Part shown: positions 1 to 64,000 of the stretch, piece by piece
Layout of the letters: every line of letters begins with the position of its first letter
Numbering within the stretch: the first letter of the stretch is position 1
DNA from: a virus
Taxonomy: Duplodnaviria > Heunggongvirae > Uroviricota > Caudoviricetes
DNA: 64,000 bases
Reading direction: 5' to 3' (one strand)
IMG/VR virus record: IMGVR_UViG_3300028797_000094
Span: 38,524 to 102,523 of that record
Made by a program: the position numbers and the translations under genes
Notes under the pieces: generated by a model
What the model saw: the letters and a program-made list of their open reading frames with translations, nothing else
The model's database searches: none
Told to the model about the DNA's origin: nothing

Positions 1-13
1 GGAGAAAATACAT

Positions 14-2884
14 ATGAAAAAATCTGTAACACAATTTGATTTAAGTGCAGCATTTAAAGCATTAGATGAAATGGAATATCCAAAAGTCGAAGGTGGAATT
101 AGACCAAACAGAGTTGACTTAAAAGAAAATTTTGGTAGTAGAAAATTAAGAACAGATATCTTAGTTGAAGACTATTATGATGTTAATGATAATAATGATT
201 TAGAAGCTGCGGCTGAAGAAAGAGAAGGCGAAGTTGCTAAAGCTAAATTAGCAAGAATCGAAAAGATTGTTGATTTAGATGCTGAATCAGAAGATGATTT
301 ATTAACTTCTTACGAAGGCAAAGTTATTATTCAATGCCCTCAATGTATGACTTTATTCTATAAAGATGAAAAAGATTTAGAAGTTGATGAAAATAATCCA
401 GACGTTGTTAATATTAATGAAACTTGCCAACACTGTGGAAATACTTCAGGTTATATGGTAATTGGTAAAGTTGCTCCAGTTGAAAAAGCTGAATTAGACA
501 ACTTTGATACTGAAGACTTTGAAGAAGAACCAGTAGAAGAAACTGAAGAAGAAGTAGTTGAAGAAGAACCTACTGAAGAAGAAGATTTAGAAGATGTAGA
601 TGCATTAAATCTAGACTTTGATGAAGAAGAACCTGCTGAAGAAGAAGCAAATGAATCTTTAAATAAAGCAGCAATTCAAAAAGAAGTTGATAAGAAACAC
701 TGTGCAGACAATGATTCTAAAAATCTAACTTTAAATGAAAATTTAAATGATGACGATAAAATAGTATTTAAAAATCCAGTTATTGTCAATTTACCTAATG
801 ATAATGTTGGAACAATTGAAGTTGAAGCTGGTGATGAAGAATTAGCTTGACTTGTTAATAAATTAGCAACTGAAAGATATGAAGCAGAAGATGCTGCTAT
901 GGCTGGCTTTGAATACTTTGATGAAATTGCTGAAGAAAAAGGTTTAAGATATAATCAAATTTTTGAAGATGAATTTGAAGAAGGCTTAAAAGAAGATAAA
1001 GGTGAAGCTGCTGCACAAGATGAATTACAAGCTGAACATGAAGCTCCAATTGAAGAAGCTAAAAAAGTTTGTGAAAAATGTGGAAAAGAAATCTGTGAAT
1101 GTGATAAACAAGAATTAAAAGAATCTGAAGTTGAAGATATTATTAAATCAGTTGTTAATTCATGAGATCTAGGTGAAGCTTGTGAAGGCAAAGAATGCGA
1201 AAAACCTTTAAATGAAGAAGGTAATGCAGCTTGAAATGAACTTTCAAATGAACCAAGAGATCGTTATCATGTAATTAATAATGCTTGCAAGGCTGCAAAA
1301 GAAGCTGGTGAAGCTTGCCCATTTGCTGGTGGTAAATGAATCCTTTATGGTGTAGATAAAGCTTATGACCCAGTTGAAACTAAAGAACTTCCTGCTGCTA
1401 CAAAACCTGCAGAAGTTAAGAGAGTTAGAGATGAATTATTAAATAACAATGAAAATATTATTGGTGTTTATGTAAGTAGAATGTATAAAGAAATTGCTAC
1501 TAATAAAGCTGAAGAAGTAGAAATTTATACTTATATGAAATTTAAACCTGGCTTTGAAGATGATGGTGTTGAAGAATCTTTAAAAGAATGCAAAGGTAAA
1601 GATTGTTCAGCTGAAGAAGCAATTAAAAAGATTTTAATGAAAGAATCTTTAAATGAAGGCTTAACTGCTTATATAGATTTATCTGGTAGTTTAGCTGATA
1701 AAGAAGATGAATTAACAGCTAAGGCTAAAGAAGCCGGTGCAACTGATATTATTAAATTTGATAGCTCAACATTTGATGAAGTAATTGAAGGTGCACAAGA
1801 TAAAAAAGTTTTATTAGTTACTAATAATGATGATTATAAAAATAATACAGATTTAATTGGTAATAAAAATGTTAAAATTATTATGCTTGATGAATCTTTA
1901 AATAAAGCAGAAGTTCAAAAAGATGTTGATAAAAAACATTGTGCTGAAAATGACTCTGAAAACTTAACTTTAAATGAAGCTGCTGATGAAGAAGCAATTG
2001 AAGACGAAGTTGCTGAAGAAGAAATTCCTGCTGAAACTGAAGATATAGCTGATGAAGTAGCTGATGAAGAAACTGCTGAAGAAGCAGAAGAAAATACTGA
2101 TGAAGAAGCTTTAAATGAACAACCTGTTGAAACAACTATTGGTGAAATTAAAGAAGTGGCTGAAGAAGTTGCTGAAAAAGTTGCTGAGCCTGTTGAAGAT
2201 GAAGAAGCAGCTGAAGAACAAGCTGAAGAAATTAAAGAAATCGTTAATGAAGTTGTTGAAGATAAATTTGCTGAAGAAGCTGATGATTTAGAAAATGAAG
2301 AAGCTACTGAAGAAGAAGTTCCCGCTGAAGAAGAAGCTGCTGATGAAACAGAGGTTGTTGAAGAACCTGTTGAAGAAGTTGAAGAAGCTTTAACTGAAGA
2401 TAATAATGAAGCTTTATCTGATAAAGAATTTGCTGATTTATTAGCAAGTAAAGAAGCTCAAGAAGCTATTTTTGATGAAAACTTAAGAGAATGTGATCTT
2501 CAAGAAGTACTTGATAATATAGATGATATAGATGAAGAATCTTTTGAAGAAGCATTTACTAAAGCTTTAACTGATGTTTATGAAAATGTTAATAATTATA
2601 AACTTAAAGAATGTACTGTTAAAAATGGTAAATTAGTTGTTGAAGGTTTAATTAATTTTAAATCTAATGCTTCAAGAAATGCTACATGTACATTTGATAA
2701 AGCTCAAATAAGAAAATTAACAAATGAACTTGTTTTAGAAGGTTATAGTAAAGATTTTGCTAAACAAAGTAATTTTAAAGTTTCTTGTAATGTTGAAGAT
2801 AATGGTAAAAATCTTTTTGTAGAAAATCTTAACTATTCTTATAAAATTGGTGAAAATTTAGTTGAAGGATATACTAGAAAGTAA
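14..2884 (+). CDS. Acidic prohead core/scaffold-like or internal head protein, 956 aa (code 4)
   Basis: ORFs 14-850, 899-1165 and 1481-2884 share one frame, joined by in-frame TGA; SD GGAG at 1-4; very Glu-rich; CxxC..CxxC; many L-x-E motifs. Confidence 0.65.
653..739 (+). repeat. 87-bp intragenic repeat, copy 1 (ESLNKAAIQKEVDKKHCADNDSKNLTLNE)
   Basis: Near-identical to 1892-1978. Confidence 0.9.
1892..1978 (+). repeat. 87-bp intragenic repeat, copy 2 (ESLNKAEVQKDVDKKHCAENDSENLTLNE)
   Basis: Near-identical to 653-739. Confidence 0.9.
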
Positions 2885-2886
2885 TT

Positions 2887-2925
2887 AAGATTGGCTGGTC
2901 ATTAAGGCCAACTAATCTTTTTTCT
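2887..2925 (+). terminator. Probable intrinsic terminator
   Basis: AAGATTGG..GGTC/GGCC..CTAATCTT stem plus T tract. Confidence 0.6.
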
Positions 2926-2944
2926 TTAATGGAAAGGAGCTTAT

Positions 2945-3454
2945 ATGTCAGATAGACCTAATGATTATGGATTATTATTAAATAAAGATGCCAAACTTCA
3001 TAGAAGCTATTTTAAACAAATGTGTAAGCTTCTTGGCATTAGAATGCTTTATAGAAGACCACTAGATGGAAAGAACTTCAATCTACATGGTGATTTAGAA
3101 ACAAACTATGCTAAGCCTATTGAAGTAATGGTTATTTTTGAAGAACATCCAGATCAAAAAACTTTAAAGAAACATGGTTGAGTTGCTGAGCTTCAGGAAA
3201 ATTCTAGTATGATTCATGTTCCTTATGATTTAGAAGGTTTACAAGTTGGTTGTTTATTTGATGTTCCAAGTGGACTTGATAATGGACAAAGTAGAAGATT
3301 TAGGGTAATTAGTATGCAAAATATTATGATGTATCCTTCTTCTATCTCTTGTGAAATTGCTCCTGAATATGAAGATACTGATGAACTTTCAACAATTCAT
3401 GATTTCAAAACTACAACTAATAATTTATTAGTAGATTTGGAGGATGATGATTAA
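2945..3454 (+). CDS. Putative head-completion/neck protein, 169 aa (code 4)
   Basis: Two track ORFs joined across TGA 3179-3181; position upstream of tail terminator and sheath. Confidence 0.55.
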
Positions 3455-3455
3455 T

Positions 3456-4526
3456 ATGAATTTTAAACTTCCAGAATATACTTTAAATGAAAAATTTATT
3501 TTGAATGAAGCTGATGGCGATACTATTGCTACACTTTCTACTGGTGAACTTGGTAATCTTTTGTTAAATGACTCAGACTTAAGCTCGAAAAATTGACAAG
3601 CATATTTTGATTATTATTGAAAAGACTATAAAGATGTCTTTGAAAGAATTGGCCCAATTTTTTATAGAGAAGTTATTAAATATGGCTTTGATGAAAATCA
3701 TAATCCATTTATAAAATATTTAAAAACTATTTTAAAAAGCTCAAAAATATCTAATGAAAATATTACATATATAAGATATGGTGCTATTCATAATGCAGTA
3801 CTTGATGACAAATTAGCTTTACGTGATTTAATAGTAGATCCAGCTGAAGGATTTTTTGGAGTAAATAATATTATTTTTACTAATGGTTATTATACTGCTG
3901 CTGAAAAGCAATGTCCAGGTTATCTTGAGCTTCAACATAAAATGGAAGAAACTTTAAAAAAATGAGAAGGTAAACCATTACACGTTAAAGATAAAGGTTA
4001 TTATGTAAGTAAAGAAAATATATTATCTGCTTTTTGTATAGATTATAGCAAAGAAATAATTTTAAAGTCATATATTAGTGCACATAAAACAGAAGACGGA
4101 CTACCAATAGTCAATGTTACAGCTGGAAAATTTTTACCAATACAACAAGCTAGAACAAGTTTTTATCTTTTATGTAACCAAAAGCCAGAAGAAAATGATA
4201 GCAAAGATAATAAACGTATTTACGAAGCAACACCTTTTATTGAAAAATTAAAGACATGTTCAAAGGACTGAAAATGAATTTTTGCTTTTGTTATTACAAC
4301 TGAAGCTAAAAAAGATAAAGCAATTCGTGACACTACTGAGTATAAAAATAATGAAGCAGACTTAAAGAATGCTCTTAACACTTATGGTGAAACTATTAAT
4401 ATAGACCTTTTTATAAATCTTAAAGTTAAAATTGATGAGGTTATGGATAAATTTAATATAACTAATAAAGCAAAAATGATTACAGATTTGCTTAAATATT
4501 TTGAAGCTAATAAAGGTGAACGATAA
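3456..4526 (+). CDS. Hypothetical late protein, 356 aa (code 4; absent from ORF track)
   Basis: Open apart from TGA codons; SD GGAGG; N-terminal TLNE/ILNE motifs. Confidence 0.75.
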
Positions 4527-4843
4527 TGCATTTTTCATTTAAAGTCGCTGAGCCTCAAGATATAACAAAGCTTCAATGAAAATATTATGCACGAAAAAAT
4601 ATCTTATTATATACTATGAGAAGTAATGAACTTCTATTAAATAAATATTTATTACAGACATATAAAATTTCATTGAAACATGCATGCTTAGTATTATTAG
4701 TTGAAAGCAAACAGTCTTTTGATCAAGAAAATAATATGTATATTTATTGAGTAGACAAAAAATATGAACGACTTGCTAAGCTTATTACTTTTGGGACAGG
4801 TAAAGTTCCAGGAAGTAAAATATTACAAAAAGCTTTTAAATAG
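4526..4843 (+). CDS. Hypothetical late protein, 105 aa (code 4)
   Basis: TAATG-coupled to the upstream gene; 2 in-frame TGA. Confidence 0.7.
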
Positions 4844-4855
4844 AAAGGAGAATTT

Positions 4856-5527
4856 ATGGCAATTAGATATTATGATGAAGTATTAGCTTATAAAATTAAA
4901 AAATGAATTCCAGAAAATTCTACTTTAAGAGTTTTAAAACCAGATGAAACTAAAAGACTTTTTGAAACTAAGGCCGATGATTCAAATGACGCTCCAATAA
5001 AATTACCAATAGTTTCTTTATCAAGAAGTAATGATATTGAGCTATTATTAAATATTAAGAATAGTAAATCTTTTGATGGATTAAAATTAAGTAAAGGCAG
5101 TAATGCCCTTCAAATAAACTCTATACCAATTAAATTAAACTATCAATTAGATATCTGAACAAAGGATATGGAAGAAGGCGATGAATATTTAAGAAATTTC
5201 TTATTCAAGCTTATTAATAATCCTGTTATTAAAATTAGTTTTCCATACCAAGGTGTTGATGTTGAACATATTGCAAATATTAGAGTACTTAGTACTATTT
5301 CTGATACAAGTGATGTTGCTGAACATTTATTTCCTGGACAGTTTACAAGATGATCTATTCAATTAGAAATTCAAGATGCATTTTTCTTTAATATTCCTGC
5401 AAGAAAAAAATGAAAAATTATTGATGTTGATGTTGATACAAATGCAGATTTAAGTGTTAATTTAGATATTAGTAAAGATATTTCTACTGAAGGTGATATT
5501 GAAGTTGTATATAAAAAAGAAAATTAA
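4856..5527 (+). CDS. Putative tail terminator/completion protein (gp15-like), 223 aa (code 4)
   Basis: SD AAGGAG; LPIVSLSR and PIKLNYQLDIWT motifs; directly upstream of the sheath. Confidence 0.6.
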
Positions 5528-5544
5528 TAAATTAGCATTAAATA

Positions 5545-5562
5545 TTTGCTAAATTAATTGAA
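5545..5562 (+). promoter_or_regulatory. Class III (late-type) promoter variant
   Basis: TTTGCTAAATTAATTGAA upstream of the sheath gene. Confidence 0.6.
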
Positions 5563-5622
5563 AAATTAATCAATAATTTTAGTTTATTGATATTGTTAAA
5601 TAAATATAAGGAGAAAATAAAT

Positions 5623-7188
5623 ATGCCAAATATTTTAATTAAAGAATATGATTTAACAAAACCTGCTCAAAATGAATATAATAATTTTTCAGTAGTAGTT
5701 CCAGGATTTGTTAAAGCAGATAAATTAGGAAACTTTAATAAAGTTGCTGATGCTAATGGCATTTATGAAGTAGATAATCAAAAAGATTTTATTGCTAATG
5801 TTGGTTGTGTTGAATCTGGATTAACTGGACTTGATCAAGTTCCTGCAGTAGCAGCTAATCCTACTGAGCTATTTGAATTGGATGCACAAGAACAAGTTAT
5901 TCCTTATGAAATTGCTGAAGGCGTAGAAGTTTATTCACGTGCAGTAACAACAAAGCCTGAAGGTCATTTAGTTGCAATTGATCCAGAAGATAATAAAACT
6001 TATGAATATAGTTTAGAATTTGTAAGTGATGGTCATGGAACAGTTACTGAAAAATATTATTACTTCGAAACAGAAGAAGCTGAAGGTAAAGATGCTACAA
6101 CTGAAAGTGCTTATCATTTAGGAAATCAATTAGCATTTGAATTACTAGGCCTTGGATATACAGTTCTTTATAAGAAGATTGAAGAGTTAACAGACCTTGA
6201 AGATTTTGATGAATTCTGAGCACCTTTAAAAGACCGTGCAGTTTATGATTTTAGATATGTAACTACTGGTGATTACAGTGATGCTAATAACTTAGCAGTT
6301 AAAAATATAATTAAATTAGCTAAAAAATTAAATGAAGGCGATAGTGATGGTCGTGGTGATTGCATTGCTTTAATTGATTTACCAGCAGAAGAAACTTATC
6401 AAGGTAAAATTTTAAAAGATGCATTAGAAGCTATGCAAGCTAAAGCTAATGATTATAATGCAGGCGATGGCAGTTTAGGTAAATATACTGCTTACTTTGC
6501 ACCTCATTGGGAAATTAAAGAAGGTTCACAAAATAAGAGAATTTCTGGCAGCTCTACTGAATATACAAATTACAAATTCCCTGCTTGATTATATTATTTA
6601 GCATGTGCTAAGCAAGCTGAAATTAATAACTATGATGAATGGTTTGCTTGTGCAGGATATACTCGCGGTACTAATAATTTATATACAATTGAAAATATTG
6701 ATTATAAGTTTGGTGATGCTGCTGTTGAAGTATTACAAAAACGTGATACAAGTGATGCTCCAAGTATTAACCCATTAATTACTTTAAAAGGCAATCATTA
6801 TATTTGAGGTAATAGAACAGCTTATAAATCAGGTAATGTTGAAGATTTAGTAGCAAGTCATTTCTTAAATATTAGACAATTATGTTGTACATTAAAGAAA
6901 CAAATTTATATAGCTTGTAGAGAATTAACATTTGAACCTAATAGTAATATTTTATGGGTTCGCTTCTGCAACAAATTAAGACCAATTTTAGAAAAGATGA
7001 AATCAAATCAAGGTATTGATGATTATCTATTTGTAAAATTGGTTTCAGAAAAGAAAGCTACTTTAAAAGCTTTAATTAGAATTGTTCCAATTGAAGCAGT
7101 TGAAGATTTTGATATTTCTGTTACATTAGAAGACTCATTAGAAGGAACATTAGTTACTTTCGGTGAAGTTGATTCACAAAATGAGTAA
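5623..7188 (+). CDS. Tail sheath protein, 521 aa (code 4)
   Basis: WFACAGYTRG and YIWGNRT (W = TGA 6805-6807) sheath motifs; FLNIRQL; FEPNSNILW. Confidence 0.9.
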
Positions 7189-7216
7189 GAATAGGAATAT
7201 AGAGAGGAGATAAACT

Positions 7217-7816
7217 ATGGTAAATAATGATTATGATGTTAGTTTAAGTGCACAACACATTGCTGCTAATCTTGAAAAGTATGAAGCAGCTCGTACAGGT
7301 TTCTTTGTATTCTTAGTTAATGAAGCTTTAAATGAAAAAATTCGTGATAAGATTATCAATACATTCGGACGTACTGCAGAACTTCTTGCAAATGCTTCAG
7401 AAGCAATTAAATTAAATGTTGTTAAAGCATCTGTTCCAAGTTTCAAAGTTAATGTTTTAGAATACACTCGTGGTAATGAAAAGATTAAATTTGCTGGTAC
7501 TCCTGAATGAGGAGATGGCAGTATTACAGTTGATGATGTTGTTGGTTTAGATACTAAAGCTATTCTTCTTGGTTGAAAAGAATTAGCTTATGATACTAAA
7601 ACAAGAAAAGGTGGTCGTATGAAAGATTATAAATATGACTGCACATTAATTGAATACACTCAAGATTATGAACCATTAAGAACATGAACTTTATATGGAT
7701 GTTGAGTATCAGAAGTTTCTGATGAAGACTTCGATAAAGAAAATGATGGTAAACGTCAATTAACTGCTACTATTCAATACGATAGAGCAGAAATGATTGA
7801 TCAAATCGGTTTATAA
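7217..7816 (+). CDS. Tail tube protein (T4 gp19-like), 199 aa (code 4)
   Basis: KFAGTPEWGDGSITV, RTWTLYGCWVSEV, TATIQYD; four TGA at typical Trp positions. Confidence 0.9.
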
Positions 7817-7830
7817 AAATAAAAATAATT

Positions 7831-7856
7831 AGCAGTTTTAATACTGCTTTTTATTT
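7831..7856 (+). terminator. Intrinsic terminator
   Basis: AGCAGT-TTTAAT-ACTGCT plus T tract. Confidence 0.65.
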
Positions 7857-7892
7857 TACTCAAAAATAAATTTAATAAATCTATTTTTTAAA

Positions 7893-7910
7893 TTCGCTAA
7901 ATTATATGAT
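7893..7910 (+). promoter_or_regulatory. Class III (late-type) promoter
   Basis: TTCGCTAAATTATATGAT. Confidence 0.7.
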
Positions 7911-7934
7911 AAATCTCATGAAAGGAATAATAAT

Positions 7935-8102
7935 ATGGGACGAAAAAAAGTTGATAGAAGTGACAAAATTATGCAGAGTTTTGAAATCACTAAACCTTTG
8001 AAAGAACGTTTAATAAAGCTTGCAAAGAAGAAAAAAATAACTGTGTCTGCACTTATTAGAGAAATGCTTGAAAAAGTATTTGAAGATCGAGATTATATTT
8101 AA
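7935..8102 (+). CDS. Ribbon-helix-helix (CopG-like) DNA-binding protein, 55 aa (absent from track)
   Basis: QSFEITKPLKERLIKLAKKKKITVSALIREMLE fits the RHH pattern; SD AAAGGA. Confidence 0.7.
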   Translation: MGRKKVDRSDKIMQSFEITKPLKERLIKLAKKKKITVSALIREMLEKVFEDRDYI

Positions 8103-8120
8103 TGAAAGGAAAATTTTAAA

Positions 8121-8891
8121 ATGGAAGAAAGACAAACTAATTACACAGTAGCTGAAGGTTACGAATTACCTTCTAAAGGATTAATTTATGGCGACAAAAA
8201 TGTTAGCTCACATGTTGAGTTAAGAAGCATGACCGCAAAAGATGAGATGAAAAGACTAAATCCATCTTCAACACCTTTTAAAAATCTTGCAGATATTATT
8301 GAAGGCTGTATGATTGAAAAGCCGGCTATTCATGTTTATGATATGGCACTTGGTGACTATGAATATTTATTACATAGATTAAGAGTTGTTACATACGGTC
8401 CAAATTATAAAACAGCAGTAACATGTCCTTATTGTGGTACAACCACAGAAACAATATGCTCACTAGATGATTTAGAAGTAAAGGAATTTGATTTTGATAA
8501 ATTTGAAGAATTAAGAACTTTTACTTTACCAAATTGCGGAAGAACTATTACTATTAGATTTCAAACTCCACATATTATGGATGAGATTGATGCAAAAACA
8601 AAAGAAATGAAAAGAAAATATAAAGATGCAACAACTGATTTTCATGATTTAATTTTATTAACTTATATGATTGAAGCAGTTGATGGCGAACCAAAACAAA
8701 AATCTGAATTAGAAGGCTTTATTAACAAGCTTCCTGGAGCAGATTTTATGAAAATTATAAATAATATTAATAGATTAAATAATTGTATTGGTATTAAAAA
8801 TGAATTTTATGTAACTTGCGATGAATGTGAAAGCGAGATTAAGACATTTTTTCGTTTTGGACAAGAATTTTTTAGACCGTCAAACATCTAG
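8121..8891 (+). CDS. Baseplate hub assembly/tail chaperone (T4 gp26-like)
   Basis: LPSKG..Y, LRSMTAKDE, LRVVTYG, TCPYC, CDEC; follows the tail tube. Confidence 0.7.
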   Translation: MEERQTNYTVAEGYELPSKGLIYGDKNVSSHVELRSMTAKDEMKRLNPSSTPFKNLADIIEGCMIEKPAIHVYDMALGDYEYLLHRLRVVTYGPNYKTAVTCPYCGTTTETICSLDDLEVKEFDFDKFEELRTFTLPNCGRTITIRFQTPHIMDEIDAKTKEMKRKYKDATTDFHDLILLTYMIEAVDGEPKQKSELEGFINKLPGADFMKIINNINRLNNCIGIKNEFYVTCDECESEIKTFFRFGQEFFRPSNI

Positions 8892-9105
8892 TGATGGAAC
8901 ACCTTATGGTCCAAAAAGATTTAAAGAAATAGTAAAAGAATGTTGATATATTAGTGATAACTTACATACAAGTTATACTGATGTGTTAGATATGTCTTTT
9001 CAAGAACGAGTTTATTTAATTGAGCTCATAAATGAAAAGCAAGAAAATACTAAGAAGGCTATTGAAGAGGCCTCACAGAAAGCAAAAAGTAAAGGAAAAT
9101 CTTAG
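8821..9105 (+). CDS. Small baseplate assembly protein (gp51-like), +1-frame overlap with 8121-8891 (code 4)
   Basis: ECWYISDNLHTSYTDVLDMSFQERVYLIELI pattern; ATG 8821 has no SD, so the start is uncertain. Confidence 0.55.
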
Positions 9106-9124
9106 TAAATAAAGGAGCCTTATT

Positions 9125-11461
9125 ATGGCAGATGAATATATAGAACTTAATTTTAGCGAAGATATTGAAAAACGCTTTAATGAGTTAAGTGCTGATTTTA
9201 ATAAAATTCAGACTATGCAAACAAAAGCTGAAGCAGAATTACAGAGCTATAAACTTAATAATCTTCAAAAATATTATGACGAAATTGTTAATAACCTTAA
9301 TAAAGTTGAAAAGGAAAATATTGACAGAGAAAATCGTCTTAAAGCAGCTAGACAAGGTGCTTTAGCCGAGAATGAAAAAGCTCAAAAAGATTCAATAAAA
9401 AGGCTTTTAAATTTTGCAGAAACGCATAAATCAGACTTATCTTTTACCTTTACTGAAGAAGAATTAGAAGAAGCTATTAATAATGAGACAAAACTCGCAG
9501 AATTAAAAGCTAAGTTAGACAATAAAGCAGCTGAAGACGCTTTTCAAAAAGCAATTGATAATATTCATGCTTTACAAGATGAAAAAGAAAAAGTTGCAAA
9601 TAAAGCTGAGAAACAAGAGCAAAAAAAATTAGCAAAAGAACGTAAAGAAAAAGTTAAACAACAAGCAGAAGATGCAAAGAAACTTTTAAAAAGCGGTGAT
9701 ATTGTCGGTGCTCTTGCAGCAGCTAAAAAATGATTAAATCCTTATACTGCCAAAGATTTTACAGATGAAAATGGTGCTTCTATTGTAACTAAGAAAAATG
9801 GTGAAGTAGTAGATGCTGAAACAGTTGCAAAAAGAGCTAATACATTAAATGCAATATCTGAAATATCTAGTGGACTTGCAAACCTTGCTTTAAGACTAGA
9901 TAAACAAGTTGACGAAATTGCTGGATATAAGAGCTTCTTTGATACTCGTTTACAAGGTTCTCGTATAAATGATACTTTTATGGGTTCTTATTGGCAACGT
10001 ATGTCATTAGATATTGCTGGTAGTGCTGGTGTCTCACCTCTTATTAGACAAGAAACTGTAGTAAAGAATTTACAAACTATGGTTGATAAAGGTATTTCTT
10101 TCAATGTTGAACAAAGAGCTTTCTTAGAAACATTGAAAGAAAAAATTGCCACTACATTTGATGCTAATAATGGAACACTATTAAGATTAGTTCGTATACA
10201 ACAAGCTGATTCTACTGCTGCTCGTTTAGGTATGGAATCAATGATGACTACATTCCTAAATGGTATGTTTGAAAATACAGAATATTTGAAGGATGTTGCA
10301 ACAAGTGTTAAATCAAGCTTAGAAGAATCTATGGCAATGATGAGTGCTGTTGATGCTGTTGGATTTGAATATCAAGTTCAAAAATGAATGGGCTCATTAT
10401 ATTCTGTAGGTATGAGTCAACAATCTGTTCAAAGCATTGCTGATGCATTTGGTAAATTAGCTGCTGGTGATATTTCTGCTTTAGGTTCTGATGGTGCTGG
10501 AAACTTAATTGTTATGGCAGCAAATAAAGCAAACTTATCTATTGCAGATATGTTAGCAAGCGGTTTAGACGAATCTGATACTAATAGATTACTTGGTGCT
10601 GTTATTGATTACTTAGGAGAAATTTCTGAACAAACTGCTGATAGCCATGTAGTTAGACAACAAATGGCAAAAGTATTTGGTATGAAAGGTTCTGACTTAG
10701 TTGCGGCAACAAATTTAATGAGCAGTAGAAATACTATTTATAATAGTAGCTCTAATTATAGTAGATCAATGCAACAATTGTATAATATGGCGGGTTCTAT
10801 GGCTTCAAGAACAAGTACTGGTGAGCTAATGAAAAATATGTGGGATAATTTTAATTATACAACAGCATCAGGTATTGCATCAAATCCAGCTACATATAGT
10901 ATATTTAAAATTGGTAAATTATTAAAAGATACTGTTGGTGGCATTGAGTTTGGTATTCCATTAGTCATGGGTAGTGGTCTTGCACAAACATTTAATGTTG
11001 CAGATTTAATGCTAACTGGTGCACTTAGTGGTGGCTTACTTGCTGGTCTTGGTTCAATGATAGCCGGTGGCGGTGGTGGTGGTCTTACTGGTAAAGGAAT
11101 GCTTAAGTCATTAGGTATTAACCAAAATTCTATTACAACACTTTCACGTGGTAATTTTGCAGGAACTGGTGGAATTACAAGTGGTATGACTGTATCTGAA
11201 TCTGGTATGGTTGGTAATGCTTCAAGTGAAGATATTGTTGGTTCAACTATGTCTAGTACTACTAGTGAACAACAAGCAAGAGTAGAAGCAGCTGAAGCTG
11301 ATCATCAAGAAGTAACACTTTCAGATGTAAATGAAAATGTGGTTAAAATTGCAACATTATTAGAAAAACTTAGTGATGACACTTCATTACATGTACATGT
11401 AGATAATATATCAGAAAGTACATTTTCACGCCCAGAAAATGTATTAGGTAGTACATTATAA
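9125..11461 (+). CDS. Putative tape measure protein, 778 aa (code 4)
   Basis: Three track ORFs joined across TGA; coiled-coil N-terminus, Ala/Gly-rich C-terminus; canonical position. Confidence 0.7.
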
Positions 11462-11475
11462 AAAGGAGTTAAAAT

Positions 11476-13317
11476 ATGTTAAAATTTAATAATGATCATA
11501 TTATAACTGGATATATTAAACAATTATTAGCAGATTTTAATCTTCCTAAATATAGAGTCTATACACAAGAAAATGCTAATTATTATAAAATAAATCATGA
11601 AGAGGATCAAAGCATTATTTCTACAGAACTTAGTGGTTTGCATCAAAGAATTGTTCCTTATATTAAAGATGATAAAATTCAATATTATATAGATGGTAAA
11701 TGAGTTTATGCTCAGCATACTTATAACTATAATAAAAAAGTTAAAAATTATACTAAAAATTTACAAATAAAAAATAATATTTATGATAGCTATACACATG
11801 AGTATCTTGGTAATTATTTAAGATTTCAAAGAGACTATAACAATATAAATTTAATGCCATTATATAATTGTTTTAGTAATAAACTTGTAGATAAATTAAA
11901 TATTAAATTTAATAAAACCTATTCTGCATTAGTTTGGCAAAAATTGACTGCTACTGATACTCTCGAAGATAATCAAGTTTATAAAATATTTTTGCCTCTA
12001 AATAATTCTTATGATTTAAGTAATCTTAATGGACTTAATTTAGATATTACTAGTATTGGATATGTCAATTTTGATCAAACTAGTACAGTGGTAGATAAAG
12101 CTGTTGGAACAACTTTTTTACCAACTATCTTACCCATTGATTTAGTAGATGAGTTTAACTTTGCAAATCTTCAAGCAGGACATGCAAGACTAATTATAGA
12201 TACTGCTATTACTGGCGACTATAATATTTATAATGGTGTTGAAGATGAGCATCCAGAAATGACTAAAAATGGCACTATTTATTTATATTATAATAATGCA
12301 CGATATAAAGTAATTGATAATACAGGACATAGTAGTGGAATTATAGCGACATTTGCAATTAGTAGCCAAACAGGTGAAAAAAAAGAAGAATTGAAAGCAC
12401 TATTAAAAAATTATTCTTATAAAGCTGTCCAAAATTATCTTACAGCTGAATCAGAGTTTTCTACAGAAGATGCTAATTATAAAATATATGCTGTTCCAGT
12501 TAAACTATTTAAAAACTATACTATTGCAATTGATAGTAATAAGCCAATTGAAATGTGCTGTGGAATTTATAATAAATATCTTGATGATAGAGATAAATTA
12601 AAATCTATATCAGCTCTAACATATAAAAAATATTCTATGACATATTTTGATAGACCTTTATTATATACAGCATTAACTGAGTTATACTCACTTATAAATA
12701 ATTCTTCTGAATCAGAAATTACAACAATTGATCAAAATTTAAAATTATTTATTAAGGTGCCTAATGACAATAAATCATCTATTGTTATATTAGAAGGAAA
12801 TTACACAAGTTTTAATAATAGATTTTGTTATGAAGATAGCCATCAAAATCTTATAGTCAAAACAAATAAATCTATACTTAATATGGAAGCACTTGACAAA
12901 TTATCAAGCATTACACCAATAACAAATTTACAATTATTAAAAATAAATACTGGTGAAAGTTACCCTTTTGCTGATAGATTAATTGAATATTTAACTGGAA
13001 ATGCAGTCACTCATATTGATTCAAATGCTGATAATATTAAGCGAGTAAATACTGCACTTAAAAGAAATAATATTGAAACAGATTTTCCAAGTGTATGAGA
13101 TCCAATTGCACAATATACTTTCTATGAATATATAACTAATACTAAAAATACATCAGATATTAATCATGATGTATTAGGCTATGTAGATAAAGATGTTGAA
13201 AAATATTATAGAACATATCAAGATAAGGCAAAAGAAGAACCTTGTACTTTATCTAATATAGATATCTATCCAGATATTTATAAAGATTCAAAAGTTAAAG
13301 TAAAGGAGACTAAGTAG
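11476..13317 (+). CDS. Hypothetical tail/baseplate-region protein, 613 aa (code 4)
   Basis: Track ORFs 11476 and 11854 in frame; ends TAG. Confidence 0.7.
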
Positions 13318-13318
13318 T

Positions 13319-13921
13319 ATGGCAACAATGAAAAAATTTGAAATGCCTGAAAACTACATCTATATTTCACATTTAGATGAAGGTTATCAATTCTGAAGAC
13401 TTCCTTTCTGACCAGACTCAATTAGTGATACTATGCGTTCTACTTTTGGTGAAACACAAGCTTTAGGTAGATCTGCGCCAGTTTATACTTTTAGTAATGC
13501 AGGTCCTAGACAAGTACAATTCCAAATTAAACTTCATAGAGATATGATGGATGATGTAAATATGAATTGAAGTAACGCTGCACTTGAAGACGGTGAAGAC
13601 TATTTAGATGCACTAATTAGAGCATTACAATCTATAGCTGTGCCTAAATATAACTTATCTAATAAAGCAGTTGAGCCTCCACTAATCGCAATTAAAATTG
13701 GTGATGAGGTATTTTGTAAAGGTATATTATCAAGTGAAATAGGTTTAACGAAAGAAAAACCAATTTTATCTAATAATAAATATGCACAATGTTCACTAAG
13801 TATTACAGTTTCTGAAATAGACCCCTATGATGCAACAACTGTTTATAAGAATGGCTCTTTCAGAGGTGTTGTAAATACCCTTAAAAAAGGAATGAATATT
13901 GGCGATGATAGAGGAGAATAA
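13319..13921 (+). CDS. Tube-initiator/baseplate protein (gp48/gp54-like), 200 aa (code 4)
   Basis: GRSAPVYTFSNAGPRQVQFQIKL; PPLIAIKIG; next to the LysM gene. Confidence 0.6.
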
Positions 13922-13923
13922 TA

Positions 13924-14253
13924 ATGGATATTTTAAAAAATAAAAGATACGAATCATATGATTATACTTCTCGTTATACTGGTGTACCTTATTATTATAA
14001 TACAGAAGACCAAAAAGATATATATGGAATAGGTAGTAATCTTTATAAGAATACTGCTTGGGTTGCACACAAAATTAAACAAGAAGATACATTAGATTCA
14101 TTAGCATTACATTATTATAATAATCCAACTTATTGGTGAATTATTGCATACTTTAATGATATACAAGATTCATTTATTAAACTAAGTAATCATTTTGATA
14201 TTATAAAAATACCAAGTATTTCAAGTATTACTTTTGGTAATGAAAGGCATTAA
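13924..14253 (+). CDS. LysM-like baseplate protein (gp53/gpX-like), 109 aa (code 4)
   Basis: IKQEDTLDSLALHYYNNPTYWWIIAYFN, with WW encoded TGG-TGA. Confidence 0.8.
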
Positions 14254-14255
14254 TT

Positions 14256-15563
14256 ATGAGCGATTTTAAACGACAATTGTTATCATCACAAGCTAGACTA
14301 CAAGTACCATGAGTCAAGGTCACTATTGGTGATTATACTTTTGGCGTTTTTAGTCGAACAAAATCTAAAGCAAAAAATAGTGATGATTTTTATACAGCAT
14401 ATAATGTTCAATACCCAAACTTTATACAGAGTTTAGAAATCATAAAAATTAATGGGCAAGTAAATCAATATACATTAAGTATTATTTATCCAGTAACACA
14501 ATTTGATGACCCAAACTTTTTTGAAAAAGTATTTAGCTCTGTAAGTAATACTCGTAAAATAGTATTTACTTATGGTGATGCTGCACAACCAACTTATGTT
14601 TATAAAGAAGAACAAGCTATTATAACAGGTGTTACTCAATCATTTGATTTAGCAAACTCTAAAATAAGTTATACAGTAAAAGCAGTCTCAAGTGCAAGTT
14701 TATGTACTACTGGTAGCTATTCATTTCCGCATAAATATGGCAAGCCAAGTCAAGAAATTAAAGACATTTTTAAAAATCCAACATATGGTTTAAAAGATGT
14801 TTTTACTGGAATGAGTGTAGGTGATTTAGATATGCTTATTGCTGGTGGCGATAAAGAAGTATATTTAGATTCAAAGATAAATATTTCTATTATTGATTAT
14901 ATTTCTTATCTTGTTAGCTGTATGGTTCCGGAAGGAAGTACATTAAATAATAGAAGTGATGAAATTTATATCTTAACACTTCATGATGACACTACTTATG
15001 ATCAATTATATGCTAATAGAAAAGTTATTAATGAACGTGAATTAGTTGGTCCTTACTTTATGGTTACTAAAACTAGTACTCGTATGGAGCAAAGTGATGC
15101 ATATGTTATTGATGTTGGTTATAATACCTCAACAATTGTAACAAACTTTAGTATTGATAAAAATGAAAACTATTCTATTTTTTATGAGTATCAAAAGAAA
15201 CTTAATCCAAATGAATATAGACAAACATTAGACGATAATGGAAATTGGAGTGAAATCTATGCACCTGCAATTTCATCTAAAAATAATGTACATAATTCAA
15301 CAGAAACCGATGATATAACTTGATGAACAAAAATTACTAAATACCCAATTAGTGCAACTATTGTTATTCAAGGATTACTACGTCCAGCACAATTAATGAC
15401 TTATGTTAGATTAAATGTAGTCTTCCCAGGTGGTCATAAACACATTAGTTCTGGATTATATATTATAACAAAGCAAGTTGATAAACTTGATGCAAGTGGC
15501 TATAGAACAACACTATCATTAACACGTATTTCAGGCGATAATGATACACAAGGTGTTTTATAA
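14256..15563 (+). CDS. Baseplate hub protein (gp27/gpD-like), 435 aa (code 4)
   Basis: C-terminal SGLYIITKQVDKLDASGYRTTLSL; position before the spike gene. Confidence 0.65.
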
Positions 15564-15636
15564 TAAAAAGTATAAAAATGCAATATGGGTCAAATTTTGA
15601 GCCTTATTTTGCAAATTAGAAAGGAGCCATTAATTT

Positions 15637-18600
15637 ATGGTAACTAAAGGCGAGATACAAAGTATTGATATATTAAACAATACGTGCACGGTGCGTATTC
15701 CACTTTTTGAAACTGCTGGTGTAAATAAAGAATTTATTACTAAAGCTACTATTGCAATTCAACCAGGTGTTTATAATGGTTATACTAATGGCGATATTGT
15801 TATGGTTGCATTTGAAGATGGTAGTGCAGATGCACCAGTAGTAATTGGAAAACTTTATCTTGGCTATGAAGAAGAAAATAAAAAAGCAGGACTTGGTGCT
15901 ATTAATTGTAGTACATTAGATGTTAAAGACTCTTTAACAATTCCCGGTAATACTAAACTTTCATTTAGTGCTACAGATAAAAAAACTGCTAATAATAAAG
16001 GCCTTAGTAATTATAAAACTATTGCAGATTTAGCTACTGCTATTAGTAACAGCAGTGAATCTAGTGGAAGTAATATTAGTGTTAGTGCTACTGGTACTGC
16101 TACTGAAAAAGTTAATTATATTACTATTGATGGTATTGAAAAGAAAATTGGTGGTAGTGCTGAACTCGGTGTTATTAGTTATAATGACTTAACTGATAAA
16201 CCAAAAATTAATGGTGTAGAAATTGGGGCAGACGTTCCTCTTGAAGCACTTGGTTTATCAGATGTTGCAATTACTGGCGACTTTTCATCTTTGAAAAATC
16301 ATCCAGATATGGAAGAATATGCTACAACTTTAGATGTAGAAACTGTTAATGATGCCATTAAAAAAATGACATTAAAAATGAATAAAGACAGTTTAAAAGT
16401 TAAAGGTGATATCGCAACTTTAAATGATACTGCAAGTAAACTTGAACTTGAGGCTGGTAGACTTGATTCTTTATGTAGTAGCAATACTTGAGCTATTGAT
16501 ACATTAAATAATGAGATAGAAAAAGTACATTCTGAATATTCTGATATAGAGCAAACTACAAATAAGATTGCTTTAACTGTTTATGAAAATGATAAGGCTG
16601 CTGGTGAAAGAATGTCTAAGATTGAGCAAACAGCAGATGAAATTAAATTATCAGTAGAAAATTATACAACTGGACAATCATCTTTAATTCAACAAACAGC
16701 TTCTAATATTAGAATGGAAGTTTCAGAAGACCTTAAAGATAAAGTTAATTCAAATGATAATAATGATAGAAATACTTTTGGCTGAAATATGACAACTGAT
16801 GGTGTTACTTTCTATGATGAATGTCATGATGTATTAAAAATTGATGAACGCGGTATTGAAGTTAGTGGTACTATTAGAGCTGATGCTGGTTTAATTGGTT
16901 GTCAATATAGAGTTGATTGAAATAAATCAAAAGAAACTGCAATATTTAATTCTTTTAAACCAAAACTTAAATGAATTTTTAATGGTGCATTTATAAATAA
17001 TGATAATAATCCACAACCATTAAATTCTATAACATTAAAAAATATTCAAAACTATACTTTTAAATATTCAAATGAAAATTTTACAAATAATACATTAAAC
17101 ATTAAATTTGATTATGACTTAGAACAAGAAGAATATCTTATTTCAAGCTGTAGCATTGGAAATATTCCATTATGTAATACGAATTTATTTATAGATGATA
17201 TTATTACAAATTATGATTCTTTTGCTATAAATGAAACTAAGATTATAATTGACTGTGCTGAAGAGCTATATACACCACCAATAAATTCTACTTCTGCAAC
17301 AACTACTCTTGGTAGTACTCGAACTTGTTATGAAGATGATGAAGGTGAAATATATACATCTCCAAGCACTAATCGTACATATGCTTATTATGAATATTAT
17401 CAAAATGAAAAAAGTCTAAAAATTTATTATGAAAAAGGTGCTAATAAAAAACTAACTGTGCTGGCTTCTTTTTCAGTCAATAATATAGATCAATTTGCAG
17501 TAAATGTTTGTAAAAATGCTTTTTTAGATAATATTAATACTGCTAATGAAAACTTTAAATCAGCACCTATAAAATTTTATTATTGTTTAAATAATATAGA
17601 ATTTGTCCCTGAATATGAGAATTTAATTACTGGTGGTATTATAGAAACAAAGCATGAAATTGCTCCTGCTATACCTGCAGTAGTTGGTCCAGGTAGCTGT
17701 ATAGATGTAACATTTAATCCAGGTGATAGAATATATGGTGATCTTTATCCAGTAATATATTCACGTCAACTTGATACAACTATTGATCCTGGCTATTTAG
17801 TAGATGCTTCTCATTATGTTTATGAAAGTAAATATGAAATTCCTGTTGATTCTTATATAGTTTATGGTGAGGATATTCCAATAGAAGAAGGCATGTCTTT
17901 ATATACTTTAGAAGTTACTGGACAAAATGCAGAATATGAAACAATAAAAAGCTATAAAGAATGACCACCAAAATTTTATTATTCTGAATATATTGATGAT
18001 ATTCCAACACCTGCACCTATTTATATTAAAACTATAGCAGAACATCCAAAACAACATTTATTTGATATTACTACTAATACTATTACATTTTACCTTGATA
18101 TTAATGATCCAATAAGCAACTTGATTTATAATCAAACATATGAATTACCTATTGGTGAAGCAATTTCTAGTATTACTTTAGTAAAAGATGAAGACCATAC
18201 GGGTTTTCATATTGGCTCAGAGAGTATTTGGAATAATAAAAATTCACTTATGGCAGATGAAGATGGCATATATCTTGGAGCAAATCCAGATATGACAAGT
18301 GCTAATAGAGGAGGTATTAGCTTAGGTAAGTTACAGCCATATGATTCAATGAAGCCAGAAGATCTTATTACATATAAAGGTAAAAATCATAGTACTTTTG
18401 AAGTTTGACCTGATGGAACTTTATTTGCTACAAAAGGTTATATTAGTAAAGACTTAATTGTTGGCGAAATTGAAACCAAACGAATTGTTGTTAAAGATAG
18501 TAATACAAATATAATGTTTAAGGCTGATGGCCGAGAAAAAGATGAAAATGGCTATCCAATTGATGATAATGATAGGGTTCTAATAGGTGGCTTTAAAGTT

Positions 18601-20655
18601 GATAAAGATACTATTATACATGGTACTTGACCAGGGGCTTCTCCAACTTCAACAGGATTTAATGGATTATTATGAACCTCTGATAAAAAAACTGGTTATA
18701 TTGATGCTGGAACATTATATAATACTGAAGTTATTTCCCCAAGTAATAATAATTGATATAAATTAAGTGATGCACCAACAGATCGTATTGAACAAGACCA
18801 CTTATTTAGATTTAATCAAGATGATAATCCGACTAATATATATTGTAATTGTGCTGTTCTTTATAGTTTTACTAATAATTATCATAAGCCAAAAACAGAT
18901 AAAGGGACATATACACAATATTTAAGCACTTGTCTTCCACTTTACAATCAAAGTACTCAAACAGTAACTATACAATTAATTATATCAAGACCAAACTTAT
19001 GAATTTATTGATCTGAACAAATAGCACAAAATAATTTTAAAGATATTCAGGGCTTAAATATAAAAATTTCTCAATTAACATTTAAAATAAAACCAAAAAG
19101 TAATTATAGTTATGATGATACAATGGAAGCTATTCGTAATACAAAACTTAGTATTAGTTTTAGTGAAATATATTTTGATGGCGGTTGAAAGTTTAAAGAC
19201 TTAGAATATAGAGTTAGTAGAGCAATAGCAGGCTTTGATTATATTAGTCTTGCAGATAATCCAGACTTTAAAATTTATAGAGTTATTTATGGCAATTTAT
19301 ATAAAAAAAATTATACTGCTGATTATACTGCATATTTAAATAGCTGTACTGGTAAATATTATTTAGGTAATGGTTATAGTACTGGCAGTAGATGAATCTT
19401 ACCAGCTAAATCAATTACAACTGCAAGTAACACTGAGTTCTGTGCAATATATACAGAACATTATTTACCAAATGACTGAGCTTTTGCTATAAAAAATAAT
19501 TTTGGTATTACGACTGATGGTATTGCATATATGGCCAACTGTAAAGTTAATGGTGATATTACAGCAAATTCTGGTAAAATTGGCGCATTAACTATTACTG
19601 AAAGTCAATTAACTGGACAAAATTATAATTTAGATGAGCTTGGATTAGATTTTAATGGTAATAGTAGTGATGATAGTGGAATTTGATTAAGAAATGGTGC
19701 AAAATTACGAATAATAAACTCAGATAATGCTGAGCTATCACTTGGTCTCGATAATTCTGATAATAAGCAACCTGTAATTTCAAGCAGTAATGGTGGTGCA
19801 ATTACCTTTGAAAATATAGCAAATAATACTAAAAAAACAATAGTAATTGTTGGAAACCCTAGTACAAAGAAATTTGCTTGAGCTGAATGAGGCTGAAGAT
19901 TTTGATATCGTTTACAAAGTACAAAACTCAATCAAAATTTAGCCCTTGAACTTGTAATATCTTATGGTAAAAGAAGTACTTATACAAAAAATATTATAAT
20001 TCCAGCCAGCGCAGATATTGATAGAAACTATGCTATAGATATAGATGCATATGAATTATCCGAGTATACGGTAAATGGTTTTTGAGTTAATTTAGACGGT
20101 TCAGATGGCACCTTATGTGGCTATCCTGACAGTGGTCGTAGTGATAATGCAAAACAACATATTATTACACATATGGCTAATAATAAAAACATTAAAATTA
20201 CTGGAAATTTAATTCCGGCTGAAAGTAACTGTAATTTAGGTGCAAATACTGATACTGGAAAATGAGATAATGTTTATGCAAATTCTGGTCCTTGGGGTGG
20301 TAGTGATAGAAATATTAAAAATTCTATTAATAGCTTATCAAATGCTTACGAACAAATTTTTGATAATTTAAAACCAGTATCATATAAGTTTAATAATGGA
20401 ACAAGTAATAGAACTCACGTTGGTTTTATTGCACAAGATGTTGAGCAATCAATTTTAACTGCTGGTTTAACCACTAAAGATTATGCTTGTATTGCATATG
20501 ATACAAAAGAAGATCCTAAAACAGGTGAAACTATTAAAGAGAACTATATGCTTCGTTATGAAGAATTTATAGCTCTTAACACAGACCAAATTCAAAAGCT
20601 TAAAAAAGAAGTTGCTGAATTAAAGGCTGAAATACGAGCATTAAAAAATCAATAA
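15637..20655 (+). CDS. Baseplate spike (gp5/gpV-like N-terminus) fused to a long fibre with C-terminal peptidase S74 chaperone, 1672 aa (code 4)
   Basis: N-terminal GDIVMVAFEDG..PVVIGKL; C-terminal KWDNVYA, SDRNIKNSI, GFIAQDVE and coiled coil; frame checked open except about 21 TGA. Confidence 0.75.
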
Positions 20656-20699
20656 AAAATAAGAAATACTTTTATTTTTAATAAAAGTATTTTTTTATA

Positions 20700-20717
20700 T
20701 TTGCTAAATTATATGAT
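20700..20717 (+). promoter_or_regulatory. Class III (late-type) promoter
   Basis: TTTGCTAAATTATATGAT after a hairpin/T tract. Confidence 0.75.
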
Positions 20718-20736
20718 CAACAAAAAGGAGACTTAT

Positions 20737-21123
20737 ATGCGTAGTATAAAATTTCCAAAAATGTTTAATACAAATAGTACAAACGTTTGAAAATCAAATG
20801 AATATTTAGAAGCAACTAAACAAAATACTATTACATTATTACAATGTGAACGCGGTGAATTATTTGGTGATCCATATTTTGGAATTCTTCTAAAGCATTA
20901 TTTATTTGAACAAAATAACATTGTTTTAAAAGATGCTATTATTGATGTAATTTATACACAACTTGCATTATTCTTACCACAAGTAAAAATAAAAAGACAA
21001 GATATTGATATTATTCAAGATAAAGAACGTGGAAAATTATATTGTAAATTTCATGGAATAAATCAAATAGATTATACAAATAATATGTATAGTCTAGTAA
21101 TTTTTGAGAATAGCGATATGTAG
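20737..21123 (+). CDS. Baseplate wedge protein (gp25-like), 128 aa (code 4)
   Basis: RGELFGDPYFGILLKHYLFEQN. Confidence 0.85.
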
Positions 21124-21137
21124 GAAGGTGATTGATA

Positions 21138-24100
21138 ATGATTACAAAAAAAGAAATACAAGCTACACAACTATCAGCAACTAAAAAAGATTTCTATCAA
21201 ATTTGAAATGAACTATTAGAAACTGCTGGAAAAATTAGTGAACGCTGGGATCCAGCTTCAACTAATGAATCAGACCCTGGTATTGTTTTATTAAAAGTTT
21301 TAACTGCTATTGCTGATAAATTAAACTATAATATTGATAAGAATATTTTAGAAGCATTTATGCCATCTGCAGCACAAGAAGAGTCTATGAGAAAACTTTG
21401 TGAAATGATGGGATATAATATTAAATATTATCAATCAGCTACTACTGATGTTGTTATTAAATTTGTCGGTGATTGATATAATGAAAATGAAAAAGCAAAA
21501 TATCCTAATGGTATTTTAATTCCAAGATTTACTAATATTAAAAATGAAGATGATGATGTAAATTATGTTACATTAGAAAACTTTTATATTACAAAAAAAG
21601 ACCCTGATGAAATTCTAAGTGTTCCTTGTATTGAAGGGCAACTTGTACAATGTGAAACAAATATTAATAATATTATTTCATTAACTCATTTAGATGACAA
21701 TTTTAGATATTATTTGCCAGAAACACAAATTGCTGAAAACGGTATTTTTATTAGAAACTTAGATAATAATGTTTTTTCAGAAGAATGAAAGAAAGTTGAT
21801 AATCTAAATACACAAGAATTAAAATCAAAAGTTTATAAATTTGGTTTTGATTCTAAAGCAAGATTGCCTTATGTTCAATTTCCAGAAGATATTAGTTACT
21901 TAATTGAAGATGGTTTATATATTGATTATATTAGAACAAGTGGTGCTAATGGAAATATTAGTGCAAAAACTTTATCTAAGCTAACAGACTTTACTGGCGG
22001 TGATAAAGAATATTATGAATTTAATGCAGATGATTGAAGTGTATCAAATCCTTCCGCAACTAAAAATGGAACTAATATTGAAACATTAAATCAAGCTTAT
22101 AATAATTATAAGAAAACAGTTGGTACTTTTGATACATTAGTTACTTGCCGTGACTATATGAATAAAATTTATCAATTAACAACTGATGATGCAAATACTA
22201 CACCATTAGTTTCAAATATTAATGTAACTGATGTTAGAAATGATATTAACAGATCTATAACTCTTTGTACATTTAATGAACATGGAATTAATTATAAAAC
22301 TATTCCACAAGTAGATAATGGTAAAGAAAAAATTACACATTTTGATTTAGTACTATATCCATTTAAAACTATTTATAATATTACAAAAAATGAATATAAA
22401 AAATCATTTACTTATGATACAAATAATTATTATGAAATAATTTCTGACTTAGAAAATTATAAAACTATTTCACATAATATTTGTCTACCAAATCCAGATG
22501 AATTAGTTTGTATTAAAAACTATATTAATATTAATGCAGAAATTGTTACTACAAGAAAAATAAATTATGCAGAAGAATTAGATATTTTAGATAAGGTTAA
22601 AACCGCTTTATATACTGAATTTAATATGCGAAATATTGACTTTGGGGAAGAAATTCCTGAAGAAGAAATTATTAAATGTATTCAAGAAGCAGACACTCGT
22701 ATTAAATATGTATATAAAACAAAAGCTTTTGATATCTATACTAAATTTGTATTAGCAAATGGAACCGAATTAGACCTTTTAACAGACAATATTGTAAAAG
22801 AAAAATTAGATAAATTAATTTTACAAAATGTATTAGCTGGAAGAGTTTCATTATTTAATCAACAAAATATTTTAGGTGCCTCATTTACTGAAGGTAGAAA
22901 AAATATTTATCCTGATGATAAAAGTAAACAACTAATTGGATTAATGCCAAAACTTAAAATTAGCGAAGGAGCTTCAAATTTACAATTAAAAGCTAATGAA
23001 GTAATACAATTTAGATTACCAAATTATAAAACTACTTTGACTTATCCAGCATATACTAATTATTTTATAAAATTAAATACTGATCATTATGAAGAGGCTG
23101 TAGCTGCTTCATTTAAGACACTAAAAGAATTTTTAGAGACTGATGATTATGCTATACAAGCAATTGAAAAAGATGCTTTACGTAGTACAAGTTTAGCTAC
23201 AATTAGTAAAGATTTAGATGATGCAACATTTAAAAATATACTTACTAAATATGGCTTTTTATTTAAAAAGACTGATGATGTTTATACAAAAATAACTGTT
23301 AAGCCAGCTGTAAATACAGAAGCTTATTATTTAGTTTTAAATAATGATAATTTAGCAGCTTGAAATTCGTTTTTACAAGATTCTACAAATGGTTTAGGAC
23401 ATACAGGCTATTGTATTTATGATAGATATAGTCATAATTTAAATTATCCTATTGGCTATTTAGTAGATGAAAGTCACCACAAATTCAGAAAAGCTGCGAC
23501 AATAGTAACTGGTACAAACTCTGCTATTAATAATTACTATATACAAAATCCAAATCCAGCTATTACTGGTGATACGGGTTTAGGAAAGAATTTATCAACA
23601 GGAAATATTAGTTTAAAAGATACTGAATATCAATTAACTGGAAATGAAATTTTATATGTAAATTATACACCTGCTACTAAAGCAGACGATGGCAGCACTA
23701 CTACTGGTACACCTGTTTATAAGTATTATGGTAAAGGTACTATTATTAGAGCAAATTTTGACTTAGTTGATAGTAATACTTTACGTACTACTGGTAAAGA
23801 TTGAGCAAAAAAGAATGTAATAGATTTATTTAGTTGCGCAAATGATGATGATCATATAGCTAAATATGGTGAAACTTTACCACGACTAAGAAAATTAAAA
23901 GAAAATGAAGACGATACTGAATCTGGTATGTATAGTCTTAGTGCAAGTGAACAAATTGAGATTATTGAACCTGTTGAAGTTAAATTAGAAAAACCTTGTT
24001 ACATTAGCTGAACACTAAATAATCCAAAGATAATTCCAAACACTAAAACACAAACAATTCCATTTAATGATGTTTATGATGAAACTACTCATAAACTTGT

Positions 24101-25580
24101 AAAAACTTCTTATATATTGCAAGAAAATGAATATGTTTATTATACAAATAAAAATAAAGAAGATATTGCAATTTATGGCTGTGGAACAGAAATTATTAGA
24201 AGTAATACTTCTTTAGAACCTGCTATAAATCAAGATACTAAATATTCAGCAGAAGATATCATAGAAAAAGGCTTAGGCGGTGTATTAGACTGAGCTTATT
24301 GTAATTTTGATAAAACTAATGACTATTTTACTTTAAAAGAATATAAGTATTTAAATCTAACTAGTGGTGATATTATAGTTTCTGCTAATTTAACTTCAGC
24401 AAGTAATGCTAATGTTGATATTATTACTGAAGATATTACTGATACTTGACGACCTTGCTATAAAGCAACTTATATTATGGATGGAACACAGCAAGATATT
24501 CCAGCTGTAAAATTATACAGTGATGCTACTTTTGATGAACATATTACATGAGAAGTTAGAAGCAAACTTTGCTTAGATTTTAATTCAAGTAAAGCACAAG
24601 TAATTAGAAAAAACACTGAAGCACTTATTGAAGATTTTATAGAACTTGAATATCTTGGAAGTTCTGGACATTTATTTGATAAGGTTGAAGCAGAATATCA
24701 AGCACAAAGTGATGAGGCAGAACAAATTAATACAATTAAAGCAAACTACCCATGTACATCTACTTTAGATTATATTGATGTAAGTATTAATGAATATGAT
24801 AGTGATGGCAATATTAGTAAAGTTATTAATGATTTTAAATTAAAAGCTTATGAAGATATTCCTGTTGTTACTGAAAATAATATAACTATACCATTAGAAA
24901 ATTTTGGTAATGGTTTATTTACTAAGCTTGATTTTTCACAATATAAACCAGCAACAGTAGTGTCTAGTAGACAAAAAACAACAGAATTAAAAATTTCTGT
25001 CAGTGATAATGAAGTTGGCTTAATATCATGATATTATGTTAATGGTGACGCTAATACTAATACTTATGCTTATTTAAAATTTAAAAAGAGAGACGGCGAC
25101 TACTTTGAGCCAGTACTTTATAATTCTATAAATAGTAATAATTTTATTGAATATAATGAAGAAACAAATGAATGTCGTATTTTAAATGAAAAATTAGCAA
25201 TATTTAAATTTACTAAAGGTGATTATATTATTGAAATATATCCAGATGCTTCTAATACTACAAGTATTTTCTTTAGTAATCTAAGTTTAATTCAAGAAAT
25301 AAATGGCTCAATTATAAATGAAAACTTAGGACTATCTAATACTAATATTGATAGTATAAATAATATTATTACAAGTTTAATTGGAAATAATAATTTCTTT
25401 TATAATTGTCCAATAGCAAATTCCACTGCTATATCATTAAATACTGTAGTTGGCCATAAAATGACTGACCCACACATTTGATATGATTATAATAATATTT
25501 GTAATAACTTTGTTATTTCAGAAATTGACGCTGACTATTTAGAAAAAGGTATTACTATTAGTCCAACATCTAAACTATAA
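21138..25580 (+). CDS. Baseplate wedge protein (gp6/J-like), 1480 aa (code 4)
   Basis: SDPGIVLLKVLTAIADKLNYNID..EAFMPSA..MGY; TLVTCRDY. Confidence 0.8.
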
Positions 25581-25591
25581 GGAGTTAGTAT

Positions 25592-26269
25592 ATGATTAAA
25601 TTAGAAAATCTAACACCTGAAGTTTATTATAAACAATCAAGAGACTTTCAATTTATAGGAAGACTTTATGATTTAGTTTTAAATTCTGTTAAAACTAATT
25701 CAGATTTACTTTATAGTCTTCCTATAAGTGATAACTCTAATGATGAATTTTTAGATCTAATGGCAATGACTTTAGGTTTTAAAGCAAAGCATAATTATAA
25801 TACAAATCAATTACGCGCTATTTGTGCAAGCTTACCTAAGATTATGAAAAATAAAGGTAATGTTCAAGCAGTTATTCTTGCTTGCCAAGCTTTATTAAAT
25901 TCAGAGGGAATTACGCATCCACTTGATTATGAAGTAAGTAGAGATAATTTAAACTTAGATTTATTTATCCCACAAGATTTAACTGATATAAATCTATTAA
26001 CTGATTTATTAGATTATATCTTACCTGCTGGAATGTTATGCAATATTACGAGAGAATTTAGATTACATAGTGAAGCACAAACTTTAATTGGTATTAAGTC
26101 TGAAGTTAATTATTATAAGGCACTTTCAGAAAATGTATCACATGTATTCAAAATAGAAGATCTTCCAAATTGACTTGAAAGAATTAAAAGTATTGATCCA
26201 CTTGAAAATACTGATGGTACAATTATAAATAGTACTGTTTGAAAGAAAAAAGGAGAAGACCATGATTAA
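25592..26269 (+). CDS. Baseplate protein (P2 gpI-like), 225 aa (code 4)
   Basis: FLDLMAMTLGF..KNKGN..ILPAG; follows the gp6-like gene. Confidence 0.6.
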
Positions 26270-26804
26270 TAATGAAATTGGTTATGCAGGTAAAGTTACT
26301 GTAACTGCAGTACATGGCAAGAAAAAGATTAAATCAGCAACATTTCATAATAAAGGAACTATTTATTTATTTAAGTTTCTTTGTTATTGTTTAGCTGGCG
26401 AATTTTCAGCTGCTTATAATATGCGTCCGCAAAAAATACAGCTATTTTATAATCATTCAAATGCAACCAATCCAGATGAAACTCTTAGTAATTTAGAAGA
26501 ACGTTCAGCTAAGATTCAATCTAATACTGATGCAGTAGTTAAAGATGAAACTATTAGTAATAATGCTAAATATTCTGTAACATTACACTTTAGAATTCCT
26601 TTTGCCTTCTTAACTGGAACTAATATAAATCATGCTGTTCTTTTTGATGCTTATGATAACGAGTGTGCACATTTTAGTTTTACAAAAACAGATCCAGAAA
26701 CTGAAACAAAAGTATGAGATAATTTAACAGATGGTTTAAATCAAGACTATACTTTAGTAATAGAATGAAAAATGATTATTGATAATCAAAATGAAGGAGC
26801 TTAA
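26262..26804 (+). CDS. Tail fibre attachment/collar-like protein, 180 aa (code 4)
   Basis: Ends YTLVIEWKMII; precedes the fibre gene. Confidence 0.5.
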
Positions 26805-26806
26805 TT

Positions 26807-29563
26807 ATGGCAACTAAATATATAAAAAGTAACAATATTTTTGTTTATCCAAGTGCTTATAGAACTAATGACAGTATAGATCCTGAAGCTAGATTACATA
26901 CTGAAAAGAACATTACTTCTGCTAGTGGCGCTGCAAGTAAAGGTATAGTTTCTTATATTAAATCTCAACCTGCAGCTATTGGTACTACTACAATTAGTGG
27001 TCTTGAATTTTTTATTGAAGGATACTATTTTAAAATTAAACAATTAAATAATTCTGATTTTGCAGAATGAAAAAATAAAATTGTTTATGCAAGTATTAAA
27101 CTTTCTACAAATCCATTAATAGCTGACTATAATACACAAAAATTGTTAAACTTAAAAAATTCTAGTACGGCTGAATTAGATGACCCAACTAGTTCAGAAA
27201 CAAAAGAATTCTGTGGTCTAAGATTATCTACTGGCGAAGAAACAGGAGAAAAAACTGGTTATGATTTAGCTTTATTTAAAATTGATAATAGTGGTAATTT
27301 TATTAAAATAGAAAGTTCATTCTTCACAGAGGATGCTTCTCATATTAAGAGTGCCTCAACTGATGGTGTTGCAATTACTAATAATTTAGTAAATGGCACT
27401 GGAACTAATAGTATCAAACAACTAAATAATAGTGTAGCTAATACTGCTACTGGACAAAATGCTATTGCATTTGGTGAAGGAATAATTGCAGGTAATAAAA
27501 ATCAATTAGCTATTGGCCAATATAATCTTGAACAAACTGGTTTATTTATTATTGGACGTGGGGCAGACTCTGACCATCGAGCTAATGTTTTTACTGTTAG
27601 TGAAACAGGTTCTACTACTATTTATGATAAATTACGTATAAATAATGGTGGCGCTTTAATTAAAGGTGAAACACTATTAACAACTGGTGAAAGTGCAAAT
27701 TCAAAAAAAATAGACTTAAATAATAATGGTATAGAAATTACTGGTAATACTAAAATTGTTGGAACAAATATTAGCTTACAAGACAAAACAACTAATCCAG
27801 ATAATTTTATTCAATTAAAAACAACTACAGATATAGATGAAGAAACAGACGAGATTATTTCTGATACTTCTATTGAAGTTGCTGGTAAAACAAATATTAA
27901 TGGTAATACAACTATTAATGGTAATTTAAATATTAGCGGTAATTTAATAGCAAAAAATGGTACTGATACTGAATTTAAAGTAAAAAATTTAGAGACAACT
28001 AATGAGCTAAATTTCAGTGGCATTAATAATCTTGATACAACTGCAACTTACAATTATTATTTATGGACAAGTGGTGGAAGCAATTTTGGAATTCCACAAA
28101 AAACAACTGATGATAGTTTTTATTTTAATTTAAATAGAAAAGAAATTAAAATTCTTGATAAGTTATTTTTAAATGAAAATGTCTTAAAAATTGGTGCCAA
28201 TAATGAAGTTAATGCTGGTATTACTAAGGCTTACTTGTTTGGCGATAACTTAAAAGCTGCTAAAAAGGGACAAGTTGTTTTAGGCCAATATAATGCAGAA
28301 AATTTGAATGCTGCATTTATTATTGGTGGTGGTACAAGTAGTGCACCAAAGAATTTATTTGAGCTTGATGCTGATGGAACATTGTATACTGGAAAACAAG
28401 AAACAAGTGAAATTAGTATTTTTAAATCAGGAACAGATTATAAAAGAATTGAGCTAACAGATAATGGAATAATAAATTTATGTCCTGTAGTATGAACAGA
28501 CCTTAATGAATTAGATAATTCTGAAGGTAGAATTATTGCGAAAAAAATTGAGCTTAAAAAAATTAATGCAAGTAGTACTGGCTTTGATACTTATATTACG
28601 CTTAGCCCAGAAGGTAATCTATTAAATAATACATCTATTATTGGTACCAAAGCATGAATAGCAAATGAGGTTGGAGAAAATCCTTCTGATTATATTAAAT
28701 TCTATAGAGATGGTAGTCTAGCAACTTCATCTTATAAAATTGAAGCTAAGGCAACAAATATAAGCTTAAATGGAACAGATAATATTAAATTATTAAGTGA
28801 TACAATTATTGGTCAAACTACTGATAATAAATCATTAACACACTATGGTGCATTTGATCAAAATGGTAATACTACTATTACTGGAAATACTACTATTAGT
28901 AATGGTACTACTACTATTAATGGAGCACTTATTGCAAATGGTAACAGTACATTTGGTAATGACACAACTGATACAATTAATCTAAATGTTCCAATTAGTA
29001 ATATTACTTTTGGCTCAAATAATAATAATACAGTTGGAGCTGCTAATAAATTTATTTATTTATCTAATGGTAAATTAACTACACGTAATAGTTCATTAGG
29101 TAATGAAAATAGACCTTTATATATTAATAGTGATGGTGCATTTACCCAATGTCAAACTAATTTTGGAACATGAACAGTTAATTTACATAGCAATACAAGT
29201 ACAGTAGATATTGGTGAGAATAGTGGAAATGTTGTTGATGGGACAAGAATGGACGATAAATGAGATGCCGGTTGAGATAAAGATTATACTGCTACATTTA
29301 TTGGAAATATTTATACTATAAGCTCTATGACAGAAACACTTCAAGTAGATAGAGCTTGACGTATTAAAATTCCATCTGGCTATACAGCTGTTTGCTTACA
29401 AGCAAATCAACACTCAAATCAAGCTGATAATAATAATGCGCCAGCTGCATCTGTATATTGAAATAATGATTATGCTTATGTTATAAATCGTTCTTATAAA
29501 AGCACACGTAATGGTATTGAGAAAAAAGCATTTACTTTTACATTAACACTAAAAAAGAATTAA
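26807..29563 (+). CDS. Tail fibre protein, 918 aa (code 4)
   Basis: Two GQYN..FIIG..N(V/L)F blocks; Asn/Thr/Gly-rich; ends TAA. Confidence 0.7.
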
Positions 29564-29574
29564 AATAATAATTT

Positions 29575-29605
29575 GGCTCAGATTAATTTCTGAGTCTTTT
29601 TATTT
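29575..29605 (+). terminator. Intrinsic terminator ending the structural module
   Basis: GGCTCAGA-TTAATT-TCTGAGTC plus T tract. Confidence 0.8.
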
Positions 29606-29613
29606 TAATAAAA

Positions 29614-29626
29614 TTTATTGTATAAT
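29614..29626 (+). promoter_or_regulatory. Class II promoter
   Basis: TTTATTGTATAAT, no canonical -35. Confidence 0.65.
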
Positions 29627-29647
29627 ATATAGAAGGAAACTACATAA

Positions 29648-29965
29648 ATGATAAAAAATTATTTTATTATACAATTTAAAGAAAATAGTCAAACTTATTA
29701 TATTAAAGATTATCATGGTGATATTCATTATAATGGACCAGGCTGTTTAAAATTAAATCAAGCTGTTGAATTTACTCAATCTATTTCTGATATTAAATTA
29801 TTATTTAATTCTTTTGAAGAAGCCTTTAGATTTGAATATGACTTATTAAGTAGACATCATTTATTTACTTTCCACCAAGATGATTTAGAAATTATACCAA
29901 TAAAAAAATTTATTTTTGATGGTGAGGACTTTGCAAGAATAACAATTGTTGGAGAAGATATTTAA
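29648..29965 (+). CDS. Hypothetical protein
   Basis: ORF with SD after a class II promoter. Confidence 0.7.
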   Translation: MIKNYFIIQFKENSQTYYIKDYHGDIHYNGPGCLKLNQAVEFTQSISDIKLLFNSFEEAFRFEYDLLSRHHLFTFHQDDLEIIPIKKFIFDGEDFARITIVGEDI

Positions 29966-29966
29966 T

Positions 29967-30206
29967 ATGAAAAGCTATTTAGTTTTTAAAAAAGAAAATA
30001 TTGAAGGTAGAAAAACACCTATTGTTAAAATATATAATAAAAGTGATGAATACTTAGGAATTATTTATTTTTATCCTGCTTGGAGAAAATATGTTTTTCA
30101 ATCTGCAAATGATATAATTTTTGATAAAGGTTGTTTAACTGATATTCTTAATGAAATTAATATTTTACAAGATGAATGGCGACAATCATTAAAGAGGAAA
30201 AATTAA
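29967..30206 (+). CDS. Hypothetical phage protein
   Basis: SD GGAG; GIIYFYPAWRKYVF; start moved to ATG. Confidence 0.7.
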   Translation: MKSYLVFKKENIEGRKTPIVKIYNKSDEYLGIIYFYPAWRKYVFQSANDIIFDKGCLTDILNEINILQDEWRQSLKRKN

Positions 30207-30208
30207 TT

Positions 30209-30406
30209 ATGTATACAATAAAAGAATTAAAAGAATTACCTGACGGAACAATTATTCACGACTGTTGAGGAGTAGAGTTTATTAAAGAAGAAGATGGGTT
30301 AAGAGATACTATTACTAACAAACTTCTTAACTGAATTGTTATATATGAATTATATTATGAACCTGATATTGAATATATGGAAAGGGAAGAAGACTATGAA
30401 ATATAG
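30209..30406 (+). CDS. Hypothetical protein, 65 aa (code 4)
   Basis: SD GAGG; 2 in-frame TGA; fills the gap in the operon. Confidence 0.6.
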
Positions 30407-30647
30407 CTATTGTAGTAATCAAAGACATTTAATTAATCAAGGAATTCATTGGTGCGAAAAACAAGTAAAAGGATATCCTGAATGTTGCAATGAAAACTGT
30501 CCTTATCGTGAAGAAGTATCAATAGAATCACTTACTACTTATACTGCATCAAATCTTATTGTGGAGGCAAACTATGAAGCGAGTAGCAATAACAAAACTA
30601 ACAAGAGAAGAAAAAAAACAAATAAGACAAGAAACAAAACTTGCTAA
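30396..30647 (+). CDS. Cys-rich hypothetical protein
   Basis: YCS..WCEK..CCNENCP; start moved to ATG 30396. Confidence 0.5.
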   Translation: MKYSYCSNQRHLINQGIHWCEKQVKGYPECCNENCPYREEVSIESLTTYTASNLIVEANYEASSNNKTNKRRKKTNKTRNKTC

Positions 30648-31302
30648 ACAAAATTATAATAAAGATTTAAAAGAACTTCAAAAAAGATATAAGCCTGCTA
30701 AAATTGATCGTGCACATAATAAAGACGCCAAGAAAAATTGGATGCCAATGTTAAAGTTTAATTGTGATTGGGATTGGAGCTTTATTATTAATGTAATATT
30801 ATATAAGATAGAACTTACTAAATTATACATTAAACATTTTGGTAATACTATTGAAGAAGACCGAATGAAAAAAGTTGCTGAGATGGAAGAAGCAATTAAA
30901 CTTTATGATACATATTGTCAAACTGATTTTTATAAGGAAGCTGGTGAGTGTTGGAAAGATCACGTTTGTCATTATATTTTTATTTCTGAAGACCGCAAAA
31001 ATATAAGAGAACCTAAATATAAAATTCCAACTGCTAGTGATAGTTTAATGTTTTATGAAATTGATGCAGAACTTTGTAAAGACCAAAGAATTAAAGCTGA
31101 AGCATATGCACTTACAGCAGGAGTACCAAAAGAAGCTTTATATGATAAAAATTTAATTAGATCTTTTGGTAGTGAATGGGATAACGAAGAAAATGAAAAA
31201 CATTATCTTGATTTAGTTAAACAAGGAGAAAAAGCTGAACAAAAAGCTTTAGATAAATTCTTCTTACATATTTCTAAACATATACAAGGATGGTGGGATT
31301 AA
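30574..31302 (+). CDS. Hypothetical protein
   Basis: SD GGAGG; TGG-only. Confidence 0.75.
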   Translation: MKRVAITKLTREEKKQIRQETKLAKQNYNKDLKELQKRYKPAKIDRAHNKDAKKNWMPMLKFNCDWDWSFIINVILYKIELTKLYIKHFGNTIEEDRMKKVAEMEEAIKLYDTYCQTDFYKEAGECWKDHVCHYIFISEDRKNIREPKYKIPTASDSLMFYEIDAELCKDQRIKAEAYALTAGVPKEALYDKNLIRSFGSEWDNEENEKHYLDLVKQGEKAEQKALDKFFLHISKHIQGWWD

Positions 31303-31304
31303 TT

Positions 31305-31637
31305 ATGGCAAAAGAACATTATGAAAAATTTTTACCATCTAAAAATTATAAACAACCCGATCAAGATGAATGAATAAGAAACTGGGAATTTATAGATAGT
31401 ATTGATTGACCACAATATATTCCAATTAATAAAGAAGTAAAAGTATATGATCTTATTGAAGATTTAGAAAATAATATTGATATTCCTAAAGAACAAGATG
31501 ACTTTATTTTAAATTGAATTGGTGAAGATGAATTTGCCGAGTTTATTAAAAATAAATATGGCTATACTTATAGAGAAGAAGAAAAAGGTAATCTATATTT
31601 TTATGATGCTGACTACTATATTTTAAGAAAGGAATAA
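31305..31637 (+). CDS. Hypothetical protein, 110 aa (code 4)
   Basis: 3 TGA and 1 TGG; fills the operon gap exactly. Confidence 0.65.
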
Positions 31638-31638
31638 T

Positions 31639-32475
31639 ATGAATAAAATAGAAAAGTTAAGAAAAATAATTAATGAGTATTATTGTAAGGAATGTAATGA
31701 TTTTGGTTTATGTGAATATTGTGAACCAAAACAAACTTTAGTTGATATTGAAACTGTTTTAAAATCATTTAAAACTTTAATTGCTGACCCCGCAGTTAAG
31801 AATATAATTGAAGTTTGTGATGGTTTTGATGAAGTAAAAAATGGATTAACTGCTTATAGAAGATTAAAAGAAGATCATTCAATACAAGTAAGAACTGTTG
31901 GTAAAATTTCTAAAGCTACTTTAGAAAAATATAAAGAATTAAAAATCTGGGATATTGTTAAAAAGTATCCTGAAGAACTTGGAATGATTATACAATGTAA
32001 AGATTATGAAGAATATAAATCTACTTTTTCTGATATTAATCTTGAGGAAGAAATAGAAATCACTGAGGAACAATTTAATCTTGTTAAAAACTTCTTCACT
32101 AAAAAAGAACCTGAAGTACAAATTAGTATAGATGACACAGTAGATCATAGTAAGCCAATGTCTACTATTGATGATACAGTAGATCCAAATAAACCAATAT
32201 CTATTGCAAATGATACAGTATTAAAAGTTGAACAACCATTTGATAACTGCTGTAAAGGTAAAGGTTTATTTGATGGCTATAAATGTCCTCATTGTGGTGA
32301 AAGTTATTATAGAGAAGATTATACAACTTCCACTTTAATATATAGTCCAATTATTATTAAAGATGGAAAAGTAGTTTCTAATGATTTAAATACTTACTCA
32401 ACACATTGTCATTGTTTAAATTGTGGTAAAGATTTTGATATTAGAACTAAAGATGGCAAAACAATAATTGAATAA
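31639..32475 (+). CDS. Hypothetical protein with Cys motifs and an internal IDDTVD repeat
   Basis: CxxC pairs at both termini; about 13-aa tandem repeat. Confidence 0.75.
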   Translation: MNKIEKLRKIINEYYCKECNDFGLCEYCEPKQTLVDIETVLKSFKTLIADPAVKNIIEVCDGFDEVKNGLTAYRRLKEDHSIQVRTVGKISKATLEKYKELKIWDIVKKYPEELGMIIQCKDYEEYKSTFSDINLEEEIEITEEQFNLVKNFFTKKEPEVQISIDDTVDHSKPMSTIDDTVDPNKPISIANDTVLKVEQPFDNCCKGKGLFDGYKCPHCGESYYREDYTTSTLIYSPIIIKDGKVVSNDLNTYSTHCHCLNCGKDFDIRTKDGKTIIE

Positions 32476-32516
32476 AATAATAAATTAATCGTGTTATTTT
32501 AAAATAATACGATTTT

Positions 32517-32529
32517 TTTATTGTATAAT
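32517..32529 (+). promoter_or_regulatory. Class II promoter
   Basis: TTTATTGTATAAT. Confidence 0.65.
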
Positions 32530-32553
32530 ATAATAGACGGAGGTTTTATTTTT

Positions 32554-32769
32554 ATGACTGGAATTCAAATTAATCAACTTATAAGTTGTATAATTATGTT
32601 AATATCAATTGTATGTAATGTATCTGCAATTATAATGGCCTGTGATAAAACAGTTAGCATGGCACAAGAAACTAAAAAGCATCGCTTTATTAGATTCTTC
32701 TTAATGAGCTGTGGTGTTTCATTATGTATTATTGCATTAATAATCGGTTATGTAGTAGAGGTTAAATAA
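32554..32769 (+). CDS. Small two-TM membrane protein
   Basis: SD GGAGG; two hydrophobic segments. Confidence 0.65.
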   Translation: MTGIQINQLISCIIMLISIVCNVSAIIMACDKTVSMAQETKKHRFIRFFLMSCGVSLCIIALIIGYVVEVK

Positions 32770-32779
32770 GGAGATAATT

Positions 32780-32854
32780 ATGGCTTTTATAGGAATTTTT
32801 ACAATACTAATTATTGCAGCATCAATTACTTATATATTAAATGATGAAGACTAG
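32780..32854 (+). CDS. 24-aa single-TM peptide
   Basis: SD AAGGAG; MAFIGIFTILIIAASITYILNDED. Confidence 0.5.
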   Translation: MAFIGIFTILIIAASITYILNDED

Positions 32855-32864
32855 GGAGAAACCA

Positions 32865-33341
32865 ATGGAATTTATATTTGAAAAAGAAGAATATTATAAA
32901 CAACTTGGCGGACTTTATGATGATGCACTAGCAGATTTAGAAGAACTTAAAAAACTTACTACAAAAGGTTGGGATTCTTATAATGCAGATCCAATAGACC
33001 CAATTGCTGTAGAAATGGCAAAGATGATTGTTGGTTATGTTGTAAAGTATTTAGGTGGCTATGATATTTTTCAAGTCTTTCCAATACATTTTGATGGTGG
33101 TGTTTCTATTCAAATAGAATTTGAAGATGGTGAAATAGATAGAGAACCAAGCTATTTTGATTGTATGAGAACACCAAAAGAAGATATATCAAGATTATTA
33201 AATATAGAAGTTTATAGAGATAAAATTACTTTATTCTTTAAAGATGATATAAAAGAAGAAAGTAAGTTAAAGAAAATAACAAAAATAAAAGATTTAATTG
33301 AAATTAAAAATTATTTAGATGAGGTGTTTAAACATGATTAA
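32865..33341 (+). CDS. Hypothetical protein
   Basis: SD GGGAG; start moved. Confidence 0.7.
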   Translation: MEFIFEKEEYYKQLGGLYDDALADLEELKKLTTKGWDSYNADPIDPIAVEMAKMIVGYVVKYLGGYDIFQVFPIHFDGGVSIQIEFEDGEIDREPSYFDCMRTPKEDISRLLNIEVYRDKITLFFKDDIKEESKLKKITKIKDLIEIKNYLDEVFKHD

Positions 33342-33870
33342 TATTAGACGAAATGTATTTGAAACTAATAGCAGTTCAATGCATAGTTTAGTAATATCTA
33401 AAAAAGATAGAGGCTATTCATATGATTTACCTGTAGATTCAGATGGTGTATTAAAAATTCCGTTTGGTGAATTTGGTTGGGGACCTGATATTTTACAAAC
33501 ACCAATCAAAAAACTTTCATATCTTATTACTGACCGTGGACAACCTGATGGTGAAATTGTAGATATGATTAAAGAACATTGTCCAAATGTTAAAGAAGTT
33601 AAAGTTAAGACACTTGGTTCATACTATCCTGAAGGTTATGTTGACCACGAAAGTTATGGAACATCAAGTGAAGTTAGTCCTGAAGAATTAGTATTTAATA
33701 ATAATATTATTATTGTTATTGATAATGACAATAGTTGTTTTTTTACTGATTATACTAGGTCTGAAGATCCTGAAGTTATTGAAAAATTATTTGGAAACAA
33801 ATATAATCTTATAAATAAAATTACGGAAGAAAGAAAAAAGAATAGAAGTCCATTTGATGATTTCTATTAG
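33334..33870 (+). CDS. FETNSSSxHS-family protein, paralogue 1
   Basis: MINIRRNVFETNSSSMHSLVI. Confidence 0.75.
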   Translation: MINIRRNVFETNSSSMHSLVISKKDRGYSYDLPVDSDGVLKIPFGEFGWGPDILQTPIKKLSYLITDRGQPDGEIVDMIKEHCPNVKEVKVKTLGSYYPEGYVDHESYGTSSEVSPEELVFNNNIIIVIDNDNSCFFTDYTRSEDPEVIEKLFGNKYNLINKITEERKKNRSPFDDFY

Positions 33871-33884
33871 AAAGGAAAATAAAT

Positions 33885-34802
33885 ATGATTAATATTAGAA
33901 GAAACGTTTTTGAAACAAATAGTTCAAGTATGCATAGTTTAGTTATTACTAAATCTGCAAGAAAATATACTGCTAAAGAGTTAGCTTTAGGTTATGATCC
34001 ACAATATCATAAAGTGTTTGAACTTTGGAGATATAAAGATAGAGAAGATATGTATTATGAAAGAAGTCCATTTCAAATTCTTTCTACGCCAATTGAAAAA
34101 TTACAATACTATTGTGCATATACTTTAGGAACTTGGAAAAACAGACCTGCTAAAAAAGATGTTGATAGAATTAAAAAATTCATTATGAGACAAACAGGTA
34201 TTGATGACCCTGCTAAAGTTTTCTTATATAGAGTTGATAGATGGGATAGAGATGAAGATAAGAAAAGATACTATGGTGTTGTAGTTGGTAATGATACAGG
34301 TGAAGACCCAATGCATTTTGTTGAAAGAAAACATATTGATTGGGAAGATTTAATTTTAAATCCAAAGTATATTATCATTGTTGATGGCGATGAAATTCAA
34401 AACTTTAAAGATTTAGTTGAAGCAAGAGTTATTAATACAGATAACTTTGAAGATATTTCCTCTGGTGTTGATTTCTGGAATGATGCTAATGAAGGAATTT
34501 ATACTGGCTGGCTTGAAGGTTGGGATGAAGAAGATGATAAACAACTTGTAAGTGAAATTGATGACAAGACTAAAACACTTGACTTTAGAATTAGCGAGCA
34601 AGAAGATGTTGATGAACTTAATAAAAATATGGATAAGATTAAAAAACTTATTAAGTTAGCAAAAGATACAAAGCCTGAAATTAGAATTAGACTTGTTATT
34701 AATAATTATACAACAGAAGTAATTGGTGTTTTCTCTGTTGATAAATCTATTTTTGAAGAAATTGTTGTTGAGTGCGACGATGAACAAGTGGTAGGTTTAT
34801 AA
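33885..34802 (+). CDS. FETNSSSxHS-family protein, paralogue 2
   Basis: Same 21-aa N-terminus as paralogue 1. Confidence 0.75.
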   Translation: MINIRRNVFETNSSSMHSLVITKSARKYTAKELALGYDPQYHKVFELWRYKDREDMYYERSPFQILSTPIEKLQYYCAYTLGTWKNRPAKKDVDRIKKFIMRQTGIDDPAKVFLYRVDRWDRDEDKKRYYGVVVGNDTGEDPMHFVERKHIDWEDLILNPKYIIIVDGDEIQNFKDLVEARVINTDNFEDISSGVDFWNDANEGIYTGWLEGWDEEDDKQLVSEIDDKTKTLDFRISEQEDVDELNKNMDKIKKLIKLAKDTKPEIRIRLVINNYTTEVIGVFSVDKSIFEEIVVECDDEQVVGL

Positions 34803-35320
34803 TGAAGAAGAGTTATATAGATAGATATGCTTTATATAGTGCAGTAGAAGTAGACTTTACTGATAAGCTTAAATTAAAAGGCTGGATAATTCCAAAAGGA
34901 AATAGCTATATGCTACTTCCTTTTGATGATATCTGGAACACTTATTCTTTCTGTGCTTCACATGTTAGAGATATCACACACTTAACTAATAATGTAAAAA
35001 TTAATAAGTTAGCAAAAGAAATAGAAGCAAGTGAAACTGGTTTTATAACTAATGATACAAGAAAAATCTTTGGTGAAGACTTATTAGTAAAAAATTTAAC
35101 TGAAGACCAATCTAATAAGATTTGTAGTTATATGTTTGACACTTATGGTGAATATAAAGGCAGTATTAATTATGCACCAATGAAAGATATCTGTAAGCAT
35201 TGTCCATTAGCAATTAGAACAGATGATGGAGAATTTGCTTGTATGAATGGTCGTTTAGATAGACAAATTACTGAAGACTTATTAAAAATTATAAAGGAGA
35301 ACAAAGATGCTACAAATTAG
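34802..35320 (+). CDS. Hypothetical protein
   Basis: Coupled ORF; CKHCP..C. Confidence 0.7.
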   Translation: MKKSYIDRYALYSAVEVDFTDKLKLKGWIIPKGNSYMLLPFDDIWNTYSFCASHVRDITHLTNNVKINKLAKEIEASETGFITNDTRKIFGEDLLVKNLTEDQSNKICSYMFDTYGEYKGSINYAPMKDICKHCPLAIRTDDGEFACMNGRLDRQITEDLLKIIKENKDATN

Positions 35321-35735
35321 AAAAAATTGTTTTGAAACAAATTCAAGTTCAACACACAGTTTAGTTCTGTGCGAAAATGATGATTATGAAGCTTTATTAC
35401 ATAATGAGGCTTTTCTTTCTGGAAGTATGTATTATGATCCTGTTATTGTAAGAAAAGAAGACTTATTAAGAAATCTTGATGAAGAATGTGATAAATATAT
35501 TAAAGATAAGTGGAAAAAGTATTGTAAAGAAACTGGTTTAAATCCTGAGAGTGTTGATGACTTTGCAAATGAAATTATTGCAGGTTTTGATAAAGCTGAT
35601 ACTGATTTAATGTATGAATTCTATACTTTAGATCAAATGTGGGAAAATAGTGAGCTAGAAACTTTTGATCAAGGCTTTACAACAAAAGATGGAAATATTA
35701 TTCATGCTTTCGGTTGCCATGGATATTTAGGATAA
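35307..35735 (+). CDS. FETNSSSxHS-family protein, paralogue 3
   Basis: MLQIRKNCFETNSSSTHSLVL. Confidence 0.75.
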   Translation: MLQIRKNCFETNSSSTHSLVLCENDDYEALLHNEAFLSGSMYYDPVIVRKEDLLRNLDEECDKYIKDKWKKYCKETGLNPESVDDFANEIIAGFDKADTDLMYEFYTLDQMWENSELETFDQGFTTKDGNIIHAFGCHGYLG

Positions 35736-35753
35736 AAAATAAAAAATTTTAAA

Positions 35754-35779
35754 AAAGATCGATTATTCGGTCTTTTTTT
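35754..35779 (+). terminator. Intrinsic terminator
   Basis: AAAGATCGA-TTAT-TCGGTCTTT plus Ts. Confidence 0.75.
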
Positions 35780-35789
35780 ATTGTATAAT
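35777..35789 (+). promoter_or_regulatory. Class II promoter
   Basis: TTTATTGTATAAT. Confidence 0.65.
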
Positions 35790-35809
35790 AATATAGGTAG
35801 GTGTGTTAT

Positions 35810-36136
35810 ATGAGACAAAGATTACAAGGTAAAGAATTTCAAAAAGTAAAGAATGAATATAAACTAAAGACATTTGTTATTACAGATGATGGAAATGTAA
35901 AAGCTTATTTAAAGCATAAAATAACTGGTTGGGAAATTATTCATTATCTTAATGATGAAGAAAAAATAAAATTTAAAAATTCTGAATATATTAAAAACTG
36001 TTATAGAAAAAAGAAACCAATGGGTGATGGTAAAACTTATCGCTATGGTTATGTAAAACCTTGTAATATTCAAGGATATGATTTAACAATTAAATTTAAT
36101 CCAAACTTAATAAAGATACATTCAGAGGAGGAATAA
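35810..36136 (+). CDS. Hypothetical protein
   Basis: ORF; start moved to ATG. Confidence 0.65.
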   Translation: MRQRLQGKEFQKVKNEYKLKTFVITDDGNVKAYLKHKITGWEIIHYLNDEEKIKFKNSEYIKNCYRKKKPMGDGKTYRYGYVKPCNIQGYDLTIKFNPNLIKIHSEEE

Positions 36137-36139
36137 AAA

Positions 36140-36793
36140 ATGAAAAGAAAAGACATTGAATATGTAAACAGTTGGAGCAATTCTTTTAAAAAAGGTGCAA
36201 GTATGGTTGACTGTGTAAGAGCAGTTATTGAAGGTATTTGGACTTCTGGTAGAGAAGGTATTGAAGATATTATTTTACATCCACATGTAAGAATTAGACA
36301 TAATACTGTTATTAATTCTGATTATGTTGCTAAACAATATGGAGTTGAACCAATTGAATTACAAGTAGAAGTTTATGATTATAAAAAGCAAGAAGATAAA
36401 TGGATTGAAATCTATTTAAAAGATAAAGATAAATATTGGTCTTTTGATTTATTTGAAATGAGAAAAGCAATCACAAGACGTGGCTTAGAATTCAGTAAAC
36501 AATATAATATTACTGAAGCTGAAGTTAGAGCTTTGTTTGATAAATATCATTATGATGATGAAGCAGCTTATAAAGAGTTAATGAAGAATCGTCCTGATTT
36601 ATATCAAACAATTCGTGGTTGTAGTAAAAAATATGAAAAGATTTCTGATTATGAATATTCAACAATTAGAGCAGCTTATTGTCCTTGCTTAGATCCATTC
36701 TATAATTGGTATTGTGATTTAGATAAAGCAGGTATCACTAAAGAGCAACAAGAAGAATTTGCTTATGAAAAAATGAAAGGCTATATTAGATAA
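36140..36793 (+). CDS. Hypothetical protein
   Basis: SD GGAGG. Confidence 0.75.
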   Translation: MKRKDIEYVNSWSNSFKKGASMVDCVRAVIEGIWTSGREGIEDIILHPHVRIRHNTVINSDYVAKQYGVEPIELQVEVYDYKKQEDKWIEIYLKDKDKYWSFDLFEMRKAITRRGLEFSKQYNITEAEVRALFDKYHYDDEAAYKELMKNRPDLYQTIRGCSKKYEKISDYEYSTIRAAYCPCLDPFYNWYCDLDKAGITKEQQEEFAYEKMKGYIR

Positions 36794-37125
36794 TGATAAC
36801 AAAAGACAAATTACAAAAGTTAACTATTAAAGGACAAAAAGATGCTTTAAAAGCTGCTGCTAAAAAAGAAATAGCAGATAAGAAATATGATGAGAAACTA
36901 TTAAAGAAATTTAGAAACTGGCTTGGATATATGATAACAGAAATTGCAAAAGGCGGCGGTAGAAAAGCTACCTTACCAATTAATCCTGAACGTTGGGACT
37001 TTAAAAATTTAAATGCTTTAGAACAAGCTACAAAATTTTTAGATGAAAATAAACTTGAATATAAAATTGATTATGATAAAACTGGCTCAAAGATTAATAT
37101 GCCTGTAATTATAATTGAATGGTAG
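36793..37125 (+). CDS. Hypothetical protein
   Basis: Coupled ORF. Confidence 0.7.
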   Translation: MITKDKLQKLTIKGQKDALKAAAKKEIADKKYDEKLLKKFRNWLGYMITEIAKGGGRKATLPINPERWDFKNLNALEQATKFLDENKLEYKIDYDKTGSKINMPVIIIEW

Positions 37126-37140
37126 TTTTGGAGGAAGACT

Positions 37141-38043
37141 ATGAAATTTGTTAAAGTAAGAAATGGAAATTATGATATCTATTTTGATTTAGACAGCGGA
37201 ACTAAAATTAGAAAGAATGATGAAGATTGTTTTATCCCAGAAAAACCTGAGTCAATGGATATTAAAATTACTAATATGTGTGATAAAGGTTGTCCGTTCT
37301 GTCATGAAGCATCAACTAAAGATGGTAAGCATGGTGATATAATGAATGCTAAGTTCTTAGAAACTTTGCTTCCTTATACTGAACTTGCAATTGGTGGTGG
37401 CAATCCACTTGAGCATCCAGACTTAATTCCTTTTTTAGAAAAATGTAAAGCATTAAAATTAATTCCAAATATGACAGTCAATCAAGTTCACTTTATGCAA
37501 AATATTGATTTGATAAAAGAATTAGTTGATAATAAATTAATTTATGGTCTTGGTATTTCTTTAGTAATTCCAAGTAAAGAATTTATTAATTTAGTAAAGC
37601 AATTTCCAAATGCAGTTATTCATATGATTAATGGTGTACACAAATATGAAGATTATAAAAAATTATATAATAATAATTTAAAGATTTTAATTCTTGGATA
37701 TAAAGAATTTAGACGTGGAAATGATTATTATAAAAAACATATTTGTACAACTGAAGAAATTAAAACTGATATTGCTGAACACTTAAAAGAAATTACTGAA
37801 CATTTTGCAGTAGTCAGTTTTGATAACTTAGCTTTATTTCAATTAAATGTTAAAGGCTTATTAACTGATGAAGAATGGAATGAATTCTTTATGGGAAAAG
37901 ATGGAACACATACAATGTTTATTGATTTAGTTAATAATACTTTTAGTACAAGTTCAACAACACCTGTTGAAGAAAGGCAAGTATTACTTGATGATATAAA
38001 ACCAATGTTTGATTGGGTACGAAATCATCAAGCAACAATTTAA
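37141..38043 (+). CDS. Radical SAM protein
   Basis: CDKGCPFC (CxxxCxxC); GGGNPL; TVNQ. Confidence 0.9.
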   Translation: MKFVKVRNGNYDIYFDLDSGTKIRKNDEDCFIPEKPESMDIKITNMCDKGCPFCHEASTKDGKHGDIMNAKFLETLLPYTELAIGGGNPLEHPDLIPFLEKCKALKLIPNMTVNQVHFMQNIDLIKELVDNKLIYGLGISLVIPSKEFINLVKQFPNAVIHMINGVHKYEDYKKLYNNNLKILILGYKEFRRGNDYYKKHICTTEEIKTDIAEHLKEITEHFAVVSFDNLALFQLNVKGLLTDEEWNEFFMGKDGTHTMFIDLVNNTFSTSSTTPVEERQVLLDDIKPMFDWVRNHQATI

Positions 38044-38045
38044 TT

Positions 38046-38423
38046 ATGAAATATAGAGTTGTAGTTGATTCATCTTTAGATAGATTTGGCCAAGAAGAAG
38101 TAGAACTATATAAAGAATATGATACTTTAAAAGAAGCAAGAGCAATGGTTCGAAACTTTTATCGTGATAGACATTTTGCTTGTCACAATGATTATTATAT
38201 TCAACACTTTAAAAATGGTAAGTGGGTTTATTTAGATAAGAGATTACAAGCAAGAGAAGATGAAAAGAAAAAACCAATAATGCTTAAAAGAATTAATTGG
38301 GCTGGTGATGTAGTTGAATTACCTTTTAAAGTTGAGCTAACAAAGACAGAAGCAAACTATGATAAGTTAGCAATGTTTAAAGTTATTAAAGAATTAGTAA
38401 AAGCTTTTCCTAAGGAGAAATAA
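38046..38423 (+). CDS. Hypothetical protein
   Basis: ORF; start moved. Confidence 0.65.
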   Translation: MKYRVVVDSSLDRFGQEEVELYKEYDTLKEARAMVRNFYRDRHFACHNDYYIQHFKNGKWVYLDKRLQAREDEKKKPIMLKRINWAGDVVELPFKVELTKTEANYDKLAMFKVIKELVKAFPKEK

Positions 38424-38425
38424 AT

Positions 38426-38716
38426 ATGAAAGTTATATTTGATACAAGAATTAATGAATGGATAGAATGGAATGAAAAAGAACATTCTTATTTAGCACCT
38501 GAATTATATTTTGAAATTAAAGAATCACCTGATAAATATTCTTATCATACTTTTAATACAAGTAATGGTGAGAAAACAATTAAAGCAATTGACGATGATG
38601 ATTTTAGTAATCAATATGAAAAACTAAAAGAAGAATGCACTGTTTTATATAGAGTTTCTTGGGCAATGCCTAAAGACTTTTATAATGGTGGATTAGAATA
38701 TTTTGGTTTAAAATAA
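38426..38716 (+). CDS. Hypothetical protein
   Basis: SD AAGGAG. Confidence 0.7.
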   Translation: MKVIFDTRINEWIEWNEKEHSYLAPELYFEIKESPDKYSYHTFNTSNGEKTIKAIDDDDFSNQYEKLKEECTVLYRVSWAMPKDFYNGGLEYFGLK

Positions 38717-38731
38717 TTTAGGAGGATTTAA

Positions 38732-39307
38732 ATGGAGCAAGAAGAAAGAAAGAATATTTTAAATAGACAATATACTACTTTAGTATTACATTATATTAAT
38801 TATAAAGGTCAACCTGATGAAATGGAATTAATTGATAGAGAAGGCTGGTTGCACTATGGAAAACCTTGTGTTGATTCTTGTCATTGGGAATATAGAAATT
38901 ATAATGATTTAATTTTTGATTTAGAAAATCAACGTGGTCCTGAAGAAATTCGTAAAGCATTATTTGTTAAGAAAAGATTATTTAGTAAGAAAAAAGTTAT
39001 CTACGAATCTTGCACAAGTGATTGGGAAGATAGAAAGATTGATAGAAAGTCTTTTGTTAAGTTAGTTTTTAATCAAGAATATAAAGAAGACAAAGATGTT
39101 AATATTCAAAGAGTCTTACAACAATTACCTGTTGATGAATTATTCTTATTTGCACAAGATCACTGTGATGGATTAAGGTGTTATAAAACTATTGATGAAT
39201 ATATTAATAGTCAAATAAGAGAAAAAACAAATGCTTTACAACAATTTACTGATAATATGATGCAAACACTTGGTCTTAATAATATAGATAACTGGCCAAA
39301 AATGTAG
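38732..39307 (+). CDS. Hypothetical protein
   Basis: SD AGGAGG. Confidence 0.7.
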   Translation: MEQEERKNILNRQYTTLVLHYINYKGQPDEMELIDREGWLHYGKPCVDSCHWEYRNYNDLIFDLENQRGPEEIRKALFVKKRLFSKKKVIYESCTSDWEDRKIDRKSFVKLVFNQEYKEDKDVNIQRVLQQLPVDELFLFAQDHCDGLRCYKTIDEYINSQIREKTNALQQFTDNMMQTLGLNNIDNWPKM

Positions 39308-39316
39308 GAGAAATAA

Positions 39317-39640
39317 ATGGAAAAAACAAAATTAGAAAAAGAATTAGAACTTTATTGTAAGGAAGCAGTAAGTGCTTATCGTGGAGACTTTACTAACTTA
39401 GTATTTACAAGTCTTGAATTAGTTGATAATTCAGACGAAGAAAGTGAAGATGGCTACAAATACTTTATCTTAACAGTTGATGGTGGATTAAATGGTCGTG
39501 GTCAAGTATTGTTTTATTTAGAAGACATTGAAAAATTAATTAAAAAATTAATGGTAAGATTTAGTGATGTTTGGATGATTGATTTGATTAATGATTGTCC
39601 TGATGATGTATTTAGATTAAGACTTGGATTAAGAATATAA
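39317..39640 (+). CDS. Hypothetical protein
   Basis: SD AGGAG. Confidence 0.7.
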   Translation: MEKTKLEKELELYCKEAVSAYRGDFTNLVFTSLELVDNSDEESEDGYKYFILTVDGGLNGRGQVLFYLEDIEKLIKKLMVRFSDVWMIDLINDCPDDVFRLRLGLRI

Positions 39641-39654
39641 TAAAAATTAAAATT

Positions 39655-39685
39655 AAGTAATAGTTAATTGACTATTACTTTTTTT
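39655..39685 (+). terminator. Intrinsic terminator
   Basis: AAGTAATAGT-TAATTG-ACTATTACTT plus Ts. Confidence 0.75.
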
Positions 39686-39690
39686 ATTTA

Positions 39691-39708
39691 TTTGCTAAAT
39701 TATATGAT
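39691..39708 (+). promoter_or_regulatory. Class III (late-type) promoter
   Basis: TTTGCTAAATTATATGAT. Confidence 0.75.
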
Positions 39709-39732
39709 TATTAAATTATTGGAGAAAGAATT

Positions 39733-40440
39733 ATGGCACAACCAACAGTAGACCAACTATTAAATATGCCTTGAGAACTAATTAAAATAAAAGGCTATGA
39801 GCGAGATCTTTGTTATGAAGTTTGACTAGCAGATCCTGATATTCAATATTTAGTTAATGAATCAAACTTCATTGGCTTTATAAATAGTAATGGAACTATT
39901 CATATGGCAAGTTTTTTTGATATGAATGGTAAAGATACAAGTGTTGAATTAATGAGTTTTTTATTAGATGTTATATATAATGTAAATAATCATTCACTTG
40001 CAGAAACTACAAGAGTTGAAGTTGCTATTCAGTTAATAAAAGCAAACTTAACTGCTGCTTTAATTATATCTAACTCAATAGAAAAAGTTTTTAAATACTT
40101 TCAATTTCATGTACAGCATTGAACATTTGAGGGTGAAACTACACAATTGCATTGAGAAACTTTTACACATGCACCTGTCAGTATTTCAGATACACCACTA
40201 AAATATGAACTAAGCTTAAATATAAAAGGAGTTAATAATCAAAGCGTTTCATTTTTTGAAGTAAATATTTGTAATTGATGAACAACACAAATGAATCCTG
40301 AAGAAACAGTACAAGAAATAGTTAATAATCGTATTAATGTTGAGGCTTCAATAACAGTAAAAGGTAGACATATAAATTTAAATTCAACAATTAAACAATT
40401 TCCAAAAGAAATTAAAGACGCAATTAAAGACCTAATTTAA
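39733..40440 (+). CDS. Late hypothetical protein A, 235 aa (code 4)
   Basis: SD GGAG; TGA at codon 14 and later; DPDIQYL motif. Confidence 0.75.
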
Positions 40441-40451
40441 GGAGATATATT

Positions 40452-41174
40452 ATGAGTGCAACTTGAGCACAGATGCAATCAAATACAGCTATTAAAGAAA
40501 ATGCTATTATGAATATTGCAAGAGACCCAGAATTAAATAGTTTATTAAGTGAAAATAATATTCCTGCAATCAAACAAGTAGAACCTCATATGGAAGCAAT
40601 CACTAATATCTTAAATGGAAATCAAGATATAATAAAATTTTGTCATGATGTAGTAATGAATATTTATGAAAGTAATAAAAGTTATTTTGATATCAATGCA
40701 ACTGTTATCACAGATGAAATGATTTGTTTATATATTAAAGCACTTATTGCAAGAATATTAGTTTTAAATGCAGTAGTAGAAAATAGTTTAATAAATTTTG
40801 AAGTTAGAAGTTTATATGCAATTCATTATAAAACACGCTTAATATGATTAATGAATGAAACAAGTATTGAAATGCAAGATAAGGATGCTTATTCTGGAAA
40901 TCATATTCAATTAAGACTTGGCTTAGAGGATAAAGGTTGAGGCTATGATATTGAGATTGCCCCAAAAGATATTTGGAAAATGGATTTAACTGGACCACAA
41001 GAAACAGCTTTAATTAAAAAGAATATAGAAAATTATTCAGTCCAGTATGATATAGATTTTCTTGATAATTCATTTAGAACAAGCAAACATGTTGAAATAG
41101 AATATTGTTTGGTAAGAGATTTAGTAAAGACTATTAAGAAAAAAATTATTGAAGATTTTCCAAAAAGATATTAA
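40452..41174 (+). CDS. Late hypothetical protein B, 240 aa (code 4)
   Basis: SD AAGGAG; TGA at codon 5; joins track ORFs 40473 and 40980. Confidence 0.75.
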
Positions 41175-41185
41175 GGAGAACACTT

Positions 41186-41932
41186 ATGGTTGATTTTTAT
41201 AAGACAACTTGACAAGACATGCTAAGAGATAAAGATATTTATGAAGAAGCTTTAGATCTTATTGCAGCAAATCAAGAGGTTCAATATTTACTTGGTGAAT
41301 ATAAAAAATTAGATAAATATGAAGAGAATTATACTTCTAATTCACACAAGTCAACTGAGGGCTTTTTATTTGGAGACTTACCTGTTAGAAAATTAGTTAA
41401 CTTAATAATACTAAAGGTTAGGGATAGAAAAGTTAGATTTTTTGAATCGCCTCATAATGTAATAACATTAGCAACTTTAACAAAATATGTATGTGGTGTT
41501 GCAAGTAAAATATTAGCTATTGATAATGTAGTGAGAAGAAAACTATTTATTTGAAATAATAAAAATAATTCAAAGACATTTTGTTTAAACTATTTAGAGC
41601 ATCATGCAGATCCAAACCCTGCATCTGAAATTGATGATGTAATTAATTTAAGATATAAAGTTTTAAATAATACTGAGCTATCAATATATGGTGGTTTTTA
41701 TGATGTTCAAATTGTTGCTGAAGATATTTTTGATTTTGATGACCATGATAATATAGACCTTGCTAACTTTATAAACAGATGTTTAGACAAAAGTGAAGTT
41801 TTAGTTGGCTATCAATATTTTGATGCTACTGGTGAACCATCAAGAATTGGCAAACGTTATATAGATTTAAAAAAGATAATCCCAGAAATTAAAGAAACTT
41901 TAATCTTCCATGCTAATTCTTATTTAAAATAG
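41186..41932 (+). CDS. Late hypothetical protein C, 248 aa (code 4)
   Basis: SD AAGGAG; TGA at codon 9. Confidence 0.75.
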
Positions 41933-41944
41933 TGGAGGTTTATT

Positions 41945-42649
41945 ATGGATTTAAAAAAATTAAATAGAATGATAACTCTTGATGATGATTGTAAATATTT
42001 ATGAGGCGAAGAAATAATTCGTGAACGTTCAGGCAATATATTAGATACAACACCTTTAGCTTATGCAATAAATGGTTTTGGAAAAGACCCACTTAGTTAT
42101 TGAGTTAACGATTGTATTGGTAGAGGTTATAGAATAGACGATTTAACAGAAGAACAGGTTTTAGAATATTTAAAATTAAAATTGACACAGACAGTTATCT
42201 TATCAAAGTTTTTGGAAAAGCTTAATAAAGGTCTTGTACTAGACTTTAGGGATTTTCCGCATTATGATAAATTAAAACAAAATTATAATCTTCCTGCTTG
42301 AACTAATTTTAAAGTAATGAGTATTATATCACAATTTGAAACTTTAACAACAAGTTCATTTATGGTATATACAATTGACGGTAAAACAGAAGTAGATGAT
42401 AATGTATTAATAGAAATAGAATTTAGAGTTCCTTTACAGCTTATTGCAGTAACTGATAGAGCAAAATACTCAAGCTTAGGGGAATTTGCTGCAGATGATA
42501 GATATAATAGTTTTGATGTATATACGACTGTCTATAGAGATGGTGATGATATAAATGTTTATCGTGATACAGTATATTCACAACACTCAGCTAAACAAAC
42601 TATATATAATATATTAAGAACAGCAGTTGTTACAGGTCATACTAATTAA
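41945..42649 (+). CDS. Late hypothetical protein D, 234 aa (code 4)
   Basis: SD GGAGG; TGA at codon 20. Confidence 0.75.
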
Positions 42650-42660
42650 GGAGAATTATT

Positions 42661-43314
42661 ATGGATTTTACAAGAGAAGATATGGAATGAATATATGAAA
42701 ATGATGCTGAATTAAAATATTTATATTCTGAGCGTAATTTAAATTCTAATAATTGGAGAGGCCCAATTCACACTGGAGAGAATGCTAAATACTGAGCAGC
42801 AGGTGATTTCTTAAGTACAATAGATGTAATTAAGAAAAGATATATGGCAAGTTATGATGCTGATCAACTAACCTTAGATAATGTTTCTGCAATATTAAAA
42901 GTTATAGTTGCAGCTCAATTTGCTTTTGTTGATTATTGTGATAAGGTATTTAGAAAAGATTTAAATATCAATGGTAGACTTTGAGAACAAAAATGAGTAT
43001 CTACAGCAGTAACGGCAGCAACTAAACCTGGAATGGAATCAAGATATGAATCTGAACTTGTACAAGCACCAAATGGATATAAATATACATTACATATTAA
43101 TATTGAGCCTGCAATAAGCTTTTTATATTTAGAAGACTATCTTATCAAAGATGCTGCGGCTGCTACAAAAGAACATTTAGATAATTTTAAAGTTAAGACA
43201 ACAATTGAAATTTCTGATAACATAAATGATGAAGACTTAAACTTTAGCCAACAAACAAACTTAAAAGATGTTGTGCCTTATATTAAAAAAGTTTTAAGTA
43301 CTGCTGTTAAATAA
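42661..43314 (+). CDS. Late hypothetical protein E, 217 aa (code 4)
   Basis: SD AAGGAG; TGA at codon 10. Confidence 0.75.
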
Positions 43315-43346
43315 AGCTATAAGTAAAACTTATGGCTTTTTATTTT
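43312..43346 (+). terminator. Intrinsic terminator
   Basis: AAAGCTATAAG-TAAAA-CTTATGGCTTT plus Ts. Confidence 0.7.
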
Positions 43347-43391
43347 ACTTAGACCCGGTTAATAAGAATGTAAGTAAAAGATAATGTTTTA

Positions 43392-43409
43392 TTTGCTAAA
43401 TTATATGAT
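43392..43409 (+). promoter_or_regulatory. Class III (late-type) promoter
   Basis: TTTGCTAAATTATATGAT. Confidence 0.75.
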
Positions 43410-43434
43410 AAAAATTTTTAAGGAGGCAATTAAT

Positions 43435-44649
43435 ATGCCAATTCCAAAAAATGCAATTGATATAAATAAACCTATAGAAATTGATGATAAAGCTGTTAGT
43501 GAGCTTGAAGATAAGTATATTAAAAAAGAAGATAACTTCAATGCTAATTCATTGCGAGAAACATCAAAAAAGCTAGATAATATTTATGAAGATTTTTTAG
43601 AAGAAACTCTTCTTGAAGGAAATTCAAATAATATAAAAAACTCAGAAATAGAAATTGATTTTGCTAAAATACAAAATGGTTTAGAACAAAATGGTGTAAT
43701 AAATACTGATAAATATCTTAATTATATAAAAGATAAATATAAAAATTTAGGACATGATAATAAAGATAGATATAGTATAACACATGTTCATCATATTTGA
43801 CCCACAAGTTTAGGTGGTCCAAATGATGACTGAAATAAAATAAGACTAACTAGATATGAGCATATTAGAGCACATGCTATTTTAGCTTTAAATAACCCAG
43901 AGTGTTTAGCAGCACAGGATGCTTTTTTAAAGATTCATAGAGCAGAAGATTATGTTACAGCAGCTGAATATAATAAAATTGTAAAGCAAGAAGCTAGATT
44001 AAAGAGTAGAAAATATGCTGGCGAAGATAATCCAAATTATGGTAATCATATTTCAGATATTAAAAAACAAGAAATGTCTACTAATGCTCAATCATCTAGT
44101 CAAAATAGTAAAGCTGTAGTAGTAGAATATGTTGATGGACATGTTGAAACATACAATAGTGTTGCTCAAGCTGCTAATGCATTATTTGGAGAAAATAGTA
44201 CTAAAACCAATATTAGATATACAGACCCTAAAAAACAATTACAAAAATTTTTAAACGGTAGACAAAAGTTTAATTCTAAGTGAAGAGACGGTGGAATTCA
44301 AAATATAACATATTTAGAACCTGATGCATATTTAGCTATTGGTTATAATAATAGTTCAAAACCAGTAATAGGAATTCCTAGTGATTTAAATAAAAATGAA
44401 ATTTATGCAAGCTCTGTGCGAAAAGCTGCTAGAGAGCTTATAGCTATATATGGTCAAGAATATTATAAAAACTATGAAGATCCAATAAGAACTCTTGCAA
44501 GTAATATAAGTAGCAATGCTGAGAATAATAAAGCTACTAATAGCAAGAGACGAAATTCTTACAGGCAAGTTGAGGGCTACTATTGAGTGTGGGGTGACTC
44601 TAGTCCACAATTAATTGGTCTAATAAAAAAATTTATCAAAGAAGGCTAA
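43435..44649 (+). CDS. HNH endonuclease with NUMOD3/NUMOD1-like DNA-binding modules, 404 aa (code 4)
   Basis: HHIWPTSLGGPNDDWNKIRLTRYEHIRAH; GEDNPNYGNHIS; TYNSVAQAANAL; 4 TGA. Confidence 0.85.
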
Positions 44650-44669
44650 AATGAATTTTCTTATAATTT

Positions 44670-44705
44670 AATTCCTATATATAGATATATAGGAATTTTT
44701 TATTT
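44670..44705 (+). terminator. Hairpin terminator after the HNH gene
   Basis: AATTCCTATATA-TAGA-TATATAGGAATT plus Ts. Confidence 0.65.
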
Positions 44706-44821
44706 ATAAGATAATGTAAGATATATTTGACGTTATCTTTCTTGCGTATATAAATCTTACAAAACAGTATACTACAGTATACCAAAATAAAGAAAATATA
44801 TACACAAAAAACTTTTTTAAA

Positions 44822-44857
44822 ATTATACAATAAATAGATCGGTAAATATTGTATAAT
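44822..44857. promoter_or_regulatory. Divergent pair of class II promoters
   Basis: TTTATTGTATAAT on - (44822-44834) and TATTGTATAAT on + (44847-44857). Confidence 0.6.
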
Positions 44858-44874
44858 ATTATAGGAGGCCAATT

Positions 44875-45075
44875 ATGAGAGAACCAAGTTTAAAAGAAAT
44901 ACAAACAATATTAAAATATATTAAAGAGAACTTCACTGTGAAAGATAAATCATTTGAACAAGTATTAAATTATTTCTATTCATTCAGTCCAAAGTGTTAT
45001 GAGTGTTCAAGCACAATGCAAATGTTTTGTCAATCTAAACCAGAAAATTGTTCTGGTCCACATACAGATTATTAA
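44875..45075 (+). CDS. Small Cys-containing hypothetical protein
   Basis: SD AGGAGG. Confidence 0.7.
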   Translation: MREPSLKEIQTILKYIKENFTVKDKSFEQVLNYFYSFSPKCYECSSTMQMFCQSKPENCSGPHTDY

Positions 45076-45089
45076 GGAGGCATAAGTAA

Positions 45090-45455
45090 ATGGAAGAAAG
45101 AAAAGTTAAAAAGGGATCTTATGGTTATTCTAATGATGGCTATTTAGATTTTATGGATTGCATGCACACAGCTTGGCCTTGGCAACGATTAAATGCAGAA
45201 GAGAAAAATTATATCAATAATATCTTTATAATTGCAAGACCAGACCAAGGAATAGAATATCAAGAAGCTTGGGATAAAGGTGGAGATCTTTGGACAAGCT
45301 GTTTAAAATTACTTGGCTATCAACCAATGGGATGGAGAGAAGATAAAGATGGAAAACCAATTATTCCGCCTTGTGATACAGAATATGTATTAGTCCCAAG
45401 AAAAAAGATAGAAGCCTTAAAGAATATAATGGCTGATCTTAATAAAGTAATTTAA
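45090..45455 (+). CDS. Hypothetical protein
   Basis: SD AAGGAGG; TGG-only. Confidence 0.75.
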   Translation: MEERKVKKGSYGYSNDGYLDFMDCMHTAWPWQRLNAEEKNYINNIFIIARPDQGIEYQEAWDKGGDLWTSCLKLLGYQPMGWREDKDGKPIIPPCDTEYVLVPRKKIEALKNIMADLNKVI

Positions 45456-45469
45456 TAAAGGAACAAACA

Positions 45470-45721
45470 ATGAAAGAAATAAAAATTGGAGATAAACTTA
45501 CTTTAGAACAATATACAAATGATGACGGAACTATCAAAACACAAAAAGCAACAGTGATAGATTTTGATGATAAATATGTTTGGGCAGAATTAGAAAATAA
45601 TAAATCAGTGATGATAATAGATAGAAAGAAAATATCTAAACATATAATTAATCATACTTTATTTATATTTGCACCAAGAGATTCATATCATTGGGACAGC
45701 CATTATAGATTGACACATTAA
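45470..45721 (+). CDS. Hypothetical protein
   Basis: SD AAGGA. Confidence 0.65.
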   Translation: MKEIKIGDKLTLEQYTNDDGTIKTQKATVIDFDDKYVWAELENNKSVMIIDRKKISKHIINHTLFIFAPRDSYHWDSHYRLTH

Positions 45722-45730
45722 ATAAAAATA

Positions 45731-45785
45731 TGAAAACGTTTTCATTAAATTTTCTATTTACATTTTAATGAAGATGTGCTATAAT
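45731..45785 (+). promoter_or_regulatory. Class I sigmaA promoter with cre-like operator
   Basis: TGAAAACGTTTTCA 45731-44; TTTACA 45757-62; 17 bp; TATAAT 45780-85. Confidence 0.85.
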
Positions 45786-45822
45786 ATATATGTAAAATAA
45801 ATTAATAAGGAGGAAAATAAAA

Positions 45823-47559
45823 ATGGAAATTAAATATAAAGTATCAATGATTAATATGTTCTTACAAAAACTATCAGAGCATATTAATGAAGACGATACA
45901 GAAGTAGAAAAAATAAGAGATCTCATTAGTGAATTAAAATGGGAGAATAATAGATATGGAGACAATACTGAAAAGTATTTGTTTTTAGATAATTATTCAA
46001 TCAAAGAATTAGAAGTCCTTAGAGATGCTTTTAAGGACTGTGATGCAAGAAAAAATGTAAAAATTTTAAATATGCTTATTGACAGTTTAAAAAATCCATC
46101 AACTACTGCTTATTCAGATTTAAGAATTTTTGCTGAAGCTTTAGTTAAATATGTTGATGATTTTTCTGAGCACAAATGGTTGTTTAGAAAAGAGGACATA
46201 TGTAATGTTGAATATATTATTCCTTATTTATTATATCATGTTGACTATGTTCCTGAACGAAAAGTTGAAGGATATTTTTATGAAGCACATGTTGATGCTG
46301 AAATTCATACTAATGATATTAAAGGATATAGACGACAAAATATTCATTTTTACTTCAGTGATATTTCAGGAAGAACTTTAACAGAAATATTAACACAACA
46401 AAAAATGTTTATAGAAACACCTGAATTATATGAAGACTATCAAAAATCTGTTTTAAAATATGAAAATAGAATTAAAGAGCAAGGCACTCAATATAAATGT
46501 TTTCAATATGTATCAAAAGATGGATATAGTAATCGTTTTATATCTACAAAAGAAAATGATAATATTTTCGAATTCTATCATGTTATTAATGATATGAGAG
46601 GTGATAATAGACATTGGGTAAAACAAGAAGACTGTCATTTATATCGAAGCTATAAGAAAAAAAGAGAAAAAGATTTTTTCTGCAAAGATTATTATGACCT
46701 TCCAATTATGCCATTTTTATTTGGATATAATTTAGATACTCATAGTGAATGTTATTTTCATGTTGATGATATTGAAAATTATGAATATGATCATTCACTA
46801 AGAGATAAATTAGTTTTACCAGAATCACATAAAAATTTGCTTGATATACTTGTTAATAATTCTTCAATTTTAAAAGGAGACATTATCAATAATAAAGGCA
46901 ATGGAACAGTAGTTATTTTAGAAGGTCCACCAGGATGCGGAAAAACTTTAACTACAGAAGTATATTCAGAACTTATGAATACACCTTTATATAAAGTTAC
47001 CGCAGGTGAATTAGGAACAAATCCAAAAGAAATGGAAAAAACTTTATATGAGGTTTTAAATAAAGCACAGCGTTTAGGCTGTATTATTTTAATTGACGAG
47101 TGTGAAACTTTTGTTAGAAAACGTGCAGAAGACTTAACGCAAAATGCAATTATTACTACTTTTTTAAGACAGCTAGAATATTTTAATGGAATTATGTTTT
47201 TAACAAGTAATAAGATAAAAGATATTGATGATGCTATCTTGTCAAGATGTATTGCGGCAATTAGATATGAAGAACCTACCGAAGAAAACGCTAAAAAGAT
47301 TTGGAGAATATTATCTAAACAATTTGAGCTAGATAAACAAATCACAGATGAATTAATCAATAAATTAGTTAAAGTCTTTCCTAAAGCTGTAGGCCGTGAT
47401 ATTAAAGAATTATTAAAACTTACTGCGAGATATTGTTTAGGATTAAAGAAAGACATAGACATTGAAGCTTTCTTAGCTTGCGCTCAGTTTAGATATATAG
47501 ATGTTAATGAACAATATGTTGAAGAATTAAAAAATAAAGAGGTATCAGAAAATGAATGA
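45823..47559 (+). CDS. AAA+ ATPase with a long N-terminal domain
   Basis: Walker A GPPGCGKT; Walker B ILIDE; FLTSN; ILSRC. Confidence 0.9.
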   Translation: MEIKYKVSMINMFLQKLSEHINEDDTEVEKIRDLISELKWENNRYGDNTEKYLFLDNYSIKELEVLRDAFKDCDARKNVKILNMLIDSLKNPSTTAYSDLRIFAEALVKYVDDFSEHKWLFRKEDICNVEYIIPYLLYHVDYVPERKVEGYFYEAHVDAEIHTNDIKGYRRQNIHFYFSDISGRTLTEILTQQKMFIETPELYEDYQKSVLKYENRIKEQGTQYKCFQYVSKDGYSNRFISTKENDNIFEFYHVINDMRGDNRHWVKQEDCHLYRSYKKKREKDFFCKDYYDLPIMPFLFGYNLDTHSECYFHVDDIENYEYDHSLRDKLVLPESHKNLLDILVNNSSILKGDIINNKGNGTVVILEGPPGCGKTLTTEVYSELMNTPLYKVTAGELGTNPKEMEKTLYEVLNKAQRLGCIILIDECETFVRKRAEDLTQNAIITTFLRQLEYFNGIMFLTSNKIKDIDDAILSRCIAAIRYEEPTEENAKKIWRILSKQFELDKQITDELINKLVKVFPKAVGRDIKELLKLTARYCLGLKKDIDIEAFLACAQFRYIDVNEQYVEELKNKEVSENE

Positions 47560-48202
47560 TATTAGAAACAAATGTATTATTTGTGGCAAAGCTGTTAATG
47601 GCTTTGGAATGATTTGTGACGATTGCAAAGACGCAATTGAGTGGGCAAAGAGATGCATGGAGACTTCAAAGAAACAACGCGAAGGTTATCCATTTATAAA
47701 ACTTCATGAAGAAGAAACAGTTGAAGATGAGCCTGAAGAAGGAACTGTTGATGAAAAAGAGCTGACATATGAAGAAGCTTTAGATATTTTATTATCACAT
47801 GTAGATTTTTCGCTAGAAAATATGATGTGTAAAGATGCTCTTAAAGAAGCTATTGAGTGGGCAAAGAAATGTAAAGCAACACCAGAAATTATTGTTGCTG
47901 ATGGAATTGATGAAAATGCTGTTGAAGAATTATTAAGAAAAGAAAGACCATTTACAAAAGCCAGTGAAATTAAATTGGAAGTTCTAAGTTTTGAAGAACA
48001 ATTAGGTTGTCCATTAGAAGTTAGAGAGAAAGCCTTTGATAAAGGTTTTTATGATGAAAGTGGAAATCATTATACCTGTGAACATTATGTTCCTTATTTA
48101 AAAGAAATGCACACAAGGGGAATTATGTCTCATACTTCAAAGTGTTTCAAACTGAAAGATTACAAAAAGACTTGGTGGCTGAAGGCTGATAAGAGTGAAT
48201 AG
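47552..48202 (+). CDS. Hypothetical protein with N-terminal Zn finger
   Basis: CIICG..ICDDC; repeated EWAK(R/K)C. Confidence 0.7.
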   Translation: MNDIRNKCIICGKAVNGFGMICDDCKDAIEWAKRCMETSKKQREGYPFIKLHEEETVEDEPEEGTVDEKELTYEEALDILLSHVDFSLENMMCKDALKEAIEWAKKCKATPEIIVADGIDENAVEELLRKERPFTKASEIKLEVLSFEEQLGCPLEVREKAFDKGFYDESGNHYTCEHYVPYLKEMHTRGIMSHTSKCFKLKDYKKTWWLKADKSE

Positions 48203-48216
48203 ATATAAAAGGAAAG

Positions 48217-48251
48217 AAGAACTTAAGTATAAAGCTTAAGTTCTTTTTTTT
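48217..48251 (+). terminator. Intrinsic terminator
   Basis: AAGAACTTAAG-TATAAAG-CTTAAGTTCTT plus Ts. Confidence 0.8.
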
Positions 48252-48568
48252 ATTTTGCCCTAGTTAATAAATAGATAGATAATAGTCAGTTAAGGAGCAG
48301 TAAAATAAAAAAAGTAAAAGAACAATATCCTTAACAAGCATTTATCTTCCTCCCCAGTTAAAAAATATAGTATGAAAGAATATCTATCTATATATAATAA
48401 ATAGTAGAACTATATATAGACATAGAGAAGAAGATACTATATATAGACCTATATATAAGCGGGGAACTATATATAGACAGGGAACTAATACTATATATAG
48501 TAAAGATGCTTGAGTCTGAGGCAGACTCTGATTAATAGACTTAGACTTTAGTGAGTTAGTAAAAAGAC

Positions 48569-48604
48569 TTTTGGCCTCACTTTTGGCATCGCTTTTAGCC
48601 TCGC
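48569..48604 (+). repeat. Three 12-bp tandem repeats TTTT(G/A)GC(C/A)TC(A/G)C
   Basis: Direct reading. Confidence 0.75.
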
Positions 48605-48800
48605 TTGGCGGGAATGCTGGCAAGTATTGCAAGCATTATTGCAAGCATCTGGCAGATCAGTGATGAGCTTATTAAATTATTAAATTAATAAATTATTAGT
48701 ATGCTATGTATTGCTATCACTGTCGCAGTGATGCTTTGACATATACTATATAGACTTTAGACTATTAAAAACAAGCACTTTTAGAAAAATCAGACAAATA

Positions 48801-48818
48801 TTTGCTAAAATAAGCGAA
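48801..48818 (+). promoter_or_regulatory. Class III-like promoter in non-coding DNA
   Basis: TTTGCTAAAATAAG; no SD-led ORF follows. Confidence 0.45.
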
Positions 48819-49100
48819 GGGCATTGAAAAGTCATCATAGGCTTTAGCCCACGCCTCACTCAGCAATCGCGCTGAGCTTTTTTTCGCCCACGCTTCGCCC
48901 ACGCCTAGCCTCGCCTCACCACTAAAGCCAGAGCGACCAGCCAAGCTTAAGCCTTGCATTGCCCTATTAGCACTATATATAGTATAGCGCGGAAGCTATG
49001 TAGAGCCAGGCCTTGCTTCTGTCTATATATAGGAAGACTCTAACCTGTATACTATATATAGAGCGGAGCGCGAAGACTAGGAAGAGCACAAGCGCAAAGC

Positions 49101-49378
49101 CGAAATTAAAATCATTTCTGAATTAAATATACTTACCCTAATACTTTTATATGGGCAAAATAAAAACGCGACCACGGCCAAATTTCGAGCTTAAAATCGC
49201 GTTTTTTTATTAGACTATTAAATTAATAAGGGAAATCGCCGAAATTGCCAAATTTGCCGCTGGCGTTGGCAAAATTGGCGAAATTGCCAAAATTAGCTTT
49301 TGCGCTTAGGCGAAATTCGGCAGGTTGGCGAAATTGCCGAAATTGCCCAGATTAGCTTTTTGGCTAATTGCCGAAATT
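49101..49378. repeat. Cluster of CGAAATT/AATTTCG motifs
   Basis: 8 copies, many as GGCGAAATTGCC. Confidence 0.8.
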
Positions 49379-49489
49379 TCCTTTTTTACCTTTTTGTCTA
49401 TATATAGTAAAAAGCCGTAGACTACTATATATAGGCTACAGCTTAATACTTGAAAGAGAATTTATATAATGAAAACAAAACATATTTTT

Positions 49490-49641
49490 TAAAACAGAAA
49501 AGGCCAGGAAAATAAAATTGTTAAAAGAATAACCTGGCCTTGAATGTGAGACAACTAATATATATTTGAGAAAGGAGGATTTGTTTTTTGAATATATATA
49601 GTTAAGGAGGTGTAATTTTTTTATTTGTTATTGCCTCACAT
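49490..49641 (-). ncRNA. Candidate ~150-nt sRNA carrying two anti-Shine-Dalgarno motifs
   Basis: Class II promoter on - (49645-57); nested stems; CACCUCCUUA and UCCUCCUUUCUC; terminator hairpin 49500-49541. Confidence 0.55.
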
Positions 49642-49644
49642 ATT

Positions 49645-49657
49645 ATTATACAATAAA
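49645..49657 (-). promoter_or_regulatory. Class II promoter (minus strand)
   Basis: TTTATTGTATAAT. Confidence 0.65.
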
Positions 49658-49784
49658 CTTTTCAAAAATATATTAGGCTTCAAAAAAAATTTATTGTATA
49701 AAGCGTGGCGCTAACGATACATGCACAGTCGACTCTATTACTATATATAGTATAGGGCGGAGGCTCTATCTGCGCTCACATAAT

Positions 49785-49797
49785 ATTATACAATAAA
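49785..49797 (-). promoter_or_regulatory. Class II promoter (minus strand)
   Basis: TTTATTGTATAAT followed by ATTATGTGAG, like the 49645 copy. Confidence 0.6.
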
Positions 49798-49823
49798 AAG
49801 TACGAAATTTGATCAATTTCGTT

Positions 49824-49887
49824 TGAAAGCGTTTTCATTAAATTCTTTAAATTTTCTATTTACAAATTTGGCCAGATGTGATATAAT
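49824..49887 (+). promoter_or_regulatory. Class I sigmaA promoter with cre-like operator
   Basis: TGAAAGCGTTTTCA; TTTACA 49859; TATAAT 49882. Confidence 0.8.
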
Positions 49888-49924
49888 GTATAATGGGGAA
49901 ATATATATTTTTTTATATATATTA

Positions 49925-49988
49925 TGAAAACGCTTTCGTAAATTTCTTTTAGAAAACTATTTACAAACTAAAGAAAATGTGATATAAT
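49925..49988 (+). promoter_or_regulatory. Class I sigmaA promoter with cre-like operator
   Basis: TGAAAACGCTTTCG; TTTACA 49960; TATAAT 49983. Confidence 0.8.
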
Positions 49989-50116
49989 AAATGGGGAGAT
50001 TTTTTTATTTTTTTTTATTAATAAATTATTAAATTATTAAAACCGTAATTTGCTCAATTTCATATACTAAAAAAATTAAAAATAATTCCCGAAATTACCC
50101 TAATTTCATTATAAAA

Positions 50117-50127
50117 TATTGTATAAT
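50117..50127 (+). promoter_or_regulatory. Class II promoter
   Basis: TATTGTATAAT. Confidence 0.6.
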
Positions 50128-50313
50128 AATATGTAAGGGGAAGTTTCCCATACTATATAATTACGTTAGTAATTATATAGTATTAATTATAGCTATAGCT
50201 ATAGACTTTAGCATAGCTTATATATAGACATATGCTTATATTATATGCTATAGGCTTATACTATAGACATATGCATATGTCATATGGCGCGCACACTTAG
50301 AAAGGAAATCAGT

Positions 50314-50562
50314 ATGGCAAATTTTCAGACCGGGAAAGTTTATATTCATAAGCAAAACGAAATTAGACTAATTTCGCCAGAGCAAATTACTGAGTATTTA
50401 GAGCAGGGCTGGAAGCTTGGCAGTAAAGATTCTAAGCGATGTCATATTCACAAAGATGGAGTCTATAAGAATATCTATACTATATTTCTTCCCGACTATT
50501 TAAAAGCTGGCTGGACATATGGAGCCGCTGGCAAACCAAGAAAAAATAAAAATGTAATTTAG
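50314..50562 (+). CDS. Small protein with two YL..GW..G repeats (homing-endonuclease-type DNA-binding repeats)
   Basis: YIHK..YLEQGWKLG and HIHK..YLKAGWTYG; start may be 50284. Confidence 0.55.
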   Translation: MANFQTGKVYIHKQNEIRLISPEQITEYLEQGWKLGSKDSKRCHIHKDGVYKNIYTIFLPDYLKAGWTYGAAGKPRKNKNVI

Positions 50563-50574
50563 GAGATTTCGTTT

Positions 50575-50871
50575 ATGGATAATAATTTACCAAAGACAAT
50601 TATCAAGTGTCCTCACTGTGGCTATGAGTATACTTTAGAAGAACTATTTTTAGCCAGCGATATTTTAGGAAAGCCTCGCGACTTAGTGCGTGATCCTCTT
50701 GGCAAAATTCTTTACTGCGGCTGAGAAGAAGATAGTGAACCAGAATATAAAACTAAATATATCTGTGATCACTGCAACAAAATTTTTAATGCAGAATTAA
50801 AGATCACAGCTGTAGCTACTAAAGAAGATGAGGCAGTAGACTTTACTAATCTAACAACAAGTCTATTCTAA
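50575..50871 (+). CDS. Zn-ribbon protein, 98 aa (code 4)
   Basis: CPHC..CDHC; one TGA; SD AGGAG. Confidence 0.7.
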
Positions 50872-50897
50872 GAAACGAAATTTGGGAGATTTCAGAA

Positions 50898-52592
50898 ATG
50901 ATATATATTACTGAACTAAAGCCACCATTTAAAATGCCAGGGCTTTCCAGCTTCAGATGCGACTTCCAATATAATCCAGTTTTAGTGGAGGCAGTAAAAG
51001 CCGTGCCAGGATCTACTTGGCATCCGACTCAGAAATTCTGAGAGTTTCCTGCATCGAGCTTAGCTGAAGCTTTAGATACACTAACTATGATTAGTGACAT
51101 CGAGCTACGCTTGGCGCCTGATACCGAAACTTCCGCAATTTCGGAACCACCACTTACTGTAGAAGAAATTAGTGAATTTAAATACAAACCGTTTGACCAT
51201 CAGATAGAAGCTATTAACTATGGGCTATGCCGAAAGAACAAGTGGCTACTATTAGACTCCATGGGTATCGGAAAGAGTCTCGAGATGATGTATTTAGCGG
51301 AGACTCTCCACAAGCGTGGGAAGATCGACCACTGTATGATTATTTGCGGCGTAGATTCACTAAGAACAAATTGGAAGAACGAAATTCAGAAGTTTTCAAA
51401 TTTAGACTGTGTAGTATTAGGCGAATACATTACTAGAAATGGAACTATTAGATACAAGACTATTGAAGAAAGAGCCGAGCAGCTAATTAATCCAATTTCA
51501 GAATTCTTCATTATCGTGAATATCTCTACTATCCGTAATGAAAAAATAGTGAAAGCCTTTAAGAAGTCTAAAAATAAGATCGGAATGATCTGCTTTGACG
51601 AAGCCCACCGAGCTACTACTTCAAGTCAACAGGGAAACAACCTACTAAAGCTTGACTCTGAATACAAGGTAGCCGCATCGGGAACTCCAATCGTAAATTC
51701 CCCAATTTCGGCATTTCTAATGTTGAGCTGAACTGATAATGATAATTCCACTATGACTAATTTCGAGAAGACCTTCTGTAATTTCGGAGGTTTCGGTGGT
51801 AAACAAATAGTAGGATATAAAAATTTAGATTTACTAAAAGATGAATTAGATGCATGTAGCATAAGGAGGACTTTTGATATGGTTAGAGGAGACATGCCAA
51901 CTAAAAATGTAGAGTATGAATTAGTGGAGATGTCAGATGATCACCGTAAATTTTATGAGGCGATCAGAGATGGTGTAAAAGAAGAGGCAGATAAGATATC
52001 ACTAAATTCTGCTAACCTTCTAGCTTTAACCACAAGACTTCGTCAAGCTACTGCTGCGCCTTCTGTGCTAACTAGTAATCCAATAGAGTCTAGTAAAGTG
52101 CTTAGAGCTGTAGAGCTTGCCGAGGATCTATTAGAGTCAGGCGAGAAGGTAGTTATCTTTAGTACATTCGTAGAGCCATGTGAGGTACTCGCATCGAAGC
52201 TTGCCAAATACCAACCACTAATCGCAACAGGCGATATCCCAGATCCTGTGGTTGGAGATAATATTACTAAATTCCGAAATTCAGACAATTTCAATTTGTT
52301 GATCGGAACACATGGAAAATTAGGAACAGGATTTAGTATGCCTGAGTGCCACTATAGTATTATTATCGATACTCCATGGACCGATGCAACTCTCCAACAA
52401 TCAATCGACAGAATTTATAGAATAACCAGTGATCAGCCAATCTTTGTTAAAATTCTTTGCTGCATCGGAACTATTGATGATAGAGTTAGAGAAGTTGTAG
52501 AGAATAAACGAGATTTGGCAGATTTCCTTGTAGATGGCAAATTAACGCCTGCCTTTACTGAGATATTCAGAAATATAATTTTCGACCTTTAA
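50898..52592 (+). CDS. SNF2-family helicase/ATPase, 564 aa (code 4)
   Basis: LLDSMGIGKS, DEAH, ASGTP, QSIDRIYRI; 2 TGA join the fragments. Confidence 0.9.
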
Positions 52593-52595
52593 TAA

Positions 52596-52611
52596 TTGCT
52601 AAATTATTTGT
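52596..52611 (+). promoter_or_regulatory. Class III (late-type) promoter variant
   Basis: TTGCTAAATTATTTGT. Confidence 0.6.
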
Positions 52612-52641
52612 AAAAGCCTAGAATTAACAAAGGAGAAAATT

Positions 52642-54822
52642 ATGGTTAATTATGTTTATGAAGTTAGCTGGAATGAATGTGATGAAAAAGATACATTCCC
52701 TACATTCCCAGAAGCCAAAGATTTTATAAATCAAAAAACTGCTACTGGAAATCCTAATTATGTATCTCCATTCATTTACGAAATAGAATTGGTGGAACAA
52801 GAAGACGGAACTTGGCTACCAACTGGAAATGATGAATGTGTATTTAGTTGGGATGATCAAACAGGCAAACCTGATATTCGTCAACCTAAACTATTTGATG
52901 ATAGTGAATATGAAGGCAAGTTAGCAGACCCTGATTTTGAAATCTATGATGTTTTCGATGTAGATAAGGAACCAAAACCTGCTGAACCAGAGGTTGACCC
53001 ATATGGTGGCCGTAATTTGTTCAATTTCGATGAAGCTCTTTCTGCATTAAATGAAGCTGATGAAGCTTTTGGTGAATGTCAATGTTGTCATGAAGAATTT
53101 CCAAAAGAAGAATTAGTGAAAGAAGGTTCTAGATTCGTTTGTAAAGAATGTGCAGGAAATTTAACAGAAGCTTTAAAGATTATCTCTGACATTAGTGAAT
53201 ATAAGCCTTGGTCAGGCGCTGTAGCTACATGAGACAAGATCGAAGCTGCTAATAAAGTAGATGATTTAGAAGCACTACTAGAAGATGCATATCCTGATGG
53301 ATTAACAATGACTGAATTAAATGACATCTTATGGTTCGACCCTGAATGGATTTTAGAATCTTTAGGATTAGCTACAGAAGATGACGATGTAGAAGAATCA
53401 CTAGAAGATACAGTTCCTCAAGATCTTGCTGATGACCGTACACCAAAACAAGGTAACGTGTTTAAGCTAGAACAACCTGTGGATTATAAAGCTGAGATCG
53501 CTAAGGAAAAATTAGTGGATGAAGAGCTACATGAAGATGTAGAATTAACAGAAGCTATTTTTGATGGACATAAAGAAGTTGCTAAAATTTGTGATAGCAA
53601 AGGAAAAGAAGCTACTAAAACTTATGCTGTCTATGATCGTTTAAATAAAAAAGTTCTTGAATATGTAGCAGAATTAGATGATGCTATTAATAAATGTAAA
53701 GGAACTTATGGTGAAAATATTACTGCAATTGTGCTAGTTAAAAATAACACAGAAGCTAATATTGAGTCTAATGTAATTTTAGCTGAATACAGACAAGGTA
53801 AAGAAACTAAAAATAATTTTAAAGCAGCCTTAGCAAAATTAAAAGCTGCTCAAAAAGTTACAAATTCTGGTTCAGTTGAATTAAATTCTGAAGAAGAACC
53901 AAAAGAGGAACCTAAGGAAGAACCAAAAGAAGAACCAAAGGAAGAAGAAAAGCCTGAGGAAGAACCAAAGGAAGAAGAAAAACCTGAAGGAGATGCTGGT
54001 AAAGAACGTTCATTATCTGCTGCTACTGCAAAAGAAGTATATAATGAAATTAAAACTAAACTAGATGCTGAAGGTTTACTTGATAAGGAAAAAACAGATC
54101 CAAAACTTGTTGGTAATATTAAGAGAGGACTTACATTCCTTGGTAAAGCTTTTACAGCTGCTGTTAAGGAAGGAGCTTCTGCAGAAGAATCATTAGAAAC
54201 TCCTGCTGAAAATGTTTTAGTAGAAGATTTAGACCAAGACTTGGCTAAATGAAATGAATATGTTAAATTCTTACAAGAACAGATTGCTTTAGAAGAAAAA
54301 GCTTTAGAAGAAGCTAAGGATAATGAATTAGTGAAGAAAGCTATTCAAAGAAAGATCGATCTTTACAAAGAAGACCTTGAAGAAGCACTTCCAAATTTAG
54401 TAAAAGATAGTGATGCCGAAATTGAAGCAATTTCAGAAGATGAACTTGAAGCTGTTGAAGAAGAATTAGATACAGCTACCAATGAATCTGTTACTGTAGA
54501 AGTTAAACAACCACTAAAAGAATCATTTAATGAAGATGAATTTAAACGTTACATGGCTGCTGCAGAAAAACTTGGAATCAAGACAGGCGCAGACATGATG
54601 AAATTTAGTAAAGAACATGGCGATGTAAAGGATAAAGCTTTACTAGATGCTATGGAAGCTGCTGCTAATGAACTTCATGAAGATGTAGATCCTAAATCTG
54701 AACATGCACCTGTAGAAGAACCAGAAGAAGATGAAGTTGTAAAAGTAATTAATGATTATGCTGATTCTTGAGCTGATCTACCAGGAGAAGGAAAGTTAGA
54801 ACCTGATAAAGAAGAAAAATAA
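52642..54822 (+). CDS. Acidic multidomain late protein, putative internal head polyprotein, 726 aa (code 4)
   Basis: Three track ORFs joined across TGA; L-x-E motifs; Zn finger; KEEP repeats. Confidence 0.7.
53893..53985 (+). repeat. Tandem KEEP/KEEEKPE coding repeats
   Basis: EEEPKEEPKEEPKEEPKEEEKPEEEPKEEEKPE. Confidence 0.85.
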
Positions 54823-54951
54823 TTAAGATATTAACATGGTTAGTATCTAATTAATGCTAAGCAGGTTAACTAAATATTAATCATTTTAATATATATCCAA
54901 CGACAAAAGGATGTCGGAGGAAATTTATAATAACTAATAGGAGAGTTTAAA

Positions 54952-55449
54952 ATGGTTAAAACAAAAGAATTAGAAAAAGAAGTTAAAGAAGAAGTTGTAG
55001 AGGATAACTATGATGTTATCTATAAAAGTAAATTACTAAATAAAGAATTTACTGATCTTGATGAATTAAAGAAAGCGGAATCTGAATACAAATTAGAAGT
55101 CACTAAGAAAGAAGAAGCTAAGCTTGCTAGAAAAGAAGAAGCTGCTGTTGTACAAAAAGCTATTGACAATTATGAAATTGCTAAAGTAAAAGCTAATGAT
55201 GTAATTGCTAATGCTTATAAGGAATACAAGGATAAAGTAGCAGAAGCTGAAAAAGCCTTAGCTGAGATCGAGAAAACTGCTAGTGAAGCTTTGGATAAAT
55301 TCTTAGCTGATCATCCAGAGGGCTTCCACTATACTTACAAATCAGAAGATGGAAAAGTAGTTAGAGAATATAACTATTATAAAAATCGTTATGATGTATT
55401 TGATAACTTCAATCAATTCACAGAGCTATTAAAGAAACTTTGGTTTTAG
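54952..55449 (+). CDS. Coiled-coil hypothetical protein
   Basis: SD AGGAG. Confidence 0.75.
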   Translation: MVKTKELEKEVKEEVVEDNYDVIYKSKLLNKEFTDLDELKKAESEYKLEVTKKEEAKLARKEEAAVVQKAIDNYEIAKVKANDVIANAYKEYKDKVAEAEKALAEIEKTASEALDKFLADHPEGFHYTYKSEDGKVVREYNYYKNRYDVFDNFNQFTELLKKLWF

Positions 55450-55475
55450 TAAATAAATAAAATTTAACTGCTGAA

Positions 55476-55502
55476 AAAGACCGATGTAGAGTCGGTCTTT
55501 TT
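55476..55502 (+). terminator. Intrinsic terminator
   Basis: AAAGACCGA-TGTAGAG-TCGGTCTTT plus Ts. Confidence 0.8.
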
Positions 55503-55515
55503 AATTATACAATTA

Positions 55516-55570
55516 TGAAAGCGTTTTCATAAACTTTTCTATTTACAAATTATAATTTTTGTGATATAAT
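55516..55570 (+). promoter_or_regulatory. Class I sigmaA promoter with cre-like operator
   Basis: TGAAAGCGTTTTCA; TTTACA 55542; TATAAT 55565. Confidence 0.85.
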
Positions 55571-55601
55571 TTATGTGTAAAATAAATTACGGAGGAATAT
55601 T

Positions 55602-55841
55602 ATGGAAAAAGAAAAAGAATTTATTGAACAAATTTTAACTATCAGAGATTATTGGGCAAACATTCATCCTAATAATGGCAAAGAGGCAATTGATGGCTTT
55701 ATTCATTCATTATTAGTTATGTTTGATGGCGATGCTGGTGCAAATGATTTTCATTTTATTGTACTAACAGATGCAGTTGATCAACAAAATATTAATGATC
55801 AATATCCGCTACATGAAGTATTTCATATGATGAATAAATAA
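55602..55841 (+). CDS. Early hypothetical protein
   Basis: SD GGAGG. Confidence 0.75.
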   Translation: MEKEKEFIEQILTIRDYWANIHPNNGKEAIDGFIHSLLVMFDGDAGANDFHFIVLTDAVDQQNINDQYPLHEVFHMMNK

Positions 55842-55896
55842 TGAAAACGTTTTCATTAAAAAAACTATTTACAAATAATTTAAATCGTGATATAAT
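55842..55896 (+). promoter_or_regulatory. Class I sigmaA promoter with cre-like operator
   Basis: TGAAAACGTTTTCA; TTTACA 55868; TATAAT 55891. Confidence 0.85.
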
Positions 55897-55931
55897 ATAA
55901 GTGTAAATTTCAATGAGGAGGATATTATAAA

Positions 55932-56393
55932 ATGAGATTACAACATGAACGTTCTTATTACAATGCAGAAAATGTTTTAGTTAGATTAGAAACTATGATT
56001 GCTGATGGTTGGTCAAAACCAATTAGATCAGTGTATGATGAATTATCAATCTTTGATTGGTGGCCAGAAAAGTTAACAGTATTTCATATGAAACAAATGA
56101 GAACATTTTTAAAGACTGCTATTAAGTTAGGTTATAAAGGTTATGTTTGTTTTAAGGTTGGTGCTTCTGGTTGTGCTAATGGTATGTGGGCTTCTAAAGC
56201 AGAAGGCAAAGTTCAAAATGGCGATATTTATTCACCAGATGGCGAAGCAATTTATCGTTCATTTACACCAGATTATACTTATTATAGTTTCTGTGATAAA
56301 GATGAAAATTGGTATCCAGCACAAGAAGAGTTTGATTCTTTAAAGACAACTAAGATGCTTGAACAAGCATTACAAGCAGCAGGTATAATTTAA
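55932..56393 (+). CDS. Early hypothetical protein
   Basis: SD GAGGAGG; 5 Trp, all TGG. Confidence 0.8.
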   Translation: MRLQHERSYYNAENVLVRLETMIADGWSKPIRSVYDELSIFDWWPEKLTVFHMKQMRTFLKTAIKLGYKGYVCFKVGASGCANGMWASKAEGKVQNGDIYSPDGEAIYRSFTPDYTYYSFCDKDENWYPAQEEFDSLKTTKMLEQALQAAGII

Positions 56394-56458
56394 GGAAAGC
56401 GTTTTCATACGCTTTCTTTAAAAAAACTATTTACAAAATGTTCAAACTGTGATATAAT
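56394..56458 (+). promoter_or_regulatory. Class I sigmaA promoter with cre-like operator
   Basis: GGAAAGCGTTTTCA plus overlapping half-site ACGCTTTC; TTTACA 56430; TATAAT 56453. Confidence 0.8.
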
Positions 56459-56487
56459 ATATATAGAAAATAACTAAGGAGGAACAT

Positions 56488-56730
56488 ATGGAAAAAGTTT
56501 TTATTACAAGAGCACTTCCTTGTGCAGGCGGATTGGTTGTTGAAGATGCAGTACGTTATAATGTTGATGCAACTGTTGTTTATACAGATGGCAATATTGA
56601 TTATGTTGTTTTAGCAGGAACTAAATTTGATCTTTATGATTTTTTAATGGATAATTTTTCTGAAGATGATTATGATTATAATAAAATTCTTAATGAAGCA
56701 ACATTAGTTAAATATGAAATGGAGGACTAA
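56488..56730 (+). CDS. Early hypothetical protein
   Basis: SD AAGGAGG. Confidence 0.7.
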   Translation: MEKVFITRALPCAGGLVVEDAVRYNVDATVVYTDGNIDYVVLAGTKFDLYDFLMDNFSEDDYDYNKILNEATLVKYEMED

Positions 56731-56731
56731 T

Positions 56732-57016
56732 ATGGAATACATTCATAGAGAAACAGGCAAGACTTATAAAAAATTTATTCAGGCAGAAGTAGAATATCAC
56801 AGAGCAATTTGTGGTGGACTAAATGAATTAGTTAAAGTTGAAAACTTAGAACTTCCAACTAAGAAAGATATTTATAATCATGTTCGTGCTGAGAAGAAAA
56901 TAATTGCAAGTGAATGCAAATATAATACAGTTCGTGATAATATATTTTATAGAATATATTATGGTGCAACAATTTATAAACCAATGGAGGAAAATAATGG
57001 AAAAGAAAGTTGTTAA
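56732..57016 (+). CDS. Early hypothetical protein
   Basis: SD GGAGG; start moved. Confidence 0.7.
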   Translation: MEYIHRETGKTYKKFIQAEVEYHRAICGGLNELVKVENLELPTKKDIYNHVRAEKKIIASECKYNTVRDNIFYRIYYGATIYKPMEENNGKESC

Positions 57017-57509
57017 TGTTTTTGGTAGAAATAATTATTTATTAGGTGTTGACAAAGATAATATCAGATATTATATTGAAGAACCTAATTTTGATTGTGG
57101 TTGGTATTGGGGAGGTTTATATATAGAAACATTTACAAACAATTATCAACCAACAAGATCTGTTGATATTAGCACACATTCACATTTTGATTCTATGTTT
57201 TTAAATAGCACAGATTCATTTGGACCTGAAGTATTTAAGAAAAGATTTAAAACTACTGTGTTGACAGATGATGAGTTGTGGAAGCTTTTAGAATTAGGTC
57301 GTACTTTCTATACTCTTAGAAGTGCTGCTGATTTATTTCATATTGGTGGAAGTCATATTACAAGAAATAATTGTTATGATGTTATTAAAGACCAAGATAT
57401 GTATGAACAAATAGTGAAGGTTAAGATCCCAGCATTGGTTGCAGAAATACTACAATTATTAGGCGGAACAAAGACTGCAAAAGATTTTGAAAATAAAGTA
57501 AAATTTTAG
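56997..57509 (+). CDS. Early hypothetical protein
   Basis: SD GGAGG; FDCGWYW motif; start moved. Confidence 0.75.
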   Translation: MEKKVVNVFGRNNYLLGVDKDNIRYYIEEPNFDCGWYWGGLYIETFTNNYQPTRSVDISTHSHFDSMFLNSTDSFGPEVFKKRFKTTVLTDDELWKLLELGRTFYTLRSAADLFHIGGSHITRNNCYDVIKDQDMYEQIVKVKIPALVAEILQLLGGTKTAKDFENKVKF

Positions 57510-57564
57510 GAAAGCGCTTTCATAGCGTTTTTCTATTTACAAATTAAATAAATTGTGATATAAT
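57509..57564 (+). promoter_or_regulatory. Class I sigmaA promoter with cre-like operator
   Basis: GGAAAGCGCTTTCA; TTTACA 57536; TATAAT 57559. Confidence 0.85.
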
Positions 57565-57594
57565 ATAACTATAAAATAAATAAGGAGAAAAAAT

Positions 57595-57903
57595 ATGTTA
57601 ACAGAAAGTTTAAAAAAGAAAGTTCAATTTGTTAAAGAAATCAGTGAGGCTGTTGTTAAAGTTCAACCAAATGTTATTGGAATGAGCTATGAAGTTTATC
57701 AAAGCAAAAAGAATCCAAAATGGATTACTGAGTTTTTAATTGTTAATTATGATGGTGGAGCAATGTCAGTTAGAAATTGTTCAGCTACAAGTTGTAGTGG
57801 AATCTTTAAAGAGATTGCTAAGCTATTAGATCATGGCTATTATGATGAATTAGATTATTACACTGATATCATCAATAGCGATTCGGAGTTAATCAGTGAA
57901 TAG
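57595..57903 (+). CDS. Early hypothetical protein
   Basis: SD AAGGAG. Confidence 0.75.
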   Translation: MLTESLKKKVQFVKEISEAVVKVQPNVIGMSYEVYQSKKNPKWITEFLIVNYDGGAMSVRNCSATSCSGIFKEIAKLLDHGYYDELDYYTDIINSDSELISE

Positions 57904-58276
57904 CGATATTATGGATCTACTGACTGAAGAACTTCTTGAGTTGGTAGAGCGAGCTGAAGCTAAGCGACATCTAAACTTACAAAGAATAGAGTCGCTTAGA
58001 GACTACAGCGATGCAAAGACCGAGCGAAAGAAAACAAAAATTTATGCAGACTGTTTTAAAAAAGTTTCTGTTAATCTTTTAGAAAAATATACAGAAGCAT
58101 TAAAACAGAATCAAAGAGATATTACTTTACTAACCGATGCAAATCTTTTAGATGAGTATGCGGCATTTTATCGTGAAGAAGTTGAAATGTATGATAATAT
58201 AATAAATGAATATTATGATTATCTAAAACAGGGACACATTATAGATGCATTTTTAGGAAAAGAAAGAGAGGACTAA
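57896..58276 (+). CDS. Early coiled-coil hypothetical protein
   Basis: SD GGAG, GTG start. Confidence 0.65.
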   Translation: MNSDIMDLLTEELLELVERAEAKRHLNLQRIESLRDYSDAKTERKKTKIYADCFKKVSVNLLEKYTEALKQNQRDITLLTDANLLDEYAAFYREEVEMYDNIINEYYDYLKQGHIIDAFLGKERED

Positions 58277-58280
58277 ATGT

Positions 58281-58463
58281 ATGAAGCGCAGGATTCATCT
58301 ACGTGATAATATTAGTGGCAAAGACATTACAGGTACTGTAGAGATTCCTGCAAAGGATCATTTAGCAGCACAACAAAAGTACAAAGCCAAAGTGTTCAAA
58401 CCAAAGAAAGGCAAAGGTTCATTTACCCGCCGAAAGAAACATAAGAAACAGGAAGAAGAATAA
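58281..58463 (+). CDS. ArfA-like basic peptide (putative ribosome rescue factor)
   Basis: KVFKPKKGKGSFTRRKKH resembles the ArfA motif KKGKGSYxRKxKH; SD GAGG. Confidence 0.55.
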   Translation: MKRRIHLRDNISGKDITGTVEIPAKDHLAAQQKYKAKVFKPKKGKGSFTRRKKHKKQEEE

Positions 58464-58528
58464 TGAAAGCGTTTTCATAAAACTTTTTTCAATTTTCTAT
58501 TTACAAACTTTTTATTTTGTGATATAAT
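58464..58528 (+). promoter_or_regulatory. Class I sigmaA promoter with cre-like operator
   Basis: TGAAAGCGTTTTCA; TTTACA 58500; TATAAT 58523. Confidence 0.85.
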
Positions 58529-58558
58529 ATTAGTGTAAGATAAATTAAGGAGGATATT

Positions 58559-59089
58559 ATGAACTTACAAATTACTATTGAAGAAAAAACTATTAAAGAT
58601 TTTTTGAAGCAAAGACTTATTGGTAAGAACTTTGGCTATTGTTGGGACTATGATGTTAAAAATGCATTTGATGATTTTTTAAAATCTTATAATATTGATA
58701 CAAGAAACTTCAGTTGGCAAAAACATCGTGGCGAAAAACAATCATTCAGACTTACTTATAAAGGTTTTGAATATGGTTATGTTGAAGCTAAGAAACAAAA
58801 AGTTAATACACACCATTCTTGGTTAGGTGGAACTTATTGTGATTGGACTTTTAAAGATGTTAATGTTGTTATTTATAAAGGCACTTTAAATGCTGCAATT
58901 GAAGACGTTGAACAAAGAGCTGTTGAAAAACAAAATAGAGACAACGCACAAGAACAAGCAGCAATAAAGATTTATAAATTAGTTATTGAAAATTGTAAAG
59001 ATCGTTATGAAGCTGATAACATGATTGATTATATTAAAAGTCATCGTTATACTTTACAAGATAAGATGAAAAAAAGCGCACAAGCTTAG
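58559..59089 (+). CDS. Early hypothetical protein
   Basis: SD AAGGAGG. Confidence 0.75.
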   Translation: MNLQITIEEKTIKDFLKQRLIGKNFGYCWDYDVKNAFDDFLKSYNIDTRNFSWQKHRGEKQSFRLTYKGFEYGYVEAKKQKVNTHHSWLGGTYCDWTFKDVNVVIYKGTLNAAIEDVEQRAVEKQNRDNAQEQAAIKIYKLVIENCKDRYEADNMIDYIKSHRYTLQDKMKKSAQA

Positions 59090-59098
59090 GAGGACACT

Positions 59099-59521
59099 AT
59101 GGGAACTTTATGGATGAAAGATAATACACTATCACAAGAAACAATAGATCGTCGTAGAACTTATCTTGAGAAAAGTGAAAAGCTAAATGAAGTTGCTAAA
59201 GATTACTTTAAGGTCTTAGGCTTTAAAGTAATCAAGCATAAGTTTGGTTACAAAGCTTGCAAGAGTGATGTTGACTTAACTTTCTATTTTGGTGCAACTG
59301 TTGTTGATACTTGTTGGAGCTATGCTGAAAATCATGGTGAATATAGAGTTCATGCTAAAATACCTTATACTGATATTGAAGTTGCTGATTTTTATATTAA
59401 ACTTAACACAGTAGAAACTGATGCTGAAGAAGAAACTAAAATTAGAAAGTTATTTGCTGATAGTGATTTTGATAAGCTTGTAAGATGGAGACTTCCATAT
59501 ACAAATAAAAAGTTTATTTAA
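59099..59521 (+). CDS. Early hypothetical protein
   Basis: SD AGGAGG. Confidence 0.75.
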   Translation: MGTLWMKDNTLSQETIDRRRTYLEKSEKLNEVAKDYFKVLGFKVIKHKFGYKACKSDVDLTFYFGATVVDTCWSYAENHGEYRVHAKIPYTDIEVADFYIKLNTVETDAEEETKIRKLFADSDFDKLVRWRLPYTNKKFI

Positions 59522-59542
59522 AAAGTAGAGGAAGAGGATTTA

Positions 59543-59607
59543 TGAAAACGTTTTCATAGATCTTTTTTCAAAAAACTATTTACAAATTTAAATATTTGTG
59601 ATATAAT
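59543..59607 (+). promoter_or_regulatory. Class I sigmaA promoter with cre-like operator
   Basis: TGAAAACGTTTTCA; TTTACA 59579; TATAAT 59602. Confidence 0.85.
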
Positions 59608-59646
59608 ATAAGTGTAAAAATAAATAAAGCAAGGAGGATAGTATTT

Positions 59647-60363
59647 ATGTTTTACAAAACTGGTGTTGATATTTGCAATAATCGTTCAATGTATGATTTT
59701 CTAAATAATCATTTTATGTACGATACAATGAACAGTTGGAATGGATTGAAGAGCATTGCTAATAATGTTAAGATTTATAACTTACATTTAGAAGGCGATG
59801 AATGGGAAGCATTAAAAGCTTTAGAGCGTGATGAGTATTTTGAAGTTAATGATATGATTGAAGATTGGGAATATCTTCATAAAGGTTATAAAGTTGGCTT
59901 CAATGGTCGTTCAGGCGGATACTTAGTATTATATAGTGATAATGATAATGGAAATATTTTACCTGATTATTTATATGGATTTGATTCATATGAAGACTTC
60001 AAAGATCATTATCTAACTTATAATTATGGCACAATGTCAGATGCTAAGAATGAACTTAGAGGTTATGTTGAATTAGTTCGTGATTTTGATGTGTTGTGTG
60101 ATCGTATTCGTGATTATGTTAATGAACTTTCTAAGAGAGATTTAATGGCAGATTATCTTGAAGATGTTGTTGAAGCTTTTAATGAACATTATTGTGATGA
60201 TTTAGCTTGGCTTGAGTTTTCTGGATTAGAAGTTATAGATGGTCAAGTTGATTTAAGTGAAATCAATCAATTACAATGTTTAAGTGATGCATTTTTAAAT
60301 ATGTTCAATAATGATTATAAAATTGTTATTGAAGAAAGTGTTTTAAGATTGGAGGCAAAATAA
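59647..60363 (+). CDS. Early hypothetical protein
   Basis: SD AAGGAGG; GFNGRSGGYLVL motif. Confidence 0.8.
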   Translation: MFYKTGVDICNNRSMYDFLNNHFMYDTMNSWNGLKSIANNVKIYNLHLEGDEWEALKALERDEYFEVNDMIEDWEYLHKGYKVGFNGRSGGYLVLYSDNDNGNILPDYLYGFDSYEDFKDHYLTYNYGTMSDAKNELRGYVELVRDFDVLCDRIRDYVNELSKRDLMADYLEDVVEAFNEHYCDDLAWLEFSGLEVIDGQVDLSEINQLQCLSDAFLNMFNNDYKIVIEESVLRLEAK

Positions 60364-60800
60364 TGGCTGATGTAGTTATTAAATGTTCAGGTAAGATGCG
60401 AGAAATTGAAATTGATCCAGTTTCAGAATTAGATGCTGAGCTTGATGAAGACTTAGTAGAAGCAAATGAAGAAGACTTCACTGATGTAGAGGAGTTAGAT
60501 GCAGACACTAATGAAAAAGTTGTCTACCAAGTTTGGTTATTAGGTCGTGGTGAGTTTGATGATGTTAATGATTTTACATATTTAATTGACGACTACAATG
60601 ATGTAGAAGAGGCAATTAAATGTTGGAACTTCTTTAATGAAAACGAAATTAGTCTAATTAAGAATAAAGATGAAAACTTCTTTATTCCTGCTGATATATA
60701 TTCAGTAGATTTAGTTGTTGAAGAAGTTGCAGTTGATGAAGATGGCAATGAAGAATGTTTTAATATAGTAAGAGAGACTAATATTAAAACAAAGGCGTAA
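60363..60800 (+). CDS. Acidic early hypothetical protein
   Basis: TAATG coupling. Confidence 0.75.
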   Translation: MADVVIKCSGKMREIEIDPVSELDAELDEDLVEANEEDFTDVEELDADTNEKVVYQVWLLGRGEFDDVNDFTYLIDDYNDVEEAIKCWNFFNENEISLIKNKDENFFIPADIYSVDLVVEEVAVDEDGNEECFNIVRETNIKTKA

Positions 60801-60803
60801 GTT

Positions 60804-61400
60804 ATGAAGCGTAGAAATAAACTTCACGCTTATCAGAGAGCTTCTGAGCGCTTAGGCTTACATAGACTTGAGACTGAGCGCTTAGTGAAAGAAGCTTGGT
60901 CAGCAGGCAAGACTTATAATGAGCTTGAAGATGGACCACTTAGAAATTATGTTTATCATAAGAGTAGAAAGAAGAAAGTTAAAGTATATAAAAACATTTT
61001 ATTTATCTTTAACAAGACGAGCAAGACTTGTATTACAATGTATAAAATACCTAACAAAATTTTATTATTAGAAGAAAGGAATCAAGAAATGAAAAAGAGT
61101 AAAAATGTTAGAAGTAAATATTTAGGATTACAATTTTTAAATAGTGAAGGTCAAGTATGGACAGTTGTGAGAGTTTCAAAGACTTCGTACAACAACTATC
61201 GTTTCAATTTGAGTCGTGCTGCAGAAAATGATGCAACTAAGACAATTTCAATTACAAGCAAGACAATGAAAAAGCTTGCTACAAGTTATTTAACTATTGA
61301 AGATATCTTAACACACAAAGAAGATTTAAGAAAGAAAAATATCAATACTTACAGAAATACTTCTTGGTATACTTGGAGCGAGGCTAAGAGTTGTAAGTAA
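60804..61400 (+). CDS. Basic early hypothetical protein (possibly two domains)
   Basis: ORF; HAYQRASERLG. Confidence 0.65.
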   Translation: MKRRNKLHAYQRASERLGLHRLETERLVKEAWSAGKTYNELEDGPLRNYVYHKSRKKKVKVYKNILFIFNKTSKTCITMYKIPNKILLLEERNQEMKKSKNVRSKYLGLQFLNSEGQVWTVVRVSKTSYNNYRFNLSRAAENDATKTISITSKTMKKLATSYLTIEDILTHKEDLRKKNINTYRNTSWYTWSEAKSCK

Positions 61401-61425
61401 AAAACGAAATTAAGGAGGTTTCGTT

Positions 61426-62280
61426 ATGTTCAAATTATTTATTGAAGATTTAAAACAAGCAGCATCTTTTTTAGAAAAGAGCTGGAAAGAATATACAGTT
61501 ACGCAATTAGCGAATATGTTATGTCAAGCAATGGATGATGGCGATGATTTAATGATCAACGCCACATTCAGTGGTTTGATGCTACATTATCAACCGATGA
61601 TGGTGAAGATGTACCAAAAACATGGACGCGTATTAAAAATGGAGATCGGTGATATTGCATCTTGGTTTAGTAGATCTATTATGCAAGCGTGTGATCCTAA
61701 AAACAGAACATGGCAAAAGAAAGAAAAGAATTGCAGTGCTGGAACCGTAATTAATCAAATTTTAAATACAAGATATATTGCAATGGCTTATTATGAATCT
61801 AACTTAGATCTACACAAAGCTAACTTCGCCACTACAAGTTTAGATGCGCCACTTGATTATGATACAGATGATACAAGAGCAGACTTATTGGTGAGCGAAT
61901 ATCCTACACCAAGTGATCAATTTAGTGGAGCTTATGCAATAATCCAAGATCTGTTAGATGATAATAAGATCATTGAAGCTATCATCGCAGAAACAATTGC
62001 TTACAACGATTGCTACAAAGTTAATAGCAAGACAGTTAAAGAAGTTGGCGAAGATGGAACAGTTAAGAAGTATAAAAATATATCTACTGAGTTTTGGGCT
62101 TATAGAGCAGTGCAAATCTTATCTAACTTGCCTGAGAATTATGAAGATTATTTCTTAGACAGATTTAATGTAGATAAAGAAATGTTTGAAACAGGTTTGA
62201 ACAAGATTAGAACTTCTAAAAACCCTAAACTTTATGAGTATTTAGAGTCAACAAAAAATTGCTTGAGATCTATTTTATAG
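61426..62280 (+). CDS. Putative phage sigma-like factor
   Basis: Region-2-like helices and TTSLDAPLD; weak recognition. Confidence 0.45.
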   Translation: MFKLFIEDLKQAASFLEKSWKEYTVTQLANMLCQAMDDGDDLMINATFSGLMLHYQPMMVKMYQKHGRVLKMEIGDIASWFSRSIMQACDPKNRTWQKKEKNCSAGTVINQILNTRYIAMAYYESNLDLHKANFATTSLDAPLDYDTDDTRADLLVSEYPTPSDQFSGAYAIIQDLLDDNKIIEAIIAETIAYNDCYKVNSKTVKEVGEDGTVKKYKNISTEFWAYRAVQILSNLPENYEDYFLDRFNVDKEMFETGLNKIRTSKNPKLYEYLESTKNCLRSIL

Positions 62281-62290
62281 ATTTCAAGTT

Positions 62291-62303
62291 TTTATTGTAT
62301 AAT
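62291..62303 (+). promoter_or_regulatory. Class II promoter
   Basis: TTTATTGTATAAT. Confidence 0.65.
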
Positions 62304-62355
62304 AATAGAGAAACGTAATTTCTGTAATTTCGTTAATTTCATTTTGGAGGTTTTT

Positions 62356-63078
62356 ATGTATAAAGATATAATGTCGCCACATGCTTTTGGCAGATACAAT
62401 ATTTATTTAGTGCAACTAATTGGATTAGAAGCTGCAGTGTATTGGGAACTGTTGTATTCTATTTCTGACCTGGCCTACAGTAAGTGTGAGAGAAAAGAAA
62501 CACTAAATACTAAAGGATACTTCACAGTAGACCGTAAATATGTCAAGGAAAGAACAGGAGTCGCTACTGAGCAGCAAAGAACTTATGATCGCGCTTTCAT
62601 GAAGATGGGTGCAGTGATAATTAGTGAAGAAGATTCCGATGCGCTTTATGTGGATAATGGTGTGATGATTAAATTTCTAACTTCCGAAATTTCAAATTCA
62701 GAGAAAAAGAAGATCTTTACAGAAGCTTTATCTGATGGCAAATTAGTGATTAGAGAGCAAAAAGGAGCTGCGAAGAAGAATGGCATGATCTCGCGCTGGA
62801 AACAATGGGTGAGCGGATCAGAAGAGTTACTCGCAGCATATGCTGAAGCTTTTAGTGTTTGGTATAGCGCAGGCATGCAGACCGATGCGATGATTAAAGC
62901 AAAGATTGATGCAGTAGAAACTGCCACTAAAGATGAAGGATTAAAGATAGAGATCTTAAGAAGAGCTACACAAAGTGGATACAGAGATCTTGAGGCAGTG
63001 ATCTGGAGAGCTAAACAGGATTACAATCCACTAAAAAATCAGAAGACTTCTACAGGAATTGGGAATCAGGTATTTTAA
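62356..63078 (+). CDS. Putative replication initiator (N-terminal winged helix)
   Basis: YNIYLVQLIGLEAAVY..GYFTVDRKYVKERTGV..QQR pattern of phage initiators. Confidence 0.55.
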   Translation: MYKDIMSPHAFGRYNIYLVQLIGLEAAVYWELLYSISDLAYSKCERKETLNTKGYFTVDRKYVKERTGVATEQQRTYDRAFMKMGAVIISEEDSDALYVDNGVMIKFLTSEISNSEKKKIFTEALSDGKLVIREQKGAAKKNGMISRWKQWVSGSEELLAAYAEAFSVWYSAGMQTDAMIKAKIDAVETATKDEGLKIEILRRATQSGYRDLEAVIWRAKQDYNPLKNQKTSTGIGNQVF

Positions 63079-63106
63079 AAGATCAGGTTTAAATCTGGTC
63101 TTTTTA
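63078..63106 (+). terminator. Intrinsic terminator
   Basis: AAAGATCAGG-TTTAAA-TCTGGTCTTT plus Ts. Confidence 0.75.
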
Positions 63107-63119
63107 TTTTACTTAAAAA

Positions 63120-63174
63120 TGAAAACGTTTTCATTGTTTTTTCTATTTACAAATATTTTGTTTTATGATATAAT
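63120..63174 (+). promoter_or_regulatory. Class I sigmaA promoter with cre-like operator
   Basis: TGAAAACGTTTTCA; TTTACA 63146; TATAAT 63169. Confidence 0.85.
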
Positions 63175-63206
63175 ATATATAGAAAATTAAGTAAGAGGTA
63201 TAATAA

Positions 63207-63635
63207 ATGAAAGTAAAGTTTGATTTTAATTTAGATGCGTGGATTCAAAATCTTGAAATTGAGGCTGACTCTATAGAACAAGCAAAAGACAAACTAATGT
63301 CTATGTCTTTAGAAGATATGATCGAAGCTGGTGCTTATATGAAAGACTTTAATATCGACTCAGTTGACACAGAAATTACTGAAGCAACTTATACTGTTAA
63401 AGTTGTTAGTATTGATTATGCTATTGAAAGTTATGATGTAGATGAGTTTGATACTATGTCTGATGAAGAAGTAGAAGCAGAGATCGCTAGAGTTAAATCA
63501 AGTCTTCCACAAGAACTTGAATTAGAAATTGAATGTGAGCCTGATGATCTAGATGATTATGTTGCTGATGCTATATCAGATGAAACAGGCTGGTTAGTTA
63601 ATGACTGTGAATATGAAATCGTGAGTAAGAGATAA
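63207..63635 (+). CDS. Acidic early hypothetical protein
   Basis: SD GAGG. Confidence 0.75.
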   Translation: MKVKFDFNLDAWIQNLEIEADSIEQAKDKLMSMSLEDMIEAGAYMKDFNIDSVDTEITEATYTVKVVSIDYAIESYDVDEFDTMSDEEVEAEIARVKSSLPQELELEIECEPDDLDDYVADAISDETGWLVNDCEYEIVSKR

Positions 63636-63639
63636 TCTC

Positions 63640-63694
63640 TGAAAGCATTTTCATTATAAAAACTATTTACAAATTGTTTAAAATATGATATAAT
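63640..63694 (+). promoter_or_regulatory. Class I sigmaA promoter with cre-like operator
   Basis: TGAAAGCATTTTCA; TTTACA 63666; TATAAT 63689. Confidence 0.8.
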
Positions 63695-63728
63695 ATAATT
63701 GTAAATAATTAAGGAGGAAATGTTATTT

Positions 63729-63893
63729 ATGGAAAAAACTTATATTGTTAAAATTATTAAAACTGATTTTGTTGAGGAAGAAGAAGAAATCTTTGAATAC
63801 GAAGAAGAGCTCGACGATGAAAAAATGAGCGATCAAGAAATCGCACAACAACTTTTAGAAACTGCTTTGGCTGGCTGCACTGATGAAGATTAG
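63729..63893 (+). CDS. Acidic 54-aa early protein
   Basis: SD AAGGAGG. Confidence 0.65.
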   Translation: MEKTYIVKIIKTDFVEEEEEIFEYEEELDDEKMSDQEIAQQLLETALAGCTDED

Positions 63894-63904
63894 GAGGAGC
63901 TGAA

Positions 63905-64000
63905 ATGTTAAAGAAAGATATTAAAGCAATTAAAGAAGTTTATATTGATGAACGTGAATGTGGACACACTATTTGCGACTTTGATGATGAACAACACGAC
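63905..64000 (+). CDS. Early protein, truncated by the window end
   Basis: SD AGGAGG; open to the end. Confidence 0.6.
   Translation, partial: MLKKDIKAIKEVYIDERECGHTICDFDDEQHD

Follow-up and report, generated by a model that had tools for sequence, protein, structure and literature searches.

Phage T4 expresses its genes through a temporal cascade of early sigma-70, middle and late promoters, with no change of the genetic code. The phage analysed here, an uncultured gut or rumen phage with a genome of 237 kb (completeness rated 100%), likewise has three promoter classes, of which the early one lies near the sigma-70 consensus and the late one is distinct and drives structural genes, and its major capsid protein is a member of the Gp23 family. 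However, the promoter motifs are unlike those of T4, the search of the phage genome revealed neither a sigma-like nor an RNA polymerase gene, and the code does change: TGA encodes tryptophan and is coupled to the late promoter motif.

The principle is already published for other gut phages, and the present genome is a clear further example of it rather than a new principle. Borges et al. (bioRxiv 10.1101/2021.08.26.457843) described TGA recoding (code 4) in gut phages that belong to the Jade, Sapphire and Agate clades. Our phage resembles them in being large, low in GC and from an animal gut, in concentrating TGA-encoded Trp in structural and lysis genes, in keeping the replication genes in the standard code, in nearly lacking TGA as a stop, and in having close relatives with the standard code. 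As in the 'code-change module' of the Jade phages (suppressor tRNA, TrpRS and RF1), a tRNA(UCA) and a TrpRS gene are near neighbours and keep to the standard code. The RF1 gene, however, is absent here, a Lon gene, shared with only the closest relative, G006, lies between tRNA and TrpRS, and the module adjoins the tRNA array, a location that may differ from the one upstream of a lysis cassette in the Jade phages. Furthermore, three explicit promoter motifs can be matched to the code borders of the present phage, on one strand and for individual genes; the word 'promoter' is absent from Borges et al. (bioRxiv 10.1101/2021.08.26.457843).

Two further systems are relevant. The crAss-like and Lak phages show block-wise dual coding with TAG as Gln (Mgcod, bioRxiv 10.1101/2022.06.29.495998; proteomic validation, PMC9523058). 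There, as here, the early genes are readable under both codes and the late genes under the alternative code only, and the suppressor tRNA is located in the standard-code part. The codon and amino acid differ (TGA/Trp here, TAG/Gln there), and so does the layout, since those phages have few large blocks, usually after a strand switch, while in our phage more than 10 recoded and standard blocks are interleaved on one strand. AP1, a pair of TrpRS and tRNA-Trp(UCA) that came from mining the 'code change' operons of phages, inserts Trp at UGA in both extracts and cells of E. coli, its yield being limited by RF2 strength (PMC12636597). In our phage, too, a TrpRS gene lies beside a tRNA(UCA), and a corresponding function is presumed for the present pair.

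Tryptophan at TGA codons

Re-calling the genes with code 4, a check proposed in an earlier note on this DNA, raises the total length of the plus-strand ORFs of at least 100 amino acids from 135.5 kb to 200.7 kb. Fragments are fused into full-length proteins, and the S74 fibre reaches its 1672 residues under code 4 only. In alignments, the codons of the recoded relatives G001 and G002 opposite the TGA codons of this genome are mainly TGA (52 and 17, respectively) and TGG (21 and 15), followed by TAT, TTT and TTC, and the same spectrum is found opposite the TGG codons. No Gly codons are prominent opposite TGA in these alignments. TGA is thus read as Trp.

Other meanings have been given to this codon. 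One recent survey took phage TGA as Gly (PMC13037316), and ARAGORN labels the UCA tRNA 'SeC' owing to its TCA anticodon. We give practically no weight to glycine (code 25) or selenocysteine, or to the interrupted frames being pseudogenes or assembly errors. The relatives show TGG, TGA, TAT and TTT, not GGN, opposite TGA; the UCA tRNA forms a normal cloverleaf of 75 nt with G73 and is similar to the phage tRNA-Trp(CCA), and TrpRS is its neighbour; and more than 400 in-frame TGA occur in conserved collinear genes in several independent assemblies.

The use of TGA is very uneven. Among the 111 genes with at least three Trp codons, 49 have no TGA where 4.9 would be expected, and the TGA/TGG ratio is strongly heterogeneous between genes (chi2 435, p=3e-40). 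The main blocks and genes of the window (the whole stretch of 64,000 nucleotides under analysis) are the following.

14..29563, plus strand: recoded late block 1, tail and baseplate; 20 genes, 81 TGA, 13 TGG
29648..39640, plus strand: block in the standard code, preceded by middle motifs; 20 genes, 48 TGG, 3 TGA
39733..44649, plus strand: recoded late block 2; six consecutive genes, function not known, 22 TGA, 3 TGG
45823..47565, plus strand: AAA ATPase gene behind the early promoter 45757-45785; 4 TGG, 1 TGA
50284..52592, plus strand: mixed operon, preceded by early motifs at 49859 and 49960 and a middle motif at 50119; 3 TGA. Its genes are a small TGG-only gene (50284-50562), a zinc-ribbon gene (50575-50871, 1 TGA) and an SNF2 helicase gene (50898-52592, 2 TGA, 4 TGG)
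52642..54822, plus strand: acidic 726-aa protein, directly after the late-type motif ATTGCTAAATTA (52595-52606); 3 TGA, 6 TGG
54952..63635, plus strand: early block with sigma-70-type promoters; 16 genes, 40 TGG, 0 TGA

Late block 1 contains the sheath (5587-7188), tube (7217-7816), hub (8121-8891) and S74 fibre (15637-20655) genes, assigned through matches in PHROG and Pfam to tail sheath, tube, hub and Peptidase_S74. The earlier note had placed TGA at conserved Trp sites of this block, and all of them were found. In the sheath, W407 (I-W-GNRT) is encoded by TGA at 6805-6807, and G002 has a TGG-encoded Trp there, in VWGNRT. The tube gene has four TGA and no TGG, with TGG-encoded Trp opposite all four in G002. 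In a LysM-like gene (13924-14253; the LysM match is a weak one, its 15 bits falling below the cut-off of 20.9), 'YWW' is encoded with TGG-TGA at 14134-14139, and the TGA of KWDNVYA at 20263 lies 14 residues before the beginning of the Peptidase_S74 domain. The fibre gene itself, estimated at about 21 TGA versus 2 TGG, has exactly these numbers, and the early block, for which about 39 Trp codons, all TGG, had been noted, has 40.

The TGA-free genes end in TAA (129) or TAG (30), and no gene needs TGA as a stop, as had been claimed. The possible exception is the AAA ATPase gene, which ends in GAA TGA TAT TAG: its sole TGA (47557-47559) would end the frame 45823-47559, but it is backed by TAG two codons on, and a nearly identical protein results under either code. 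In the standard-code block 29648-39640, all three TGA fall in an orphan ORF (31290-31637) for which no Pfam family, and no homologue among five relatives, was found.

Promoter classes and codon choice

Three promoter motifs accompany these blocks.

5545..5556, plus strand: TTTGCTAAATTA, the motif of the late class ('class III'), located upstream of the sheath gene
7893-7904 (1 mismatch), 20700-20711, 39691-39702, 43392-43403 and 52595-52606 (1 mismatch), plus strand: further late-motif copies
29618..29626, plus strand: middle-type motif TTGTATAAT (consensus TTATTGTATAATAWTAT)
32521, 35781, 44849, 50119 and 62295: further intergenic copies of the middle motif
55542, 55868, 56430, 57536, 58500, 59579, 63146 and 63666, plus strand: sigma-70-type early promoters (TTTACA, 17 nt, TG-n-TATAAT)

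The 11-mer core of the late motif, TTGCTAAATTA, occurs 28 times on the plus strand of the genome and not once on the minus strand. Late block 1 is fed by late motifs at genome positions 37672 and 37750, immediately upstream of the window, and late block 2 starts 31 nt past the motif at 39691-39702. Each of the eight sigma-70-type promoters between 55542 and 63666 is preceded by an GAAARCGYTTTC palindrome. A generic promoter scan of 54800-64000 ranked the same eight sites at the top, all on the plus strand, with 11 of 12 positions matched and TG before the -10 hexamer; the -35 and -10 hexamers of these predicted promoters lie close to the consensus at 17-nt spacing. Judging from gene content, the three classes presumably act in the order early, middle, late.

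Codon choice follows these motifs. When TGA and TGG were tabulated by promoter class, again as the earlier note had proposed, the genome-wide counts for first genes no more than 150 nt from a motif were 117 TGA and 42 TGG for the late, 7 and 61 for the middle, and 1 and 27 for the early motif. The late motif differs from the other two (117/42 vs 8/88; Fisher p=3e-26 by codons, 2e-9 by genes). In the replication genes (PolA, ligase, DnaB, clamp, NrdD), TGG is the only Trp codon. Within the window, the late-motif genes have 106 in-frame TGA against 22 TGG, and the claim that all Trp-containing genes behind class III promoters use TGA holds there; genome-wide it does not: of the 24 Trp-containing first genes behind the late motif, 21 use TGA. 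The coupling also holds on the minus strand and in G001 (late 58 TGA and 29 TGG, early 0 and 13). Along the plus strand the code switches 34 times, 15 times at a recognised motif; the remainder are single-gene exceptions, and a fitting motif is present at all borders of multi-gene blocks.

The rule is not absolute. The major capsid gene, in a late operon, has no TGA and four TGG, as does its G001 homologue (77% identity). Conversely, TGA is present in a phosphoesterase and a ClpP-like gene of middle or early operons, and gene 23970-26036 has seven TGA, yet a middle-type nonamer 30 nt upstream. The chief exception in the window is the mixed operon 50284-52592, with three TGA behind early and middle motifs; thus the claim that genes behind host-type promoters are TGG-only stands for the early block but not for this operon. 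The alignment of its SNF2 helicase with PDB 1z63 continues across TGA-278, and the homologues carry four TGA in G001 and five in G002.

The decoder kit and the host

The tRNA-Trp(UCA), predicted to lie outside the window, was found by ARAGORN on the full genome as a tRNA with a TCA anticodon, and a full-length TrpRS gene follows it.

Genome 229814-229888, 127,291 bases beyond the window end: tRNA(UCA); Rfam tRNA, 54.5 bits
Genome 229989-232358: Lon protease; TIGR00763, 809 bits
Genome 232345-233430: TrpRS, full-length; TIGR00233, 317.5 bits, cut-off 177

The tRNA forms a unit of its own, with a middle-type promoter and a terminator; Lon and then TrpRS lie downstream, and a short gap separates this module from the ordinary tRNA array, which has an early promoter. 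None of the three genes contains TGA, and the decoder tRNA and TrpRS can therefore be made under the standard code. We infer that the phage tRNA is charged by the phage TrpRS. Across relatives the kit co-occurs with recoding: G006 has tRNA(UCA), Lon and TrpRS in the same arrangement, G002 has the tRNA(UCA), and G001 has the TrpRS and a candidate tRNA(UCA) split by an insert. TrpRS is absent from the three near-complete standard-code relatives (G003-G005), whose best tRNA matches are tRNA-Trp(CCA).

ORFs with 21 to 43 TGA demand near-complete read-through (0.9^21 = 0.11) and leave almost no room for termination, so an unrecognised factor may remove host RF2 activity. The RF2 antagonist postulated in the earlier note did not turn up: none is identifiable, and no RF-1 or PCRF domain is present in the complete genome. 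Lon, retained between tRNA and TrpRS in G006, is the most concrete candidate, although this whole reading is a long shot. If RF2 were inactivated by some such factor, TGA might instead be read by a near-cognate tRNA-Trp(CCA) of the host or the phage, which does encode one, with tRNA(UCA) not being the main decoder; high read-through seems to need loss of RF2 activity in any case, and suppressor tRNAs occur in just 35% of TGA-recoded phages (bioRxiv 10.1101/2021.08.26.457843). This seems highly unlikely to us, because the tRNA(UCA) has its own promoter and terminator beside TrpRS and is retained in G002 and G006 (the candidate copy of G001 being split), and because no UCA tRNA is among the best matches of the standard-code relatives.

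Indirect evidence suggests that the host uses the standard code. The phage FTHFS gene has its nearest bacterial homologues in small MAGs of low GC that carry the label Mollicutes or Bacilli, which could point to a code-4 Mollicute whose code (UGA as Trp) the phage simply follows. That is extremely improbable: RF2 scores above the curated cut-off in 9 of 10 such MAGs, and TGG is the sole Trp codon of their FTHFS genes; a ban on TGA in the early block or in the 49 TGA-free genes is not what a code-4 host would impose; late genes end in TGA in standard-code relatives that share the late motif (7 of 79 homologous genes); and the phage brings its own tRNA(UCA) and TrpRS. Adaptation to a code-4 or code-25 host was also considered as a category and rejected, given the 0/40 TGA of the early block and the lack of Gly codons opposite TGA.

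Tolerated drift or selected lock

We consider it probable, at roughly 85%, that TGA encodes Trp in the late regulon with the decoder made beforehand, and that the recoding is AT-driven, tolerated drift. The sigma-70-type early promoters would be read by the host RNA polymerase, and the early and middle genes, TGA-free apart from the exceptions above, could be translated in a standard-code host. The middle-type promoters (TTGTATAAT) would then drive the replication genes, the stand-alone tRNA(UCA) and the Lon-TrpRS pair, the tRNA would receive tryptophan from the phage TrpRS, and the genes behind TTTGCTAAATTA, mainly tail, baseplate and fibre, would become translatable through their many TGA. 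The decoder would be available in time for the late regulon alone, which would explain why TGA is restricted to it. Given the kit, late genes would tolerate drift from TGG to TGA, and a block on premature translation of these genes would be a side effect.

Alternatively, that block could be the selected function, as proposed by Borges et al. (bioRxiv 10.1101/2021.08.26.457843) and, as a translational lock, in the earlier note. TGA would be enriched by selection in co-oriented late blocks so as to keep late proteins, lysis functions and homing endonucleases from being made from read-through or leaky transcripts. Since recoded and standard blocks are interleaved on one strand, with 34 code switches, transcriptional read-through is a real risk. 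On the minus strand, a TGG-only operon encloses a gene that uses TGA only and has a late-type motif to itself, and each of the three relatives examined has a recoded SNF2 helicase. Against these points, the share of TGA among the Trp codons of recoded genes (0.77) does not exceed that of A-ending codons in the other NNR pairs (0.83-0.96), matching neutral AT pressure; the same late motif and late genes are kept without TGA in standard-code relatives; and the major capsid protein, the most abundant late protein, has no TGA. A selected lock is possible but rather unlikely in our judgement.

Both the TGA share and the standard-code relatives running the same late regulon fit tolerated drift with the decoder present. 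Among the relatives TGA use decreases as GC rises (Spearman -0.69, p=3e-8), and the higher-GC relatives have the late motif and late genes in common with this phage but use the standard code and lack TrpRS; therefore, recoding is a low-GC overlay upon an older late regulon.

Standard gene callers break up about one third of the genes of this genome, and annotating this phage family calls for code 4 in the late blocks only. The phage is an unusually clean specimen, in which three sharp promoter motifs mark the code borders and a separate middle-type promoter serves the decoder tRNA. With the same late regulon running with and without recoding, the relatives offer a comparative and experimental system for distinguishing lock from drift and for studying how RF2 is overcome.

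Tryptophan codons in the window and their reading

The window spans positions 38524-102523 of a single virus contig (237,392 bp, 29% GC, completeness rated 100%), which carries nearly all of its genes on the + strand, where ORFs of at least 100 aa cover 200.7 kb with code 4 vs 135.5 kb with code 11. The Trp codons of the window are listed below; positions here and throughout are those of the window unless marked as genome.

Trp codons by gene block
14-29563, late block, 20 genes: TGA 81, TGG 13
29648-39640, middle block, 20 genes: TGA 3 (all within one orphan ORF), TGG 48
39733-44649, late block, 6 genes: TGA 22, TGG 3
44875-48202, 5 genes: TGA 1 (second-to-last codon), TGG 15
50284-52592, operon, 3 genes: TGA 3, TGG 6
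52642-54822, 1 gene: TGA 3, TGG 6
54952-63635, early block, 16 genes: TGA 0, TGG 40

The sites at which the earlier note had read tryptophan from TGA were recovered, namely the sheath I-W-GNRT codon (6805-6807), four TGA and no TGG in the tube gene, TGG-TGA in the LysM-like gene (14134-14139) and the TGA of KWDNVYA at 20263, directly ahead of the S74 domain. Its counts also hold, with 21 TGA vs 2 TGG in gene 15637-20655 and exclusively TGG in the early block, for which about 39 Trp codons had been given. Among the 111 genes with at least three Trp codons, 49 are TGA-free vs 4.9 expected (chi2 435, p=3e-40), and most of the remaining ones have a TGA share of 0.6-1.0. This two-mode pattern is independent of gene classification. 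The TGA-free genes end in TAA (129) or TAG (30). The claim that no gene ends in TGA is valid insofar as no gene needs a TGA stop; one candidate is found in the AAA ATPase gene (47557-47559), where a TAG follows two codons downstream, so that the product would be nearly identical with either code.

To read these codons, we aligned the genes with those of two relatives from IMG/VR, G001 (232 kb) and the 101-kb fragment G002, both of them recoded too, i.e. in-frame TGA is read as Trp. The TGA codons of this genome stand opposite TGA (52 in G001, 17 in G002), TGG (21 and 15) and next TAT, TTT and TTC. The spectrum opposite the TGG codons is the same, with no prominent glycine codon, and the four tube TGA and the sheath TGA all face TGG-Trp in the G002 alignment. 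In addition, the SNF2 helicase aligns with PDB 1z63 over residues 110-561, running through TGA-278. On these alignments the assignment of TGA to tryptophan is upheld, and code 11, code 25, selenocysteine and pseudogenes are rejected.

Searches against PHROGs and Pfam identify tail sheath, tail tube, baseplate hub and S74 fibre in the window, and Gp23-type major capsid protein, PolA, ligase, DnaB, clamp, NrdD, topoisomerase and FTHFS outside it; most late genes match no family in either database. The six successive TGA-using late genes at 39733-44649 (217-421 aa) may form a paralogue array, and Pfam matched no family in the three searched (39733, 40452, 43384). By sheath protein the best cultured relative is Bacillus phage SP-15, at 28% identity across 43% of the protein. 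A sequence search of the sheath against solved structures and a megablast of 20 kb against GenBank phages gave no match. Neither a tRNA nor any Rfam family was detected within the window. A tandem pair of c-di-GMP-I riboswitch aptamers (65 and 61 bits) is located at genome 221962-222149 (fetched locus L009, 1962-2149), upstream of the gene at genome 222100-222909. The PolA homologue of G001 (its positions 211183-214927) aligns as two pieces with a gap of about 1.1 kb, suggesting an intein, an intron or an inserted gene.

Promoter motifs and code borders

Three motifs were found in upstream regions. In relating them to the code, the count was limited to first genes lying no more than 150 nt from a motif, so that operons were not assumed.

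Promoter motifs and Trp codons of their first genes
Class A (early): GAAARCGYTTTC palindrome, then TTTACA, 17 nt, TG-n-TATAAT; 12 genes; TGA 1 (second-to-last codon of 45823-47565), TGG 27
Class B (middle-type): TTATTGTATAATAWTAT; 23 genes; TGA 7 (all in one gene), TGG 61
Class C (late; class III of the earlier note): TATTTGCTAAATTAWWTG; 29 genes; TGA 117, TGG 42; 24 genes contain Trp

The association of motif class with TGA or TGG is strong both by codons (Fisher p=3e-26) and by genes (p=2e-9). The 11-mer core of class C, TTGCTAAATTA, has 28 copies on the + strand and none on the - strand. In a generic sigma-70 scan, the eight class A copies of the early block rank first, matching 11/12 positions with TG ahead of the -10 hexamer. 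A palindrome of the form ATGAAAACGTTTTCAT lies ahead of every early promoter at 55500-63700, a position that would fit an operator bound by a host or phage regulator. A domain search of the genome found no sigma-70 region 2 and no RNA polymerase beta or beta-prime domains.

The + strand shows 34 switches of the code label; 19 of them are single-gene exceptions and 15 fall at multi-gene block borders, all of which carry a fitting motif. The minus strand has a gene with a late-type motif, 8 TGA and no TGG that lies between TGG-only genes with middle-type promoters. The rule extends to G001, with TGA/TGG counts of 58/29 in late and 0/13 in early genes. Block-wise dual coding in phages has been described (Pfennig et al., bioRxiv 10.1101/2022.06.29.495998), but code borders tied to promoter motifs were not found there, in Borges et al. 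or in the literature searched. Our literature search yielded only unrelated primers for the late motif, and no paper joining a phage alternative genetic code with a late promoter.

Neither half of the proposed rule is absolute. The statement that every Trp-containing class III gene uses TGA applies to 21 of the 24 first genes; the rest are TGG-only, three late-motif first genes besides the major capsid protein being of this kind. The latter (Gp23 family; genome 33682-35001, window -4841 to -3522) lies in a late operon with 4 TGG and no TGA, as does its G001 homologue (77% identity, likewise 4 and 0). It is the one abundant late protein free of TGA, which may reflect selection for efficient translation. 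Conversely, genes behind host promoters are TGG-only throughout the early block, but not in the operon at 50284-52592, which is preceded by two early motifs and one middle motif and includes a zinc-ribbon gene (50575-50871, TGA 1) and the SNF2 helicase (50898-52592, TGA 2). Homologues of the helicase are recoded as well (TGA 4 in G001, 5 in G002). It is a DNA-metabolism gene, yet it has TGA in all three recoded genomes, and its full-length product would arise only once the code has switched. Middle blocks outside the window contain a metallophosphoesterase (TGA 4) and a ClpP-like gene (TGA 1). The orphan ORF of the middle operon (31290-31637, TGA 3) matches no Pfam family, and no homologue of it was found in five relatives; it therefore may not be a gene and is not counted as a proven one.

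The stretch at 48203-50283 has no ORF, a raised GC content (0.33-0.35) and many repeats of the ACTATATATAG and GCCGAAATTGCC types; two early promoters and a middle one lie at its end. It is possibly an origin of replication or some other regulatory element.

The decoding genes

ARAGORN finds 20 tRNA-type genes in the whole genome. One of them has the anticodon TCA (genome 229814-229888), so the tRNA-Trp(UCA) expected outside the window is present. It scores 54.5 bits as an Rfam tRNA, folds into a cloverleaf and has A1, G2, G3, the anticodon-loop frame CU-N-CAAA and the 3' end ...CCUG-CCA in common with the phage tRNA-Trp(CCA). Identity elements of bacterial tRNA-Trp are G73 and the first acceptor-stem pairs; the tRNA(UCA) of the related genome G006 retains G73 but starts with G1-C72.

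A class B motif ends 6 nt upstream of tRNA(UCA), and a hairpin with a T-run lies downstream. A second class B motif comes after it, and then the genes for Lon protease (TIGR00763, 809 bits) and tryptophan-tRNA ligase, TrpRS (TIGR00233, 317.5 bits vs a cut-off of 176.75). All three genes are TGA-free. The ordinary tRNA array at genome 234.2-237.1 kb, including tRNA-Trp(CCA), has a class A promoter ahead of it. The GC-rich, ORF-free stretch at genome 229490-229620 (about 127 kb beyond the window end), immediately ahead of the tRNA(UCA) promoter, looks structured but has no Rfam match at the gathering threshold.

An RF2 antagonist had been suggested as a further component, and a domain search of the whole genome found no RF-1 or PCRF (release-factor) domains. 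Outcompeting RF2 is a real efficiency problem, as the full-length yield of the 21-TGA fibre gene is 11% at 90% read-through per codon and 81% at 99%. A phage TrpRS:tRNA(UCA) pair puts Trp at UGA in an RF2-limited manner (2025 preprint, PMC12636597), and the 'code change module' of Jade phages, written in the standard code, comprises a suppressor tRNA, TrpRS and RF1 (Borges et al., bioRxiv 10.1101/2021.08.26.457843).

Relatives, host and the origin of late recoding

Over 100 IMG/VR stretches contain the late 17-mer TTTGCTAAATTATATGA. Since the raw scan mixed true relatives with chance matches, a homology filter was applied; of the 108 stretches fetched, 59 carry genes homologous to those of this phage, for the most part late genes. 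Among these relatives, TGA in homologous genes drops as GC rises (Spearman -0.69, p=3e-8): all 21 loci with GC of at least 0.366 are without TGA, and many at 0.345 or below have some. The higher-GC relatives use a TGA stop in 7 of 79 homologous genes.

Three near-complete relatives of 220-233 kb (G003, G004, G005) have the standard code and no TrpRS. No UCA tRNA was detected within the stretches scanned, and in G003 and G005 the tRNAs matching best are tRNA-Trp(CCA). G006 (223 kb, terminal repeats) is recoded and has tRNA(UCA), preceded by a class B motif, as well as Lon and TrpRS. The recoded G001 has TrpRS. At its tRNA(UCA) position, behind a middle-type promoter, lies a candidate tRNA (G001 174676-175039; fetched locus L012, 7662-8025) split in the anticodon loop by a 290-nt insert, with an anticodon of GCA, UCA or UUA depending on the splice point; Rfam detects no group I intron in the insert. 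Lon has no match at E<1e-10 in G001 or G002, and although it is present in G006, its case as a conserved part of the kit is weakened. Because the late motif is found in standard-code and recoded relatives alike and the kit tracks recoding, the late regulon and its motif predate recoding, which occurs in low-GC members along with the decoding kit.

For FTHFS, the nearest bacterial homologues (54-60% identity) belong to MAGs of 1.0-1.6 Mb and 26-32% GC, labelled Bacilli or Mollicutes (contigs L038-L058). The Trp codons of their FTHFS genes are all TGG, and RF2 scores above the curated cut-off in 9 of 10 of these MAGs. These data, the absence of TGA from early genes and the TGA stops seen in standard-code relatives jointly argue for a putative host in which UGA is a stop. 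The assignment of such organisms as hosts is weak; if it is correct, the 237-kb phage would amount to about 15-20% of the host genome size.

The earlier note took the late restriction of TGA as a translational lock. That such a lock was selected is possible, given that recoded and standard blocks are interleaved and co-directional, that one TGA-only gene lies within an otherwise TGG-only operon and that SNF2 is recoded consistently. However, the TGA share of Trp codons in recoded genes (0.77, vs an A-ending share of 0.83-0.96 for AAR, GAR, CAR, TTR and AGR) matches the expectation of AT pressure once TGA is tolerated, and the standard-code relatives manage the same late regulon without recoding. 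We therefore read the late restriction as a constraint: with the decoder absent early, TGA would be confined to late genes and the lock would be a by-product.

TGA-recoded Jade, Sapphire and Agate phages, in which recoding is biased to structural and lysis genes, have standard-code close relatives, and TGA stops are depleted at low GC (Borges et al., bioRxiv 10.1101/2021.08.26.457843); alternative codes occur in 8.75% of rumen jumbo phages (2026 survey, PMC13037316). The observation of the earlier note is confirmed, and its interpretation is largely right but goes too far in claiming an absolute rule and an adaptive lock. Late-gene TGA recoding is an already known phenomenon, of which this phage is a very clean new example.

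Follow-up and report, generated by a model that had tools for sequence, protein, structure and literature searches.

A 64,000-nt stretch (hereafter the window) of the 237,392-bp genome of a jumbo phage from cattle rumen (a 237-kb phage, here called G000) carries a series of early promoters preceded by near-identical palindromes, which raises the question of which protein binds these palindromes and what it does to the promoters. The original prediction was that they are cre-like operators, placed in activator geometry, through which host CcpA, the protein by which Gram-positive bacteria adjust gene expression to sugar status, stimulates early transcription. We examined this idea in the window, in the whole genome, in the sister phage G001 and in metagenomic relatives.

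Promoters of the form TTTACA-N16-18-TATAAT occurred 11 times in the 64-kb window against 0.51 expected, all of them (11/11) with a 17-nt spacer and on the + strand. The palindrome TGAAARCGYTTTCA, searched with up to two mismatches allowed, matched the window 12 times where 1.67 matches were expected, a number reached in 0 of 100 shuffles. As predicted, every promoter of this form had a palindrome upstream (11/11), with one palindrome per promoter across the window; these 11 of the 12 matches had at most one mismatch and lay at exactly the coordinates first listed. That the palindrome occurs nowhere else also held for the window, the sole extra match, at 62586 inside an ORF, having two mismatches and being at chance level. 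The predicted centre-to--35 distances of 19.5, 20.5, 28.5 and 29.5 correspond to start-to-start distances of 26 (five units), 27 (one), 35 (two) and 36 (three). The units are as follows, spacing being the start-to-start distance from palindrome to -35 box.

45731-45785, + strand: palindrome (45731-45744) and TTTACA-17-TATAAT promoter, spacing 26; the gene it drives, 45823-47559, encodes an AAA ATPase.
49824-49887, + strand: palindrome and promoter, spacing 35; 5' member of a tandem pair, with no ORF within ~300 nt.
49925-49988, + strand: palindrome (one mismatch, ...TTTCG) and promoter, spacing 35; 3' member of that pair, preceding a block containing a SNF2 helicase.
55516-55570, + strand: palindrome and promoter, spacing 26, directly 3' of an intrinsic-terminator-like hairpin; drives the 79-aa ORF 55602-55841.
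55842-55896, + strand: palindrome and promoter, spacing 26; drives the 153-aa ORF 55932-56393.
56394-56458, + strand: palindrome (GGAAAG..., one mismatch) and promoter, spacing 36; drives ORFs lying between 56488 and 57509.
57509-57564, + strand: palindrome (one mismatch) and promoter, spacing 27; drives ORFs lying between 57595 and 58463.
58464-58528, + strand: palindrome and promoter, spacing 36; the orthologous promoter in G001 has spacing 26.
59543-59607, + strand: palindrome and promoter, spacing 36; drives the five-gene operon 59647-63078; the G001 orthologue has spacing 26.
63120-63174, + strand: palindrome and promoter, spacing 26, 3' of a terminator-like hairpin; drives the ORF 63207-63635.
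63640-63694, + strand: palindrome (central CA for CG, one mismatch) and promoter, spacing 26; drives the ORF 63720-63893.

Six further units follow past the window end, at genome positions 102,896-110,694. The whole genome holds 18 palindrome-promoter units, all within one mismatch of TGAAARCGYTTTCA, with 17 located within 84,254-110,694 and one at 234,187, where it precedes and drives an array of 18 tRNAs. The count of eleven promoters thus applies to the window and falls short for the genome. All 18 intergenic promoters in the genome having perfect hexamers together with an extended -10 TG carry the palindrome, placed two or three helical turns 5' of the -35 box of what are strong sigma-A-type promoters. 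The palindrome set covers all sigma-A-type promoters, and class II and late promoters lie outside it, so that the term genome-wide regulon is apt for the former and not for the latter.

The B. subtilis CcpA weight-matrix consensus derived from experiment reads TGAAAGCGCTTTCA for high-affinity and TGAAARCGYTTTCW for low-affinity sites (PMC3463425). The phage 14-mer equals this B. subtilis consensus at 14 of 14 letters, including the R6/Y9 degeneracy; this is a closer match than the wording "cre-like" had suggested. All 11 window sites and all 18 genome sites have the sequence form of a cre, that is, a 14-16 bp pseudo-palindrome of the WTGNNARCGNWWWCAW / TGAAARCGYTTTCW type with a central CG. 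A scan for CcpA sites, which had been proposed as a check, found 12 genome matches to the published 16-mer consensus WTGNNARCGNWWWCAW against 0.4 expected, 10 of the 12 being at palindrome promoters, and on a PWM counted by hand from 31 high-affinity B. subtilis cre boxes (Table 3 of PMC3463425) the median score of the phage sites was 18.9 bits, the highest attainable score being 23.3. The correlation between phage sites and B. subtilis cre boxes was 0.93 for base frequencies and 0.31 for IC. Among 91 sites, variation was found at positions 1, 3 (A to T), 6 (A/G), 9 (T/C) and 14, and G2, A4, A5, C7, G8, T10 and C13 were near-fixed, as in cre, whereas positions 11-12 are invariant in the phage sites and degenerate in B. 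subtilis cre. The uniformity and symmetry of the phage sites are far above those of any natural cre regulon. Perfect 14-mers occur just 1-3 times per bacterial genome. A UP element, being A/T-rich at -40 to -60, non-palindromic and devoid of a G/C core, was ruled out by the invariant CG centre and G2/C13 of the palindrome. The A-tracts between palindrome and -35 box (AAAAAACTA) are UP-like, and are found too in relatives that have no palindrome.

The spacing classes had been described as lying about one helical turn apart, and this phasing proved to be real. In G000 and G001 the spacings fell at 26/27, 35-37 and 46 (Rayleigh R = 0.93 at a 10.5-bp period, n = 34), and 81 further units from rumen metagenomes had spacings of 26 (50 units), 27 (2), 35 (3), 36 (19) and 37 (7). 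Two orthologous promoters, those of the 58464 and 59543 units, were offset by exactly 10 bp between the two phages. The palindrome centres are found near -55, -64 or -74 on one helix face, 5' of the -35 box, which is the geometry linked to activation by cre, with 0 sites overlapping the -35 or -10 box or lying downstream. Where orthologous promoters of G000 and G001 have the same spacing, identity was 93% within the palindrome but 42% in the linker and 45% in the upstream DNA, and the information content of the palindrome was that of the -35 and -10 boxes; such sequence comparisons indicate that the palindrome is under purifying selection.

The palindrome was also unchanged in contigs with early proteins 46-58% identical to those of G000, and this constancy of the operator despite divergence of the early proteins fits a slowly evolving host protein as the binder. 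In G000 and G001 every class I promoter has it, and in some metagenome contigs a subset of them does; G008, L283 and L285 have class I-type core promoters with the palindrome at none and with other upstream boxes instead, and palindrome-free copies of the core promoter are also present in the Jade representative and in mixed contigs. Gain and loss of the palindrome among relatives are independent of the core promoter, and since more distant relatives use such core promoters without it, the palindrome would modulate them without being required. In bacteria, the motif was found at promoters in rumen and gut low-GC Bacilli MAGs, including one rumen Bacilli MAG where it lies 27 nt 5' of the -35 box of gap-pgk-tpi, a distance also seen in the phage; another MAG promoter, overlapping the motif, belongs to a gene that we take from its N-terminus to be arcA (arginine deiminase). 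Bacilli MAGs using the motif have a CcpA-like LacI-family gene scoring 171-199 bits, below the TIGR01481 cut-off of 442. Sites 22-23 nt 5' of the -35 box in the sampled MAG order precede putative lipoprotein genes, having an N-terminal signal peptide and a lipobox cysteine.

The alternative that a LacI-family factor of the phage itself is the binder was addressed by a six-frame search of G000, in which neither LacI HTH (PF00356) nor Peripla_BP_3 (PF13377) matched at E<=1, with positive controls matching; PF00356 also had no match in G001, G002 or G008. This alternative is not supported, as the searches detected no LacI-family protein in G000 or its sister phage. HTH_3 (XRE-type), sigma70 region 2 or 4 and HPr domains were likewise absent from the G000 genome, as were phage RNAP domains including Rpb1/Rpb2, and no lysogeny module was recognised in the G000 regions examined. 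Promoters of the AR9/phiKZ virion-RNAP type were rejected: the early consensus of AR9 is AT-rich, AAATATATATTAT-N6-G (PMC5312081), and the G000 promoters have the sigma-A form with an extended -10, in a genome without Rpb1/Rpb2 domains. With no detectable phage RNAP, sigma factor or LacI-type protein, the host enzyme should read these promoters and the host's own LacI-type protein would be the sole available binder of that type.

Taking these results together, we consider it somewhat better than an even bet that host CcpA with HPr-Ser-P docks at the palindromes, most likely stimulating early transcription, and the start of infection would then probably be tied to the nutritional state of the host. 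The palindromes would be cre, docking sites for a CcpA dimer with HPr-Ser46-P, which raises the affinity of cre for CcpA >100-fold, and they would precede every promoter usable by host sigma-A RNA polymerase at DNA entry. High glycolytic flux would lead to their occupation by CcpA/HPr-Ser-P and, by analogy with ackA and pta, to increased early transcription through a class-I-like contact or a bend, stimulating host-takeover ORFans, the AAA ATPase and the tRNA array; in a starved host the promoters would run at basal level only. The analogy invoked originally agrees with the literature, where cre 5' of the -35 box are linked to activation in a helix-face dependent manner (ackA, pta, ilvB; PMC3463425, PMC3074128), the ackA2 cre centre being 22 bp 5' of the -35 box (PMC3074128). 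Both CcpA as binder and its positive effect are what we infer from these features, as is a CcpA-bearing member of the Bacillota as host, its possession of CcpA/HPrK being presumed because promoters and SD sequences look Bacillota-like. The need for an activator is not evident, because these promoters already have a near-consensus core and relatives use that core without the palindrome. A wider picture, plausible yet held with somewhat less than even confidence, is that the whole time-zero programme of a virulent jumbo phage (all host-readable promoters and the tRNA array) is under host CcpA/HPr-Ser-P, with full launch in energised cells and idling in starved ones, this regulon having arisen within one sublineage of the TGA-recoded, Jade-type rumen phages as promoters already present acquired cre in steps of one helical turn.

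The main competitor, which we regard as unlikely though deserving serious attention, is a phage-encoded dimeric DNA-binding protein of unrecognised fold, which might be made early and then silence or adjust the early promoters, or might enter with the virion, the likeness to cre being coincidence or mimicry. The palindrome is indeed lineage-restricted, G008, L283 and L285 bearing their other upstream boxes; 69 genes, many of them ORFans, are common to G000 and G001 and absent from G008; and the sites are unusually perfect and uniform. Furthermore, the unrelated 61-kb phage G002 has 13 invariant copies of the palindrome core, in another context and spread over its genome, with no LacI gene, so such a palindrome need not mean CcpA. 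Against this, the genome-wide absence of HTH_3, LacI and sigma region 4 was accompanied by a lack of any DNA-binding family among ~40 early-region ORFs compared with Pfam (10 also with PHROGs), and in PDB-sequence searches of four lineage-specific proteins and Atlas searches of three. The 14/14 match to the CcpA matrix, R6/Y9 included, would have to be chance, and the operator shows no co-variation while early proteins diverge to ~50% identity. As an activator such a protein must pre-exist any phage gene expression, and as a repressor it would act from -55 to -75, positions poorly suited to blocking a consensus promoter.

It is rather improbable, in our judgement, that host CcpA binds the sites with another role, either damping early promoters at sugar excess or being titrated off the host regulon during phage replication by ~18 very high-affinity sites per genome copy. 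Site quality at the top of the CcpA PWM scale, the rarity of perfect 14-mers in bacteria, the seemingly self-sufficient core promoters of relatives and the precedent of repression by an upstream cre in the lev operon (PMC3463425) would suit these roles; yet a decoy needs no fixed distance or phase, whereas the sites keep 26/27 or 35-37 nt and orthologues shift by 10 bp, and none occupies the usual repressing positions over the -35/-10 boxes or downstream. Least probable is that nothing dedicated binds the palindrome, which would simply have travelled along with a promoter cassette as recombination distributed that cassette across the hyperplastic early region. Units every ~1.5 kb between ORFan cassettes, often adjoining terminator hairpins, have the appearance of such a spread, but within one cassette the palindrome is 93% conserved against 42-45% for linker and flanks, its spacing changes only in ~10-bp steps, and it comes and goes independently of the core promoter.

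Should CcpA prove to be the binder, these phages would be a clean natural example of lytic infection geared, at every early promoter, to the carbon and energy status of the host by way of a conserved host regulator, helping to explain feeding-linked rumen phage dynamics and starvation-stalled infection. The ~100 natural, phased, near-optimal cre-promoter fusions could then serve to dissect the poorly understood activation by CcpA, and B. subtilis allows the idea to be tested with neither phage nor host in culture. The series of relatives with the palindrome at none, few or all promoters may show host-regulator input being added to a viral promoter set.

Compared with the activated cre of B. 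subtilis (ackA, pta, ilvB), the phage sites share the 14-bp consensus with central CG and TG...CA ends, as well as a position 5' of the -35 box that keeps to one helix face; they differ in being viral, present at 18/18 sigma-A promoters, near-perfect and symmetric, and set at three phased positions, and, unlike ackA, the phage promoters lack the conserved extra upstream sequence that ackA needs. Class I activation by CRP in E. coli similarly has a dimer bound upstream, at -61.5, -71.5 or -82.5, positions separated by one helical turn and lying on the side of the DNA that RNA polymerase also occupies, as a CcpA dimer would in G000. CRP differs from CcpA in protein family, signal and phylum, and for CcpA the interaction with RNAP alpha is far less clearly defined. 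T4-type PeSL cassettes, consisting of a promoter plus an RNA stem-loop and thought to drive recombination, are also repeated early-promoter modules punctuating an array of small ORFan genes, whereas what recurs in G000 is a palindrome that resembles an operator, is not transcribed and is selected in its own right. A similar logic is seen in the Spo0A boxes at early promoters of the virulent Bacillus phages phi29 and Nf (PMC2731898), where sites for a global host regulator make lytic infection follow host physiology; there, Spo0A represses and reports entry into sporulation from few, promoter-overlapping sites, whereas in G000 the sites are upstream, cover the whole early promoter set and have CcpA as putative regulator. 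A published precedent for cre on phage DNA is the S. aureus prophage PhiSa3XN, with a single cre in the cI promoter, bound by CcpA in EMSA and linking glucose to the phage decision (PMC12607152). Host CcpA is a candidate to act through cre on phage DNA in G000 as well, but where PhiSa3XN, a temperate phage, has one degenerate cre that serves to repress its repressor gene, G000 has 18 consensus sites placed 5' of its early promoters.

A pattern search of the window placed all 11 palindromes of the original prediction at exactly the predicted coordinates, each differing from TGAAARCGYTTTCA at no more than one position. When up to two mismatches were allowed, 12 matches were found versus 1.67 expected from shuffling, and the sole additional match (62586, two mismatches) was located within an ORF, in agreement with the earlier statement that the palindrome was seen nowhere else. 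Promoters of the TTTACA-17-TATAAT type numbered 11 versus 0.51 expected, with one downstream of each palindrome and all on the + strand. The centre-to--35 distances were also reproduced, corresponding to start-to-start spacings from palindrome to -35 box of 26 (five units), 27 (one), 35 (two) and 36 nt (three). These promoters furthermore had in common an extended -10 region (TGTGaTATAAT or TATGaTATAAT), a CTA preceding the -35 box and upstream A/T tracts. An initial transcribed motif, (G/A)TGTAAA or TATAGAA, was conserved 5–12 nt 3′ of the -10 box (e.g. window 55576–55584) in nearly all units of this cattle-rumen phage (G000), its relatives and its sister phage G001 (IMGVR_UViG_3300021400_000048, 223 kb, having early proteins 34–88% identical to those of G000), and possibly signals the start site or serves as a discriminator. 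At window 49824–50314, ATGGGGA and T-rich tracts came after two full units 100 bp apart, and no ORF was present for about 300 nt. This tandem arrangement was kept in G001 and, minus the palindromes, in the related viral contig L285; the region could represent a leader or small RNA, and an Rfam scan of the window including it gave no match.

The complete IMG/VR record (237,392 bp, GC 29%, rated complete by CheckV), of which the window is positions 38,524–102,523, contained 18 palindrome–promoter units, 17 of them at 84,254–110,694 and the last at 234,187, with a 46-nt spacing also present once. All 18 intergenic promoters in the genome whose hexamers are perfect and whose -10 has the TG extension carried the palindrome. 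The isolated unit and its surroundings, given in genome coordinates and those of L277, a stretch of the same genome, were as follows.

Genome 234,187–234,241 (L277:9187–9241): the one unit not within the early block; a tRNA array begins about 20 nt downstream
L277:9260–12093: array of 18 tRNA genes, behind the isolated unit
Genome 229,814 (L277:4814–4888): UGA-reading suppressor tRNA, with its own different promoter lacking a palindrome

The genes behind the units were small ORFans lacking in-frame TGA, together with an AAA ATPase (window 45823–47559, first unit) whose nearest phage homologues were distant AR9/PBS1 proteins (39% identity). This ATPase gene stops at TGA under the standard code, and TGA seems to be a true stop there, though Trp in late genes, because reading it as Trp would lengthen the gene by just two codons. 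Between class I (sigma-A-type early) promoters, the SNF2 helicase gene and the next large ORF (window 50898–54822) carried two to three in-frame TGA codons at a local GC of up to 35%; this stretch resembles an island of middle or late coding within the early block.

Public sequencing runs containing G000 were bovine gut metagenomes only. No relative was found by megablast of the phage collection or by a single-protein locus search. The SNF2 helicase was 62% identical to its homologue in JS_HF2_S141_scaffold_159238, the Jade-clade representative of Borges et al., whose text does not explicitly give the Jade host phylum. The bare core promoter CTATTTACAAA-N12-TGATATAAT occurred in a diverse set of over 115 IMG/VR contigs, with a palindrome upstream in 1 of 116 (G001). 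In more distant relatives, namely the Jade representative, the contigs L283 and L285 (helicase identities to G000 of 57 and 60%) and the complete 232-kb genome G008 (IMGVR_UViG_3300033463_000007; 57%), the same early promoters formed palindrome-free arrays. G008 and the Jade representative had a TTYGCTCAAAAA box adjoining the -35 instead of the palindrome, and 12 of 12 sister-clade early promoters carried this asymmetric box, whose end lies some 4 nt ahead of the -35 (loci L286–L297, e.g. G008 69,972–93,683; also L281:21071). Further metagenome relatives showed TGTCAAAAAA or TTATCAAAA boxes; each of the three boxes is an upstream module specific to its lineages, set on a core promoter that is otherwise the same. 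In mixed metagenome contigs, the palindrome was found at one to three promoters among 5–18. From these palindrome-free and mixed relatives it follows that the palindrome is an add-on regulatory input rather than part of the promoter, and that its use differs by lineage.

The core of the palindrome was also seen in an unrelated phage with terminal repeats, G002 (IMGVR_UViG_3300010330_000002, 61,208 bp, GC 40%; loci L023–L026), where 13 invariant (A)GTGAAAACGTTTTCAC(T) copies were spread across the entire genome, mostly a few bases 5′ of ribosome-binding sites, in a context thus unlike the promoter-upstream sites of G000. G002 had a GTGAAAATATTTTCA repeat cluster near 28.2 kb and no LacI gene; G003 is a phage of the same kind.

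The phage motif was identical to the B. subtilis CcpA consensus, including the tolerance of either purine at position 6 and either pyrimidine at position 9. From B. subtilis transcriptomes, Marciniak et al. built weight matrices for CcpA and gave the consensus as TGAAAGCGCTTTCA for high-affinity and TGAAARCGYTTTCW for low-affinity boxes (PMC3463425). Using a position matrix hand-counted from the 31 high-affinity boxes in Table 3 of that paper, the phage sites scored a median of 18.9 bits of a possible 23.3, and base frequencies correlated at 0.93 with those boxes. The strict published 16-mer WTGNNARCGNWWWCAW occurred 12 times in the genome versus 0.4 expected, 10 of these at palindrome promoters. 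Among 91 independent sites from G000, G001 and metagenome relatives, substitutions fell at positions 1, 3, 6, 9 and 14, that at position 3 being A to T and giving the classic TGTAA variant, with G2, A4, A5, C7, G8, T10 and C13 near-fixed.

In bacteria, the composite pattern (palindrome, 10–34 nt, TTTACA, 16–18 nt, TATAAT) had just three matches in 185,579 species genomes. One of these was in a rumen Erysipelotrichaceae MAG, which had the palindrome 27 nt ahead of the -35, immediately upstream of gap-pgk-tpi, and in a related low-GC MAG it overlapped the promoter of a gene that we take, from its N-terminus as read by eye, to be arcA. The latter is a classic CcpA-repressed target. These small genomes held just one to three perfect 14-mers each, and one or two CcpA-resembling LacI-family genes scoring below the equivalog cut-off. 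Natural upstream cre spacing was surveyed in 201 genomes of the order of these MAGs, where real promoters were too scarce to define a preferred phase, and the super-consensus promoter CTATTTACA-N14-TGNTATAAT, absent from all 81 genomes searched in the candidate MAG order, gave no host clue.

Spacings in G000 and G001 together were 26 (18 units), 27 (2), 35 (4), 36 (6), 37 (3) and 46 nt (1), giving a Rayleigh R of 0.93 at a 10.5-bp period, a figure in which independence is overstated to the extent that units share descent. A metagenome scan yielded 81 more distinct units, located on numerous rumen-type contigs and falling into the same spacing classes, at 26 (50), 27 (2), 35 (3), 36 (19) and 37 nt (7). 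Between orthologous genes of G000 and G001, spacing was 36 versus 26 nt in two cases and 36 versus 37 nt in a third, and phase has therefore been retained through independent indels. In the two orthologous pairs with the same spacing, identity was 93% for the palindrome, 92% for the -35 and 100% for the -10, versus 42% for the linker and 45% for the upstream flank; in an information profile of 19 aligned units, conservation of the palindrome equalled that of the core hexamers and nothing upstream of it was conserved. Mere hitch-hiking of the palindrome in a cassette is, in our view, highly improbable.

Six-frame searches of the whole G000 genome found no LacI HTH, Peripla_BP_3, HTH_3, sigma-70 region 2/4, HPr, Rpb1, Rpb2 or T7-type RNAP, with positive controls matched in all searches but that for T7-type RNAP. 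Given this gene content, host RNA polymerase must read the palindrome promoters. LacI was absent from G001 too, and the phage LacI-family factor suggested as an alternative in the original prediction is unsupported because the domain searches of both genomes were negative. A phage-encoded binder of novel fold is an alternative that we consider rather unlikely. The phage sites were much more uniform than a bacterial regulon, with positions 11–12 invariant, and per-position information correlated weakly with that of B. subtilis (r = 0.31). No DNA-binding family was found in Pfam for about 40 early-region ORFs, 10 of which were negative in PHROGs as well, and no lead to DNA binding came from searches of lineage-specific early proteins against PDB sequences (four proteins) or the Atlas (three). 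A 103-aa protein (genome 103,014–103,325), considered as an autoregulating binder since its gene follows a palindrome promoter in a mixed contig too, was rejected, its family being widespread and occurring in palindrome-free G008. The palindrome was unaltered in contigs whose early proteins share just 46–58% identity with G000, a constancy that is easier to explain by a slowly evolving host protein than by a fast-evolving phage ORFan. The best-supported reading is that host CcpA, with HPr-Ser46-P, would bind these putative sites.

As for the outcome of such binding, cre boxes upstream of the -35 are associated with activation (ackA, pta, ilvB), in a helix-face-dependent manner (PMC3463425), and, measured to the first base of the -35, the phage site centres lie at distances of 19.5–20.5, 28.5–30.5 or 39.5 bp. 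Because of this literature and these positions, we favour a class-I-like stimulation, whereby early transcription would be enhanced under high glycolytic flux; CcpA binding with a positive effect is, on balance, probable. Binding in a negative or sponge role seems improbable. MAGs of RUG14309's GTDB order (L351–L354) had the same perfect palindrome 22–23 nt before the -35 of putative lipoprotein genes, a position offset by roughly one-third of a turn from that of the phage sites and of the gap promoter site (27 nt), a reminder that an upstream cre position does not automatically imply activation.

Literature searches returned no report of a phage with cre sites across its whole early promoter set, and the idea of cre-controlled promoters can be tested directly in B. 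subtilis. Phage early promoters that carry sites for host global regulators have precedents such as the Spo0A boxes of phi29 and Nf (PMC2731898), and in an S. aureus prophage cI is controlled by a single CcpA-bound cre (PMC12607152).

Follow-up and report, generated by a model that had tools for sequence, protein, structure and literature searches.

The trans-acting sRNAs known to derive from phages come mostly from enterobacterial prophages, and the regulatory RNAs of lytic and jumbo phages are, to our knowledge, almost uncharted. Among bacterial RNAs that engage Shine-Dalgarno (SD) sequences, RoxS/RsaE of low-GC Gram-positive bacteria pairs with the SDs of several mRNAs through exposed C-rich regions. 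The RoxS/RsaE-type sRNAs of Bacillota are host-encoded and stress-regulated (PMC10433868). The 6C/B11 sRNA of Actinobacteria has two redundant, unstructured pyrimidine-rich loops that pair with G-rich ribosome-binding sites (RBSs), and it represses many mRNAs by competing with the ribosome (PMC10470900). The cia-dependent csRNAs of Streptococcus are ~100-150 nt long and present anti-SD sequences in unpaired stretches between stem-loops. Their effect, predicted or shown, is to block translation initiation, and an anti-start codon CAU (53/61) lies beside the anti-SD (PMC3091779). In phage T4, the RegB endoribonuclease recognizes the GGAG core of SDs and inactivates early phage mRNAs, with help from ribosomal protein S1 (PMC1702504). 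No phage-encoded anti-SD sRNA was described in the full-text literature that we searched (one collection). We likewise know of no phage in which an RNA replaces a RegB-type nuclease for early shut-off.

The window analyzed here, a stretch of 64,000 nt, comprises bases 38524-102523 of a 237,392-bp IMG/VR phage record (hereafter G000). Its minus strand probably carries a discrete gene for a structured, small non-coding RNA of ~145 nt, predicted to run from ~49639 to ~49495. Like 6C/B11, this would be a trans-acting sRNA with two exposed pyrimidine-rich loops, but 6C/B11 is chromosomal, has C-run loops (six or more C) and differs in fold and promoter, whereas the phage RNA has CCUCCUU. Membership in the 6C/B11 family was rejected on the loops, which have no C-runs, and on the Rfam searches. 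The csRNAs are similar in size and in their unpaired anti-SD between stem-loops, but they have a CiaR-dependent promoter in place of the phage box. Membership was rejected here as well, with no family-model match and no CAU 5-10 nt 5' of either CCUCC in the window; CAU-N8-CCUCC occurs only in motif 1 of the sister-phage RNAs described below. RoxS/RsaE shares the exposed C-rich anti-SD regions and differs in family, fold and host encoding. RegB serves the purpose that we propose for the phage RNA, but as a protein nuclease, whereas the RNA would act by RNA-RNA pairing with no cleavage implied. Rfam at the gathering threshold gave no match in the whole window, and cmscan with E up to 1 gave no sRNA family match for the RNAs of the surrounding island, of its sister-phage counterpart (L030), of an analogue from another contig (L031) or of a more distant relative (L011).

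G000 is a large rumen phage with recoded TGA. Nearly every gene of the window lies on the plus strand, and many frames are open only with TGA as a sense codon. ARAGORN placed a suppressor tRNA(UCA) at 229814 of the genome and 18 more tRNAs near the end of the record. The SNF2 helicase encoded to the right of the sRNA locus is 62% identical to that of JS_HF2_S141_scaffold_159238 (L050), the scaffold that represents the Jade clade in Borges et al. (bioRxiv 10.1101/2021.08.26.457843), and G000 is therefore a relative of the TGA-recoded Jade phages. The sRNA locus lies in a non-coding island between a late-type module (ending at 48202) and units with class I and class II promoters (from ~49860). 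Stops occur in all six frames of the island, both in G000 and in its sister phage G001, and all three promoter classes of the phage meet in it. The features are as follows (window coordinates, except for the last line).

48203-50283, both strands: non-coding island of 2.08 kb, with no conserved open frame on either strand in G000 or G001
49778-49796, minus strand: sibling class II box P1, 140 nt upstream of the sRNA box and outside the sRNA
49638-49656, minus strand: class II promoter box TTATTGTATAATAATATGT, with TATAAT at 49650-49645 and a predicted transcription start at ~49639
49631-49641, minus strand: 5' arm of the basal stem, AUGUGAGGCAA, sequestering the RNA 5' end in minimum-free-energy folds
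49603-49612, minus strand: anti-SD motif 1, CACCUCCUUA, in a predicted 29-nt unpaired bulge, P(unpaired) 1.0
49591-49601, minus strand: 5' arm of the inner AU stem, CUAUAUAUAUU, in the minimum-free-energy fold
49568-49579, minus strand: anti-SD motif 2, UCCUCCUUUCUC, in a predicted 24-nt apical loop, P(unpaired) 0.99
49555-49566, minus strand: 3' arm of the inner AU stem, AAUAUAUAUUAG, in the minimum-free-energy fold
49544-49554, minus strand: 3' arm of the basal stem, UUGUCUCACAU, pairing with AUGUGAGGCAA in minimum-free-energy folds
49491-49541, minus strand: 3' hairpin of 9 bp and a 24-nt loop, AAGGCCAGG (49541-49533) with CCUGGCCUU (49508-49500), followed by UUUCUGUUUU to 49491
49409-49442, minus strand: second hairpin, GCUGUAG..CUACGGC plus UUUUU, read from the sequence, with a CTATATATAG palindrome in its loop
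G000:C1:229711-229746: second dual-CCUCC element (CCUCC at 229711 and 229742), ~99% conserved, directly upstream of the suppressor tRNA(UCA) gene

A preliminary description of this DNA had proposed such an RNA, and every element that it listed was recovered on the minus strand between 49656 and 49491. The minimum-free-energy fold of this strand has the architecture that it described (-29.7 kcal/mol, z = -5.45). The plus-strand fold is nearly as stable (z = -5.28), and fold stability alone therefore cannot choose the strand. One pair of the basal stem is G.U, and its plus-strand equivalent would be a mismatched A.C. Both CCUCC motifs are accessible in the modeled fold, with P(unpaired) of at least 0.99. 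The element thus has what an SD-occluding sRNA would generically be expected to have: its own promoter, a hairpin followed by a U-run, no ORF, and SD-complementary seeds that are predicted to be single-stranded. A leaderless AUG-UGA frame at the RNA 5' end is not conserved (AUG UAA in the sister phage).

In intrinsic (Rho-independent) terminators, a GC-rich stem closed by a short loop is immediately followed by a U-run, and loops of 24-25 nt are unusual among them. The 3' hairpin of the window has six GC pairs in its stem and UUUUCUGUUUU after it, and the U-run exists on the minus strand only. The hairpin and U-run are likely to form an intrinsic terminator, which the terminator scanner missed because the loop has 24 nt and the scanner rule allows 3-8 nt. 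The second hairpin is a putative back-up terminator, and G001 has a counterpart of it with U6 (L009/L030).

The promoter proposed for the minus strand proved to be a genome-wide box in the correct orientation. Its core, TTGTATAATA, has 44 copies in the genome. For about 32 of these, which often directly follow a terminator, a predicted gene on the same strand starts 26-90 nt downstream; others stand in front of the suppressor tRNA, the tRNA array and a large ncRNA region. The only copies with no ORF within 690 nt are the minus-strand pair at 49653 and 49793. We refer to the box as class II, and genes behind it would presumably be middle-expressed. A degenerate class II-like box also occurs on the plus strand at ~49686-49700.

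The P1 box would give a product of ~105 nt with weak structure (z = -1.5) and a body that is little conserved. We considered this product as a second anti-SD RNA and rejected it on its z-score, on the loss of its CCUCC in G001 and on the position of that CCUCC within a repeated DNA unit.

At the corresponding position, upstream of its SNF2 helicase, the Jade representative has ~20 tRNA genes and one for a tmRNA, which are on the minus strand and preceded by three TTGTATAAT boxes. The two loci are alike in position, in strand and in the use of these boxes to drive stable RNAs; they differ in that the Jade phage has a tRNA/tmRNA array instead of an anti-SD RNA, and its one CACCUCC is paired in a hairpin. 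Given this array behind the same boxes, minus-strand expression of stable RNA at this position looks ancestral.

Conservation of the element was assessed in the sister phage G001 (IMGVR_UViG_3300021400_000048, 223 kb), whose helicase is 83% identical to that of G000. Its island is homologous at ~68% nucleotide identity and retains both minus-strand boxes (locus L009). The basal stem changes from GUGAGGCAA/UUGUCUCAC in the window to GUAAGCAUAUAUU/GAUAUAUGCUUAC in L009, and four of the nine shared pairs are altered on both sides (G-C to A-U, G.U to C-G, C-G to A-U and A-U to U-A). The 3' hairpin of L009 has a 10-bp stem with one U.G pair and a ~25-nt loop; its stem sequence is wholly different from that of the window, and the U-run after it is weak. 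Covariation in relatives, which had been suggested as a check on the RNA, is thus seen as double changes in the basal stem and as a 3' hairpin that keeps its shape while its stem sequence is replaced. The inner AU stem is not conserved in the G001-type RNAs.

Three further G001-type variants (L052, L053 and L056) came from other samples. Motif 1 reads ACCUCCUUUC in G001, lies in a loop, and is identical in all four G001-type variants. The second motif is located in the linker after the basal stem instead of in an apical loop; it reads AUCCUCCUUAAU in L009 and L053 and UUUACUCCUUAG in L052 and L056, where the second seed is weakened to ACUCCUUAG, and its constant part is only CUCCUUA. In L053, a G-C pair in the basal stem has become G.U through a C-to-U change, for which the plus strand would read an A.C mismatch, so that G.U pairs valid solely on the minus strand occur in the window, L009 and L053. 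The class II box is kept in all four variants and in L057, a truncated G000-type variant that also retains CACCUCCUUAAC as its motif 1. RNAalifold, run on five sequences, did not align the 3' half of the window RNA correctly, and its pair counts are therefore usable only within the G001-type group.

The element at this locus was found in one lineage only (helicase identity of ~80% or more). The more distant relatives L011, L013, L050 and L058 have no homologue of the RNA; the position holds other ncRNAs, a minus-strand RHH gene, a tRNA/tmRNA array or unrelated repeats. In viral contigs, the sRNA-promoter pattern matched only G001, and the 19-mer box pattern gave chance matches in AT-rich viruses. 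The promoter combined with two CCTCC gave a single, unrelated chance match in genome contigs (L049).

When metagenomes were scanned for the promoter alone, the matches were duplicates of G000 and G001 and one further contig of 1,059 bp (JAEEGL010233094.1, locus L031). The genes flanking L031 use in-frame TGA, and one of them is 33% identical to the window gene at 54952-55449. The box points in the direction of the genes and is followed by ~125 nt of sequence unrelated to the window RNA. The predicted RNA begins with a hairpin, GUGAGUU..GGCUCAC, with two G.U pairs, and continues with a second hairpin. Its first CCUCC, within AUCCUCCCUU, lies in a single-stranded linker. The second, within UUCCUCCUGG, occupies the apical loop of a hairpin that U7 follows directly, a clear terminator. 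Because CCUCC was absent from the query, L031 is unbiased support for the design, and its promoter and U7 terminator fix the sense in which CCUCC is read. The element lies between two ordinary genes and not in a palindrome-type island. No relatives of L031 were found in viral contigs; the sole homologous contig (L060) begins at the gene, with the upstream region outside it. In the window, L009 and L031 alike, the seeds are predicted to be unpaired (P(unpaired) 0.72-1.0).

The minus strand is likely to be the transcribed strand. The box orientation, the U-run, the G.U pairs in several variants and the L031 analogue all favor it, as the preliminary description had proposed, and fold stability favors neither strand. 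The claim that the 16S rRNA 3' tail is mimicked twice went too far. An exposed CCUCCUU(A/U) is conserved, but the longer matches to the tails of E. coli and B. subtilis (10-12 nt) differ between relatives, and the second motif moves and weakens. The same text had stated that no start codon follows the two SDs that the motifs form on the plus strand; this applies to the second SD, with no ATG, GTG or TTG within 14 nt, but the first has TTG at 2 and 9 nt (6- and 5-codon frames). None of the micro-ORF frames behind these SDs is conserved among the window, L009 and L031.

If the RNA pairs with SDs, its likely targets are among the phage's own genes. We assigned each predicted gene to the nearest upstream promoter type and found a perfect GGAGG SD in 13 of 26 class I genes (TTTACA-N-TGnTATAAT), 17 of 121 class II genes and 10 of 94 genes with the late box (Fisher P = 1.6e-4 for class I versus class II and 4e-5 for class I versus late). 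The premise that early genes carry strong GGAGG SDs therefore holds statistically, with class I taken as the early class. Class I promoters cluster at 45757-72171, directly right of the island. In mean SD strength, TGA-free genes are similar to genes that contain TGA.

The commonest GGAGG SD context is TAAGGAGG (9/41). Most class I GGAGG SDs read UUAAGGAGG, the complement of CCUCCUUAA, and the class I genes of the sister phage carry TTAAGGAGG, the exact complement of CCUCCUUAA. CCUCCUUAA is present in motif 1 of the window and in the second motif of L009 and L053. Among the strong SDs of the phage, (U)UAAGGAGG is the commonest, and the seed is complementary to it. Motif 2 of the window would match a AAAGGAGG context, but this occurs in no GGAGG-led phage gene, and targets of motif 2, if any, would be host mRNAs. 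Duplex energies against all 249 predicted initiation regions, calculated as the target prediction that had been called for, placed TGA-free genes at the top (-15 to -17 kcal/mol); beyond generic strong SDs, no extended complementarity to any single phage mRNA was found among these regions. A conserved anti-start-codon element was not found.

From these observations we tentatively propose, at slightly less than an even chance, that the element encodes an SD-occluding small RNA acting preferentially on the phage's own strong-SD class I genes. Transcription would start from the class II box, and the first bases, GUGAG, would be locked in the stem that closes the 5' end of the RNA. Two CCUCCUU-type seeds would be kept single-stranded, and the hairpin and U-run would end the RNA. 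The seeds would pair with (U)UAAGGAGG SDs and keep 30S subunits off those mRNAs. The class I genes with GGAGG have sigma-70-like promoters, are TGA-free, lie directly right of the island and are presumed to be early. Since GGAGG SDs are a signature of class I genes, the RNA would preferentially damp early-gene translation once class II transcription is on, together with any strong-SD host translation. It would be an RNA counterpart of RegB in T4. The seed is identical to the 16S tail and has no specificity beyond SD strength, and the RNA would therefore need to be highly abundant relative to ribosomes. The earlier label of a decoy does not suit this mode of action: the RNA would compete with 16S rRNA for mRNA and would not decoy ribosomes.

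A wider role in an RNA-based translational class switch seems doubtful. Here, the class II-driven anti-SD RNA would sort mRNAs by SD strength. Just when the TGA-to-Trp machinery takes over, it would silence those early genes that are GGAGG-led and use the standard code, along with strong-SD host mRNAs, and the second dual-CCUCC element would belong to the same kit. The link to the code switch that the preliminary description had drawn was not borne out; what speaks for it is the logic of timing and the position of that second element beside the suppressor tRNA. The opposite strand of this site reads GGAGG, 8-9 nt and ATG, with 3-codon and 20-codon frames. An SD-like element drives frameshifting in RF2, and the second dual-CCUCC element could conceivably also mask elements of that kind.

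The main rival to an SD-occluding RNA is a real RNA that serves the island. It could be a countertranscript or a primer, or it could form an R-loop or open the DNA at a replication origin or at some other site of DNA-level control, with CCUCC incidental or used otherwise than for SD pairing. We consider this unlikely. Several features of the region speak for it: 10 of the 11 CTATATATAG palindromes of the genome lie within 48410-49741 (1.2 expected), repeats of the GGCRAAATTGCC type occupy 49230-49390, the three promoter classes converge there, and the P1 box is found 140 nt upstream on the minus strand. The island may hold an origin or exert another kind of control at the DNA level. In T4, the origins oriF and oriG each consist of a middle promoter and a downstream unwinding element; an R-loop origin of this type would have an AT-rich unwinding element close to the promoter and a transcript that stays in an R-loop and primes DNA synthesis. 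In G000, AT-rich DNA follows the box; yet two putative terminators would bound the transcript, and the stems of the RNA covary. Lying in succession on the minus strand, these terminators would limit the transcript to ~145-230 nt. An R-loop primer needs neither compensatory stem changes nor an exposed, conserved CCUCCUU, there is no sign of a partner transcript from the plus strand or of an adjacent rep gene, and the L031 analogue is found between ordinary genes without such an island. We think it quite improbable, furthermore, that there is no functional RNA at all and that the minus-strand boxes are DNA elements (binding sites for a factor, or an insulator between the late and early modules made of convergent promoters and terminators) with a by-product transcript. 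The position of the island between the late-type module and the class I/II units fits this explanation, as do the degenerate plus-strand box and the poorly structured, poorly conserved product of P1. A by-product, however, would not retain two stems through double substitutions, nor would ACCUCCUUUC stay invariant and exposed across variants with diverged flanks, and the same design recurs in L031.

A function of the plus strand is very unlikely in our judgment. Its two AAGGAGG could load ribosomes on micro-ORFs or present the GGA motifs of a CsrA-type protein sponge, and a sigma-70-like site, TTAATA-16-TATAAT, lies at 49443-49470. One of the L009 SDs is followed at 8 nt by ATG TTT TAA, the opposite strand of 229711/229742 has its GGAGG-ATG frames, and the plus-strand fold is stable. 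Against this, the window, L009 and L031 have no frame in common, no plus-strand terminator was found, and the 49443 site is not conserved in L009 and is of a kind seen 18 times with 13 expected by shuffling. The G.U pairs become A.C mismatches on this strand, and the promoter and U7 terminator of L031 set CCUCC as the sense. Sponges of the CsrB/RsmZ type repeat GGA in hairpin loops. A plus-strand sponge was rejected here, with no conserved plus-strand promoter or terminator and with the opposite orientation in L031. Least probable, and disfavored, is the chance occurrence of purine- or pyrimidine-rich words in AT-rich spacer DNA. In its favor, base composition predicts ~11 AAGGAGG per strand and 17 are seen, and the estimated probability of a pair within 45 nt anywhere in the genome is ~0.05. 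The 67 plus-strand GGAGG comprise 47 before a start codon and ORF, 13 inside long ORFs and ~7 orphans, of which 3 lie in the island. Two CCUCC within 60 nt occur in two non-coding places genome-wide, the sRNA locus and 229711/229742. In shuffles of each RNA's own composition, at least two CCUCC arose with P = 0.002 for both the window and L031 and with P = 0.0004 for L009. Chance is further opposed by the retention of the motifs in the sister lineage at ~68% identity and despite rearrangement, by their independent occurrence in L031, and by the unpaired state of both motifs in all folds.

An SD-occluding RNA makes a direct prediction: initiation regions with UUAAGGAGG, of the early genes, would be repressed, and late genes with weaker SDs would be spared. 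If this is true, a virulent, code-switching phage would tell its own gene classes apart by SD strength, by means of an exposed anti-SD. Such an RNA would be a simple and portable timer of translation, and it would add an extra layer to the early/late staging of TGA-recoded phages.

Perfect CTATATATAG palindromes are concentrated in the non-coding island that carries the predicted minus-strand sRNA, where ten of the 11 genome copies fall within window positions 48410-49741 against 1.2 expected, eight of these ten having the form ACTATATATAG. The motif is also carried by the corresponding island of the sister phage, G001, and the palindromes of 48410-49741 look like an array of putative protein-binding sites. 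Further features of the island are listed below by window position, followed by one from L057, a truncated strain variant of the window phage.

48801-48885, plus strand: late-box variant (TTTGCTAAAATA), then a terminator
49230-49390: cluster of the near-palindromes GCCGAAATTGCC, GGCGAAATTGCC and GGCAAAATTGGC
49672-49796, minus strand: second minus-strand class II promoter box (P1) with its predicted product, 140 nt upstream of the sRNA
49686-49700, plus strand: truncated class II-like box (TTTATTGTATAAAGCG), directed rightward, between both minus-strand boxes
L057:1-330, minus strand: extra TTGTATAATA box and a ~150-nt insertion, separating P1 from the sRNA promoter

The near-palindrome cluster is partially conserved in L009, the G001 DNA covering the homologous island, and two of its members were scored as terminator-like hairpins on the plus strand. 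On that strand, the late-box variant is followed after ~50 nt by a clean terminator (CTCAGCAATCGCGCTGAG and T7); no ORF was found between the two, and the segment could be another candidate short transcript within the island. The first 16 nt of the truncated box are kept in L009. On the minus strand, the predicted P1 product is ~105 nt long, ends in a U8 run, is weakly structured (z = -1.5) and spans a conserved CTATATATAG palindrome. Its GCCUCCGCCC is replaced by GCUUCUGCUC in L009. The additional box and insertion in L057 indicate that the island is undergoing strain-level remodelling.

Elements outside the window were found in the same phage (G000) and in its relatives.

G000:C1:229540-229800 (L033:740-1000): non-coding stretch adjoining the suppressor tRNA(UCA) gene, directly upstream
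L011:5450-6250, plus strand: three tandem TTGTATAATATAATGT-type boxes in a relative at 60% identity
L013:1080-1260, minus strand: box (TGTTGTATAATAAAT) upstream of the helicase module in another distant relative
L050:1870-5200, minus strand: ~20 tRNA genes and a tmRNA gene upstream of the helicase in the Jade-clade representative

The stretch beside tRNA(UCA) is ~99% identical between G000 and G001, exceeding the conservation of the tRNA itself, and had no match in Rfam. Its 5' part is GC-rich and structured; 3' of this, AAUUCCUCCU occurs twice at a distance of 31 nt, with one copy in an 18-nt hairpin loop. Read on the opposite strand, both copies give GGAGG, 8-9 nt and ATG, opening frames of 3 codons (5 in G001) and 20 codons (MFCLFVIHSTTICFKNNTLY).

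Behind each L011 box lies ~200 nt of GC-richer, terminator-ended non-coding sequence; one of the three contains AGCCUCCUAAAAC, and an Rfam search of these sequences returned no match. The L013 box is predicted to drive the small ribbon-helix-helix-like gene that it precedes, which is followed by a longer ORF with an in-frame TGA. In L050, the tmRNA gene matches Rfam RF00023 (97 bits) and unassigned ~300-nt spacers separate the tRNAs.

Promoters of the TTTACA-N-TGnTATAAT class are likewise clustered, with 17 of 18 genome copies at window positions 45757-72171. Of the genes downstream of these promoters, half carry a perfect GGAGG Shine-Dalgarno sequence, compared with 11-14% elsewhere; thus, Shine-Dalgarno strength tracks promoter class.

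Follow-up and report, generated by a model that had tools for sequence, protein, structure and literature searches.

An ArfA-like peptide with a new N-terminal module, a candidate ribosome-rescue factor, in a TGA-recoded jumbo phage of the bovine gut

Ribosome-rescue factors that act through a release factor have been thought of as narrow, late inventions: ArfA in beta- and gamma-proteobacteria, BrfA in Bacillus and ArfT in Francisella. ArfA itself has been described as confined to some beta- and gamma-proteobacteria (PMC6881298). In the E. coli protein, residues Q27-E30 form the strand that recruits RF2, by beta-augmentation of this factor, and L19, L24 and F25 make up the patch that binds Trp319 of RF2 and explains the RF2 specificity (PMC5378476, PMC8012679); the pair K44-H45, common with BrfA, contacts U534 of the 16S rRNA (PMC8012679, PMC6881298). 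Bacterial arfA and brfA are translated from non-stop mRNA, and tmRNA keeps both of them off (PMC8012679, PMC6881298). ArfA-like genes of phages are already annotated in the literature: gp30 of the cultured, standard-code pelagiphage HTVC027P, an ArfA by annotation only, is transcribed both early and late (PMC12753301). As regards phages with a changed genetic code, a survey of TGA- and TAG-recoded phages names suppressor tRNAs, release factors and TrpRS as the genes of the code change, leaves ArfA unmentioned, and reports an RF1 gene in some TGA-recoded Jade phages (bioRxiv 10.1101/2021.08.26.457843).

The gene considered here lies in a single virus record of 237,392 bp from the bovine gut, judged complete and with 29% GC; the window, that is, the whole stretch of DNA analysed, covers 64,000 nucleotides of this record. 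The genome is that of a jumbo phage recoded to read TGA as Trp. Its tiling with greedily chosen, non-overlapping ORFs increases from 0.73 (table 11) to 0.93 when TGA is taken as sense. Among the 20 tRNA genes found with ARAGORN, all of them outside the window, there is a tRNA-Trp(UCA) at positions 229814-229888 of the genome, together with the normal tRNA-Trp(CCA). Moreover, none of the 38 ORFs (>=60 aa) in the two standard-code stretches of the window ends in TGA. Because of the tiling gain, the suppressor tRNA and the absence of TGA stops, the term UGA-recoding phage, used in the initial annotation of the gene, is correct. Genes containing TGA occupy positions 1-29563 and 39733-54822 of the window; positions 29648-39640 and 54952-64000 have open frames under the standard code, and the latter stretch, served by host-type promoters, holds the ArfA-like gene. 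A search of the phage genome for an RF-1 domain or release-factor gene found none; a peptide deformylase is encoded. Near-identical DNA has been recovered in several bovine-gut metagenome studies, and none was found when 10 kb were compared by megablast with the INPHARED phages. The host is probably a low-GC Gram-positive bacterium.

The features of the locus are collected in Table 1. The ORF starts with ATG and encodes 60 aa; its position, its lack of Trp and its C-terminal string KVFKPKKGKGSFTRRKKHK, after which KQEEE follows, are as first described. It closes a small operon of three ORFs, since the nearest promoter-like sites lie before the first ORF and behind the gene. The upstream site probably drives all three genes, and a terminator scan found no terminator-like site between it and the ArfA-like gene. 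The gene had been credited with an early promoter; the site is indeed of the early sigma-70 type, though it heads the three-gene operon and is not the gene's own. Sequences similar to AGAGAGGA, namely GAGAGGA or GGGAGGA, precede the gene in three relatives (L004, L001 and L002).

Table 1. Coordinates of the features at the ArfA-like locus, as positions of the window
Feature	Position	Strand	Remarks
Sigma-70-type promoter-like site	57536..57564	+	TTTACA-17-TATAAT, TG extended, 11/12 matches
Operon ORF 1, 102 aa, without known family	57595..57903	+	Homologues in L004 and L102
Operon ORF 2, 126 aa, without known family	57896..58276	+	Directly 5' of the ArfA-like gene in close relatives
Shine-Dalgarno-like AGAGAGGA, purine-rich	58265..58272	+	9 nt 5' of the ATG, read from the sequence
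ArfA-like gene, 60 codons and TAA	58281..58463	+	ORF list, homology searches, dN/dS
N-terminal module, residues 1-23	58281..58349	+	Predicted beta-hairpin, subfamily-specific, without classical ArfA counterpart
Residues 24-39, AKDHLAAQQKYKAKVF	58350..58397	+	Predicted helix 26-33; aligned without gaps to ArfA A15-E30
Residues 40-55, basic tail KPKKGKGSFTRRKKHK	58398..58445	+	ArfA mRNA-channel motif, Lys-His pair included
TAA stop of the ArfA-like gene	58461..58463	+	TGA next in frame; ordinary stop, no non-stop design
14-nt palindrome TGAAAGCGTTTTCA	58464..58477	.	Immediately 3' of the stop; then a T-rich run
Next sigma-70-type promoter-like site	58500..58528	+	End of the ArfA-like operon

The neighbouring genes have no Pfam family, and one of them belongs to a PHROG of unknown function. 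The 126-aa protein encoded directly upstream is found at the same position, with 50-56% identity, in L001, L002 and L004, and away from the ArfA-like gene in the more distant genome G002 (L102). It was considered as a conserved partner and rejected, as the two genes are adjacent in close relatives only. Behind the gene, no terminator was called by the terminator scan, the palindrome TGAAAGCGTTTTCA included. This palindrome is repeated letter for letter, immediately 3' of the stop codons, in L004 and L002, relatives which are 65-70% identical; it may form a weak hairpin or serve the next promoter as an operator. It lies 5' of the next promoter-like site and agrees with the cre consensus of CcpA. 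As for transcription, a contig of 282 nt from a bovine-gut metatranscriptome (RNA library) covers positions 58070-58351 with 98% identity and runs from the 126-aa gene into the ArfA-like gene. Among the assembled contigs compared, it gives a weak hint that the gene is transcribed, and it may stem from DNA carried over into the library.

The ORF is a real gene under purifying selection and not a chance ORF. Its dN/dS values are 0.12-0.17 against three relatives (65-70% identical), with synonymous sites near saturation, and it is kept at the same position and in the same gene order in L001, L002 and L004. Eight close homologues in metagenomes share 65-97% identity with the protein, and K43, G44, G46, S47, F48 and R50 are invariant among its close relatives. 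A profile of nine close sequences, run against 1.84 billion representatives, retrieved 72 clusters (50% identity) at E<=1e-3; most members have 55-63 aa and match end to end. With the 60-aa protein, the NCBIfam search gave no match and the PHROGs search gave phrog_37108 alone (E 0.02, unknown function).

The initial annotation called the peptide ArfA-like; by sequence comparison, the relationship holds for the C-terminal half, residues 29-58. The Pfam family ArfA (PF03889) is matched with E 2.1e-5, positions 23-44 of the profile, i.e. the second half of its 44-position model, falling on residues 34-55. In this HMM search, of the kind that had been proposed as a check, the 24.3 bits lie just below the gathering score of 25.5. 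In the family at large, 42 of 60 members reach E<=0.01 with Pfam ArfA (best value 1.5e-24), and at its weak end the family profile retrieves Vibrio proteins named ArfA by NCBI. The alignment of the phage-type sequences with 12 classical ArfA proteins by hhalign has a probability of 97.5% (E 7.8e-12, 60% identity) over residues 29-58, and residues 1-28 stay unaligned. Both this unaligned part and the Pfam score below the gathering level count against a rescue function, and the low-complexity, basic tail inflates the similarity of short motifs.

Longer alignments come from pairwise searches. The only PDB sequence matches found with phmmer, at E about 0.05, come from ribosome-RF2 complexes and are chains of E. 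coli ArfA; the alignment runs without gaps from phage residue 19 or 20 to 56, and ArfA residue n corresponds to phage residue n+9. With tblastn against species-representative bacterial genomes, residues 18-58 match ArfA of Vibrio, Psychromonas and Pseudoalteromonas at 44-51% identity (42-51% with Aliivibrio included), and residues 24-58 match the mini-ArfA of Pelagibacteraceae. In the gap-free register, AKDHLAAQQKYKAKVF falls on ArfA A15-E30, the hydrophobic minidomain and the RF2-recruiting strand Q27-E30. ArfA L19, F25 and V29 correspond to phage L28, Y34 and V38, and I11 to V20; within the tail, K33-K34-G35-K36-G37-S38 correspond to K42-S47, Y39 to F48, R41 to R50 and K44-H45 to K53-H54. 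Residues 42-54, holding the KGKGS[YF]xR tail motif and the Lys-His pair, are invariant or nearly so in the relatives. Besides the tail and the strand region, the phage protein keeps two of the three residues of the patch for RF2 Trp319 (L19, L24 and F25), and L24 is replaced by K33; P23 becomes Q32 and A18 becomes H27, a His that is invariant in the family. The part of E. coli ArfA that makes it specific for RF2 and activates this factor is only partly conserved, and since A18, L24 and P23 are changed to His, K33 and Q32, activation of RF2 may differ or fail.

The invariant His counts against rescue, as at the A18 position even Thr abolishes the activation of RF2 in E. coli. In the A18T mutant RF2 is still recruited and its activation is blocked (PMC8012679, PMC5378476), and the same observation can be turned into a different reading: the phage peptide might act as a decoy which holds RF2 in a compact, inactive state on vacant or stalled ribosomes, with less RF2 left free and the suppressor tRNA favoured at UGA. 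It would suit this idea that the phage is devoid of an RF1 gene of the kind found in some TGA-recoded Jade phages. Nevertheless, the reading is very improbable. The correspondence between A18 and the His derives from a short pairwise alignment, beyond the profile-aligned part; ribosomes that are trapped would be lost to translation of the phage; termination at UAA still calls for RF2 unless RF1 suffices; and members of the subfamily are also present in bacterial contexts with the standard code (L020, L022). Furthermore, binding of the ArfA type needs an empty mRNA channel, so binding sites for such a decoy would be few compared with the RF2 pool.

Structure prediction was made with AlphaFold2 on the family alignment (mean pLDDT 74.9) and gives two strands (residues 2-8 and 15-21), one helix (26-33) and a tail in extended form. 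The N-terminal module, residues 1-23, is kept across the 72-cluster family, and the protein can best be regarded as an ArfA core preceded by a new module with the predicted fold of a beta-hairpin. Residues 36-39 (AKVF), the counterpart of ArfA Q27-E30, lie in the aligned block with V38 conserved; the isolated model has no strand there, as would be expected for a segment that folds on binding. A Foldseek search of the PDB with the monomer model returned nothing at E<=0.001. The prediction of a complex between the peptide and RF2 of an Erysipelotrichaceae-type order had a score of 0.00, which counts neither way, the contact between ArfA and RF2 being formed on the ribosome.

That the clear homology is limited to the tail and the adjoining strand, with a new N-terminal hairpin, could also mean that the ArfA-type tail merely anchors the peptide to the ribosome or to RNA and that no release factor is recruited. 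Such docking might, for instance, block the mRNA channel of idle host ribosomes and bias initiation, or deliver the hairpin to the decoding centre. The tail does travel as a module, since the motif is embedded in phage proteins of 1076-1169 aa and occurs fused in proteins of about 120 aa. Yet Q27-E30 and F25, by which ArfA recruits RF2, belong to the stretch that is conserved and aligned. The peptide also agrees with active-length ArfA in its size, its layout and an acidic end behind the tail, and the Pfam, NCBIfam, PHROGs and Foldseek searches suggested no other activity; plain docking and its two examples are accordingly considered unlikely.

The large and fused proteins with the motif come from viral contigs. 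In L101 (9149-12658) and L104 (5188-8418), belonging to G004 and G005, the two proteins have 1169 and 1076 aa and carry KPKKGKGS[FY]TRRAKHK at roughly residues 270-300; their C-terminal part matches a protein of the present phage (genome 19468-22080). The motif may be freed from these proteins by processing or be active within them. Another fused form is encoded in L105 (6937-7311), L113 (2111-2485) and L114 (3764-4138): these proteins have about 120 aa, and in them the ArfA-like motif is combined with a conserved C-terminal domain, GNYTKPGMRKR...GQWSARKAQ...GGGY.

Rescue by way of a release factor is preferred over docking and the decoy: with moderate confidence, the product is taken for a constitutively made ribosome-rescue peptide of the ArfA type that depends on a release factor and represents a new subfamily of phages and mobile elements. 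Ribosome rescue is the best functional guess because of the ArfA homology of the C-terminal half, strand region and tail together. Ribosome binding, recruitment of a release factor and the choice of RF2 are deduced by analogy with the structures obtained for E. coli and B. subtilis. On this basis, the tail KPKKGKGSFTRRKKHK would be inserted into the mRNA entry channel of the 30S subunit provided that no mRNA fills it, the situation in ribosomes that have stalled where a truncated or stop-less message ends. The AKDHL..KY.AKVF segment would recruit the class-1 release factor of the host, most likely RF2, and the recruited factor would hydrolyse the peptidyl-tRNA and free the ribosome. As the gene has an ordinary TAA and lies in a standard-code operon with a host-type (early) promoter, a peptide of active length would be made whenever the operon is transcribed, without the tmRNA-dependent control through non-stop mRNA. 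The likely benefit to the phage would be that ribosomes stay available while messages are cut or read through during infection. The immediate neighbours, being ORFans, give no functional context, which speaks against rescue; around other family members, genes for translation and RNA upkeep are found, and the present genome likewise has its deformylase and 20 tRNA genes.

Thus, in the interval 8801-10198 of the 110-kb phage contig L115 the ArfA-like gene starts 6 nt after a T4-type RNA ligase gene (PF09414), with a peptide deformylase 2.5 kb on its 5' side, and the locus has the appearance of a small gene cluster for RNA repair and the upkeep of translation. In L116, a 70-kb Logan contig of 25% GC, the gene is accompanied by a peptide deformylase, a topoisomerase and the ribosomal protein bS21; both contigs share an SbcCD-deformylase-topoisomerase block. 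The gene is also present, as a DKTKYTRKQKH variant, in L018, a 130-kb contig rich in homing endonucleases; in its interval 10001-11362 the ArfA-like gene stops with TGA and is followed by 1.2 kb without called genes, the first letters of which are tRNA-like. Close to the present phage stand G001 (223 kb, with terminal repeats), whose ArfA-like protein is 68% identical, and the phage contig L001 (36 kb); more distant members occur in G002 (232,051 bp, complete) and G003 (63 kb).

Two cellular contexts are known for the family: a low-GC bacterial contig (L020), where the gene comes after two ftsH-like genes, and an Erysipelotrichaceae MAG (L022), where it is located 5' of an FtsK-like gene. In the order of this MAG, the only one of the Bacillota in which a chromosomal homologue was found, the family is present in 2 of 301 sampled genomes; RF1 and RF2 are both encoded in all 41 genomes sampled for them, and the switch-loop Trp of RF2 is invariant. 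The idea of a host core gene was rejected on the 2/301 figure. Given the large phage contigs, the two cellular contexts and this low frequency, the family is mainly one of phages and mobile elements. The scan of IMG/VR for the tail motif gave 14 loci, G002 and G003 among them. Against INPHARED, tblastn with the peptide and with a marine mini-ArfA found no match, and with Vibrio ArfA only three weak Salmonella records; as the low-complexity filter and the short queries probably hide true matches, this result is silent on the frequency of the gene in cultured phages.

The gene had further been proposed as a missing part of the code-switch machinery, one that might divert RF2 and so favour read-through of UGA. 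Co-occurrence with TGA recoding is seen within the subtype: all four IMG/VR records which carry the N-extended form (G000, G001, G002 and G003) are recoded, their tiling rising from about 0.73 to 0.92-0.94 with TGA as sense. Yet they belong to one clade, so their agreement amounts to a single observation; 175 of the 316 ORFs of G000 have matches in G001, 112 in G002 and 33 in G003. The association of subtype and recoding is inseparable from shared ancestry, and at least eight of the 12 other motif loci of IMG/VR are standard-code, with a tiling of 0.81-0.97 and no gain from TGA (G004, G005, L105-L108, L112-L114); L109-L111 are small contigs of ambiguous code, and no clear recoding was seen in L115 and L018 over the 20 kb judged. 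As ArfA-type genes are also found in these standard-code contigs and in the pelagiphage (PMC12753301), they are not special to UGA recoders: this is part of what had been named in advance as refuting the idea (no binding to the ribosome or RF, and equal frequency in standard-code phages), and the proposal of RF2 diversion as a missing part of the switch is unsupported.

Some further observations bear on the code of individual relatives. G002 (L117-L128) is TGA-recoded and has, by ARAGORN, 4 tRNA genes only and no UCA suppressor, unlike G000 and G001. In L116, in-frame TGA falls on aromatic positions, or beside them, in a conserved SbcC-like gene, and it occurs even in replication and repair genes, with TGG rare; recoding there seems to be genome-wide, or the host itself may use code 4, and the peptide would then have to work with RF1, as such a host would lack RF2.

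A milder connection with the code, in which rescue is coupled to the switch from UGA to Trp, has also been weighed. Suppression by tRNA-Trp(UCA) would lead to read-through or pausing at UGA, and hence to ribosomes at 3' ends or on cleaved mRNA, and the added rescue capacity would make the recoding tolerable. The link is biologically reasonable, since under suppressor tRNAs ribosomes run on to the 3' ends of mRNAs and tagging by tmRNA increases (Ueda et al. 2002, cited in PMC8012679), and since cells in which a stop codon is left unassigned are dependent on tmRNA, ArfA and ArfB (PMC6207430). The genome offers the corresponding setting, being TGA-recoded, with a UCA suppressor tRNA, no release-factor gene and no TGA stop in the 38 early ORFs, and G000-G003 are all recoded, with in-frame TGA seen in the related L116 as well. 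On the other hand, these five share many genes, so the association is one phylogenetic event; the early-type promoter would give expression before the late recoded genes are read; and there are homologues in standard-code viral contigs and the pelagiphage (PMC12753301), and in bacteria or mobile elements of standard-code genomes (L020, L022). Such a coupling is rather doubtful. That the peptide is a part of the switch in either version, by absorbing ribosomes at mRNA 3' ends or through RF2 held inactive by the His in favour of tRNA-Trp(UCA), is slightly less probable still, and its membership in a recoding machinery is speculative.

A rescue peptide that depends on a release factor remains the preferred reading. 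The combination of an ArfA-type tail with a new N-terminal module forms a family of at least 72 sequence clusters, carried chiefly by mobile elements and by large phages of gut and rumen. Should it be a rescue factor, phages would bring an unregulated ribosome-rescue activity into hosts which possibly have none, with a bearing on the upkeep of phage translation during mRNA destruction and possibly on the tolerance of stop-codon recoding. Moreover, the peptide is a small and easy test object for release-factor specificity.

Compared with E. coli ArfA (YhdL; PF03889; PDB 5U4I, 5MDV, 5MGP, 5H5U), the phage protein is likewise small and devoid of the GGQ motif; both have the KKGKGS[YF]xR..KH tail, preceded at equal spacing by a V-containing strand and an aromatic residue, and its 60 aa come near the length of active, truncated ArfA (about 55 aa). 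The gap-free alignment takes in ArfA residues 12-49. The predicted N-terminal beta-hairpin of about 20 residues is found in the phage protein only, and the GRGxIKDNA start of ArfA is absent from it, in addition to the His and Lys which stand for A18 and L24. The E. coli arfA mRNA is a non-stop message cut by RNase III, whereas the phage gene has its own TAA and thus none of the non-stop-mRNA control of bacterial arfA and brfA; its only palindrome begins behind this stop, and a normal stop codon and no strong hairpin inside the ORF were found in all 11 family genes whose DNA was examined. The gene also lies outside the described range of ArfA, in a 29% GC phage of the bovine gut, and cellular homologues of the subtype were found only in L020 and L022.

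B. subtilis BrfA (YqkK; PMC6881298) is the RF2-dependent factor of a Gram-positive bacterium; its basic tail lies in the mRNA channel and a strand augments the RF2 sheet. Of the features of BrfA the present protein was found to share only the Lys-His pair, and no BrfA chain was among the PDB sequence matches at E<=10. BrfA has two N-terminal helices with a conserved Arg25 that contact H69/H71, a non-stop mRNA and a distribution restricted to Bacillaceae; for the phage protein a hairpin and one helix are predicted. Some family members carry DKTKYTRKxKH in place of KKGKGSFxRKxKH. The ArfT of Francisella (PMC6299226), likened here by its description only, is a further small, release-factor-dependent rescue factor, and works with RF1 and RF2.

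Finally, gp30 of HTVC027P and the marine ArfA-like ORFs of IMG/VR (L106-L112) are, like the present gene, phage-borne and short, with the tail motif and a normal stop. The marine phage proteins are minimal cores of 38-45 aa, near the Pelagibacter-type ArfA of their hosts and encoded by standard-code phages; the present protein has in addition the predicted hairpin, and it defines a new, N-extended subfamily, which is carried by large gut and rumen phages and by mobile elements.
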